32,701 bases of DNA, from assembly GCA_025463965.1 (NCBI GenBank), contig JAODBN010000104.1, positions 1 to 32,701 on the forward strand. Reading direction: 5' to 3'. The DNA is from Acidimicrobiaceae bacterium (GTDB taxonomy: Bacteria; Actinomycetota; Acidimicrobiia; Acidimicrobiales; Bog-793). This document shows, one piece after another, positions 1 through 32,701 of the stretch (position 1 is the first letter of the stretch; the number at the start of each line of letters is the position of its first letter). Both the position numbers and the translations under genes were made by a program. The notes below the pieces were generated by a model. It was not told the DNA's origin. It saw only the letters and a list, made by a program, of their open reading frames with translations, and made no database searches.

Positions 1-318
1 GTCTACGACTTCCTTCGAACGGGAGGCGGGATCATTGGCCGAGCGAGCGGCTTTCTCGACCAGATTCTGCTCGTGCTGATCCTGGTCGAGATCGTTCACA
101 CCGTGGTCCTCTCCCTTCGGTCCCACAGGCTTCAACCGGAGCCGTTCATCATCGTCGCCTTGATTGCGGCGGTGAGAAAGCTTCTCTTCGTACTTGGCAA
201 TCAACAACAGCCATCGACCGCCCAATTTGCGCTTTTTCTGTCGACGGCGTTGGTCTTCATCGCCGCCCTTGTGGCGGTACGTCGGTGGGCACCCACCGAT
301 GAGGAGCGCTCGGTCTGA
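1..318 (+). CDS. Phosphate-starvation-inducible PsiE-family membrane protein, 5'-truncated
   Basis: Frame is open from base 1 (VYDFLRTGGG...LDQILLVLILVEIVHTV...EPFIIVALIAAVRKLL). The L-D-x-I-L...VEI / EPF...IAAVRK pattern is typical of PsiE-like proteins. Confidence 0.75.
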   Translation, partial: VYDFLRTGGGIIGRASGFLDQILLVLILVEIVHTVVLSLRSHRLQPEPFIIVALIAAVRKLLFVLGNQQQPSTAQFALFLSTALVFIAALVAVRRWAPTDEERSV

Positions 319-391
319 GCATTCTTTGCCTAAGCGCCCCAGGAGATAGCGGCATGGCCTCAGCCTAGATCCCCTCTTTTTTTCTCGACAG

Positions 392-400
392 TGCTACGAT
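392..400 (+). promoter_or_regulatory. Candidate extended -10 promoter (TGcTACGAT) for the SipW operon
   Basis: TGn-TAnnnT match about 160 nt upstream of ATG 561, preceded by a T-rich tract. No good -35. Confidence 0.4.
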
Positions 401-560
401 CCGCCAAGAACTGGCGGAATCCTCGGTATCATTGCCGTGAGACCGTGGCAGATCTGTCGGCTTCAGATGTGCGCTCTTTTGTGTCGCCGAGCCCGAGCAT
501 GACGAAGACACCCGCGGACGTCTGTCCGGGGGGCTTGGCACAGCAACCACAGGAGAGCAC

Positions 561-956
561 ATGCGACACAGGCGAGCCATCACCATCGGGATCGCAACGG
601 GCATCGCCCTCGCGGTCGGAGGGGGCGCCTACGCCTTCACCGCGTCGAACACCGTTCCTGCCACAACGGTCGGCGCTGGAGCGGGAGCAGTTACCGGCTA
701 CACGGTGACCAACCTCCACTACTCGCTCGATGCCACGACGCCCGCCAACATCGACTCCCTGACCTTCACCATCAGTCCCGTCGTGCCGAGCGCGGGCACC
801 GGCAAGGTCGTCATCTCGGCGGCACTCAGCACGGGCGGTCCGACCACCTACACCTGCAGCACCGACACGACCGGCGCGACGGTGACGTGCGCGACGACCA
901 GTCCGCAGCTGACCGCCACGCTGTTGTCCGGCGTCACGGTCGTCGCGGCACAGTAG
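561..956 (+). CDS. Secreted SipW-dependent fibre subunit (TasA/camelysin-like signal peptide), 131 aa
   Basis: RBS GGAGAG; basic N-region MRHRR; hydrophobic core; GGGAYA/FTASNTV cleavage motif of SipW-class substrates; Thr-rich mature part with 2 Cys; next gene is a SipW-type peptidase. Confidence 0.75.
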   Translation: MRHRRAITIGIATGIALAVGGGAYAFTASNTVPATTVGAGAGAVTGYTVTNLHYSLDATTPANIDSLTFTISPVVPSAGTGKVVISAALSTGGPTTYTCSTDTTGATVTCATTSPQLTATLLSGVTVVAAQ

Positions 957-1053
957 GCGGGCGACGGATCGAGCGTGTGATCATCAGTGTCCACTCCCGT
1001 GGACCTGACTTGCGAGTCCGGCGATCGAGCCAACAAGACGCCGAGGAGCATCG

Positions 1054-1617
1054 GTGGCAACACGGAGGGCAAAACGACAGGGTGCGCGGGGACGCAGGGC
1101 GCTGACAGGCGCGCTGGCCATCGTCGCCTCCGTCATCTTCTGGGTGCTCTTTGCGCCCGTACAGCTCGGCGGTTCGATCACGTACTCGGTGACCGCAGGA
1201 ATCAGCATGCAACCCCTGCTCTACAAGAACGACCTCGCGCTCGTCCGGACCGAGTCCTCGTATCGAGTCGGCGAAGTAGTGCTCTACAACAGCCCGGTGC
1301 TGCACAAGCCGGTGCTACACCGGATTGTGCTGATCCAAAATGGCAACTACTTCTTCAAGGGAGACAACAACGACTTCGTCGACCCGGGGTACGCGACGAG
1401 AGCGGAGCTCGTCGGCAAGCTCTGGGTCCATGTCCCTCAGGCGGGGGCGGTCATTGGTTGGCTCGGCAAGCCCGCCCATTCAGCGATCCTGGCAGGGCTC
1501 GGAGCGTTCATCCTCGTCCTCGTGAGCGGCAAACCGGCCCGCAAGCGCAAACGTCGTCGGCATCGTCCCCGAGTTCGCATTGCTCTGGATGGCGTGGACG
1601 TGGGAGGTTCCCGCTGA
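1054..1617 (+). CDS. sipW: Signal peptidase I, SipW/ER-type (S26B, Ser-His)
   Basis: GAGGAG RBS then GTG; N-terminal TM; GISMQP (Ser), VLHRIV (His), FKGDNNDFVDP box; C-terminal TM and basic tail. Confidence 0.88.
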   Translation: MATRRAKRQGARGRRALTGALAIVASVIFWVLFAPVQLGGSITYSVTAGISMQPLLYKNDLALVRTESSYRVGEVVLYNSPVLHKPVLHRIVLIQNGNYFFKGDNNDFVDPGYATRAELVGKLWVHVPQAGAVIGWLGKPAHSAILAGLGAFILVLVSGKPARKRKRRRHRPRVRIALDGVDVGGSR

Positions 1618-1645
1618 AAGCCTCAGTGTTCGCCATGGAGACATA

Positions 1646-3343
1646 ATGCCAAGCAGCGAGGGCCCTTCGGTCGAGCGCCGAGGGGCACAGCCGGTGAACC
1701 CGGGTGCACAAGCCGTGCGGACTTCTCGGTCGTCCGACAACGAGCGTCGGTCGGGAATCGAGATGACGCCCGATCAGGTAGCGGCCCGGCGCGCTCCGCC
1801 CTTCCTTTCCGGCCCGAGGACCACGCTCGCTCTCCTGCTCGCTTTCCTGTTGCTTGGCGCGCTCTGCCTGGGCGTCGGGTTCACCCGACCGATCCACCGT
1901 GTCGCGCCGCTAACAGGAGCGTATGAGCAGGCCGGCCACTTCTCGTACAAGGGGGCCGTCAACTCCCCAACGCCCGTCTATCCCTCTGGTTTTGTCACGA
2001 GCGGCGAAGCCATCTACCCGAGCCTCATCAGCACTCTCGTCGTGACGTTCCACTACGAGTTCAAGTCCGGCCTACCTCACCAGGTGCACGGCACAATCCA
2101 GATGCGGGCGCTGCTCCTGTCGCAGTCCGACACCTGGCACCAGTTGACGAGTCTCGCGAATACGACCTCGTTCAGCGGAGATCAGGCCACCGTTACCGCG
2201 TCCCTCCGTCTAAAGGGCCTCTACACCCTCATAAATCGGGTTTCCGAACAGTCCGGCCTCACGGCGCAGAGTTATTTGGCGGACCTCCAGCCCGTCGTCC
2301 ACCTCGTCGGGCACGTCGGCGGACACCCGATCGCACAGACCTTCCTTCCGGTGATTCCCTTCGAGATCACCCCGACCGCGATCACCTTGAATATGGTCAC
2401 GGCCCCGGCGCCACCTGGCGCTACCTACGTACTGCCGTCCGCCAGCGTCGCGCTTGCGGCGACGCTCGCTCCGACAGCCTCGGGGAGCATTCCCCACCAA
2501 GTAGACGACTTCGTCGCCGTCGCGAGGTACCAGATAGACGTCTCGAGCATCCGCGTGCTGGGGATCGTGCTCGCCACCTTGGCCCTGCTCTTCGCCCTCT
2601 TCCACGACCAGCTTCGTCGCCGCCAGACGTTGCGCAGCGACGAGGAGCTGATCGCCTCGAGACTTCACTCCCTCATCGTTCCTGTGCGCTCGCTATCGAC
2701 GCCTGCTGGTACCGAGTGGATCGAAATACCGAACTTTTCGCATCTCGCCGGCATGGCCCAGTTCCTGGAACGGCCCATCCTCTACTGCGTGAACGACGGC
2801 AAGCGCAGCTATGCGGTCGATGACGACCCACGTCGCTACATCTACCGGCCTGCACAGCTCCTGCCGACACTGGGTGGCGCCGACGAGCCGCTCGGGGAAC
2901 GCGAGTCGGCGTTCGTCGCTCAGCGTGGGACCGAGAAACGCGCGAGAAACCGCTCCCGGCGCGTGATCGCGACCCGCTCCGCCGCCGGCCTCGTCGTCCT
3001 CACTGTCGCCCTCACTCTCGTCACGAGTTTCACCGCCAGCACCAACGTTCCGACGAGTCGCGCCGGGACGGTTCTCGAGACACGAACCCTCGCAGAGCTG
3101 ACACCCACTGGGTGCTCCAGCCTCGCCCTCACCTCGATCGTCGAGCACGGGGGAACGTTCACCAACAGCGCCTCGCACGTCCTCGTGATCGGGACCTCTG
3201 CGGCCGACACCATCACCGACAGCGGGACCGGTAACTGCATCGTCGGCGGAGCCGGCGTGGACACCGTCCACGCGACTTCGAGCGACATCTGCATCGTCGG
3301 TCCAACCAGCGGGGCGACCTACCGCACCTGCACCAAGTCCTAA
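1646..3343 (+). CDS. DUF5305-like membrane protein with C-terminal SipW-type secreted module
   Basis: GGAG RBS before ATG 1646 (alternative starts 1580, 1763). TM, extracellular beta-rich region, TM, then IPNFSHLAGMAQFLERPILY...YAVDDDPRRYIYR (DUF5305-like). Then a basic stretch, TM, SFTASTNVP and a 4-Cys GGxGxD-containing domain. Confidence 0.6.
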   Translation: MPSSEGPSVERRGAQPVNPGAQAVRTSRSSDNERRSGIEMTPDQVAARRAPPFLSGPRTTLALLLAFLLLGALCLGVGFTRPIHRVAPLTGAYEQAGHFSYKGAVNSPTPVYPSGFVTSGEAIYPSLISTLVVTFHYEFKSGLPHQVHGTIQMRALLLSQSDTWHQLTSLANTTSFSGDQATVTASLRLKGLYTLINRVSEQSGLTAQSYLADLQPVVHLVGHVGGHPIAQTFLPVIPFEITPTAITLNMVTAPAPPGATYVLPSASVALAATLAPTASGSIPHQVDDFVAVARYQIDVSSIRVLGIVLATLALLFALFHDQLRRRQTLRSDEELIASRLHSLIVPVRSLSTPAGTEWIEIPNFSHLAGMAQFLERPILYCVNDGKRSYAVDDDPRRYIYRPAQLLPTLGGADEPLGERESAFVAQRGTEKRARNRSRRVIATRSAAGLVVLTVALTLVTSFTASTNVPTSRAGTVLETRTLAELTPTGCSSLALTSIVEHGGTFTNSASHVLVIGTSAADTITDSGTGNCIVGGAGVDTVHATSSDICIVGPTSGATYRTCTKS

Positions 3344-3411
3344 GACCCGGGCTCCGCAGGAGCCGCCGTGCGGCGACAATCGGTGGTGAGACTTAGCTCC
3401 GCCGAAACTTC

Positions 3412-4227
3412 TCAGGTGCGGAATGCAGTCTCGGTGGTGCTAGCTCGCGAAAGCAATTCCTCGGTAACCAGCGCCAGGACCTCGTCCCGGATGTGAGCAA
3501 CCTTCGGATCGCCAATGAACTCGCGTCGGACGCGCGGCTTGTCGAAGGGAACGGTCACAATCTGGTTAACTCGACCTGGAGCCCTCTCCATCACGATGAT
3601 CCGGTCGGAGAGGAACACTGCCTCGTCGACGTCGTGGGTGACAAAGACGGTGGTTGCCTCCGTCCTCGCCACGATGGCCGCGAGCTCCTCCTGCAGGCGC
3701 ATCCGGGTGAAGGCATCGAGCGCGCCCAATGGCTCGTCCATCAAAAGCACACTCGGCTCGGCAACGAGGGCGCGAGCCAAGCCGACTCGCTGCTGCATTC
3801 CTCCAGAAAGCTGATGCGGGAGTGACTGCTCGAAACCCTTCAGCCCAGTCAGCTCGATCTGCGCATCGACTCGGCTTCGCTTCTCGCTCTCAGAGAGGAC
3901 GCCTTTGACGGCCGTCAGCCCGAGGGCGATGTTGTCCCAGACCGAGCGCCAGGGCAGAAGTGCCGCGGCTTGGAACACGAAGCCGATTCTGTCCGGCACG
4001 CCACGAACCACACTCCCCCGGATCTTGATGCTGCCCGCGTCATAGGTGGTGAGGCCCCCGAACATCCGCAGCAGCGTCGTCTTGCCGCACCCGGAAGCCC
4101 CGATGATCGAGATGAATTCGCCCTTCCCGACGTTGAAGGACACGTCCTTCAGGGCGATGAAGGCACCGCTCTTGCCTTGCCAAAAGCGCTTGCCGACATG
4201 ACTGACCTCGATCACCGGAGCTTCCAT
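3412..4227 (-). CDS. ABC transporter ATP-binding protein, NitT/TauT (SsuB/TauB-like)
   Basis: Walker A GASGCGKT, LSGGMQQR signature, LLMDEPLGALD, VTHDVDEA. Confidence 0.95.
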   Translation of the reverse strand: MEAPVIEVSHVGKRFWQGKSGAFIALKDVSFNVGKGEFISIIGASGCGKTTLLRMFGGLTTYDAGSIKIRGSVVRGVPDRIGFVFQAAALLPWRSVWDNIALGLTAVKGVLSESEKRSRVDAQIELTGLKGFEQSLPHQLSGGMQQRVGLARALVAEPSVLLMDEPLGALDAFTRMRLQEELAAIVARTEATTVFVTHDVDEAVFLSDRIIVMERAPGRVNQIVTVPFDKPRVRREFIGDPKVAHIRDEVLALVTEELLSRASTTETAFRT

Positions 4228-4267
4228 GGAACTGGTGCTTCCTTCCGTTATCTCGTGTCCGCTGCGA

Positions 4268-5350
4268 TCAGCGGGCAGCCGCGCCGAGGTCTGCCAGCGC
4301 CTTCTTGCCGTAGCTGAGGTCAGACCATCCGGCTACTGCGGGCTGGGCCGTCAATGCGCCGACCTTGTTGTAGTAGATCTCCTGCAGCTTCAGCGGTGAG
4401 GCCGAGAGGATGCTTCCGTCCGGGTAAGCGCCGATGCTGCGCAGCTGATTGAAGAGTGACGCCGTCTGGGACGTGTTGATGCCGCTGTCGTAACTCGCGG
4501 TCTCCTTGACCAATCCAGCGTTGTTCGCCTTGTTGTTGAAGTACACGAACGAGAGCAGATCTGCCTCGTTCAGGGCGACCGCAGCCGTCTGGTGACTCTT
4601 CGCCCAAGTCGAGCGGGCAAACCACAGACCGTCGTAGAGGTCCTTGTTTTGCGTCATGTAGTCGTAGAGCACGTGGAAGCCCTGACCGGCAAGCGCGAAT
4701 TCCGATGCGTGGCTGAGCATCGTGGCATCGATCCGACCTGCCACCAGCGCGGCGAGGCGAGTCGACTGTCCACCGACGTTGAGGATGTTCACCTGGCTCT
4801 GCTTGAGGCCTGCCGCCTTCAAGGCGATCAATGCATCGACACCATTCTCGCCGACCATGTCCAAGATGCCGAGCGTCTTGCCCTTGAGGTCTGCAAGGGA
4901 CGAGATGTTCGGCCGGCCGAGGAGCACGTAGTCTTGGCGGGGCTCGGGAAGGGCGATCGCCTCGACAGGAATGCCGGAGTTGTAAGCGGCGAGGCCCACC
5001 GACAGGCCACCTTCCATGATGGTGCCACCGTGCAACATGTCGGCGTACTCAATGCTGGTGGAGGGTGCCCAGTGGATGGAGACCTTCGCTCCCCACTTGG
5101 CAAGCAGGTTGATCGCGTGAATCTCGATCTCGTTGCTCGTGGTAGCTGTGCCATCCATGATGAAGCTCATGTCGGTGCCCTTGAGCTTCGGGGGCACGAA
5201 GGAGGCAGTCCGCGGTGACTTCACGGAATGCACCGCGTGGCTCTTCGAGGCGAAGGCGTTCGTCATTCCAACCGAGCTGAGCAAGAGGCCCGCTCCGACG
5301 AGCGCAGCAGCCTTGGTTCCCAGTCCTTTTCTGCTCAACGATCCAACCAT
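4268..5350 (-). CDS. ABC substrate-binding protein, SsuA/THI5(NMT1)-like
   Basis: ATG 5350 with AGGGAGG RBS; signal peptide ending AFA; ISSLADLKGKTLGI and RLAALVAGRIDAT motifs; lies between permease and ATPase. Confidence 0.85.
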   Translation of the reverse strand: MVGSLSRKGLGTKAAALVGAGLLLSSVGMTNAFASKSHAVHSVKSPRTASFVPPKLKGTDMSFIMDGTATTSNEIEIHAINLLAKWGAKVSIHWAPSTSIEYADMLHGGTIMEGGLSVGLAAYNSGIPVEAIALPEPRQDYVLLGRPNISSLADLKGKTLGILDMVGENGVDALIALKAAGLKQSQVNILNVGGQSTRLAALVAGRIDATMLSHASEFALAGQGFHVLYDYMTQNKDLYDGLWFARSTWAKSHQTAAVALNEADLLSFVYFNNKANNAGLVKETASYDSGINTSQTASLFNQLRSIGAYPDGSILSASPLKLQEIYYNKVGALTAQPAVAGWSDLSYGKKALADLGAAAR

Positions 5351-5496
5351 TCTGATGACCCTCCCTAGTCGCATATGTGTGTAACAACAGCAGCCGTGGT
5401 GCATGTGGAACTTCGACGTTTCGCCATCGCCGCTCGAGTGCGCGGAGTCTCTTCAGCAAGCGCCGAGCGTGGCGCCGCAGCGCCGGGGGCTACGCC

Positions 5497-6369
5497 TTAA
5501 AAGCGGACCTGCTGCTCTGACGTGGTCGCGCCGACCCAAGGAAAGAAGCGGCGCTTTACCAGGTTGAGGAGAATGACGCCGATGACGCCCACCACCGATG
5601 CGGTAAAGACGCCCGCCAATAGGTACGCGGTCTGGAACGAGTTCCCGTAGTTGGTGACCAGGCCACCGAGGCCAGTCACGCTGACCTCCATCTCCGCGAT
5701 GAGCATTCCGATGAGCGCTTTTCCTAGAGCAATCCGCAGTCCGGCGAAGATGTAAGGGACCGCGTTAGGAAGCGTGATCTTGGAAACGACCTCCCAGCGA
5801 CTGAGCTTGTAGATGCTGGCCACGTCGATCAGCGCGGACGGGGTGCTCCGCACGCCGACGAAGGTGTTGATGATGACCGACCAGACGGCCAGAACGAACG
5901 TGACCGCGACTCGAGCTTCGAATCCGACTCCGAACCAGATGACCACGAGTGGTACGAGCGCAATCAGCGGCGTCGCCTGGAAGAAGTTGATGTAGGGGTC
6001 GAGGATCTTCTCGGCCACCTCGCTGCGCCCCATGAGAACGCCCGTGGCGATGCCCACCACGATCGCGAGGCCGAAGCCCACCCAGAGGTCTTCCATCGCA
6101 GTGAAGAAGGCTGGTATCAGCTGGCCGCGGCTGATCATGTGGCCGAAGGCGCTGATGGTCGAGGTCGGAGTGGAAAGCAGAATCGGGTTGATGCGGCTGC
6201 CGATCAGCTGCCATAGACCGAGGACAACGAGCACTGACACAACCGGCAAGATCCGCTTCAAGTTGCGAGAGGGACGATCGCTTCGGGCTTTGGGTTCGCC
6301 CAAATCGTCGCTCACTTCGTCAGCAACACCGAACGACGTAACGGACATGCTGGCGACCCGATCTGCCAT
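5497..6369 (-). CDS. ABC transporter permease, NitT/TauT (SsuC/TauC-like)
   Basis: Multiple TM helices; EAA-loop region LIDVASIYKLSRWEVVSKITLPNAVPYIFAGLR; AAGGAG RBS. Confidence 0.93.
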   Translation of the reverse strand: MADRVASMSVTSFGVADEVSDDLGEPKARSDRPSRNLKRILPVVSVLVVLGLWQLIGSRINPILLSTPTSTISAFGHMISRGQLIPAFFTAMEDLWVGFGLAIVVGIATGVLMGRSEVAEKILDPYINFFQATPLIALVPLVVIWFGVGFEARVAVTFVLAVWSVIINTFVGVRSTPSALIDVASIYKLSRWEVVSKITLPNAVPYIFAGLRIALGKALIGMLIAEMEVSVTGLGGLVTNYGNSFQTAYLLAGVFTASVVGVIGVILLNLVKRRFFPWVGATTSEQQVRF

Positions 6370-6473
6370 CTCGCTAGCTCCTTAGTCGGTCGGCCCAAGC
6401 CCTGGCTTGGTGCGCCGGATCAGGTTCGGACGTGAGCTAGCTCAGCCGCCCTTTCCCCCTACTCAGTGGCGTC

Positions 6474-6502
6474 ACCGTACCGATGTATACCGTGTATGTC
6501 AA
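6474..6502 (-). promoter_or_regulatory. Sigma70-type promoter TTGACA-17-TACGGT with GTATACA box in the spacer
   Basis: Minus strand reads TTGACA tacacgGTATACAtcgg TACGGT, about 105 nt upstream of the permease start. Confidence 0.75.
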
Positions 6503-6830
6503 GCAATATCAGGCATCGGAAGCCGACTCGCAGCCCCCTTTCATAGTGCCGAAACACAGGCGGGAGAGGTCGCCCTTTCAGTAATGAATGTCCAGGTCAG
6601 AGCGATGCGAATGCTTTCCGAGCAGGCCGAGCTGGCGCCGGCAATCGGCTGAGGCGTCGGGTTCATTCGGAGCGTGCTTCACCTCGCGTTGGAGAAACCG
6701 AACGCTGATAGCGGGAAGAAAATGACCGACAGACCGACAAGCCACCTATTACTTCCTCCCAGCGAGGGAGAGAAGGTGGCTGAGGAGACCGGCGCTCGTC
6801 TCGCGCTCACACTGCCGCCGAGGCGAGCTA

Positions 6831-6846
6831 GGAGGCAACCGCCTCC
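6831..6846 (-). terminator. GC hairpin just downstream of the gntR stop
   Basis: GGAGGC-aacc-GCCTCC, 15 nt after the stop. No clear U-tract. Confidence 0.35.
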
Positions 6847-6861
6847 CACAACGTCAGCGCG

Positions 6862-7581
6862 CTACAACTCAGACTTTTGCTGCATGTCCCGCACGACGAC
6901 CTGCAACTGCTCACTGACCTTCGCGAGGTGCTTTCGCAGCCACGAGCGCGCCCCTTCGACGTCGCCCTTTTCGAGACAGTCCAGGAGCCCGCTGTGGGAG
7001 CTAAAGGGCTCCTCGACCACGCTTTGGAGCACCAGGTATCCGCCCACTTCGGAGTGGAGACGAGAGACCAGCCTCAACGCGCGGTTCTGATTTGCGAGTG
7101 AGTACAAGTGCTCGTAAAACGGGATGCGTTGCATGATGGCGCCGCTGCTTGGCGGCGACTCGTCCAGCTCGGCTGCGAGCTTCCGGAGCTCCGCGAGGCG
7201 TTCGGGCGTGATGTGCGGCATCACCTTTTCGATCAAGTCGCACTCGACCAAGGTCCGCAAATCGTAGATCTCTTTGATGTCCTCGGGCCGTAATACCCTA
7301 ACGGTCGCTCCCCGATGGGGATGGATCGTCAGCAGACCCTCGGCCTGAAGCTGGCGCATCCCCGCACGAACGGGGATCCTGCTTATGCCGAGGATGTTCG
7401 CAATGCTGTCTTGAGGGAGCCGGTCGCCTGGCCGAAAGACGCCGCGATTGATCGCCTCGCGGACAAAGGCCTCGGCGAGATCTTCAGCGGTCCTCAGTGT
7501 CGGCTGAAATAGATCTGCCATTGATCGCAGCTCTTCGATGCCTTCCGGCATCTCGGGTCCACGCTCAACGTCTGCCCCCAC
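6862..7581 (-). CDS. GntR-family transcriptional regulator (FCD domain)
   Basis: wHTH FRPGDRLPQDSIANILGISRIPVRAGMRQLQAEGLL, HRGATV, EIYDLRTLVE, C-terminal H...GDVEGARSWLRKHL. Start could also be 7551. Confidence 0.93.
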   Translation of the reverse strand: MGADVERGPEMPEGIEELRSMADLFQPTLRTAEDLAEAFVREAINRGVFRPGDRLPQDSIANILGISRIPVRAGMRQLQAEGLLTIHPHRGATVRVLRPEDIKEIYDLRTLVECDLIEKVMPHITPERLAELRKLAAELDESPPSSGAIMQRIPFYEHLYSLANQNRALRLVSRLHSEVGGYLVLQSVVEEPFSSHSGLLDCLEKGDVEGARSWLRKHLAKVSEQLQVVVRDMQQKSEL

Positions 7582-7841
7582 CTCACCGGTCCTTTGTCAA
7601 AAGCAGGCACATCATCCGGACCGCTCGTGAGTTCTGAGCGTCCGGCATCATTGACCCTGACATTAGCGGGTGGTGCCTCGCCAGACGTCGTTCCTGTGAG
7701 GCAGCTGTCCGAGGTCCGCGACCCGAAGCGGAGTCCGAGTCTGCTCGGCAGCGAGCGCACCACCGTTGGCCAGAGGCTGTCCGGCTCGGGAGGTGCTCAG
7801 GAGCGAGAGTGTAGGTTGGGCATGCGTGGGGCGGCATTGAG

Positions 7842-9038
7842 ATGCATTCGGTGATCGACACCGTGGCCGCATGGCGAGCCGGCGGACTTCGGGTCGCCTG
7901 GGCCCGCGTCGTGGACACCGAAGGACCGAGCCCTCGCGCGGCGGGCGCCACGATGGCCGTGTCAGAAGACGGCAGGGTCGCCGGTTCTATCTCGGGCGGG
8001 TGCATCGACAGTACCGTCGTCGAGCGAGCGCAGGAACTTCTCGTAGCGGGCGGTTGCCAGCTAATCCGGTTCGGCTACTCGGACGACGAGGCCTTCTCGG
8101 TGGGCCAGACCTGTGGCGGAGTGGTGACGATCTTCATCTCGGGGACGCTGCCCGATGCCTACGACTCGTTTGAGGCGGCGTTCCGGCGATCCACATCGGC
8201 GGTGCTCGTGACGATCATCGACGGTGGTGATGGTCCCGTCTCTCAGGGCGCCTCGATGCTCGTGCACGGGGACGGTCGCTCGGAGGGCACCTTTGGCGAC
8301 GAGTGCCTCGATCGTGCTGTCATCAGTGAGGCGCTGGCAGTGCTCCCGACCTCACGTTCGTCGACTCGTGCCGTCAACTCCAAGATCGACGGACACTCTG
8401 CGGCGCCGGATGCTTTCTTTCACGCTCTCACCGTTCCCCCAAAGATGATCGTCATCGGGGCGGTGGACTTCGCTCTGGCACTCGCCAACCAGGCTCAGCT
8501 TCTCGGCTATGCCGTCACGATCTGCGATCCGAGGGCCACCTTCGCCACCCGGGAACGGTTCCCGACGGCCGGTGATGTCGTCGTTGACTGGCCGGACCGC
8601 TATCTGGCCTCGATCGGGACGACGCTCGGCCAACGCGATGCCGTCTGTGTCCTTTCGCATGAAGCACGCTTCGATGTCCCGGCGATCATGGCGGCGTTGA
8701 GCACAGAAGTGGGCTATGTCGGCGCTCTCGGCTCGAGGCGCACCACCGCAGATCGGCGCTCGCGTCTGCTCGACGCTGGCGCCGAACCGGCTGCCCTTGA
8801 CCGGCTGAACGCCCCGATCGGTCTCAACCTTGGCGCCCGGACGCCGGAGGAGACCGCGCTTTCGATATGCGCCGAGATCGTCGCCCTGCAGAATCGCCGC
8901 ATGGCCCTCCCGCTGCGCGAAGTAGACGGGCCGATTCAGGGAAGTCCTACGCCGTCGGGGACCAGCCCGGGTCGGCTCCGTGCCGACGTCGCCCAGCCGA
9001 CAACCGAGTGCTCTGTTTTCATGCCCTCGCGAACATGA
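7842..9038 (+). CDS. xdhC: XdhC/CoxF-family molybdenum cofactor insertion chaperone
   Basis: GPSPRAAGA, GSISGGCID, TCGG, GYVGALGSRR and APIGLNLGARTPEETALSI motifs. Confidence 0.92.
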   Translation: MHSVIDTVAAWRAGGLRVAWARVVDTEGPSPRAAGATMAVSEDGRVAGSISGGCIDSTVVERAQELLVAGGCQLIRFGYSDDEAFSVGQTCGGVVTIFISGTLPDAYDSFEAAFRRSTSAVLVTIIDGGDGPVSQGASMLVHGDGRSEGTFGDECLDRAVISEALAVLPTSRSSTRAVNSKIDGHSAAPDAFFHALTVPPKMIVIGAVDFALALANQAQLLGYAVTICDPRATFATRERFPTAGDVVVDWPDRYLASIGTTLGQRDAVCVLSHEARFDVPAIMAALSTEVGYVGALGSRRTTADRRSRLLDAGAEPAALDRLNAPIGLNLGARTPEETALSICAEIVALQNRRMALPLREVDGPIQGSPTPSGTSPGRLRADVAQPTTECSVFMPSRT

Positions 9039-9601
9039 CGCCTGCGGCCATTCTCCTCGCCGCGGGCTCCGGAAGCCGGTACGCGGGTCCAAGCCACAAG
9101 CTGCTTGCGCCCATAGGAGGCCGGCCCGTCGTGGTCGCAGCGCTCCATGCCGTCCTGGCGGCAGGGTTCGACGAGGTGATCGTGGTGACCGGCGCGGCGG
9201 ACCTCAGCGCGGTCCTTCCTGACGCCGTCACGGTACTGGTGAACCCTCGGTGGCACCTCGGCCTCGCCAGCTCACTTTCTTTGGGCCTCGGGCACTGCCG
9301 CCGACGCGGGCACCGGGCCGCGGTGATCGGGCTCGGCGACATGCCATCGGTGGGGACAGCGGCTTGGAAAGCGGTGGCTGCATCGGAGGCTCCGATCGCC
9401 GTCGCCAGCTTCGCAGGACAGCGCCGCCCGCCCGTCCGCCTCGCCGAGGAGCAATGGAAGCTTCTGCCCCTGGAAGGTGACGTCGGCGCCCGCTCGCTCT
9501 GGTCGCAACCCGAAGCGGTCGAGATCCCGTGCGAGGGCGACCCCTGGGACGTCGACACGATCGCAGATCTCGCTCGTCTGCGCGCCGGGGCGGCGAGCTA
9601 G
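9035..9601 (+). CDS. mocA: Molybdenum cofactor cytidylyltransferase (MocA-like nucleotidyltransferase)
   Basis: ATGA overlap with the xdhC stop; ILLAAGSGSRY, KLLA, NPRWHLGLASSL, LGDMP, GDVGAR, DVDT motifs. Confidence 0.88.
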   Translation: MTPAAILLAAGSGSRYAGPSHKLLAPIGGRPVVVAALHAVLAAGFDEVIVVTGAADLSAVLPDAVTVLVNPRWHLGLASSLSLGLGHCRRRGHRAAVIGLGDMPSVGTAAWKAVAASEAPIAVASFAGQRRPPVRLAEEQWKLLPLEGDVGARSLWSQPEAVEIPCEGDPWDVDTIADLARLRAGAAS

Positions 9602-9694
9602 TCCATCACCCCGAGGCGATCGGGGGCCCAACGATCTCCCGGGCGCGAAGCGTCATCTAAGCCTCTCGGGCTGCCCGTCGAGCCGAAGGCCCAC

Positions 9695-10978
9695 TCAGGG
9701 CGAGAGCTCGACCTCAGGAGCATCCGTCGTCCGGCGGGCGAGGATCGCGCCGATCCCTGCGGCGGCAAAACAGGCCGCCGCCCCGACCATCAGCGCGACA
9801 CGAGCACTCGCCGCCGCGACGACCCACCCGATCACCGGCCCTCCGATCGGCGTCGTTCCCTGGAACGCCATCGACCACAGCGACATCGCCCGCCCGCGCA
9901 TGGAGAGCTCGGACCCCAGCTGCACCGTCGAGTTGCTGACCGTGATGAACGAGATGCTGAAGACTCCGACCGCTATCAGAGCGACGTACTCGACAGCTAC
10001 CACCGGGGCGACGGCGGCTGCCACGTTCGCGGAACCGAATCCCACTGCGGCGACGAGAAGCGCCCGGGCTCCGACGCGCTTCTTCCCCGCTGTGAGAACG
10101 CCGCCGGCAACTGCACCGAGGCCCATCGTCGCGTACATGAACCCGAAGGTCCGAGAACCGCTGTGGAACGTCTGGGTCGCGACGAGCGGCAACGACACGG
10201 GGTACTCGTAAGTGAACGTACCGATGATGACCATCATCAGGATCGCCATCGAGAGCTCCCTGCTCTTCTTGGCGTAGCGGATGCCAGCACGAAGCTGGCC
10301 CGAACTTCTGGCCAGAAAGGGAACCTTGTTGAGGGTGGCCTTGTCCATGGTCTTGAGTGCCAAGATCACCGCCAAAAAGGTGGCGGCATTGACCACGAAG
10401 CAGATTGCGACGCCAGCTACCGCTATCACGACCCCCGCGATCGCGGGCCCGATGGCCCGCGCCGCATTGATCATGATCGCGGTGAGGCTGACGGCATTCG
10501 GGACATCGTCTGGGCCGACCAGTTCATAGAGGATCGCCTGGCGGGACGGGAGGTCGAACGCCGTGGTGAAGCCGAGCACCGACGCGAGCACGCAGATCTC
10601 CCAATAGCGGGTGACGTGACTGAGCGTGAGGACCGCGAGCACGACTGCCTGGAAGGCCATGATTGCCTGCAGCAAAATCTGCAGGCGCCGACGGTCGACT
10701 CGATCGATGATGACGCCGGCGTAGGCACCGAGGAGAAGCAGTGGCAGCGTCTGGAGCGCAATGACGATTCCGAGCCTCGAGCTCGAGTGCGTCAGGCTTA
10801 GGACTAGCCACGACTGTGCCGCCGCCTGCATCCAGGTTCCCACCAGGGACGTCGACTGCCCGAAGAAGTACCTCCGGAAATTCGGCAGGCGAAGAGAGGA
10901 GAACCTCCCCCGCTCGGCCGGACCAAGGGTGCTCGCAGTGGTGCGGTCGCCCGACTCGATCATCGAGGCGGAGTCCAC
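9695..10978 (-). CDS. MFS transporter (MFS_3 / H+ antiporter-like)
   Basis: About 12 TM; NFRRYFFGQSTSLVGTWMQ, GVIIDRVDRRR, AFDLPSRQA, MRGRAMS motifs. Confidence 0.9.
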   Translation of the reverse strand: MDSASMIESGDRTTASTLGPAERGRFSSLRLPNFRRYFFGQSTSLVGTWMQAAAQSWLVLSLTHSSSRLGIVIALQTLPLLLLGAYAGVIIDRVDRRRLQILLQAIMAFQAVVLAVLTLSHVTRYWEICVLASVLGFTTAFDLPSRQAILYELVGPDDVPNAVSLTAIMINAARAIGPAIAGVVIAVAGVAICFVVNAATFLAVILALKTMDKATLNKVPFLARSSGQLRAGIRYAKKSRELSMAILMMVIIGTFTYEYPVSLPLVATQTFHSGSRTFGFMYATMGLGAVAGGVLTAGKKRVGARALLVAAVGFGSANVAAAVAPVVAVEYVALIAVGVFSISFITVSNSTVQLGSELSMRGRAMSLWSMAFQGTTPIGGPVIGWVVAAASARVALMVGAAACFAAAGIGAILARRTTDAPEVELSP

Positions 10979-11168
10979 AGTGCCGACGGGCGGCCCGACG
11001 GGGCGCGGTCGGTCAGTGGTCCTGGGTACCCGGTCGCCACACTCGTCACCGCCTTGCGTACGGTCGCAACTGCCGAGAGCCCTTGCGGACGCTCCCGTCG
11101 CCCCGCAGCGCGGGGGTGGTCCTAGTTGTCGAACAACGTTCTCCGGCGGACAGCCGTCGTCGTTGGCG

Positions 11169-12071
11169 CTACGAAGCGCTGATGGCGCGCTCGAGATCGT
11201 CCATGTTCAGCGCCCTGCTTCCCAGCGCAAGATCCGTACCACCGCTGACCATCGCCCGGAACACGAGCTTGCGCACTTGGCGCGCGTCAATCGAACGCTC
11301 CGCCAAGCGATCGGCCAGTGATTGCAGCCGGTCTCCTGCCAGGTCCATCGTGGTGTTGGGCAGTTCGCTGAGGCTGTCGCGCAGGATCTCGACGATCGCG
11401 TCGGCCGAAGGGGGGCCCAAGACCTCGAGGATGTCCACTCGGGACAAGACTGCCTCGTCGACAGCCTCGGGGAAGTTCGTCGTGGCGACGAACACCACGT
11501 TCGGGTGAGCACGTGCCACGTGGTCCAGCCCCGTCAGCACTGCTTCGGTCGAGCGATGGACATCCGCCGGGTTGGTGTCGGTCGACGTCCATCGTCTACT
11601 TACTGCAAGCCCCTCGACCTCGTCGATGAGCACCACGACCGGCGCGCCGTCGTGCGCGACGTCGGGGATCGCCCGTTCGAACAGTCGAGCGATTCCCCGC
11701 TGGGACTGGCCCAACAGCTCGCTCGGCAGCGCGTGTGGGTCGATGAGAACGAACCGCACGCCTGAGGCGATACCACGTTGGCGCAGCTCCCTCGCCGCGC
11801 GGTCGGCGAGCCCATGCGCCAACGTGGTCTTGCCGGTTCCGGGCGGCCCACTCAGAAGGATCAGGCCGTGAACCGGGAGTCCAACATCCGACATCTTCCT
11901 GCCAGGACCGAGGCAGAACAGCATCGCATTCAGGAGACGCTCCTTCACCCCGGGCGGGGTGATGATCCGGTCCCATCGTTCGGTCCACTGGTCAGCTGGC
12001 AGATCGACGAGGGCGGAGATGCCCGCCTGACGGTTGGCAGGAGAGAGCTCGAATGCGGACTCGTTGCTCAC
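11169..12071 (-). CDS. Pch2/TRIP13-type AAA+ ATPase (CBASS Cap6-like), 300 aa
   Basis: GTG 12071 overlaps the cupin TGA (GTGA). Motifs: LPVHGLILLSGPPGTGKTTLA, IDPHALPSELLGQSQR, VLIDEVEGLAVSR, NPADVHRSTEAVLTGLD, ATTNFPEAVDEAVLSRVD. These match the Pch2/TRIP13 clade pattern. Confidence 0.85.
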   Translation of the reverse strand: MSNESAFELSPANRQAGISALVDLPADQWTERWDRIITPPGVKERLLNAMLFCLGPGRKMSDVGLPVHGLILLSGPPGTGKTTLAHGLADRAARELRQRGIASGVRFVLIDPHALPSELLGQSQRGIARLFERAIPDVAHDGAPVVVLIDEVEGLAVSRRWTSTDTNPADVHRSTEAVLTGLDHVARAHPNVVFVATTNFPEAVDEAVLSRVDILEVLGPPSADAIVEILRDSLSELPNTTMDLAGDRLQSLADRLAERSIDARQVRKLVFRAMVSGGTDLALGSRALNMDDLERAISAS

Positions 12072-13105
12072 TCGGGACGCCCGGCATCCTTGTCCGGCCA
12101 CTGGATGCCGGACAGATCGGGGGCATCCAGCTTGGGCAGCTCGGACCACAGGTCCATCGGGTCGAGCAGGACGCGCATTAGATCGTAGAGGGCGTCGAAG
12201 TTGTGCACCCGGATCAAGCGAGCGGTGTTGTTCTTGTCGTCGTTGAAGTGTTGGTGCCATGCCCAGTGGTCGACGACCACGAGGTCACCAGGCCCCCACT
12301 CGTAGGACACGTCATCGATGTCGCTGTGGCCATGGCCGCTCACCACGTGGAGCCATGCTTCGCCACCGTGGCGGTGCCGTGATTGCCAGAGTCCGGGGGC
12401 AAGCTCGTGCATGACCGCGGTCAGGCCGGAAGTGCGGAACCCGATCGACTGGTCAACGAGAAATGCGCTTCTCGCCCCCCGCTTGGTGACGCGAGGCGTG
12501 ACCTCGTCCCAGCGCGTGATCAAGCGCCGGTCTTCGGTTGACTGGGTCTCCGCGAGCCGCTCGGACCGGCGGGCATAGCCGTCGGAGCCGGGCACCTTGA
12601 CGGTGCGAGGCGCCAGCGGGAGGTCCTTCACCGGCGTGTCCCCGCCGTCTTCGAGCATCGCCATGCCGAGGGCCTCGTGCATGGGCTGCACGCTCCAGGT
12701 CACAAAGCGGGCGTCGGTGGCCCCTTCGTTGCCATGTCGGTGCCAGGCCCATGCGGGCAGGTGGACGGTGTCCCAGGGACGCCACTGGATGCGAACGCCG
12801 TCGATCTCGGTCCAACCCGATCCTGACGTCACGAACATCATGGCGTCCCACGAGTGCCGGTGAATCGTCGAGGTGTTGCCTGCCGGGATCTCGTGCAAGG
12901 TCGCGTCGAGCACCTTGGTCGGGCTCTCCCCGTCAGCGCCCATGTAGACGCCCCGCCGCATCCGGCGGGCGGGCGAGTCCTCGAGCTTCACGTCGGCTTC
13001 TCGGATGATCGTCCGGCGATACTTCCGCCAGTCCTCGACCACCTGGGCACGTCGCTGCTTCTGCACCTCGTAATGCGTCACCGTCTGCGTCACGGTTTTA
13101 GCCAA
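12068..13105 (-). CDS. Bicupin metalloenzyme (gentisate 1,2-dioxygenase-like fold), 345 aa
   Basis: TTG start at 13105 with GGAGGGG RBS. Two cupin motifs: HRHSWDA...HLPAWAWHRHGN and HRHGGEA...DHWAWHQHFN. Confidence 0.85.
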   Translation of the reverse strand: MAKTVTQTVTHYEVQKQRRAQVVEDWRKYRRTIIREADVKLEDSPARRMRRGVYMGADGESPTKVLDATLHEIPAGNTSTIHRHSWDAMMFVTSGSGWTEIDGVRIQWRPWDTVHLPAWAWHRHGNEGATDARFVTWSVQPMHEALGMAMLEDGGDTPVKDLPLAPRTVKVPGSDGYARRSERLAETQSTEDRRLITRWDEVTPRVTKRGARSAFLVDQSIGFRTSGLTAVMHELAPGLWQSRHRHGGEAWLHVVSGHGHSDIDDVSYEWGPGDLVVVDHWAWHQHFNDDKNNTARLIRVHNFDALYDLMRVLLDPMDLWSELPKLDAPDLSGIQWPDKDAGRPE

Positions 13106-13133
13106 AGCAACCCCTCCAGGCTCGGATCGCCGA

Positions 13134-13163
13134 AGTATAATGGATACATTCCAGCTCCGGCAA
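13134..13163 (-). promoter_or_regulatory. Promoter TTGCCG-18-TATACT with TGTATCCA box, driving cupin-TRIP13
   Basis: Minus strand reads TTGCCG gagctggaaTGTATCCAt TATACT; the -10 is 28 nt upstream of the TTG start. Confidence 0.6.
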
Positions 13164-13364
13164 TGCGCCGACCGTCGAAAATGACGCTTCTCGAGAAACC
13201 AGGGCACAACCCAAGCAACGCCCGATCCCAGGCATTTTCAGGGTTCTTGGTATGCAAAGCAACGTCTTCATCGAGACGCCGTCCGACCCGTCACGAGCCT
13301 CGTACTGCAGACCGATACATCATGGACCCCGTGCGACGCGGCCGGGCCATCTCCGTCGAGCGGC

Positions 13365-15728
13365 TCACTCGTCGTCTGTCCGATCCGAGATCAACCGCCA
13401 GACACGCTCAGGCGTAAGCGGAATGCGATCGGGCCACCGGCCGATCGCCCGAGCCACCGCCGTGACGACGGCCGCTGCGATCGGATTCAAAGACCCTTCC
13501 CCCGAGCCCTTGGCACCGTACGGACCGACTCCGTCACGCCGCTCTGCCAGCATCAAGTCGATCCGCGACGGCAGGTCTCGCATGCGTGGAATCCGGTAGT
13601 CGACCAGGTTGGGGTTGACCACCTGGGGTCCGTCGTAGATGAGCTCTTCGAACAGCGAGAGACCGAGGCCCTGGGTAGCCGCGCCGAGATCCTGCGCTTC
13701 TACAGCCTGAGGATTGATGGCGAAACCTACATCCCCGACCGTCGCCAACTGCTCGACGGTGACGGCGCCGGTCTCGGGATCGATCCTGCAGCCGACACCG
13801 ACCATCCCGATCTCCCAGAACGGTGGCATCTGCTTGGTCACACCGGAGCGCCGCACCGTGCCCACTCCGGTCACCTCACCGGCCGAGGCCCCGAACCACT
13901 TCTTGACGATCTCGCCGTAGCGAAGGATCCTGTTGTCTTCGAGGGAGAAGCCACCGGGGCACTGGGTGATCGTGTCGATGTCGACGTTCTCCACTTCCGC
14001 CGCCATCGCCCGCATCTTGGAGAGCGCGTCGGCACAAGCCCTCTGGAGAGCAAGGCCGGCGAGGGTGGTCGTACGACTTGCTCCCGTGGTGCGCTCGTAG
14101 GCGGTCGAACCGGTGTCGGACTGGCGCACCGCGACCTGTCGCAGCTCGATGCCGAACTCCTCAGCAGCGATCTGTCCGAGCAATGAGCGGCTTCCCTGGC
14201 CCATCTCGGTCGATCCGCTGAGGACGATCACCGAGCCGTCCGTCTCTACTCGCACGGCTGCGGTCGACACGGGAAAGGCGCCGGCGTCGGAGGCAGAGCA
14301 AGCGAACCCCACCCCGTACCACTTCGTATTCGACGGCTCACCCATCTTCAAGGCCGAGAGGAGCATCTCGAGATCGGCGGGAAGATCCGCGTCGATCCCC
14401 CGCTTGCCTTGCAGGATCTCCTCGCCGGGCTGCACCAGATTCCGGCGGCGGATCTCTGCGGAGTCGATGCCGAGCTCCTCGGCGGCACGCTCGAGGTTGG
14501 TCTCGCCAGCAAGCACACCCTGAGGGGCACCGAAGCCCCGGTAGGACGACGCCGGAGACGTGTTGGTGTAGATCGAGCGGCCACGGACGCGCAGGTTGGG
14601 GACACGGTACGGGCCGAAGCAGCGATTGACCGACTTCGCGATCACGAGCGGGCTGTTGTCCGCATATGCGCCGGAGTCCATGACGATGTCGAACTCGCGA
14701 GCAATGAACCGGCCGTCGGCATCGAGGGCGCTACGTACCTTGACCACCGCGGAGTCGACACGCGTCGTGTAGATGGACTCTTCGACGTCCAAGACGAGCT
14801 TCACCGGCCTGCCGACGTGCCACGAGGCGACCGCAGCGAGCGGCTCGACCTTCGTGTACGACTTCGACCCGTAGCCGCCACCAAGGTACGGTGCGCGGAC
14901 CGTGACCGCCGAAAGCGGGAGGCCGAACACCCTCGCGAGGTCGTCACGGACCATGAACGGGTGCTGTGCGGTGCTGTCGACCTCCAGCCGACCGTTGGCG
15001 TAGGACGCGATCGCGTTGTAGGGCTCCATGGCGTACGCGTACAGCATGGGAAAGTGCATCGAGCTCTCGACGACGACCGCGGCCGACTCCCATGCAGCGT
15101 CGACGTCGCCCCACTCGAGCGTCACCTCGTGCGCGACGTTGTCGACCCGGGGCCCACCCTCTGGCGAGCCCGCGCCCTCGCCCGGGCTGAGGTTGTCCAC
15201 GTCCAGAAGCGGCAGGTCTACTTCGTGGACCAGCACCGCCCCAGCGGCGAGGGCGTCCTCCGCCGTGATCACCGCGGGCAGGTCCTCGTACTCGACCTGA
15301 ACGAGCTCGAGCGCGTCAGCTGCAGCCGCCTCGGTTTCTGCGACGACGAGTGCGACTGGCTCGCCGTAGTAGCGGACCTTGCCGTTCGCGAGGATCTCGT
15401 GATCGGCAACGATGTGCCCGAATCGCGAGCAGAGCCCCGTGAGGGTGTCGCAAGTCAGCACGGCGACGACTCCCGGCGCCGAGCGAGCGGCATCAGTGTC
15501 GATGGCGAGGATTCGGGCGTGTGCCCTGGTCGATCGGACGATCTTCGCGGAGGCCGATCCGCTGCGCCGCAGGTCTACGCAGTAGACCGCCGCGCCGGTC
15601 ACCTTCTCGAGGAGGTCGGGCCGGAGCACCGAGTGTCCGACATACGCGTGGCCGGACTCTTGGCGAGCCCCCTGGCCGTGCTCGCCCGAGCCGTCGAGGC
15701 TCGAGGAAATCTGGCCCACGTCAGCCAT
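13365..15728 (-). CDS. Xanthine dehydrogenase-family molybdopterin-binding (large) subunit
   Basis: ATG 15728 overlaps the small-subunit stop. KVTGAAVY, GGGYGSK, SYRGFGAPQ, EMGQG, GASRTT, GAKGSGEG (catalytic Glu). Confidence 0.93.
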   Translation of the reverse strand: MADVGQISSSLDGSGEHGQGARQESGHAYVGHSVLRPDLLEKVTGAAVYCVDLRRSGSASAKIVRSTRAHARILAIDTDAARSAPGVVAVLTCDTLTGLCSRFGHIVADHEILANGKVRYYGEPVALVVAETEAAAADALELVQVEYEDLPAVITAEDALAAGAVLVHEVDLPLLDVDNLSPGEGAGSPEGGPRVDNVAHEVTLEWGDVDAAWESAAVVVESSMHFPMLYAYAMEPYNAIASYANGRLEVDSTAQHPFMVRDDLARVFGLPLSAVTVRAPYLGGGYGSKSYTKVEPLAAVASWHVGRPVKLVLDVEESIYTTRVDSAVVKVRSALDADGRFIAREFDIVMDSGAYADNSPLVIAKSVNRCFGPYRVPNLRVRGRSIYTNTSPASSYRGFGAPQGVLAGETNLERAAEELGIDSAEIRRRNLVQPGEEILQGKRGIDADLPADLEMLLSALKMGEPSNTKWYGVGFACSASDAGAFPVSTAAVRVETDGSVIVLSGSTEMGQGSRSLLGQIAAEEFGIELRQVAVRQSDTGSTAYERTTGASRTTTLAGLALQRACADALSKMRAMAAEVENVDIDTITQCPGGFSLEDNRILRYGEIVKKWFGASAGEVTGVGTVRRSGVTKQMPPFWEIGMVGVGCRIDPETGAVTVEQLATVGDVGFAINPQAVEAQDLGAATQGLGLSLFEELIYDGPQVVNPNLVDYRIPRMRDLPSRIDLMLAERRDGVGPYGAKGSGEGSLNPIAAAVVTAVARAIGRWPDRIPLTPERVWRLISDRTDDE

Positions 15729-16221
15729 TCTCGCCTGCCTTGATCCCCTGGAGCACCCGCGCCGCCTGCTCGACCGCGGCAACGATCGGCGCGTAGCCGG
15801 TGCATCGACACAGATTGCCGTCCAGGTGCTCCAGGATCTCCTCCCGACTCGGCTGAGGAGTGCTGTCGAGGAGCGCCTTGGCCATCATGATGAAGCCGGG
15901 CGTGCAAAAGCCACACTGGAGAGCCATCTTTTCGACGAACGCGCGCTGCAGGGGATGGAGCTCGCCGTCGCGGGCCAGCCCCTCGATCGTGGTTACCGCC
16001 TTCCCGTCCACGTCCACCGCTAGGTACGTGCACGCGCTGACGGGCTCACCGGCGACGAGCACCGTGCAGGCGCCACAGATCTGCACGTCACAGCTCACCT
16101 TCGTGCCGGTCAGTGCGAGGTCCTCACGCAGCCAGTGCGCCAGGGTCGTCCGGACGTCGATCGCCTGGGTGATCGAGTTGCCGTTGACCGTGCAAGCGAT
16201 CTCCAAAGAGGTGACGCTCAC
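15721..16221 (-). CDS. [2Fe-2S] small subunit (CoxS/XdhA-like)
   Basis: GTG 16221 overlaps the upstream TGA. GTKVSCDVQICGACTV, QCGFCTPG, NLCRCTGY. Confidence 0.95.
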   Translation of the reverse strand: MSVTSLEIACTVNGNSITQAIDVRTTLAHWLREDLALTGTKVSCDVQICGACTVLVAGEPVSACTYLAVDVDGKAVTTIEGLARDGELHPLQRAFVEKMALQCGFCTPGFIMMAKALLDSTPQPSREEILEHLDGNLCRCTGYAPIVAAVEQAARVLQGIKAGENG

Positions 16222-17021
16222 AGCGAGTCCCCTTGAATGGCGAGCTGCATGGCTCGCCGCACGTACACCTCGACGATGTGTCGCTTGTACTCCACCGAGC
16301 CGCTCAGATCCTCGACGAGGTCGATGCTCTCCGCGACGGCATGCGGGTCGAAGCCTGACGGCGAGTCTGCCTCGAGCACCAATGGGATCTCGCCCACCGC
16401 GCCGACGGCGAGACGCCATGGGCCTTCCGCTTCGTCGTGAACGAGCGCCACACCGACGGTCGGCCTCTCGGAGTACTGGTACTTGAGGTAGACGCCGCGA
16501 TAGCGGCGCACCTTCGGGATCAGCACGTTCACCAACAACTCCCCCGGTTCACGAACAGTCTCGTACGCGCCGATGAGGAAATCTCGCATCGCCACTTCAC
16601 GGCTGTCCGTCTGCGACTGAAGGGTCACGGACGCCTCCATCGCGCACAGAAGCGTCGCGATGTCAGAGCGCGGTTCTGCAAAGCACAGGTTGCCGCCGAT
16701 CGAACCTTGCGAACGAACTCGGGCGTTGCCGACCCGACGCTCAACCGAGGCAAGGAGCGCCGAGCCACTGAGCACGTCGTCGTCCGTTGCGAGCCTTGCA
16801 TGGGTCACCGCGCCGCCAACGAGGACGTCATCGCCGTCCCAGTCGAGGCGGCCCAGCTCCGCAATGCCCTTCAGGTCCACCAAGCACCGTGGCCGGAGAA
16901 CGTTCATCTTCATCGCCATCAGCAGCTCGGTCCCGCCGCAATAGGGAACGGAGACATCATCGAGCAATCCAAGGGCCTCGTCGAGGCGGTCGGGGCGCTC
17001 GAGCGCGAAGGGCGGGAGCAT
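16218..17021 (-). CDS. FAD-binding medium subunit (CoxM-like)
   Basis: GGTELL, VRSQGSIGGNLCFAEPRSD, GSVEYKRH motifs; TGATG overlap with coxG. Confidence 0.93.
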   Translation of the reverse strand: MLPPFALERPDRLDEALGLLDDVSVPYCGGTELLMAMKMNVLRPRCLVDLKGIAELGRLDWDGDDVLVGGAVTHARLATDDDVLSGSALLASVERRVGNARVRSQGSIGGNLCFAEPRSDIATLLCAMEASVTLQSQTDSREVAMRDFLIGAYETVREPGELLVNVLIPKVRRYRGVYLKYQYSERPTVGVALVHDEAEGPWRLAVGAVGEIPLVLEADSPSGFDPHAVAESIDLVEDLSGSVEYKRHIVEVYVRRAMQLAIQGDSL

Positions 17022-17479
17022 CAGCCCGACGCGAGTGCCTTCTCGGCGCTTCCGAAGAACTGCTCGAGGATCTTGTCCGCCTTGCGGCGGATAGTCCCCG
17101 CGCCGAGCGTCGCGATGCGCCCCGTGACTTCGTAGGTGCCGACGACATTGATGGAGCTGCCCCCATCGGGCGCAGCCTCCAGCTGCAGTGCCGCGTCCAC
17201 CGAGATCCTGGAGCCGACCTGGCGATCTTCACCGGAGGCAGCGATCCGCACGAGCTCGAGCGGGCGCAGCTCGGTCACCCGGATATCGAGGTCGGCTCGC
17301 AGCCGAAAGGGTCCCACCTGGTCCTTGAGGACGGCGATGTACTGCTCGAGGAACGTCTTTTCTTGTACGTCCTCGACGATCGGCACCCAACTCGCGACCG
17401 TGCTCACGTCGAGGAGCACCTTCCAGGCCGCCTCCGGCGCTGCCGCGACAGCGATCGATCGATCGAACGAGGTGGCCAT
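17021..17479 (-). CDS. SRPBCC / CoxG-family protein
   Basis: 152 aa SRPBCC pattern (AWKVLLDVSTVASWVP...VTGRIATLGAGTIRRKADKILEQFF) directly upstream of the M/S/L subunits. Confidence 0.85.
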   Translation of the reverse strand: MATSFDRSIAVAAAPEAAWKVLLDVSTVASWVPIVEDVQEKTFLEQYIAVLKDQVGPFRLRADLDIRVTELRPLELVRIAASGEDRQVGSRISVDAALQLEAAPDGGSSINVVGTYEVTGRIATLGAGTIRRKADKILEQFFGSAEKALASG

Positions 17480-17491
17480 GGCGTACCGGCC

Positions 17492-18487
17492 CTACGCCCG
17501 GGCGCCCTGGGCGCGCAGCTTCGGCAGCACCTCGTTGCCGAGCAGCTCGATCTGGTCGAACCAGCGCTCGAACTTGAACCGGAAGTCGAACACGAGGTGG
17601 TCGACGCCAGCCTCTTCAAACTTCTTGCACTCAGCGACAGCATCGTCCGGCGAGCCGACGATGAGCTGTCCCTCGAGGTCCTCCACCGTCTCGAACGTTC
17701 CGGAAGGCGGCTTCACGCTGAACTTGGCCTTGTTCGCCCAGGCGAGCAGCCCAGGAACGTTGACGTCCTCCAGGGCCTTCTCTCGCGTCTCCTCGATGGA
17801 GGTGGGAGGAATGACACCGATAGTCGGAAGCTTGCTTCCCTTTGCGTCGGAGAGCTCGGCCATCGTGGCGATGCGCTGCTTGAGCGTCTCGAGGGCGATA
17901 CGACCAGGCATCCAGCCGTCACAGAATTCGACCGCCAGGCGCGCCGAGCGCGGCGTCGCTCCGCAGTACCAGAACGGCACCGGACCACCCACCGGCTTCG
18001 GCTCGATCGTCACGTCGGTGAATGAGAAGTTGGCGTCCTTGTAGGAGACCTCATTCTCGGTCGCGACCTTGCGAAGGATCTCCGCGTTGGACCGTACGAG
18101 CTCCACGCGGTCCCGATCGCCCCACTCGATGGCCTCGAATTCGTGGTCGAACGTGCCGGCACCAAAGCCGAGGATCAGGCGCGGTCCGACGAGCTGGGTA
18201 ATCGTTCCCGCCATGAGCGCCGTGACGAGCGGGTGCCGGAAGGGGATCAACGAGCCGGTGCCGAGCTCGAGACGCTCGGTCACCGCGCCGATGGCCGTGA
18301 GCGTGGTCAGGGCGTCGTAGAAGGTGCGGTTGGGCTTTTCCATCTCGCCGTGCGGCTCGAAGACGAGGTGGTCCCGCACCCACACCGAGTCGAAGCCGAG
18401 CGCCTCGGCGCGGCGCGCCCCCTCCAGCAGGTTTTCCTTGGACGCGTGCTCACCGAAGTGCGGGAGCAGCAAACCGTATTTCGTCAT
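17492..18487 (-). CDS. LLM-class (luciferase-like) flavin- or F420-dependent oxidoreductase
   Basis: AEALGFDSVWVRDH, LTAIGAVTERLELGT, RLILGFGAG, PKP, DGWMP, IVGSPD motifs. Confidence 0.88.
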   Translation of the reverse strand: MTKYGLLLPHFGEHASKENLLEGARRAEALGFDSVWVRDHLVFEPHGEMEKPNRTFYDALTTLTAIGAVTERLELGTGSLIPFRHPLVTALMAGTITQLVGPRLILGFGAGTFDHEFEAIEWGDRDRVELVRSNAEILRKVATENEVSYKDANFSFTDVTIEPKPVGGPVPFWYCGATPRSARLAVEFCDGWMPGRIALETLKQRIATMAELSDAKGSKLPTIGVIPPTSIEETREKALEDVNVPGLLAWANKAKFSVKPPSGTFETVEDLEGQLIVGSPDDAVAECKKFEEAGVDHLVFDFRFKFERWFDQIELLGNEVLPKLRAQGARA

Positions 18488-18530
18488 CTGGACCTCCGAT
18501 AGAAGATGTTCCCGGTCGCCATGAGGTGAC

Positions 18531-19910
18531 CTAGCGAGGGGTAGCCATCAAGGCTTGGCCGGTCTTGCCGACGACTTCCCCGTCACGGAAGATGAACTCT
18601 CCCCGCAACATGGTGGAGTCGATGCGAACACTCGAGGTGCGGCCGTTGTAGGGAGTCCATCCGCACCGGGAGAGGACCTGGTCGTCGGTGATCACCCAGG
18701 GATCGTCGAAGGCGGCAAGCACCAGGTCCGCGTCACAACCCGGCTCGATCGCGCCCTTGACCCCGCCGAGGCCGAACTTCTGGGCCGGTCGGTATGCGGC
18801 GGCGTCCACGGCTCGATCGAGCGGGATCCGACCCGCAGCGACCGCGTCGAGCAGGAGCGGGTACAGGAATTGGATGCCGGGTGTTCCGGTGTGGGCGGAC
18901 CACATCTGGGTCCAGCCGATTTCCTTTTCTTCCCGGGTGTGGGGAGCGTGGTCCGATGAGTAGACGTCGATCGTGCCGTCGAGCAGCCCCTCCCACACCG
19001 CAGCGCGGTGATCGTCGGGCACCCAGTACGAGAGGGCATAGGGGCCGAGCTTCTCTACGTCGTCCCACGTCGACAGGAAAAGTGCCCAGTGGTTGACCTC
19101 GCAGGTCACGTCGACCCCGCGTGCCTTGGCCCTGCGAACGGCGTCAATGGAGCGCCTCGTCTGCATGTGCGCGATGTGAATCGGACAGTTCGAGGCCTCT
19201 GCGAGGCGCAGGATGACGTCGATTGCCGTGTCCCAGATCACACCGTCACGGGCGGCGTATGCCTGCGCGTACCCCTGTGGCGTGTTCTCGCCCCGCGCCA
19301 GGAACTTGCCCTCGATGTAGTCCATGAGGCTCTGGTCGTGCGGGTGGATGATGAAGCGCTTCCCGGTGGGTGCGATGAGATCCATCATCTCGAGCAGGTG
19401 ACCGTGGTCGTGCATCCCCGTCCCTGCGGGATGCGGGTAGGTCCTGCCCGTATCGACGACCATGTAGATCTTGAACGCACGAATGCCGGCGTCCGACATG
19501 GCTTGGATGTCGCCGAGCTGGGTGGGAGCCGGATTGTGGTTGTAGTCCACGATCGACTTCTCGCGGTAGAGGTCGAGGACCTCGGTCAAGGTCTCGAGGT
19601 TGGTGGTCGGAGGCTCCAGGTTCGGCATCCCGAAGATCGTCGTGACGCCACCCACGGCCGCTTGGATTCCGGTCGTGGTGATGTCCTCTTTGTGCGTGTA
19701 CCCGGGCTCACGCGTGTGAACGTGAACGTCCACCATGCCCGGCAGCACGGTGAGGCCCGACGCGTCGATCACCTCGGCATCGATGGAAGCTCCCGTCTCC
19801 GGCGTCACCAGGCCAGCGATGCGGCCGTCCGAGACGAGGACGTCCAGGTCGTGGACCCCGGTCGGGGTCACTACCCGTCCTCCGGTGATCCGCTTATCGA
19901 TAGCCATCAC
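18531..19910 (-). CDS. Cyclic amidohydrolase (dihydroorotase/allantoinase/hydantoinase family)
   Basis: PGMVDVHVHTREPG, GGVTT..MPN, FKIYM (Lys), HIAH, SSDHAPH, GCDADLV, WTPYNG. Start is GTG 19910 or ATG 19907. Confidence 0.9.
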   Translation of the reverse strand: MMAIDKRITGGRVVTPTGVHDLDVLVSDGRIAGLVTPETGASIDAEVIDASGLTVLPGMVDVHVHTREPGYTHKEDITTTGIQAAVGGVTTIFGMPNLEPPTTNLETLTEVLDLYREKSIVDYNHNPAPTQLGDIQAMSDAGIRAFKIYMVVDTGRTYPHPAGTGMHDHGHLLEMMDLIAPTGKRFIIHPHDQSLMDYIEGKFLARGENTPQGYAQAYAARDGVIWDTAIDVILRLAEASNCPIHIAHMQTRRSIDAVRRAKARGVDVTCEVNHWALFLSTWDDVEKLGPYALSYWVPDDHRAAVWEGLLDGTIDVYSSDHAPHTREEKEIGWTQMWSAHTGTPGIQFLYPLLLDAVAAGRIPLDRAVDAAAYRPAQKFGLGGVKGAIEPGCDADLVLAAFDDPWVITDDQVLSRCGWTPYNGRTSSVRIDSTMLRGEFIFRDGEVVGKTGQALMATPR

Positions 19911-20848
19911 GCATCTCCCAGCATCTTGAGGGTCTCGGTGTTCATGTCATTGCTCTGAATCCGGATGCCGCCGCCCTGGAGGTACCGGTCGAACCACTCG
20001 ACGATCCTCGGAGTGACGGAGTTCCAGTAGCGGTCGTACGCCGCGTAGTGGGACGTGTGGCGCTGGATCACGAGCTCGCGCGGCCCGAGCGCAGCCGCGT
20101 AGAGCGCCTCCGCGTGGTCCGTGGGAGTGGTCGCGTCGTTCTCCACCCCGATGATGAGCAGAGGGGTCCGCAGGCGACGGGCGGCATCGATGGGCCGGTA
20201 GTCGAGAATTTCGTCCGCGGCGCTCAGCGGGACGGCTGAAGGAATGCGGTCGTCGACGTCGGCCTTCATGTTCGTCGACCGCCGCTCCTGGGTCGGAACC
20301 ATGATCTCTTCGCGCGGGTGCACCAGGCGTCCCTTGCCCGTAACGACCCGTTCACGACGGTCGACGTCGAGAGCGCGGAGGAACGCGAGCCAATCGTCCT
20401 CAGAGCGCATCCGATGGAGCCAGTCGCGGCCATCGGCCACCGGCAGCTGGCTGACCACGGCGCGAATGCGAGGGTCCGCCGCAGCGAGAAGCACCGCATT
20501 GCCGCCGCCGGTCCCGCCAGAGCCGAAAGCCCCAATGGCGTCCGCGTCGACGTCCTCCCTGGTGGTCAGGTAGGAGACCGCATTCCGCAGGTCTTGCAGC
20601 TGGATTGCCGGCGAGAGGATCCGCTCACCCTCGGAGTCGCCGAAGCCTCGGTAGTCGAACACGAGCACTGCGAAGCCGGCGTCGGTCAATGCCTCGTGGT
20701 AGCGCACATAGAGCTTCGCGTCCTTCAGGCCGAGCCAACCCGGTCCTTGAACAACCGTCCGGAAGGGGCCGCTTCCCTCGTCGGGAGTCCGCCAAAGGGC
20801 GGAGACCTGACTGCCCTCGCTGTAGAACGACACTGCAGAAGATCGCAC
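19907..20848 (-). CDS. Alpha/beta hydrolase (S15/CocE-like) with atypical nucleophile elbow
   Basis: GFAVLVFDYRGFGDSEG, DLRNAVSYL, PLLIIGVENDATTP (Asp), TSHYAAY (His). Elbow reads GAFGSGGTGGG. GGAG RBS. Confidence 0.85.
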   Translation of the reverse strand: MRSSAVSFYSEGSQVSALWRTPDEGSGPFRTVVQGPGWLGLKDAKLYVRYHEALTDAGFAVLVFDYRGFGDSEGERILSPAIQLQDLRNAVSYLTTREDVDADAIGAFGSGGTGGGNAVLLAAADPRIRAVVSQLPVADGRDWLHRMRSEDDWLAFLRALDVDRRERVVTGKGRLVHPREEIMVPTQERRSTNMKADVDDRIPSAVPLSAADEILDYRPIDAARRLRTPLLIIGVENDATTPTDHAEALYAAALGPRELVIQRHTSHYAAYDRYWNSVTPRIVEWFDRYLQGGGIRIQSNDMNTETLKMLGDA

Positions 20849-20933
20849 CAGCGATCACTCCTCTCGGGTCAGCCATCCACCCGGCTTTCGGGGCGCCAAC
20901 GGCCGGCTGCCCTCGAACTCAAGACTGGGAGGC

Positions 20934-20962
20934 ATCATGTTGCCTGTATACGATCTTGTCAA
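20934..20962 (-). promoter_or_regulatory. Promoter TTGACA-17-CATGAT with GTATACA box, driving the 7-gene hydrolase-to-molybdoenzyme operon
   Basis: Minus strand reads TTGACA agatcGTATACAggcaa CATGAT. Confidence 0.72.
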
Positions 20963-21129
20963 GCTATCCCGTGCCCTGATCTGCTCTCGGCGACGACCAG
21001 CGCGCCAGGCGCGCGACGTTGATCGCCAAATTGGCGCGCCGCTTCAGCCAACGCCTCCCCGGTCGGGCGACAGCCCCTCCCCGAGGCTCCCGGTTTCCTG
21101 GGGCTTAGCGGGCGCGTTGGCGCAAAGGC

Positions 21130-22116
21130 TCAGCGCGTGAGGCCGGGCAGTACCTCTCTCCCGAACACCTCGATCCACTCTTGCTGGTTGCGCCCAACAT
21201 TGTGCAAGTAGACGCGGTCGATGCCGAGGTCCAAGAACTTCTGGATCTCCTTTTGGTGAAGATCGGGAGACGAGCTGATCAGCATTCGGCCCTCGAAGTC
21301 CTCGGGCCGCACGAGCTTGGCCATCTGCTCGAAGTCAAAGGGCGACCGAATGTCCTGCTTGGGGAACTTCATCCCACCGTTCGGCCACTCGGTCATCGCA
21401 TTCATGAGCGCCTCTTCGTCGGTCGGTGCCCACGAGAGGTGCAGCTGAAGGATCTTGGGCAGCGTTGCTGCGTCTCGCCCTGCCTCCTTGGCACCCTCGT
21501 CGAACTTGGCGAGGAGGCCCGCCACCTTCTCCGGGGCTGCGCCCGGGGTGATGATGCCATCGACTGACTTGCCGCAGCGCTTTGCTGTGATGGGACCGGC
21601 GGTCGCCACGTAGATCGGGGGCGGCGGCGCCGGGAGGGTCCACAGCCGGGTCGTCTCAAGGATGAAGGTGTCGCCCGAGTGCTTTACGTCCTTGCCCGTG
21701 AACAGCTTTTGAATGATCTCGATCGCTTCCCACATGCGACTGAGCCGCGCAGGAGCCTCGGGCCAGTACCCACCGACGATGTGCTCGTTGAGCGCCTCGC
21801 CCGAGCCCAGGCCGAGCCAGCTGCGACCTGGATACATGGCCTCGAGCGTCGCCGCCGCCTGAGCCACGATCGCCGGGTGGAAGCGGAACGACGGACAGGT
21901 CACACCCGGGCCCATGTCCCCGGTCGTCTGCTCACCAAGCGCGGTGAGCACGTTCCAGACGAACGCCGCGTGCCCCTGCTGAGGGACCCATGGCTGGAAG
22001 TGGTCAGCAGCCATCACTCCTTCGAAGCCGGCCTGTTCGGCCTGCGCCGACAATCGGACCACTTCGGTGGGGTGGAACTGCTCCAGCATCGCTGCGTAGC
22101 CGATATGTGGCTTCAT
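21130..22116 (-). CDS. F420-dependent LLM oxidoreductase (TIGR03557 / G6PDH-F420-like)
   Basis: IGYAAMLEQF, AADHFQPW, GVTCPSFRFHPAIVAQAAATL, LGLGSGEALNE motifs. Confidence 0.88.
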   Translation of the reverse strand: MKPHIGYAAMLEQFHPTEVVRLSAQAEQAGFEGVMAADHFQPWVPQQGHAAFVWNVLTALGEQTTGDMGPGVTCPSFRFHPAIVAQAAATLEAMYPGRSWLGLGSGEALNEHIVGGYWPEAPARLSRMWEAIEIIQKLFTGKDVKHSGDTFILETTRLWTLPAPPPPIYVATAGPITAKRCGKSVDGIITPGAAPEKVAGLLAKFDEGAKEAGRDAATLPKILQLHLSWAPTDEEALMNAMTEWPNGGMKFPKQDIRSPFDFEQMAKLVRPEDFEGRMLISSSPDLHQKEIQKFLDLGIDRVYLHNVGRNQQEWIEVFGREVLPGLTR

Positions 22117-22203
22117 GGCCGATCGCCCTTCTCTTTGCTCGTGGCGCGCGCCGCCCGTCCGGCGTGTGCCGGGAGCTGGCGGTTCCGCCAGTCTCGCCGC
22201 CGT

Positions 22204-22232
22204 ATCATGTATCCAATTGCCGGCTGGAGCAA
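22204..22232 (-). promoter_or_regulatory. Promoter TTGCTC-17-CATGAT overlapped by a TGGATACA box
   Basis: Minus strand reads TTGCTC cagccggcaattggata CATGAT. The 8-mer (TGTATCCA at + 22208-22215) is the same as in the cupin promoter. Confidence 0.5.
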
Positions 22233-22452
22233 CTGCTCCGGCCTCGTCCCGGGCAGGGCGTCGGCCTCCCCGAGAGACCACGGGGGTTCACCTCTTCGAC
22301 GCCACGAGCTCACAACCGCCTCGCCGCAGTCACTCGCCGGTCCGCCGCAATCGGGTGTCGGACCGAAGTGCGCCACGCGCCGCCCTTGTTGGAGCATTTC
22401 GACCACTGGGGTTACCGTAGCCAGTTCATTGCCCCGGGTGAACGGACGGTCG

Positions 22453-23160
22453 ATGCCAAGTACAGACGTGGAAGTAGACCTGCGAGAGCAATTGGCGACC
22501 TGCACCCGGATCCTCGTCTTCAAGAACATCCTGGACTTCAGCGGCCATCTCAGTGCTCGCATCCCCGGAACGGACCACATTCTCATTCAGCCCCGCGATG
22601 CGAGCCGGGCGGCGCTTGTTCCCGAGGAAATCCTCGTGGTGAACCTCGACGGCGAGGTCATCGATGGCAGCGGGCCACCCCCGGCGGAGACGGTTATTCA
22701 CACCGGCGTGTACGGCGCCCGGCCCGACGTCAACTTCGTCTGCCATGGGCATCCAACACTGTCCACCACCTTCTCGATGGTGGACCGACCGCTCGTCGCC
22801 GTGCGGCACTTCGCCTATCGGGCCCCCAAGGGCCTGCCGGTCCACCCCGACCCCACGCACATCCGCTCCCGGGAGCAAGGTCAAGCGGTCGCGAAGACGC
22901 TTGGTACCGGCGGGGCGTGCCTGCTGCGCTCGCACGGAACCGTTGTGGTCGCCCCGAACATTCAGGAGCTCCTCATGGACTGCCTCGACCTCGAGGAGAA
23001 CGCTCGCACCCTGCTGTACGCCACGCAGCTCGGCGAGGTGCTGCCGCTCGATGACGAGGAAGTACGTCTCATCGGTGAGAGCTACGGTCGCGCGGGCCAC
23101 CGCCCCAACAAGCTCTGGGAGCACTTCGTGCACGTCGGGCGAGCGGCCGGGATCCTTTAG
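22453..23160 (+). CDS. Class II aldolase/adducin-family metalloenzyme (possible decarboxylase)
   Basis: GHLSAR, ETVIH, VCHGHP and LLRSHG metal-binding His motifs. The upstream part of the tracked ORF is antisense to the LLM gene. Confidence 0.85.
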   Translation: MPSTDVEVDLREQLATCTRILVFKNILDFSGHLSARIPGTDHILIQPRDASRAALVPEEILVVNLDGEVIDGSGPPPAETVIHTGVYGARPDVNFVCHGHPTLSTTFSMVDRPLVAVRHFAYRAPKGLPVHPDPTHIRSREQGQAVAKTLGTGGACLLRSHGTVVVAPNIQELLMDCLDLEENARTLLYATQLGEVLPLDDEEVRLIGESYGRAGHRPNKLWEHFVHVGRAAGIL

Positions 23161-23234
23161 GAAGCCGGCAGGCCGCCATTTTCCCGAGCCCGCCCAGGTC
23201 GGGTGCAGTTAACACAGCAGACCCAATAGGGCTC

Positions 23235-23263
23235 TTGACTGTTCGGTATACGTACTACAAGAT
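23235..23263 (+). promoter_or_regulatory. Promoter TTGACT-17-CAAGAT with GTATAC box, driving the second ABC operon
   Basis: TTGACT gttcgGTATACgtacta CAAGAT; same layout as the 20934-20962 promoter. Confidence 0.62.
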
Positions 23264-23498
23264 ACTTCGAAAGGCGCTACTACCTGGGGGGGGAATGCGC
23301 GGCTCAGGCTGATTGGTCGCGCTCGCTCCCCAGTAAAGCGACGCGTCAAAACAAAGCCAAGCTGCCGGGCTCCTTGAGCGCTCCGGTCAATAAGCAATCG
23401 CAATCCCGAGCGTGAAAAGAGGGCGGCGCAGTGGATCTCACGATCGCAGGCTTGTCCCTCGACGGTGGCCGGGCCCGGAGCGAGAGATGGAGCCAACG

Positions 23499-24365
23499 AT
23501 GATCGCCGTTGACGACCTGGGAAACACCACCAACCCGCCAGAAGCCCCTGTCGTGGACCGTAAGGTCGCTCGCCCGTCGAGGCGAGCATGGAGGCGAGGC
23601 GCGAGCTTGGCGGCCGGACCGCTGTCCGTGGTCGTGTTCCTCGGTATCTGGCAGATCGCAGGAGGACGGATCAACCCGATCCTCTTGTCGCAGCCGACCG
23701 CGGTCGCTCAAGCGTTCGGCCACTTGGCCAGAACCGGAATCTTGTGGCCCGCGTTCGCGCGAGCCATGGAAGACCTTCTCGTTGGATACCTGTCGGCAGT
23801 CGTCATCGGCATTGGCACCGGCGTGCTCATGGGCCGGCACCGTGCAGTCGAGAGAGTGCTGAGCCCCTATGTCACCTTCTTCCAGGCCACACCACTGATC
23901 GCCCTTACCCCGCTGGTGGTCATCTGGTTCGGTCTCGGCTTCATGTCCGAGATCGCCATCACGTTCCTCCTGGCAGTGTGGACGATCATCATCAACACCT
24001 GTGAGGGCGTGAAGTCCACCCCCCCACTCCTGCTCGACATGGCCCGGATTTATCACGCCTCCGAGCGCAAGGTGGTCCGAAAGATCGCCATACCCAATGC
24101 GGTCCCCTACATCTTCGCCGGACTGAAGATCGCGGTCGCAAAGGCATTGATCGGCATGATCATCGCTGGCATGGACATCACCTTGAAAGGCCTCGGCGGC
24201 CTTGTCACCACTTACGGCAACGAATTTCAGACCGCTTCCCTGCTCGCCGCGGTGATCACCTCCTCGGTGGTGGGCGTCATTTTGACCCTTCTCATCAACG
24301 TCCTACGACGGGTGATCGCTCCGTGGAGCATCAATGTCGAGGTGAAGACGAAGGGCCGCTGGTAG
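23499..24365 (+). CDS. ABC transporter permease, NitT/TauT; paralog of 5497-6369
   Basis: GGAG RBS before ATG 23499. Shares RINPILLS, FFQATPLIAL, PNAVPYIFAGL and GLGGLVTxYGNxFQTA with the left copy. Confidence 0.93.
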   Translation: MIAVDDLGNTTNPPEAPVVDRKVARPSRRAWRRGASLAAGPLSVVVFLGIWQIAGGRINPILLSQPTAVAQAFGHLARTGILWPAFARAMEDLLVGYLSAVVIGIGTGVLMGRHRAVERVLSPYVTFFQATPLIALTPLVVIWFGLGFMSEIAITFLLAVWTIIINTCEGVKSTPPLLLDMARIYHASERKVVRKIAIPNAVPYIFAGLKIAVAKALIGMIIAGMDITLKGLGGLVTTYGNEFQTASLLAAVITSSVVGVILTLLINVLRRVIAPWSINVEVKTKGRW

Positions 24366-24459
24366 GCGAGCTCACCGGCGCCTGTCACACACAGCGGGCT
24401 GCGATCCGAGTGCGACCGCGGGATCCGAGATTCCAACAGGGAAGAAAGAACTTGGCTGA

Positions 24460-25290
24460 ATGTCGAATGCAATGAGCACCGACCGTGGACCCTTGCTCGA
24501 GGTCAGTCACGTCACAAAGCGGTTCCCACGCCCAGAAGGGCCTGGACTGCTCACGGTTCTCGAGGACATCAACCTCTCGCTCGCACCCGGAGAGTTCGTC
24601 AGCCTGATCGGGCCCTCTGGGTGCGGGAAGACGACGCTGATCCGCTTGATGAGCGGGCTCATGGGATGCGACGACGGCTGGATCGCCCTACGTAACGAGC
24701 GGTTCGAGTCCGTTCCGAAGGGAGTGGGCTTCGTGTTCCAAGAGCCCGCCCTTCTGCCCTGGTGCACGGTCTCCGAGAACATCGCGTTCGCCTTGACCGC
24801 ATCCGCCGACGCCGGCAAGCGACGGCCGGGGGTCGACGACCTCGTCAACAAGCAGCTCGAGCTGACGAGCTTGACCCCTTTCGCCAGTTACTACCCAACG
24901 CAGATCTCCGGTGGAATGCAACAGCGGGTCGGCCTGGCACGGGCTCTCGTCGGGAGCCCGGATGTGCTGTTCATGGACGAGCCTCTCTCGGCTCTCGACG
25001 CCTTCACCAGGACCGCCCTACAAGCGGACCTCGGTCGCATCATCGAGGCCGCGGCGACAACGACCGTGCTGGTCACTCACGACATCGACGAGGCGATCTT
25101 CATGTCGGACCGAGTGGTCGTCATGAAAGCGAACCCCGGTGAGATCGCCCAGATCGTGGACGTGCCGCTTGCCCGACCCCGCAGCCACGAGGCGCTGCTC
25201 GACGATGCGGACTACGTCGCCCTGCGCACCGAGCTCATGCGGATCCTGCTCAAGGTGTCGCCACACATCTTCAACAACTCAGGCAACTGA
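24460..25290 (+). CDS. ABC transporter ATP-binding protein, NitT/TauT
   Basis: GPSGCGKT, ISGGMQQR, LFMDEPLSALD, VTHDIDEA. Start is 24460 or 24472. Confidence 0.95.
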   Translation: MSNAMSTDRGPLLEVSHVTKRFPRPEGPGLLTVLEDINLSLAPGEFVSLIGPSGCGKTTLIRLMSGLMGCDDGWIALRNERFESVPKGVGFVFQEPALLPWCTVSENIAFALTASADAGKRRPGVDDLVNKQLELTSLTPFASYYPTQISGGMQQRVGLARALVGSPDVLFMDEPLSALDAFTRTALQADLGRIIEAAATTTVLVTHDIDEAIFMSDRVVVMKANPGEIAQIVDVPLARPRSHEALLDDADYVALRTELMRILLKVSPHIFNNSGN

Positions 25291-25394
25291 GTCTGAAAGC
25301 CTCCGGCGAAGGCCGGGGTAAGCGGCATCTCGTTCCCCCCGCTACGGGTCGGCGCGGATGCTCACCAGTGTCCATCCCAGACCGAAAGGAAGAC

Positions 25395-26486
25395 ATGGAG
25401 CGAATGACAGGACAATCAGGTCCACAGCTCTCAACCCGGCGGCGCCACGGCCGCTTCGGGACCCCGGCATTGGCGATGAGCGCCTTGGCCATCGCTGGAA
25501 CGGTCACCGTGGGGCTCGCTACGGGATCGGGCGCATCGCAGGCACACGCGACGAGCGCCGCGACGACCTCGTTCCCTCCCAACCTCAAGGGCAAGAGCAT
25601 CGTCTTTGCGGACGGTTCGCCGCCCCAGCAGAGCGATACCCAGCTCTACCTGATGACGAAGATCCTCAAGTCTTGGGGGGCAGACGCCCGGATCGTCAAC
25701 GAGACCGGTGACCCAGCTGCAGTGACCGTCGTGCTCTCGGGAGAGGCCAACGCGGCGTACATCAGCACCGGTGACGTGATCAACTCTCACCTGGTCACGT
25801 TCGGCCCCGCACAGCCCCGGCTCGACTACCAGTTCGTCACGACGTCCAGCATCCACAACATGTCGCAGTTGGCCGGAAAGACCTTCGGATGGTCCAACCC
25901 GCATGGGGTCGAGGCCGAGATGTACGGAGTGCTGCTGCGCAAGTTCCACGTGAACCCGAACAGCGTGACGACGGCGCTCGCAGGCTCCTCGAGCGTGCGG
26001 GAAGCGGCCCTGCTGGTGGGCAAGATCCAGGCCACCTTCGTGTCGACCGCGCAGTGGGACACCCTGAAGGCGCACGGGGGGTTCAGGGACATGGAGAACA
26101 TGGCCCAGGTCGCTCCCCAGGTCGCCGACTCCCTCATGGCCGCCTCCCCCGGGTGGCTCGCGAAGAACCACTCAAGCGCGGTGGCGATCGACGAGGCATG
26201 GCTCGAGGCAGCCAAGGAATTCAACACGCAGAAGTCGAAATGGATCGCCGGAGCTGACGTGTACGCGGCCGGATCCGCCACGAAGGCGGACGCGACTGCC
26301 CAGTACGACGTGTTCAAGCTGAACAACACCTTCCCCGCCACGTCGGACGCGTTCTCACCGGCCCACGCCCGGTTCAACGAGGTCGTCGCGCAGTCGGTCG
26401 GGGCGCTCGTAAGTGAGCCACCGCTTTCGAAGTGGTTCATCGACGGGGATTGGACCGACGCACTCAAGGCACTGAACATCAAGTAG
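25395..26486 (+). CDS. ABC substrate-binding protein, SsuA/THI5-like
   Basis: AAGGAAG RBS; signal peptide ending AHA; FPPNLKGKSI resembles VPPKLKGTDM of the left SBP; LAGKTFG and REAALLVGKIQAT motifs. Confidence 0.85.
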   Translation: MERMTGQSGPQLSTRRRHGRFGTPALAMSALAIAGTVTVGLATGSGASQAHATSAATTSFPPNLKGKSIVFADGSPPQQSDTQLYLMTKILKSWGADARIVNETGDPAAVTVVLSGEANAAYISTGDVINSHLVTFGPAQPRLDYQFVTTSSIHNMSQLAGKTFGWSNPHGVEAEMYGVLLRKFHVNPNSVTTALAGSSSVREAALLVGKIQATFVSTAQWDTLKAHGGFRDMENMAQVAPQVADSLMAASPGWLAKNHSSAVAIDEAWLEAAKEFNTQKSKWIAGADVYAAGSATKADATAQYDVFKLNNTFPATSDAFSPAHARFNEVVAQSVGALVSEPPLSKWFIDGDWTDALKALNIK

Positions 26487-26498
26487 GCAGCCGAGATC

Positions 26499-26543
26499 GC
26501 CGGCCGGGATACGAGACGCCGAGTCTCGTCGTGCCCGGCCGGC
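26499..26543 (+). terminator. Long GC-rich stem-loop after the SBP gene (terminator or mRNA stabiliser)
   Basis: GCCGGCCGGG..ACGAGAC-gccga-GTCTCGT..CCCGGCCGGC inverted repeat, 12 nt after the stop. Confidence 0.6.
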
Positions 26544-26570
26544 GGCTCCGGTCTACTTCCGACTAGGAGG

Positions 26571-27350
26571 GTGCGGCCCGTGGCCGATCGAGTAGCAGTG
26601 ATCACCGGGGCGTCGAGCGGAATCGGCGCCGCGACCGGACAGCTCTTGGCGGAGTCCGGCTATGAGGTGGTGCTCGGCGCCCGACGTGTGGAGCGGTTGG
26701 AGGCCCTCGCCGCTCAGATCGGACCGCGGGCGCGCTGCTATGAGCTCGACGTGTCCGATCCGGCGTCGGTGGAGCGCTTTTGCCTCAAGGTCCCGGCTTG
26801 TCAGCTATTGGTCAACAACGCCGGTGGCGCTCTCGGAGACGAGCCGATCTCGAGCGCGGATCTGGCATCGTGGCGGCAGATGTACGACACCAACGTGCTC
26901 GGGATCGTGCACATGACCAAGCAGCTTCTCCCGAAGCTTCTCGCCTCGGCTGACGGGCACATCGTGACGATCGGCTCAGTCGCAGGTTTCGACCCCTACC
27001 CCAACAGCGGTGGCTACGTAGCAGCGAAGCACGCGGCAAGAGCGGTCATGGACGTGCTCCGCCTCGAGCTCCTCGGCCAGCCGATCCGGGTCTCGGAGAT
27101 CGACCCGGGGATGGTGCACACCGAGTTCTCGTTGGTCCGCTTCGCCGGCGACGAGGAGCGCGCGACTGCCATGTACGCAGGAATGACACCCCTCAGCCCG
27201 CTCGACGTCGCAGAGTGTGTCGCCTTCGTCGCAAACCGCCCGAGCCACGTCGACATCGATCGGCTCGTGGTGCGTCCGCGCGACCAGGCTCGACCGACCC
27301 TCGTCCATCGGCGCCCGGCCGATGCCGATGTGAGTCTGGCCGATCGATAA
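26571..27350 (+). CDS. SDR-family NAD(P)-dependent oxidoreductase (YdfG-like)
   Basis: TGASSGIG, GARR, NNAG, GS, YVAAK (YxxxK), IDPGMVHTEFSLVRF. Start is 26571 or 26580. Confidence 0.92.
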   Translation: MRPVADRVAVITGASSGIGAATGQLLAESGYEVVLGARRVERLEALAAQIGPRARCYELDVSDPASVERFCLKVPACQLLVNNAGGALGDEPISSADLASWRQMYDTNVLGIVHMTKQLLPKLLASADGHIVTIGSVAGFDPYPNSGGYVAAKHAARAVMDVLRLELLGQPIRVSEIDPGMVHTEFSLVRFAGDEERATAMYAGMTPLSPLDVAECVAFVANRPSHVDIDRLVVRPRDQARPTLVHRRPADADVSLADR

Positions 27351-27489
27351 ACGCCGTTCGAGGCTGGGGGGTACCTAGGATGTCCATGCGACTGAAGCGT
27401 CAACCGGTGAGCGCGTCAGCGCGTGTGCGACAGAGGGGACTTCACCTGTCATCCAGCAGAGGGCACCACGATCGCCGGGCAGCACAGCG

Positions 27490-32701: not shown

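Follow-up and report, generated by a model that had tools for sequence, protein, structure and literature searches.

A predicted F420-linked trio for reductive opening of a carboxylated N-heterocycle in an actinobacterial gene cluster

Organization of the locus

The window, a stretch of 32,701 nucleotides from an Acidimicrobiaceae bacterium, carries the features listed in Table 1. Pfam and NCBIfam profile searches recovered every gene named in the original prediction between positions 7842 and 27350, and the tightly coupled seven-gene operon was borne out, with overlaps of 1-8 nt at four junctions and gaps of 43 and 12 nt at the other two. The CoxG, M (FAD), S (Fe-S) and L (Mo) subunits of a molybdenum hydroxylase are encoded in this operon.

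Table 1. Features of the locus, in coordinates of the window
Feature	Position	Strand	Description
First NMT1/SsuA-type ABC importer	3412-6369	-	Permease 6369-5497, binding protein 5350-4268, ATPase 4227-3412 (Pfam)
Promoter-operator	6485-6502	-	TTGACA-N6-GTATAC, upstream of first ABC importer
GntR/FCD regulator 1	6862-7581	-	Pfam
XdhC and MocA-like	7842-9601	+	Mo-cofactor (MCD) maturation; XdhC 7842-9038 overlaps MocA 9035-9601 (profile searches)
MFS_3 transporter	9695-10978	-	Probably export (Pfam)
TRIP13/Pch2-like AAA+ ATPase	11169-12071	-	Coupled to, and overlapping, the bicupin gene
Bicupin	12068-13105	-	Two HxH metal motifs; distant likeness to gentisate and 5-aminosalicylate 1,2-dioxygenases
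Degenerate operator	13142-13147	.	GGATAC, upstream of bicupin
Seven-gene operon	20848-13365	-	Order ABH, AMH, LLM1, CoxG, M, S, L
Mo hydroxylase, four genes	13365-17479	-	CoxG 17479-17021, M 17021-16218, S 16221-15721, L 15728-13365
LLM1 (core)	17492-18487	-	TIGR03619, 155 bits; top PDB matches Mer and FGD
AMH (core)	18531-19910	-	Binuclear cyclic amidohydrolase fold; clamp R67/N97/H324, loop ALSYWVP
ABH (core)	19907-20848	-	Alpha/beta hydrolase fold; Asp238/His267, Gly-Gly-Thr elbow
Promoter	20934-20962	-	TTGACA-17-CATGAT with GTATAC operator in spacer; predicted to drive the seven-gene operon
LLM2	21130-22116	-	F420-dependent dehydrogenase, G6PD family (TIGR03557)
Class II aldolase-fold protein	22453-23160	+	Top PDB match Mlr6791
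Promoter-operator	23235-23251	+	TTGACT-N5-GTATAC, upstream of second ABC importer
Second NMT1-type ABC importer	23487-26486	+	Permease, ATPase, binding protein (Pfam)
YdfG-like SDR	26571-27350	+	Accessory (profile search)
GntR/FCD regulator 2	27490-28191	+	53% identical to regulator 1 (Pfam)

The regulon reaches beyond the originally predicted span. A common GntR-type operator extends it leftwards to position 3412, and the first importer and both GntR/FCD regulators belong to it as well. The motif TTGAC-N5-8-GTATAC occurs three times in the 3.54-Mb assembly, every time within the window; a GTATCC site is also found at 22209, at LLM2. Upstream of ABH, the motif is present in 20 of 63 relatives, compared with 5.4 ± 2.1 in shuffles. 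The first importer permease has an 80% identical orthologue in the cluster of the closest relative (locus L189), where binding protein and ATPase genes follow. Counts out of 80 loci refer here and below to the best 80 of 169 confirmed related loci: a GntR protein of at least 30% identity is encoded in 41 of these best 80, and an orthologue of the second importer's binding protein in nine.

A conserved trio and interchangeable modules

In 74 of the best 80 loci, ABH, AMH and LLM1 follow one another in unchanged order on the same strand, which places the cluster beyond chance. ABH was found in 77 and LLM1 in 75 of these loci, and the trio proteins are 62-78% (ABH), 67-87% (AMH) and 75-88% (LLM1) identical between loci. 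Minimal operons in Amycolatopsis have the arrangement aldII-ABC-GntR-ABH-AMH-LLM1-FGD and no oxidase. The conserved unit is the trio; the genes for the Mo hydroxylase, the cupin, the aldolase-fold protein and LigAB form exchangeable modules around it. The original view of an N-heterocycle catabolic cluster, with co-conserved genes and a common operator motif, is supported, but not that of a self-contained one: the trio probably depends on F420 made elsewhere (the host assembly carries cofE on contig C267), L is found in 25 and the bicupin in 5 of the 50 genomes with the trio, and the SDR has no orthologue at 45% identity or above in the best 80 loci. A 68% identical SDR paralogue is encoded elsewhere in the same genome. 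XdhC lies within 10 kb of the cluster in only 2 of the best 80 loci.

In other lineages, LigAB, a CoA-transferase, an amidohydrolase-2 protein and an MDR oxidoreductase replace the Mo-hydroxylase and cupin module. Among the 50 trio genomes, the 25 carriers of L and the 15 of LigB do not overlap. On the AMH tree, four changes suffice to explain the XDH and LigAB labels and three are forced, so the co-occurrence counts reflect few independent events.

The Mo domain of L is closest in the PDB to nicotinate dehydrogenase (E 8e-38). It has Ser in the column of the purine-binding Glu of XDH (Glu232/Glu802) and Lys in that of Arg881; the purine-binding Glu is likewise absent from nicotinate dehydrogenase (PDB 3hrd) in the alignment. 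The 3-hydroxypyridine dehydrogenase HpdA, a pyridine hydroxylase of four components from Ensifer HP1, also combines L, M and S with SRPBCC/CoxG as a separate and essential subunit, and feeds an oxidative maleamate route (bioRxiv 10.1101/2020.01.08.898148). The hydroxylase studied here, in contrast, is not a fixed part of the clusters and is linked to a trio with a predicted reductive role. The bicupin scores far below the NCBIfam cut-offs (75 versus 650 and 65 versus 442 bits) and is a predicted ring-cleavage dioxygenase. The AAA+ ATPase (top PDB match Pch2, E 1.6e-30; PADLOC TRIP13, E 4.7e-81) directly follows it in 56 of the 73 metagenome loci where a downstream gene is present. The aldolase-fold protein, present in 13 of the best 80 loci, matches Mlr6791 (E 4.7e-22; next match 1.7e-15) and is predicted to be a heteroaromatic or beta-keto acid decarboxylase.

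Predicted activities of the core enzymes

AMH shares the HxHxR, MPN and DHAPH motifs and two further His residues with dihydroorotases (B. anthracis type I and the archaeal PRK02382 group), and has Lys at the carbamylation position, like hydantoinases. In dihydroorotases, an Asn and a His contribute to the substrate clamp. Arg63 of dihydroorotase is described as indispensable for binding the substrate (PMC12524618). R67, N97 and H324 of AMH align with the corresponding motifs of the B. anthracis enzyme and are invariant across AMH sequences; AMH keeps the dihydroorotase clamp for a ring carboxylate. These residues also prevail in the wider clade (87 of 127 rows), and the clamp may therefore simply be inherited. 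AMH differs from dihydroorotases in its catabolic context, in forming a separate clade (support 99) and in falling far below every dihydroorotase cut-off (284 versus 452 bits). In addition, 77 of 80 AMH sequences have ALSYWVP, a putative new ring-binding loop, in place of the dihydroorotase loop K-x-N-P-P-L-R.

In ABH, Asp238 and His267 are invariant, while a Gly-Gly-Thr elbow occupies the position of the Ser nucleophile, which is absent. No ligand-bound relative of the cluster enzymes was found.

LLM1 falls just short of the cut-off of the F420 family TIGR03619 (167 bits), has F420 enzymes as its top PDB matches, and is a predicted F420H2-dependent ring reductase. LLM2, with orthologues in 23 of the best 80 loci, exceeds the TIGR03557 cut-off (287 versus 210 bits) and is predicted to supply F420H2. 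F420 use by the trio is likely: cofE is present in 48 of 50 trio genomes, compared with 85 of 151 Microbacteriaceae, and 44 of the best 80 loci have F420-supply genes (FGD, cof, fbiC or FO-type ABC) at a distance of up to 10 kb. The window's own assembly (77% complete) gave no match to cofH or cofC.

Candidate substrate and pathway

We assign a probability of roughly 40% to the reading that the cluster is catabolic and that its core reduces an orotate-shaped carboxylated oxo-N-heterocycle with F420H2 and opens it hydrolytically, the substrate being most likely a pyridine or quinoline from the tryptophan/kynurenine family with a carboxylate at position 2. The F420-linked reductive ring-opening core by itself is probable; given such a core, a kynurenine-family substrate is slightly favoured, a picolinate derived from kynurenate or xanthurenate being the most likely. 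The acid would be imported by an NMT1-type ABC system, the bicupin would open a carbocyclic ring, decarboxylation next to a ring oxo group would fall to the aldolase-fold enzyme, and CoxG-M-S-L would install an oxo group adjacent to nitrogen. In the resulting 4,6-dihydroxypicolinate-type compound, a 3-deaza-orotate, LLM1 would reduce the C2=C3 bond at the expense of F420H2, which LLM2 or FGD would regenerate. AMH would then grip the carboxylate in its clamp and hydrolyse the ring, and the nucleophile-less ABH would release aspartate and an acyl fragment by general-base hydrolysis. We know of no precedent for the C-C cleavage, or differently placed lactam cleavage, that this route asks of AMH.

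The classical kynurenate pathway, known from biochemistry of the 1960s, runs via 7,8-dihydroxykynurenate and 4,6-dihydroxypicolinates, with extradiol cleavage, reduction, TPP-dependent decarboxylation, aldehyde oxidation and aspartate as product. By analogy, accessory genes of the relatives would fit its steps, namely a TPP enzyme and aldehyde dehydrogenase pair (3 of the best 80 loci) and the CoA-transferase (top match succinate-glutarate CoA-transferase, below cut-off); aspartate ammonia-lyase is encoded in 6 of the best 80 clusters and in locus L198. The window has no Rieske kynurenate hydroxylase, and F420 is not part of the pathway's description. 3-Hydroxyanthranilate dioxygenase is present in 13 of 15 LigB genomes and in 10 of 12 named Microbacteriaceae with the trio (one gene partial), versus 1 of 150 other genomes of the family, a contrast from few independent lineages; in five genomes it is encoded no more than about 16 kb from the cluster. 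It was found in only 2 of 25 genomes of the Mo-hydroxylase variant, to which the window belongs, and the window's own assembly (77% complete) gave no match to it, to kynureninase or to kynurenine monooxygenase.

Alternative readings and known systems

The reductive pyrimidine route (TIGR03842, dihydropyrimidinase and a nitrilase-family amidase) joins an LLM reductase, a cyclic amidohydrolase and a second hydrolase in one operon, as here, and adjoins the cluster in Agromyces soli and Cryobacterium. However, its LLM is just 23% identical to LLM1, AMH is dihydroorotase-derived in the tree and no dihydropyrimidinase, and the third enzyme here has an alpha/beta fold without nucleophile. This layout, the intact clamp, the NMT1-type importers and aspartase in seven loci agree with a reductive route for orotate or a substituted pyrimidine carboxylate, with LLM1 as F420H2-dependent orotate reductase, AMH as catabolic dihydroorotase, ABH decarbamoylating and aspartase yielding fumarate. 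We consider it rather unlikely, given the exchanged AMH loop and low dihydroorotase score, and it leaves the ring-cleavage dioxygenases, the XDH/LigAB swap and the 3-hydroxyanthranilate link unexplained. LLM1 could instead be an FMN-dependent monooxygenase cleaving the ring oxidatively like RutA, with the F420 genes serving LLM2 only. Its sub-threshold score and the production of F420 by most Actinomycetota would allow this, but Mer and FGD are its nearest structural relatives, Pfam searches found no flavin reductase in the window, FGD directly follows LLM1 in minimal operons and the Microbacterium lacus cluster contains a second cofE copy, making this reading highly improbable. LLM-fold hydride delivery to an electron-poor ring has a catabolic counterpart in Fht/NpdI, the picrate reductase that uses F420H2 and is listed as an LLHT in PMC8498797; its substrate is a xenobiotic nitroaromatic.

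That the substrate is one pyridine acid, be it isonicotinate, quinolinate or cinchomeronate, is unlikely; the Mo enzyme would hydroxylate it to a dihydroxy acid such as citrazinate, with subsequent reduction to a glutarimide-type ring and hydrolysis to a tricarboxylate. The nearest matches of the Mo domain and the aldolase-fold protein, the HpdA-like CoxG subunit, the NicX-like, isochorismatase and Tct genes of relatives and the isonicotinate route reportedly used by Mycobacterium INA1 speak for it; yet L was not found in half of the trio genomes, citrazinate yields tricarballylate rather than aspartate, and LigAB is left unexplained. The originally proposed fused pyrimidinedione (lumazine, alloxazine or deazaflavin) or purine analogue, whose uracil ring AMH would open, is about as unlikely. 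It draws on the AMH fold, on P450, TPP enzyme and isochorismatase genes in some relatives, which the lumichrome cluster has as well (its authors anticipate variants; PMC12746152), and on FO-type ABC and PnuC transporter genes near the cluster in relatives, although F420 supply would account for the FO transporter. The lumichrome (lum) cluster of Nocardioides simplex likewise serves actinobacterial heterocycle catabolism and has amidohydrolases together with a decarboxylase, an oxidase of the XOR family and a ring-cleaving step, but by gene content it relies on a self-sufficient P450, LumH of 80 kDa, a TPP decarboxylase of two subunits, LumJ as a single 140-kDa chain and a Rieske dioxygenase (PMC12746152). 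Lumazine cluster I of Cupriavidus LA-1 also pairs a Mo dehydrogenase of three subunits with an amidohydrolase and a decarboxylase and includes an NTPase that assists a metalloenzyme, but has an amidohydrolase-2 isomerase pair, UbiD/UbiX and pterin deaminase (PMC12391406). Pfam searches of the window found none of these signature enzymes (Rieske dioxygenase, P450, TPP decarboxylase, single-chain oxidase, UbiD/UbiX, amidohydrolase-2 pair, pterin deaminase), and neither published route has a reductive step. With gene sets so different, the original substrate guess is not supported; the Ser in L and the carboxylate clamp of AMH also count against it. Lactam acids fused to a benzo ring, for example 2-quinolone-4-carboxylate (also as the 8-hydroxy compound) or an oxindole acetate, are very unlikely, too; reduction and lactam hydrolysis would turn such an acid into an aminophenyl acid for CoA-dependent shortening to (hydroxy)anthranilate. 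Dihydro-2-quinolone-4-carboxylate would share the carbonyl-CH2-CH(COO-) geometry of dihydroorotate, and the Tyr-Trp loop of AMH could seat a benzo ring. This reading also accounts for the relatives' CoA-transferase and amidohydrolase-2 pair, which we take to resemble CouO, and for the presence of the 3-hydroxyanthranilate operon in all 5 genomes tested that have tryptophan dioxygenase and no kynurenine monooxygenase match. Against it, aspartate is not a product, the clusters showed neither an acyl-CoA dehydrogenase nor a hydratase, and those operons retain kynureninase, which points to 3-hydroxykynurenine as the likely entry.

We retain reduction and hydrolytic opening of a kynurenine-family carboxylate as the tentative main reading. 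The original prediction missed that the conserved core of these clusters probably carries out a reduction with F420H2 and not an oxidation.

A conserved gene trio within a modular catabolic cluster

All genes named in the original prediction were found where it had placed them. The tight seven-gene operon also stands, its members overlapping or sitting at most 43 nt apart: an alpha/beta hydrolase (ABH), a dihydroorotase-like amidohydrolase (AMH) and a luciferase-like protein (LLM1), which together form the trio, followed by CoxG and by M, S and L, the FAD, Fe-S and Mo subunits of a molybdenum hydroxylase. The source assembly is 3.54 Mb in size and 77% complete, and the nearest named relative in the genome scan is an Acidimicrobiaceae MAG whose AMH is 87% identical.

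Positions of the features discussed
Feature	Sequence	Coordinates
Seven-gene operon	window	20848-13365
ABH	window	20848-19907
AMH	window	19910-18531
LLM1	window	18487-17492
LLM2, second luciferase-like gene	window	22116-21130
Bicupin	window	13105-12068
TRIP13/Pch2-like ATPase	window	12071-11169
Bicupin-ATPase pair	window	11169-13105
Extent of the regulon	window	~3412-28191
565-aa predicted membrane protein	window	1646-3343
Paralogous cluster fragment	host, G000:C176 (L191)	
AMH orthologue inside a 1048-aa frame	L032, Gaiella MAG	6201-11416
TIGR03842 operon	L173	3443-9819
TIGR03842 operon	L178	5336-15478
532-541 aa protein	L171	12287-13885

Scanning genomes with AMH yielded 169 confirmed loci; the counts given here refer to the best 80 of these, many of which come from Agromyces or Microbacterium kin. 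ABH occurs in 77 and LLM1 in 75 of the 80, and both flank AMH in unchanged order in 74. Within 10 kb of AMH lie L (19/80), the class II aldolase-fold gene (13/80), LLM2 (23/80) and the TRIP13-like ATPase gene (5/80), but neither the bicupin nor the SDR (0/80 each); the SDR was accordingly rejected as a core step. The expected co-conservation therefore holds for the trio, while the remaining genes are modular around AMH, and the view of the pathway as self-contained was not borne out, since L, bicupin and SDR are variable or absent among relatives. Whole-genome searches covered 50 of the 80 genomes, the other 30 being mostly near-redundant Agromyces/Microbacterium or short contigs. They revealed an L orthologue in 25 genomes, the bicupin in 5, the aldolase-fold gene in 12, the extradiol dioxygenase gene ligB in 15 and a monocupin in 17. 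L is present in 15 of the 17 monocupin genomes, and L and LigB co-occur in none of the 50. Only four changes on the AMH tree, three of them forced by strong branches, are needed for this L/LigB swap, which thus reflects few events. Fisher p values for the co-occurrences are accordingly overstated, since related genomes do not count as independent.

Neighbours in the metagenome scan tie the bicupin back to the trio system: in the best 80 of 180 loci it lies beside the TRIP13-like ATPase (59), an LLM1-like protein (39), an M20 peptidase (34), CoxG (16), AMH (11) and ABH (8). The metagenome locus L091 unites CoxG-M-S-L, GntR, ABC, bicupin, ATPase and LLM2 with the trio. Genes for neighbour clustering were taken from a codon-trained caller. 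Named isolates carrying the trio include Agromyces soli, Microbacterium lacus, Mycolicibacterium agri and Amycolatopsis rhabdoformis.

Several variants were observed alongside. Elsewhere in its genome the host carries a further, paralogous fragment of the cluster with L (65%), S, an FGD-like LLM, an ABC permease and ATPase, and GntR. A Gaiella MAG has its AMH orthologue within a longer frame whose N-terminus is hydantoinase B-like. A hydantoinase A-like gene precedes it, and genes labelled UbiD-like and XOR from the way their sequences begin are close by, as the hydantoinase labels also were assigned; this locus has neither ABH nor LLM1. Mycolicibacterium agri (L190) carries a 39%-identical AMH paralogue alongside M28 peptidase, LLM and GntR genes, and Pigmentiphaga and archaea possess sister subfamilies of AMH whose loops are altered. 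Unrelated to the cluster, the window encodes a predicted membrane protein with a low-complexity, repeat-like C-terminus and no match in Pfam, NCBIfam or PADLOC.

Shared operator sites

The whole assembly contains three instances of the motif TTGAC-N5-8-GTATAC, and all of them lie inside the window, one each ahead of the first ABC importer, the seven-gene operon and the second ABC importer. Because operator sites lie ahead of both importers, the regulon spans most of the window, and variant sites precede the bicupin and LLM2. Having been defined on the window, the motif was then looked for in other loci, and 20 of 63 stretches ahead of ABH in relatives contain it (shuffles 5.4 +/- 2.1, maximum 12). 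In the metagenome set, it was present in 20 of 117 cluster promoters (shuffles 7.4 +/- 2.6) and in 12 of 111 other gaps (shuffles 6.6 +/- 2.5). We infer that the GntRs bind these sites. An Rfam search of the window returned zero matches. No sequencing run listed as carrying the cluster was an RNA run, and the two RNA runs examined held only short unrelated pieces. Overall, the cluster constitutes a genuine catabolic system for N-heterocycles that is both regulated and widespread.

Active sites of the two hydrolases

The binuclear site and clamp residues of AMH (H63, H65, R67, N97, K147, H189, H248, D320, H324) are invariant, and R67, N97 and H324 align with the dihydroorotase motifs that form the carboxylate clamp. 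The clamp Arg is absent from allantoinase and L-hydantoinase in the alignment with AMH, and for dihydroorotase it is described as essential for substrate binding in the relevant portion of PMC12524618. The R/N/H clamp is also common in the wider clade (87/127 rows). In 77 of the best 80 AMH sequences, ALSYWVP stands in place of the K-x-N-P-P-L-R loop. Retention of the clamp combined with loss of the loop points to a substrate that is likely dihydroorotate-shaped at its carboxylate side and different at the other. A biosynthetic PyrC identity was rejected: the ring-binding loop is replaced, the best dihydroorotase family score falls below the cut-off (284 vs 452 bits), and the trio AMHs form a single clade apart from loop-bearing enzymes (quick tree, support 99). 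Fold searches retrieved generic relatives only, L-hydantoinase and allantoinase for AMH and 7qjm, YcjY, PA2218 and DcsB for ABH.

ABH is confidently predicted to adopt the alpha/beta hydrolase fold (pLDDT 88.5), but lacks the Ser/Cys nucleophile of serine hydrolases. Its elbow reads G-[S/T]-G-G-T-G-G-G-N, with Gly opposite the nucleophilic Ser of 7qjm, and D238 and H267 are invariant. The Gly-Gly-Thr elbow persists in relatives down to 53% identity, with Gly-Ala-Thr seen once, and Thr113 is a candidate for a displaced nucleophile. An atlas search with ABH returned nothing specific.

LLM1 and its link to F420

LLM1 scores slightly under the TIGR03619 cut-off (155.2 vs 166.9 bits), and its closest solved structures are Mer and FGD. 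Its distribution is limited to F420 producers, and it keeps company with F420-supply genes: cofE is present in 48 of the 50 trio genomes, both misses being MAGs, compared with 85 of 151 Microbacteriaceae, and FGD, cofC/D/E, fbiC or a putative F420-0 importer lies within 10 kb in 44 of the best 80 loci. LLM1 itself occurs in 2 of the 151 Microbacteriaceae, too few for a family-wide comparison with cofE. The host also has cofE, while cofH and cofC had no match in its incomplete assembly. The window encodes no flavin reductase gene. In Amycolatopsis, the operon comprises the aldolase-fold gene, ABC, GntR, ABH, AMH, LLM1 and FGD, and the oxidase is absent. From these patterns, we infer that LLM1 would act as a hydride-transferring reductase. 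LLM2 belongs to the F420 G6PD-family LLMs (TIGR03557, 287 vs 210.4), yet scores under the FGD equivalog cut-off (220 vs 420). In the part of PMC8498797 that treats the luciferase-like fold, picrate reductase is given as a catabolic enzyme, and the roles of most other predicted F420-dependent members are called an open question. Names attached to relatives of LLM1, L and AMH in source databases are generic only.

The trio differs from the reductive pyrimidine operon of TIGR03842, whose LLM is only 23% identical to LLM1 and whose dihydropyrimidinase (TIGR02033) has no match above cut-off in the window (209 vs 393). In Agromyces soli and in Cryobacterium, an operon with this LLM, the dihydropyrimidinase and a nitrilase-family gene borders on the cluster, which suggests F420 catabolic islands.

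A predicted cupin dioxygenase with a candidate ATPase partner

The bicupin retains its fold and HxH motifs and scores far below the gentisate and 5-aminosalicylate 1,2-dioxygenase families (65 vs 442 and 75 vs 650 bits). The adjoining gene encodes a TRIP13-like ATPase, as found in CBASS/HORMA systems. PADLOC, applied to five other window proteins, detected no CD-NTase, HORMA or effector genes, and in relatives the ATPase neighbours are cupin, MFS and M20 genes. CBASS was rejected because no such gene was detected among these proteins and neighbours.

Of the best 80 of 180 metagenome loci, 73 have a gene downstream of the bicupin, and in 56 of these it is the gene for the ATPase; neither there nor in the window were HORMA or CD-NTase neighbours seen. 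The Thr-rich N-terminal tail of the bicupin is conserved and could serve as a handle for the ATPase. Elsewhere, the ATPase is paired with a different monocupin (L044, L045, L048). A second cupin has an EutA-like ATPase as its partner (L124, L129, L142, L154, L052; EutA in 12 of the best 80 metagenome loci), and in L193 an AAA gene of the CbbQ/NorQ type comes after the gene for a NicX-like protein. An atlas search with one relative's gene also gave a NicX-like lead (35% of one cluster). Several metalloenzymes of this system seem to carry their own ATPase.

Candidate substrates

L, M and S carry the Pfam domains, Mo-site motifs (TAQHP, GGGYGSK, YRGFG, TEMGQG and KGSGEG in L) and catalytic Glu of XOR-family hydroxylases. 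The Mo domain of L is closest to nicotinate dehydrogenase. In xanthine dehydrogenase, Glu802/Glu232 and Arg880/881 are substrate-pocket residues; L has Ser in the column of the purine-binding Glu and Lys in that of the Arg. With XdhA and XdhB scores also under their cut-offs (415 vs 780 and 276 vs 849 bits), a purine XDH identity was rejected. The nearest match of the aldolase-fold protein is Mlr6791, which we take to be the pyridine-dicarboxylate decarboxylase of vitamin B6 catabolism. A precedent for the separate CoxG-like subunit is the pyridine hydroxylase HpdA, in which this subunit is essential according to the preprint section concerned (bioRxiv 10.1101/2020.01.08.898148). The published clusters do not fit either. 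As far as the sections consulted describe them, the lumichrome cluster has the P450 LumU, the TPP decarboxylase LumKL, the Rieske system LumABCD and single-chain LumJ (PMC12746152), and lumazine cluster I has an amidohydrolase-2 isomerase, UbiD/UbiX and a pterin deaminase (PMC12391406). Pfam found none of these domains in the window, and neither pathway, so described and compared by gene content only, includes a reductive step. The pteridine, alloxazine or purine substrate originally proposed is thus the weaker option, since both gene sets mismatch and L lacks the purine-binding Glu.

A kynurenine-family substrate is suggested by the genomic company of the trio. 3-hydroxyanthranilate dioxygenase occurs in 20 of the 50 trio genomes (13 of the 15 that have LigB, 2 of the 25 that have L). 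Within the named Microbacteriaceae, 10 of the 12 trio genomes have it, compared with 2 of 151 in the family sample, one of the two being the trio genome used as centre; on the AMH tree the association represents two or three lineages only. In five tested genomes, tryptophan dioxygenase is present and the kynurenine monooxygenase query had no match, with kynureninase kept in the 3-hydroxyanthranilate dioxygenase operons (one contig ends before that position). Such organisms seem equipped for kynurenine-family compounds of external origin. The 77% complete host assembly gave no match to kynurenine genes. In Agromyces, Microbacterium and Leifsonia, a protein of 532-541 aa (L171, L199, L200, L201, L206, L207, L210; 83-90% conserved; no match in Pfam or NCBIfam) adjoins the LysR gene of the 3-hydroxyanthranilate/kynureninase operon and may supply 3-hydroxykynurenine from an outside compound.

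4,6-dihydroxypicolinate is an intermediate of kynurenate breakdown; it is 3-deaza-orotate and contains the aspartate skeleton. Aspartase lies inside the cluster in 6 of the best 80 loci and in L198 (aspartase-bearing clusters come from Mycolicibacterium, Actinotalea, Blastococcus and a Micrococcales MAG). Extradiol cleavage next to the nitrogen would install the 6-oxo group, and the Mo hydroxylase would supply it where such cleavage is absent; LigAB and L may be mutually exclusive because either would furnish this group. Literature searches on orotate catabolism, isonicotinate/citrazinate and bacterial kynurenate degradation yielded nothing usable, and no published study of the trio or gene set was found in a search that most subscription journals lay outside.

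Taken together, the trio core is likely an uncharacterised, F420-reductive system, and we assign a probability of about 0.7 to F420-linked reductive ring opening as its mechanism. This mechanism jointly with a kynurenine-family substrate is a tentative reading at somewhat less than even odds. More doubtful still is the broadest proposal, that the trio is a widespread module which uses F420H2 to dearomatise and open the rings of natural N-heterocyclic acids and which gives the lower kynurenate/xanthurenate pathway its genes. Were it true, three unusual enzymes would be added: a dihydroorotase-derived hydrolase for a deaza ring, an alpha/beta-fold hydrolase working nucleophile-free, and a TRIP13/Pch2-type ATPase put to new use in the maturation or reactivation of a cupin dioxygenase.

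The cluster gives one large family of predicted F420-dependent luciferase-like enzymes (of 8,000 proteins scored, 2,653 are LLM1-type at E 1e-60 or better) a testable role in natural-compound catabolism, and the compact Amycolatopsis operon can be reconstituted. For biocatalysis, the pairing of a stereoselective F420 ring reductase and a lactam hydrolase would be of use and, if the kynurenine link holds, a long-described pathway would gain its genes.

Follow-up and report, generated by a model that had tools for sequence, protein, structure and literature searches.

The gene pair and its reading frames

The locus consists of two genes on the minus strand of the window (the whole 32 701 nt stretch that was analysed), a bicupin gene followed by a gene for an AAA+ ATPase. 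Listed in the direction of transcription, the genes and the signals that accompany them are as follows.

13134..13163, minus strand: promoter-like site TTGCCG-18 nt-TATACT, a consensus match that overlaps the near-palindromic ATGTATCCATTATACT
13111..13117, minus strand: Shine-Dalgarno-like GGAGGGG, five bases 5' of TTG 13105, read from the sequence
12068..13105, minus strand: bicupin gene, 345 aa, with a gentisate/salicylate 1,2-dioxygenase-like fold (Pfam, PDB, AF2 and Foldseek)
12068..12071, minus strand: GTGA overlap of cupin and ATPase, in which the ATPase start GTG and the cupin stop TGA share two bases
11169..12071, minus strand: TRIP13/Pch2 (Cap6)-family AAA+ ATPase gene, 300 aa (profile, sequence and fold matches)

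The cupin frame ends in ...CCC GAG TGA (12070-12068) and the AAA+ frame opens at GTG 12071-12069, so the GTGA overlap bears out the statement of the first-pass annotation that the ATPase starts within the cupin stop codon. GC3 was 0.79 from this GTG to the stop and fell to 0.33 over the 63 codons upstream of it, and GTG 12071 is therefore favoured over ATG 12260 as the ATPase start; the bicupin gene has a GC3 of 0.85. For the cupin, TTG 13105 is most likely to be the start, because GGAGGGG is found five bases before it and because the N-terminus that it predicts is common to the orthologues. Position 13163 is out of the cupin frame and marks where the -35 hexamer begins, not the cupin.

It had also been proposed that the pair has its own promoter, carrying a box shared across the cluster. 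For the first part of this proposal there is a consensus match, the promoter-like site being the one such site found in 10900-13450, against 0.2 expected. The shared box fared less well. Its core, TGTATCCATTATAC, has one more match in the window (22202-22215, 3 mismatches), two matches were reached by 2 of 100 shuffles, and a second match to the 16-mer box was not found in the window.

Identity of the ATPase and the bicupin

The ATPase is a true member of the bacterial TRIP13/Cap6 family. This was indicated by its match to the PADLOC TRIP13 profile PDLC00915 (E 4.7e-81 and 270.5 bits, with residues 12-298 covering positions 7-289 of the 302 in the profile), by its best PDB sequence matches, TRIP13 and PCH-2 (E 1.6e-30, residues 24-241), and by an AF2 model (pLDDT 88.6) whose ten best Foldseek matches were without exception structures of PCH-2, TRIP13 or the Trip13 of E. 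coli MS115-1 (4xgu, 6f0x, 5vq9 and 6p8v_C), the last with TM 0.80/0.79. In phylogenetic inference, a branch with SH-aLRT 100 split 81 sequences from three other AAA+ proteins of the same genome. The 16 ATPases of CBASS-like loci, whose operon content was confirmed with Pfam in 2 of the 16, fell among the 81 TRIP13-side sequences, and the ATPase thus groups with CBASS-locus Trip13s.

The first-pass annotation had assigned the protein to Pch2/TRIP13 rather than to MoxR/CoxD or FtsH, and the PADLOC profile, PDB, Foldseek and NCBIfam scores agree with that assignment. AAA_5 reached 20.0 bits, under its cut-off of 22, and AAA_3 and MoxR families were not among the matches listed. All NCBIfam matches were far under their cut-offs, and the best of them, like those in the PDB, lie in the classic AAA+ clade. 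Since profile, sequence and fold all point to TRIP13 first, an identity as FtsH or as a proteasomal ATPase was rejected as well. The motifs quoted earlier were all recovered (LPVHGLILLSGPPGTGKT, PHALPSELLGQSQR, DEVEGLAVSR, NPADVHRSTEAVL and TTNFPEAVDEAVLSRVD), and the functional segments of the protein are as follows.

11826..11849, minus strand: Walker A GPPGTGKT, residues 75-82, invariant in the alignment (A1)
11706..11726, minus strand: pore loop 1 segment PSELLGQ, residues 116-122, aligned with human TRIP13 FSKWFSE
11619..11630, minus strand: Walker B LIDE, residues 148-151, with D150 and E151 invariant
11553..11585, minus strand: pore loop 2 segment STDTNPADVHR, residues 163-173, including the conserved histidine H172 (from sequence; pLDDT dips here)
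11472..11486, minus strand: sensor 1 region ATTNF, residues 196-200, with T197, T198 and N199 invariant
11433..11450, minus strand: arginine-finger region VLSRVD, residues 208-213, with S210, R211 and D213 invariant

GPPGTGKT, LIDE, TTN and SRVD are all intact and invariant across 28 homologues. The pore loop 2 histidine, within the segment [TA]NPxDVHRA, was present in 60 of the 65 cupin-linked ATPases and in all 16 of those linked to CBASS; in the other five cupin-linked ATPases H172 is replaced (by Q, Q, I, M and S). The distance from the Walker B Glu to H172 is 21 residues, compared to 14 to His173 in E. coli Pch2. Pore loop 1 reads PS[EQD][ML]LGE in cupin-linked ATPases, whereas the CBASS-linked ATPases have xSxxLGK or xSxxHGQ.

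Compared to the Trip13/Pch2 (Cap6) of type III CBASS, such as that of E. coli MS115-1 (6p8v), the ATPase has the same family, size, fold and intact ATPase motifs; it is 40-46% identical to its relatives from two-HORMA CBASS, and pore loop 2 NPxDVHRA is common to both. Eukaryotic TRIP13/PCH-2 proteins provide the best sequence and fold matches among solved structures, but are larger (~430 aa, against 300 aa here), with a larger N-terminal domain and FSKWFSE as pore loop 1. When plasmids were searched by tblastn, no enterobacterial record was among the 40 matches listed, and the one plasmid region inspected from these matches is a CBASS operon.

The bicupin is predicted to be a metal-dependent enzyme of the gentisate/salicylate-dioxygenase fold. 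Pfam Cupin_2 matched it in two stretches (E 7.3e-25), its best PDB sequence match was 3bu7 (E 3.6e-18), and its AF2 model (pLDDT 84) has two barrels, with 4fag and 3bu7 as the best Foldseek matches (TM 0.54-0.59). The two-barrel fold is that of the gentisate/salicylate 1,2-dioxygenases (3bu7, 2d40, 4fag and 2phd; Foldseek E 5.6e-21 to 1e-18), with which the HxH...H motifs align in both domains at only 18-22% identity. Four conserved segments were identified, two in each domain.

12845..12862, minus strand: N-terminal cupin domain HRHSWD, residues 82-87, aligned with the 3bu7 HRH; H84, S85, W86 and D87 are invariant in 21 orthologues
12728..12757, minus strand: N-terminal cupin domain PAWAWHRHGN, residues 117-126; W119, W121, H122, R123, G125 and N126 are invariant
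12359..12376, minus strand: C-terminal cupin domain HRHGGE, residues 244-249; H244, R245, H246 and G248 are invariant
12242..12271, minus strand: C-terminal cupin domain DHWAWHQHFN, residues 279-288; D279, H280, H284, H286 and N288 are invariant

HxH...H motifs are thus kept by both cupin domains. In the N-terminal barrel, H82, H84 and H122 align with the HRH and WHEH of 3bu7, whose histidines we take to be the metal ligands of that protein; H84 and H122 are invariant, and H82 is Asn in 3 of the 21 orthologues. Unlike the gentisate/salicylate 1,2-dioxygenases, the bicupin carries conserved tails at both ends, an added Thr ladder at the N-terminus and W-P...R-P at the C-terminus. It scored far under the curated equivalog cut-offs of both TIGR02272 gentisate_1_2 (65 bits, cut-off 442) and NF049978 5-aminosalicylate dioxygenase (75.9 bits, cut-off 650), and for this reason it is regarded as a distinct, unnamed subfamily.

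Conservation of the pair and the search for HORMA partners

In a survey of related ATPase loci on genome contigs, 62 of 80 loci had an orthologous bicupin as the gene immediately upstream, in the same orientation, and in 58 of these 62 the distance from cupin stop to ATPase start was -10 to +16 nt. At one locus (L052) the bicupin is ~1 kb downstream of the ATPase, and at another (L019) a single cupin of 197 aa is upstream of it. The ATPases of the 16 cupin-free loci fall into a single clade and belong to type III CBASS-like operons. Carriers of the pair belong to the Chloroflexota, Actinomycetota, Pseudomonadota and Acidobacteriota. Surveyed from the cupin side, an ATPase was present at 60 of 74 informative metagenome loci, directly downstream in 59, and the cupin was without an ATPase at the other 14, within the DNA examined. 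Genome G270, which is 95% complete, encodes a cupin of 58% identity, but a search at E 1e-20 found no TRIP13 in it. The cupin enzyme can therefore exist without the ATPase. A lack of conserved cupin linkage would have counted against the first-pass interpretation of the pair; the linkage found here spans phyla, though it is not absolute. No cupin-ATPase fusion was seen among four longer ATPase homologues (E <=1e-30), one of which bears PF01252, and this is weak evidence.

The cupin is the sole constant neighbour of the ATPase across loci, and the remaining neighbourhood varies. Chloroflexota loci keep the order of the window (a/b hydrolase, amidohydrolase, LLM, cupin, ATPase), whereas the neighbours at actinobacterial loci are a PotA-type ABC transporter, GntR and a second cupin. 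The window also encodes a Mo hydroxylase, accompanied by XdhC and MocA, and the NCBIfam names of its enzymes, given at family level and all under their cut-offs, are xanthine-dehydrogenase-like, dihydroorotase/allantoinase/hydantoinase-like, F420/FMN LLM and UilS-like lactonase. The bicupin may act in a catabolic cluster for some N-heterocycle or cyclic amide. A cupin and AAA ATPase pair in lumichrome catabolism, mentioned as unverified in the first-pass annotation, was not supported: the one paper found that brings together lumichrome, a cupin and catabolism describes a cupin, LumY, and the words AAA, ATPase and ATP are absent from its main text (PMC12746152).

As the first-pass annotation had stated, no HORMA, CD-NTase (SMODS) or effector family was detected by Pfam in the 28 ORFs of the window. 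The same annotation had considered that a HORMA client might be encoded elsewhere, and none was found in the organism's own genome, which is 77% complete: Pfam bacHORMA_1, bacHORMA_2 and HORMA gave no match, nor did profiles of both sister-locus HORMA families (best E 0.13) or a CD-NTase profile of 13 sister-locus sequences (best E 9.9). Furthermore, bacHORMA_2 was not found in four other pair-carrying genomes, with genome G005 as positive control (E 8.7e-45). A CBASS effector is absent beside the pair, where an MFS transporter lies downstream of the ATPase and the cupin and Mo hydroxylase lie upstream. The system therefore differs from CBASS Cap6 in its constant partner, a bicupin enzyme, in its catabolic setting, in having no HORMA, CD-NTase or effector gene that could be found, and in its pore loop 1.

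These findings bear on two other explanations of the pair. The ATPase could serve a different pathway enzyme or an unrecognised HORMA-like protein, with the cupin a mere operon neighbour. Such a partner may be unassembled in a genome that is 77% complete, the first HORMA-like protein of the CBASS loci (155 aa) has no Pfam match and indicates that such folds can escape profiles, and the window has ORFs without a family match (1580-3343, 25368-26486, 29762-30214 and 30263-30733). However, the constancy of the cupin across 80 loci, the result of the sister-locus HORMA profiles and the failure to find bacHORMA_2 in four carrier genomes when it was detected in the control argue against a hidden client, as does a client-like tail that is present on the cupin and missing from the second cupin family next door, and we consider this explanation unlikely.

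It is less likely still, to the point of being very improbable, that type III CBASS gave rise to the pair as a reduced or novel anti-phage module, in which the cupin is the sensor or effector and the catabolic setting is due to chance. CD-NTase, HORMA and effector were not found, the cupin has no PADLOC match and keeps the metal-binding motifs of ring-cleaving dioxygenases, and the surrounding genes encode hydrolases, oxidoreductases, transporters and GntR regulators, in an order that is conserved in Chloroflexota; this outweighs the match of the ATPase to a defence-system profile and the position of its nearest non-cupin relatives in CBASS-like operons.

The cupin tail and a proposed remodelling role

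The N-terminus of the cupin provides a candidate site of contact between the two proteins.

13076..13105, minus strand: disordered tail M-A-K-T-V-T-Q-T-V-T, cupin codons 1-10, proposed grip site of the ATPase (translation and model)

The tail has Thr at every second position and is directly followed by the invariant H11-Y12; its pLDDT in the AF2 model was <50 over residues 1-5 and averaged 53 over residues 1-10. At least three alternating Ser/Thr within the nine residues after Met were found in 56 of 59 ATPase-linked cupins, compared to 3.4% of 3769 crude N-termini from the organism's own genome, although the orthologues share descent and the cupin counts therefore measure conservation, not independent events. 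The second cupin family of the same neighbourhoods had the pattern in 0 of 19 members, and the cupin tails of three Acidimicrobiia loci (L024, L047 and L083) are rich in Thr. The pattern tracks the presence of the ATPase only partly, being found in 51 of 54 tails with an ATPase and 4 of 8 without.

A parallel was seen in the sister CBASS clade of 16 loci, where HORMA2 has at least three alternating Thr within its first 15 residues in 10 of 12 cases. Judged by sequence, the cupin carries a HORMA-like N-terminal Thr ladder, which strengthens the idea that the cupin is a client: like a CBASS HORMA, the proposed client starts with a disordered stretch in which Ser/Thr alternate. The Thr-ladder tail and its HORMA2 parallel are new relative to the first-pass annotation. 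In the E. coli Trip13 structure, as described in a preprint, the motor grips the Ser/Thr-alternating N-terminus of HORMA, and HORMA without residues 1-12 escapes remodelling (Ye et al., bioRxiv 10.1101/694695). The same source describes eukaryotic TRIP13 as acting on HORMA proteins via the adapter p31comet.

Taken together, we think it somewhat probable that the cupin is the client of the ATPase, which would pull on the cupin's N-terminus and reopen the enzyme so that it can be reactivated or exchange its metal. The two genes would be co-translated as an enzyme and remodeller pair, the TRIP13-family ATPase acting as a hexameric, ATP-driven unfoldase and the cupin itself as its client. The pore loops of the ATPase would grip the disordered tail of the cupin, as Trip13 grips the HORMA N-terminus, and would pull helix 11-28, partly unfolding or loosening the N-terminal cupin barrel or the oligomer. 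The cupin might then lose a dead-end ligand, or a metal that is oxidised or wrongly bound, and refold with the right metal, so that the most likely outcome would be reactivation or maturation of the cupin by an 'activase' in the Rubisco activase sense. We infer the binding of ATPase to cupin, the direction of the pull and the positive effect on activity. Several observations speak against this reading: the cupins that occur without an ATPase, the incomplete tracking of the ATPase by the tail pattern, the five cupin-linked ATPases that lack H172, the different spacing of H172 and E. coli His173 from Walker B, the divergent pore loop 1 and the failure to find a fusion. The first-pass annotation had proposed that the ATPase remodels, reactivates or metal-loads the cupin; conserved coupling, the tail and the lack of a HORMA support the client part of that proposal, and reactivation or metal loading would be a further step.

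The same tail and linkage evidence fits equally well if the cupin is the client and the ATPase is a brake or a form of quality control, by which an oxygen-activating enzyme is silenced until substrate arrives or damaged copies are cleared. As far as the preprint sets out, bacterial Trip13 has been tested in one role alone, a negative one in which it attenuates signalling by disassembly (Ye et al., bioRxiv 10.1101/694695). Yet the genes appear co-translated in catabolic operons, which would fix the ratio of brake to enzyme with no obvious control, and no protease gene was found as a conserved neighbour of the pair. A braking role is therefore thought improbable.

The proposed reactivation of the cupin by its ATPase has a parallel in principle. 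In the Rubisco activases (Rca, CbbX), an AAA+ hexamer pulls the terminal tail of the enzyme and reopens an inhibited active site. These activases belong to other AAA+ lineages and have another client than the TRIP13-like ATPase, and the likeness is meant as an analogy of working principle. The MoxR-class proteins CoxD and NorQ are AAA+ ATPases that are encoded beside metalloenzymes and help to build the metal site. The ATPase is not MoxR-like and in this is unlike CoxD and NorQ, although the window too has a Mo hydroxylase with XdhC and MocA.

To our knowledge, work on TRIP13/Pch2 in meiosis, in the spindle checkpoint and in bacterial CBASS immunity has dealt with the remodelling of HORMA-domain proteins alone, and in those parts of the literature that were examined it appears in no other role. 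No description of a cupin-linked TRIP13 was found in a literature search that left most subscription journals outside its range. It is a tentative but real possibility that the TRIP13 family has a second, non-HORMA class of client, a bicupin with a HORMA-like Thr handle, and that the pair is a 'cupin activase'. If so, the alternating-Thr handle was either acquired by a cupin enzyme or anciently shared with HORMA. The cupin-linked ATPases may have arisen once, beside the two-HORMA CBASS clade, an origin that the tree leaves unrejected; the immune Trip13 and the metabolic remodeller would then be sister inventions, and one may have been recruited from the other. If a conserved lineage without HORMA indeed works on an enzyme, both the motor and the code by which it recognises tails would prove reusable in metabolism. 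ATP-driven partial unfolding would reset or metal-load an oxygen-using enzyme, in a system that is widespread among soil Chloroflexota and Actinomycetota. This would be a new kind of enzyme activase with a bearing on the loading and repair of buried cupin metal sites, and heterologous expression of such dioxygenases might require the ATPase partner. The hypothesis concerns two small soluble proteins and a 10-residue tail, and is hence directly testable.

Three of the 62 cupin-adjoining ATPases have His-rich N-terminal extensions, with 9, 11 and 5 His. Together with the HxH...H motifs of the cupin, these extensions hint at metal handling.

Gene pair and surroundings

The bicupin gene and the ATPase gene are arranged in tandem on the minus strand, with the bicupin as the upstream member:

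12068-13105, minus strand: bicupin gene, 345 aa; likeliest start TTG 13105, 5 bases after GGAGGGG
11169-12071, minus strand: TRIP13-type ATPase gene; the GTG start has 2 bases in common with the cupin stop (GTGA)

The first-pass annotation had placed the ATPase start inside the cupin stop codon, and the GTGA overlap read in the sequence bears this out. GC content at third positions was 0.79 from this GTG onward, compared with 0.33 over the preceding 63 codons, and because of this fall a longer, ATG-initiated ATPase frame is considered non-coding. The pair had also been credited with its own promoter. A single promoter-like site was found within 10900-13450, against 0.2 expected, but the proposed limit of 13163 corresponds to the -35 hexamer and to no start codon. 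The box said to be shared across the cluster has at most one further copy, which is degenerate, at 22202-22215.

The pair sits among genes of a catabolic cluster:

Just downstream of the pair: XdhC, a MocA-like gene and an MFS transporter
Just upstream of the pair: a three-subunit molybdenum hydroxylase with CoxG
Same cluster: two luciferase-like oxidoreductases
Same cluster: an amidohydrolase of the dihydroorotase/allantoinase/hydantoinase type
Same cluster: an alpha/beta hydrolase, a class II aldolase-fold protein and an SDR
Same cluster: two NMT1-type ABC transporters and two GntR regulators

The cluster probably acts on an N-heterocycle or cyclic amide. Two paralogous modules (3589-7488 and 23623-27761), each comprising an ABC ATPase, permease, binding protein and GntR regulator, are inverted and bracket the catabolic genes, with arms of 80-230 nt that are 70-76 % complementary. 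Four ORFs had no Pfam match, at 1580-3343 (+), 25368-26486 (+), 29762-30214 (+) and 30263-30733 (-), and the first two had no NCBIfam match either; a 372-aa ORF among the four, which follows an ABC permease and ATPase, may encode a binding protein.

ATPase family and bicupin enzyme

Profile, fold, motifs and tree place the ATPase in the bacterial TRIP13 family. Pfam returned a generic AAA domain and nothing more specific, and NCBIfam returned classic-clade names, all far under their cut-offs. The PADLOC TRIP13 profile (PDLC00915) matched at E 4.7e-81 across profile positions 7-289 of 302, and the closest solved structures by sequence were human TRIP13 and C. elegans PCH-2 (E 1.6e-30 to 2.5e-27). 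An AlphaFold model from 28 homologues (pLDDT 88.6) matched PCH-2, TRIP13 and E. coli MS115-1 Trip13 ahead of p97, Msp1, katanin and Vps4, with TM scores of 0.80/0.79 to 6p8v_C, the Trip13 chain of the HORMA:CdnC:Trip13 complex. The alignment shows no variation in Walker A, Walker B, sensor 1 or the arginine finger. All five motifs quoted in the first-pass annotation were found in the sequence, and the TRIP13/Pch2 class it had called from motifs alone proved correct by the PADLOC profile, the solved-structure sequences, the fold and the invariant motifs.

Within the N-terminal domain (residues ~17-33), LPADHHDGPWD is conserved in an actinobacterial and proteobacterial clade (loci L021-L081), whereas the window ATPase and those of Chloroflexota carry LPDDxWxDRWD at the same place; the His pair is therefore clade-specific. 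Multi-AAA giants of 900-2100 aa (homologous proteins P0128, P0131, P0139, P0146, P0162 and others) contain three to five stretches that are 31-35 % identical to the ATPase.

The cupin contains Cupin_2 in two stretches (Pfam). Its closest solved relatives by sequence are gentisate and salicylate 1,2-dioxygenases (3bu7, E 3.6e-18), and its modelled fold (pLDDT 84) is closest to 4fag and 3bu7 (TM 0.54-0.59). The HxH...H motifs are kept in both barrels and are invariant or nearly so across 21 orthologues. Although the cupin has the same fold as gentisate dioxygenase, it is no equivalog of any named enzyme, and because it scores far below the curated NCBIfam cut-offs for both gentisate and 5-aminosalicylate dioxygenase, we regard it as an unnamed subfamily. 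In its C-terminal tail (residues 313-345, window 12071-12169), LDP..L..E, W336-P337 and R343-P344 are invariant in the 21 orthologues. Model pLDDT is low across residues 301-320.

Conservation of the pairing and its CBASS relatives

Of 8000 candidates scored in a word-index search, 2130 were ATPase homologues at E 1e-10 or better, with identities of 52-72 % in the top 120; clustering at 50 % gave 116 representatives at E 1e-30 or better. A pattern scan with one genome per species yielded 80 ATPase loci. At 62 of these, one of them truncated by a contig end, an orthologous bicupin (47-69 % identity, tblastn with the window cupin) immediately precedes the ATPase in the same orientation; in 58 of the 62, the earliest possible ATPase start falls -10 to +16 nt from the cupin stop. 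At one further locus (L052) the bicupin is ~1 kb downstream of the ATPase. In a Jatrophihabitans MAG (L019, 5320-6864), a 197-aa single-domain cupin replaces the bicupin before the TRIP13 gene, and an S15-type alpha/beta hydrolase resembling that of the window is next. Carriers include Chloroflexota, Acidimicrobiia, Burkholderiales, Acidobacteriota and many Actinomycetota, among them Streptomyces, Mycobacterium, Arthrobacter, Amycolatopsis and Actinoplanes; cultured carriers include Arthrobacter sp. AZCC_0090 and Kibdelosporangium aridum. Chloroflexota loci share the gene order of the window (alpha/beta hydrolase, amidohydrolase, LLM, cupin, ATPase); actinobacterial loci surround the pair with a PotA-type ABC transporter, GntR and a second, different cupin. 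The cupin is thus the only constant partner of the ATPase, while the wider neighbourhood varies between carriers. Among longer ATPase homologues no cupin-ATPase fusion was found, which is weak evidence.

The linkage was also surveyed from the cupin side, by scanning metagenome contigs with the cupin alignment (80 loci, 56-77 % identity). The ATPase is directly downstream in 59 and upstream in one; it is absent from the available contig DNA in 14 loci with at least 300 nt of downstream room, and six loci lacked such room and were uninformative. The cupin was detected at E 1e-40 or better in 3 of 400 sampled genomes of the same phylum. In one (G286, locus L086, 2148-4080) the cupin and TRIP13 genes are convergent, ~70 nt apart, rather than co-directional, and the cupin retains the alternating Thr tail described below. 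A second genome, 95 % complete, has the cupin and no ATPase. In the third (G207) the cupin orthologue is split over two frames (L087, 3622-4637) and is probably a pseudogene, its tail has lost the alternating pattern and the genome gave no TRIP13 match. Conservation of the cupin linkage was upheld by the ATPase loci and by 60 of 74 informative metagenome cupin loci; since ATPase-less cupin loci and genomes occur in the cupin-side surveys, it is strong but not obligatory.

The other 16 of the 80 ATPase loci, which have no cupin, are predicted type III CBASS systems from their gene order of ATPase, 155-aa protein, bacHORMA_2 protein (HORMA2) and SMODS CD-NTase. Pfam content was determined for two of them (L027 and L056), with a DUF6602 protein in L027, where that position was scanned; by ORF clustering, 13 of the CBASS-linked loci have a CD-NTase family member and 12 a HORMA2 family member. 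A Rhodococcus opacus plasmid match is annotated in the same way. In a quick maximum-likelihood tree of 81 ATPases and three other AAA+ proteins from the window's own genome, the 16 CBASS-linked ATPases formed one clade (SH-aLRT 98) with the cupin-linked ones as three groups around it. The cupin label required 4 changes on this tree, compared with 19.1 in shuffles, and the AU test did not reject a tree uniting the 65 cupin-linked rows in one clade (p 0.41). No direction of descent is drawn, because the sample is biased toward relatives of the query.

Pfam bacHORMA_1, bacHORMA_2 and HORMA gave no match in the own genome, which is 77 % complete and in which the search controls also gave no signal. 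Profiles were therefore built from the sister loci for the HORMA2, 155-aa and CD-NTase families, and against all 33 507 open frames of that genome these found nothing (best E 0.13). bacHORMA_2 was likewise absent from four other genomes with the pair, comprising one titled complete genome and two single-chromosome MAG records among them, while a Brevundimonas control scored E 8.7e-45. As searches for the HORMA, CD-NTase and effector genes that define CBASS found none, the ATPase is placed outside any such system; a defence role for the pair is very unlikely. A TRIP13 paired with an enzymatic, non-HORMA partner appears to be new, no description having been found in the literature searched, which lay mostly outside subscription journals.

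Threonine tail and the putative client

In the cupin, a ten-residue N-terminal tail precedes an invariant His-Tyr. The tail of the window cupin starts Met-Ala-Lys and has Thr at positions 4, 6, 8 and 10; in the model it is disordered and leads into a helix (residues 11-28). At least three Ser/Thr at alternating positions occur in 56 of 59 orthologues from ATPase-linked loci, and the length is exactly ten in 55 of 59. These counts reflect conservation and no repeated invention, as the orthologues are kin. Among 3769 crude N-termini from the own genome, 3.4 % reach the same measure, and none of the 19 members examined of the second cupin family from the same actinobacterial neighbourhoods does. 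HORMA2 proteins of the sister CBASS loci open in the same manner, with runs in which every second residue is Thr (10 of 12 have three or more such Thr), and the 155-aa proteins have no such start. According to Ye et al. (bioRxiv 10.1101/694695), pore loop 2 His173 of E. coli Trip13 bonds Ser/Thr at every second position, HORMA N-termini conserve such alternating residues, and deletion of residues 1-12 from HORMA abolishes its remodelling.

The pore loop 2 segment [TA]NPxDVHRA is common to cupin-linked and CBASS-linked ATPases, with the His in 60 of 65 and 16 of 16, respectively; this His is missing in five cupin-linked ATPases. Thr-rich cupin tails were read at the Acidimicrobiia loci L024, L047 and L083. 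Since the His follows the Walker B Glu at a distance of 21 residues in the ATPase and 14 in E. coli Pch2, H172 may not be equivalent to His173. Pore loop 1 is unlike between the two sets, and its cupin-type motif occurred in 22 of 99 proteins of 230-450 aa among the best 150 representatives of the 50 % clustering.

In metagenome loci, at least three alternating Ser/Thr were present in 51 of 54 tails with the ATPase and also in 4 of 8 without; in the 95 %-complete genome without the ATPase, the cupin tail is short (one case). Set beside the conserved linkage and the tail, the alternative that the ATPase serves another client seems improbable.

On balance we lean towards the cupin being the client of the ATPase, with a positive effect on the cupin. 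The hexamer would grip the tail and pull on helix 11-28, loosening the N-terminal barrel or the oligomer, and the cupin would then refold into its working state. A negative or quality-control effect on the same client is considered unlikely. For a positive effect, an ATP-driven reset would be useful against two hazards: buried cupin metal sites can reportedly trap the wrong metal during folding, as in work on MncA, and iron dioxygenases are inactivated by oxidation. The fold matches of the cupin include 2vqa, the MncA structure.

His-rich N-terminal extensions on 3 of 62 cupin-neighbouring ATPases give a hint of metal handling. Such extensions, as in metallochaperones, place 9 His before the conserved core in an Intrasporangium MAG (L026, 5914-), 11 in Arthrobacter sp. 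AZCC_0090 (L034, 5920-) and 5 in an Actinomycetota MAG (L068, 5962-).

Follow-up and report, generated by a model that had tools for sequence, protein, structure and literature searches.

A threonine-ladder N-terminus on an ATPase-linked bacterial bicupin, and its possible role as an engagement tag for a TRIP13-type ATPase

The bicupin encoded in the stretch of DNA considered here (32,701 nucleotides from an Acidimicrobiaceae bacterium, called the window below and meant in its entirety) begins with a short alternating ladder of threonines, and it is probable, to judge from comparison with its relatives, that this tail is an engagement tag gripped by the TRIP13-type ATPase whose gene is coupled to that of the cupin. 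If the tail is such a tag one would expect it to be kept wherever cupin and ATPase genes are linked, as the first-pass annotation had supposed, and a Ser/Thr-rich tail was indeed found at all 92 of the genome loci and all 54 of the metagenome loci where a linked cupin could be read from its start. The companion expectation, that the tail should be commoner in linked than in unlinked cupins, was also borne out, the tail being absent in 3 of 8 unlinked cupins and in two lineages of Actinomycetes, and in no linked cupin.

TRIP13/Pch2 is regarded as a HORMA specialist, working in eukaryotic checkpoints and in bacterial CBASS immunity. A literature search, outside which subscription journals and supplementary files lay, turned up no publication in which a cupin is coupled with an ATPase of TRIP13 type.

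The gene pair and its surroundings

The features of the locus are collected in Table 1. On the evidence of their GTGA overlap the cupin and ATPase genes are translationally coupled; the ATPase frame is open further upstream, to 12260 in the ORF list, but the extra stretch falls inside the cupin gene.

Table 1 Features of the cupin-ATPase locus, in positions of the window (residue numbers are those of the protein concerned).
Feature	Position	Strand	Basis or remark
MFS transporter	9695..10978	-	directly 3' of the ATPase gene; Pfam MFS_3, E 2e-64
TRIP13/Cap6-type AAA+ ATPase, 300 aa	11169..12071	-	PADLOC TRIP13 model, PDB matches
Pore-loop-2 region of ATPase, including N167-P-A-D-V-H172-R173	11547..11585	-	alignment
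Pore-loop-1 region of ATPase, PSELLGQSQR, residues 116-125	11697..11726	-	aligned with human TRIP13 pore-loop-1 (HMMER)
Walker A of ATPase, GPPGTGKT, residues 75-82	11826..11849	-	alignments
GTGA overlap	12068..12071	-	ATPase GTG start and cupin TGA stop, two bases in common; direct reading
Bicupin CDS, 345 aa	12068..13105	-	distantly like gentisate/salicylate 1,2-dioxygenases
Bicupin codons 1-12, (M/L)AKTVTQTVTHY	13070..13105	-	translation
Shine-Dalgarno-like GGAGGGG	13111..13117	-	5 nt (TTGCT) ahead of TTG; direct reading
Molybdenum hydroxylase large, FeS and FAD subunits, CoxG, luciferase-like monooxygenase	13365..18487	-	Pfam; upstream of the cupin gene

The ATPase belongs to the bacterial TRIP13 family. 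It matches the PADLOC TRIP13 profile PDLC00915 with E 4.7e-81 and 270.5 bits over profile positions 7-289 of 302, the next-best family in that library reaching only 54.7 bits, and its PDB matches are headed by TRIP13/PCH2 (E 2.5e-30), the bacterial Trip13 chains not appearing among the PDB matches listed for it, for the L089 ATPase or for a profile; Pfam AAA also matches it (E 1e-21), and GPPGTGKT and DEVE (Walker A and Walker B) are both present in the alignment. Within the window's own genome, which is 77% complete, it scores 273.7 bits on the TRIP13 profile as against 62 bits for the next AAA+ protein, and this cupin-linked gene is the only one of TRIP13 type there.

The ATPase is 39-41% identical to the TRIP13 proteins of two type III CBASS operons, L089 from a Rhizobiales bacterium and L087 from an Acidimicrobiia MAG, both of which encode TRIP13, HORMA2 and a CD-NTase; HORMA2 was identified in L089 by profile scan (PF18173, E 2e-83), while the genes of L087 were named from ORF reading. 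In the trees, which were quick ones (IQ-TREE and FastTree) carrying SH-like supports only, cupin-linked and CBASS ATPases make up one group (SH-aLRT 100) that lacks internal resolution. Relatives of the ATPase were also sought directly in genome contigs: a single-sequence scan returned one locus, its patterns being too specific, and an alignment-based scan on the Walker A motif returned mostly generic Cdc48-like AAA+ proteins, among which only L088 and L089 were useful. One candidate relative, L090, was rejected, being a 775-residue Cdc48-like protein.

The bicupin is matched twice by Pfam Cupin_2 (E 7e-25), and its structural relatives include 3bu7, found both as a PDB match (E 4e-18) and as a fold match, and 4fag, found by Foldseek (E 1e-20, TM 0.58). 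With the gentisate and salicylate 1,2-dioxygenases it shares a two-barrel fold and His-rich metal motifs, an HRH...H motif being present in both barrels and invariant across 46 sequences. Unlike them, it is only about 19-20% identical to the group and lies below the equivalog cut-off, scoring 65 bits against the 442.1 bits demanded by the NCBIfam model for gentisate 1,2-dioxygenase (TIGR02272) and 75.9 bits against the 650 of the 5-aminosalicylate dioxygenase model; the solved enzymes also have an N-terminus about 70 residues longer than that of the window bicupin. We know of no ATPase partner described for any of these dioxygenases.

By their gene content, the surroundings of the pair in the window are catabolic. 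In addition to the genes given in Table 1 the window holds XdhC, MobA, a second luciferase-like monooxygenase, an alpha/beta hydrolase, an amidohydrolase and, controlled by a GntR regulator, an ABC importer. Parts of this arrangement recur elsewhere: an MFS gene lies 3' of the ATPase gene in most related operons too, a luciferase-like monooxygenase (LLM) stands immediately upstream of the cupin in most Chloroflexota loci, and the dominant operon order in Limnocylindria is LLM-cupin-ATPase-MFS-M20. There is no HORMA gene among the window neighbours of the ATPase, and the set that makes up a type III CBASS system (CD-NTase, HORMA, Trip13 and effector in one operon) is not seen, these neighbours being catabolic and transport genes. 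A search of the window's own genome (77% complete) with PF18173 (HORMA2) gave no match, but as control genomes were likewise without one the result does not establish absence from the genome as a whole.

Start, conservation and loss of the N-terminal tail

The start of the bicupin had been placed at a TTG codon supported by a GGAGGGG ribosome-binding site, and this placing stands. Read on the minus strand, the TTG occupies 13105-13103 and is followed by GCT AAA ACC GTG ACG CAG ACG GTG ACG CAT TAC, the translation of which (Table 1) is exactly that required for the alternating T-V-T-Q-T-V-T-H head that had been described; the threonines of the ladder fall at alternate positions, T4, T6, T8 and T10, with H11 and Y12 coming next. 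Support for the TTG comes from the orthologues, in which a start-capable codon (ATG, GTG or TTG) is found equidistant from the invariant HY while the sequence upstream of it is unconserved, and also from gene predictions made independently for the 120 protein clusters nearest to the bicupin, in which HY is preceded by 10 residues in 82 clusters and by 11 in 30.

Across the alignment of 46 sequences H11 and Y12 are invariant, and T6, T8 and T10 are each at least 90% conserved, although the exact columns shift with the placement of gaps. Genome scans in which each species was represented once yielded a non-redundant set of 109 cupin genes, 96 of which have the ATPase directly downstream; the N-terminus is readable in 92 of these 96, and in every one of the 92 the tail contains at least three Ser/Thr, an alternating ladder of at least three being present in 86 and the mean Ser/Thr fraction of the tail being 0.62. 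Among 80 metagenome loci (counted without de-duplication, so that any overlap with the genome loci is left in) the ATPase adjoins the cupin in 59 and 14 stop at a contig edge; all 54 linked cupins that could be read have at least three Ser/Thr in the nine residues before HY, and 52 have at least four. The 120 nearest protein clusters show much the same thing, with at least four Ser/Thr in the nine residues before HY in 111. Within the window's own class 7 of 391 high-quality genomes were cupin-positive, all seven with an adjoining ATPase and a tail, and a sample of 400 genomes of Actinomycetes (the class of locus L001) added five more with linked, tailed cupins.

The register of the tail varies by clade, but in every case the tail is rich in Thr and runs directly up to the invariant HY, as in K-T-T-T-S-T-Q-V-T from Chloroflexota, T-E-T-R-T-T-T-S and T-T-R-T-R-T-A-T-S from Acidimicrobiia, and S-R-T-T-T-K-V-T from mycobacteria.

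N-terminal Thr ladders of such length are rare in the window's own genome. As a background, 5614 crude ORFs of at least 200 aa were taken from that genome and ladders sought in residues 2-13; an alternating ladder of Thr alone reaches at least three in 8 of the 5614 and at least four in none, the window cupin itself going uncounted in this set, where it is read from an upstream GTG. Among 331,310 internal 12-mers the corresponding figures are 0.19% for at least three and 0.03% for at least four.

In an AlphaFold2 model of the cupin monomer, calculated with the 46-sequence alignment (mean pLDDT 89.5, pTM 0.86), residues 1-10 are given as coil (mean pLDDT 62) and helix 1 spans residues 11-27. 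The tail is thus predicted to be unstructured, and it does not supply a strand to the modelled fold, in keeping with its original description as a segment lying ahead of the cupin fold.

Some of the cupins that lack an adjacent ATPase serve as natural experiments on the tail. Its absence was found in three lineages, none with an adjacent ATPase. One is a subclade of Limnocylindria (L052, L068 and L079, with L241-243 from metagenomes) in which the operon runs LLM-cupin-MFS-M20, the ATPase gene having been cleanly deleted. The flanking genes here are 70-86% identical to those of linked operons and the cupin bodies about 80% identical to linked relatives, with all metal ligands kept, but the Thr ladder has given way to N-termini that are longer, charged and divergent from one another. 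The three genomes of this subclade (MAGs of unstated completeness) yielded no gene of TRIP13 type, the best score being 43 bits as against 274 in the window's genome. On the tree the subclade forms a single branch (SH-aLRT 99) within a larger, supported group that counts 68 rows in all, the remainder of which comprises 63 linked cupins and 2 at contig ends; all of those with a readable downstream flank are linked and tailed.

The other cases come from the Actinomycetes sample, where Jiangella-like cupins in two genomes (G474 and G494) are tail-less and without an adjacent ATPase, as is a tandem pair of cupin paralogues in G494. No TRIP13-type gene was detected in G474 at E 1e-25. The single such gene of G494 lies elsewhere, behind a bicupin split into two monocupin genes, one corresponding to the N-terminal and the other to the C-terminal half of the window protein, and the first of these monocupins has an S/T-rich N-terminus; in a further genome (G003) the ATPase gene lies behind a monocupin with only a weak tail. 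Taken together, the losses of the tail amount to two or three events, always without an adjacent ATPase, and none is seen among some 150 linked genes (which, as kin, are not independent of one another). Over the evolution represented by these comparisons, tail and adjacent ATPase go together.

The association is not perfect in the other direction, since there are unlinked cupins that nevertheless have a Thr-rich tail: L001 (two copies), L040, L059, L065/L066, L278, L282, L287 and L318. In the genomes of L059 and L065/L066 a TRIP13-type gene is present elsewhere, while none was found in those of L001 and L040, which are metagenome-assembled and of unstated completeness. Counting genome loci, the tail is missing from three of eight unlinked cupins.

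Comparison with Trip13 and its HORMA clients

The idea of a tail held in the pore derives from work on HORMA clients, and the first-pass annotation had taken it as established that TRIP13 grips their extended N-terminal tail in this way; this is stated in the preprint describing a structure of the E. coli CdnC:HORMA:Trip13 complex (Ye et al., bioRxiv 10.1101/694695). According to that source, the extended HORMA N-terminus lies in the pore of the hexamer with a two-residue periodicity, pore loop 1 touching one face of it while a ladder of pore-loop-2 His173 residues hydrogen-bonds every second Ser/Thr; alternating Ser/Thr residues are conserved in HORMA N-termini, and removal of HORMA residues 1-12 abolishes the action of Trip13.

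The window cupin fits this pattern of a client tail, having Thr at 4, 6, 8 and 10 in a coil that gives way to a helix from residue 11, and in bacterial HORMA proteins too, as they have been described, the ladder leads directly into a helix, as in the AlphaFold2 model of the cupin. A wider comparison was made with 53 HORMA2 proteins, being those kept (full length and aligned from their start) out of 150 representatives listed. An alternating Ser/Thr ladder of at least three in residues 2-16 is present in 30 of the 53, as against 275 of the 5614 background ORFs (4.9%), and one of at least four in 24 as against 63; the Ser/Thr fraction of the HORMA2 proteins is 0.40 in residues 2-16 but 0.15 in the rest of the protein. 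Of the resemblance originally proposed, between the cupin head and bacterial HORMA starts consisting of Ser/Thr-rich strands that lead to a TH, it is therefore the alternating ladder that survives, whereas the ending is far from general: [ST]H occurs near positions 6-16 in only 21 of the 53. It does occur as T10-H11, just as in the window cupin, in both the P. aeruginosa HORMA2 (PDB 6p8s) and the HORMA2 of L089.

On the side of the ATPase, pore-loop-1 residues S117, L120, G121, S123 and Q124 are invariant in 19 sequences. By its position H172, in pore-loop-2, is a candidate counterpart of the Ser/Thr-binding His173 of E. coli Trip13, its offset from the Walker A Lys being +87 (in the Chloroflexota form) as compared with +86 for His173 as published. 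The position it occupies, P-x-D-V-[x]-R, co-varies with the last residue of the tail before HY. Where it is His the tail ends ..T-H-Y (69 distinct pairs together with the L215 group); where it is Met, Ile, Leu, Val or Ala the ending is ..S-H-Y (20 distinct pairs); and where it is Ser, as in four distinct pairs from Ilumatobacteraceae, the ending is again ..T-H-Y. Both CBASS ATPases (L087 and L089) have His at this position and their HORMA2 proteins have T-H. Such co-variation fits a direct contact between tail and pore, but it is not proof of contact, and since the classes follow clades it reflects only a few events. It should also be borne in mind that Acidimicrobiia ATPases have Met, Ile, Leu, Val, Ala or Ser in place of the pore-loop-2 His while the cupins retain a Thr-rich tail, so that a ladder of His residues cannot be the whole of the recognition mechanism.

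Set beside the CBASS type III systems as a whole, then, the likeness lies in the motor and in the N-terminus of the client, which on both sides has Ser/Thr at alternating positions just before a helix: the window ATPase shares with Trip13 (Cap6) its ATPase family, a size of about 300 aa and the level of identity given above, and with the ATPases of L087 and L089 (which are of the 2-HORMA type) the pore-loop-2 motif NP-x-D-[VI]-H-R. The differences are that its client would be a bicupin metalloenzyme rather than a HORMA protein, that there is neither a CD-NTase adapter nor an effector, and that the cupin-ATPase operon is catabolic, in a family that occurs for the most part in Chloroflexota (Limnocylindria) and Actinomycetota. 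Eukaryotic TRIP13/PCH2, which acts with p31comet and MAD2, supplies the best solved-structure matches of the window ATPase, and the action proposed below, remodelling by partial unfolding from the N-terminus of the client, would be of the same kind. Here the differences are that the window ATPase lacks the N-terminal adapter-binding domain, having about 25 residues before the point at which it aligns with TRIP13 residue 128, that no adapter for it is evident, and that the fold of the client is another one.

A possible mechanism, and the alternatives

If the tail is indeed a tag, about ten residues at the head of the bicupin would form a flexible Ser/Thr ladder, which the pore loops of the TRIP13-type AAA+ hexamer would hold in much the way that Trip13 in CBASS holds a HORMA client by its N-terminus. 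By threading the tail the hexamer might then pull on helix 1 (residues 11-27) and so transiently loosen the N-terminal barrel or the oligomer. The purpose could be to reset or repair the enzyme, for instance by freeing it of an oxidised metal or of an inhibitor that had bound tightly, the ATPase thus having the role of an "activase", such as Rubisco activase has for Rubisco. Relatives with neither tail nor ATPase keep all of the metal-binding His residues and look catalytically intact, which favours reset or repair and suggests that the ATPase is an accessory not needed for catalysis itself. Rubisco activases, themselves AAA+ enzymes, release inhibitors from Rubisco by threading a tail at one of its termini, and the proposal resembles them in that a metabolic enzyme would have, encoded next to it, an AAA+ motor of its own that resets the active site by pulling on a terminal tail; they belong to a different AAA+ clade and act on a different client, so that any analogy with the window pair would be purely functional.

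On a different view, which seems to us unlikely, the tail serves the structure of the cupin itself, perhaps as a strand that one subunit of the oligomer swaps with another or as a cover for the active site, and the ATPase acts, on the cupin or on another target, without using it. Beta strands typically show such alternation of Thr and Val, the tail is retained by several unlinked cupins, and the AlphaFold2 model, being that of a monomer, is compatible with pairing of strands between subunits. Nonetheless the tail is a low-confidence coil in that model, relatives without it keep all of their metal ligands, its last residue co-varies with a residue in the pore loop of the ATPase, and it has been lost in no linked cupin, while in relatives about 80% identical an unrelated charged sequence has replaced it exactly where the ATPase gene was deleted. 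That loss of the tail tracks loss of the adjacent ATPase also argues against the Thr-rich head being unrelated to the ATPase and reflecting instead some effect of codons or mRNA as translation begins, recognition by a different protease or unfoldase, or sites of phosphorylation. It is common to find Lys, Thr and Ser immediately after bacterial start codons, but the Thr codons here are GC-rich (ACC and ACG), the pattern is maintained across phyla in differing registers, and few N-termini in the window's own genome show it; an origin of this sort is accordingly quite improbable. That a short, low-complexity stretch should resemble a HORMA tail merely by chance is scarcely credible, for although it comprises only about ten residues it is conserved in about 150 linked genes from several phyla, and background rates are low.

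It might also be asked whether the pair descends from CBASS and works as a module of defence or signalling, in which the cupin would be a HORMA-like sensor that the ATPase resets, with no metabolic repair involved. The ATPase does score as TRIP13 in a library of defence systems, and it is about 40% identical to genuine CBASS TRIP13 proteins. We nevertheless think this very unlikely, given that the operon contains no CD-NTase, HORMA or effector, that the neighbours kept from operon to operon encode a luciferase-like monooxygenase, an MFS transporter and an M20 hydrolase, with a molybdenum hydroxylase, an amidohydrolase and a GntR-regulated ABC importer nearby in the window, and that the metal-binding His residues are kept in both cupin barrels.

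Should the tail prove to be an engagement tag, a broader proposition would come into view, namely that these cupins of soil Chloroflexota and Actinomycetota are a second, non-HORMA class of TRIP13 client, in which a portable pull tag and a dedicated hexamer serve as a metabolic activase or repair motor. This larger claim is put forward tentatively, as a possibility about which some doubt is in order. If it were true, a metabolic bicupin would be the first class of TRIP13 client outside the HORMA proteins, in a pairing that is conserved and widespread, and would add another enzyme to those having an AAA+ activase of their own; the Ser/Thr ladder would have been shown to be a portable recognition tag, and tag and pore-loop code together would constitute a general, transferable recognition system. 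The metabolic pair could in that case be the evolutionary source of the TRIP13-HORMA machinery of CBASS and of eukaryotes, or else an offshoot of it. On a practical level, any software for finding defence systems that relies on the TRIP13 profile will pick up these metabolic ATPases too. One carrier of the gene pair, Mycolicibacterium wolinskyi ATCC 700010 (L088), is in culture, and a simple, testable system is thereby available.

Gene neighbourhoods and origin of the locus

The cupin–ATPase pair of the window is set in a large catabolic island whose gene content (see the table) suggests the breakdown of an N-heterocycle. In Limnocylindria a five-gene operon is kept across L004, L022, L029, L056, L169 and many other loci, its order being luciferase-like monooxygenase, bicupin, TRIP13-type ATPase, MFS transporter and M20 hydrolase. 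At the Mycolicibacterium wolinskyi locus (L088) the second bicupin is unrelated to the first and lacks a Thr-rich head. The upstream flank carries NMT1/THI5-like and ABC solute-binding genes.

The window cupin (genome G000) is closest to Actinomycetes-type proteins (L001, L002 and L285), with which it is 73-77% identical, whereas its identity to cupins in high-quality genomes of its own class is only 57-62%; this difference may reflect horizontal transfer of the locus or a mis-binned contig.

Coordinates and content of the features discussed
Feature	Locus	Position (strand)	Content
Catabolic island, large	window	3412-9601 and 13365-22281	GntR regulator; ABC importer with NMT1/THI5-like binding protein; three-subunit molybdenum hydroxylase with CoxG; XdhC; MobA; two luciferase-like monooxygenases; amidohydrolase; alpha/beta hydrolase
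ATPase open frame	window	11169-12260 (-)	
ATPase, 300-aa form	window	11169-12071 (-)	
Monocupin pair with ATPase	L342 (G494)	1486-3520 (-)	two monocupin genes, then TRIP13-type ATPase
Monocupin with ATPase	L345 (G003)	1498-3182 (-)	single monocupin preceding ATPase
Mycolicibacterium wolinskyi locus	L088	4430-6160	cupin-ATPase pair, then isochorismatase-family hydrolase and second bicupin
CBASS type III operon, complete-looking	L089	3444-6287	TRIP13, HORMA1-like gene, HORMA2, CD-NTase
CBASS type III operon, complete-looking	L087	1409-5425	TRIP13, HORMA1-like gene, HORMA2, CD-NTase, possible effector

ATPases beside monocupins

The monocupin pair of L342 is a split form of the window bicupin, its two genes corresponding to the N-terminal and the C-terminal half of that protein; a solute-binding protein gene lies downstream. 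The head of the single monocupin in L345 has only weak Ser/Thr character, and the tailed bicupin of the same genome is found on a separate contig (L059) from this ATPase.

Annotation of the ATPase and its CBASS relatives

The open frame of the window ATPase takes in a further 63 upstream codons from within the cupin gene, and automatic annotation could predict a 363-aa protein overlapping the cupin. Both the GTGA junction and the orthologues speak for the 300-aa form. PDLC00915, a defence-system TRIP13 profile, gives cupin-linked metabolic ATPases, including that of the window, about 270-330 bits, so defence finders are likely to flag such ATPases as CBASS parts. The nearest non-cupin relatives of the window ATPase are those of the L089 and L087 CBASS operons.
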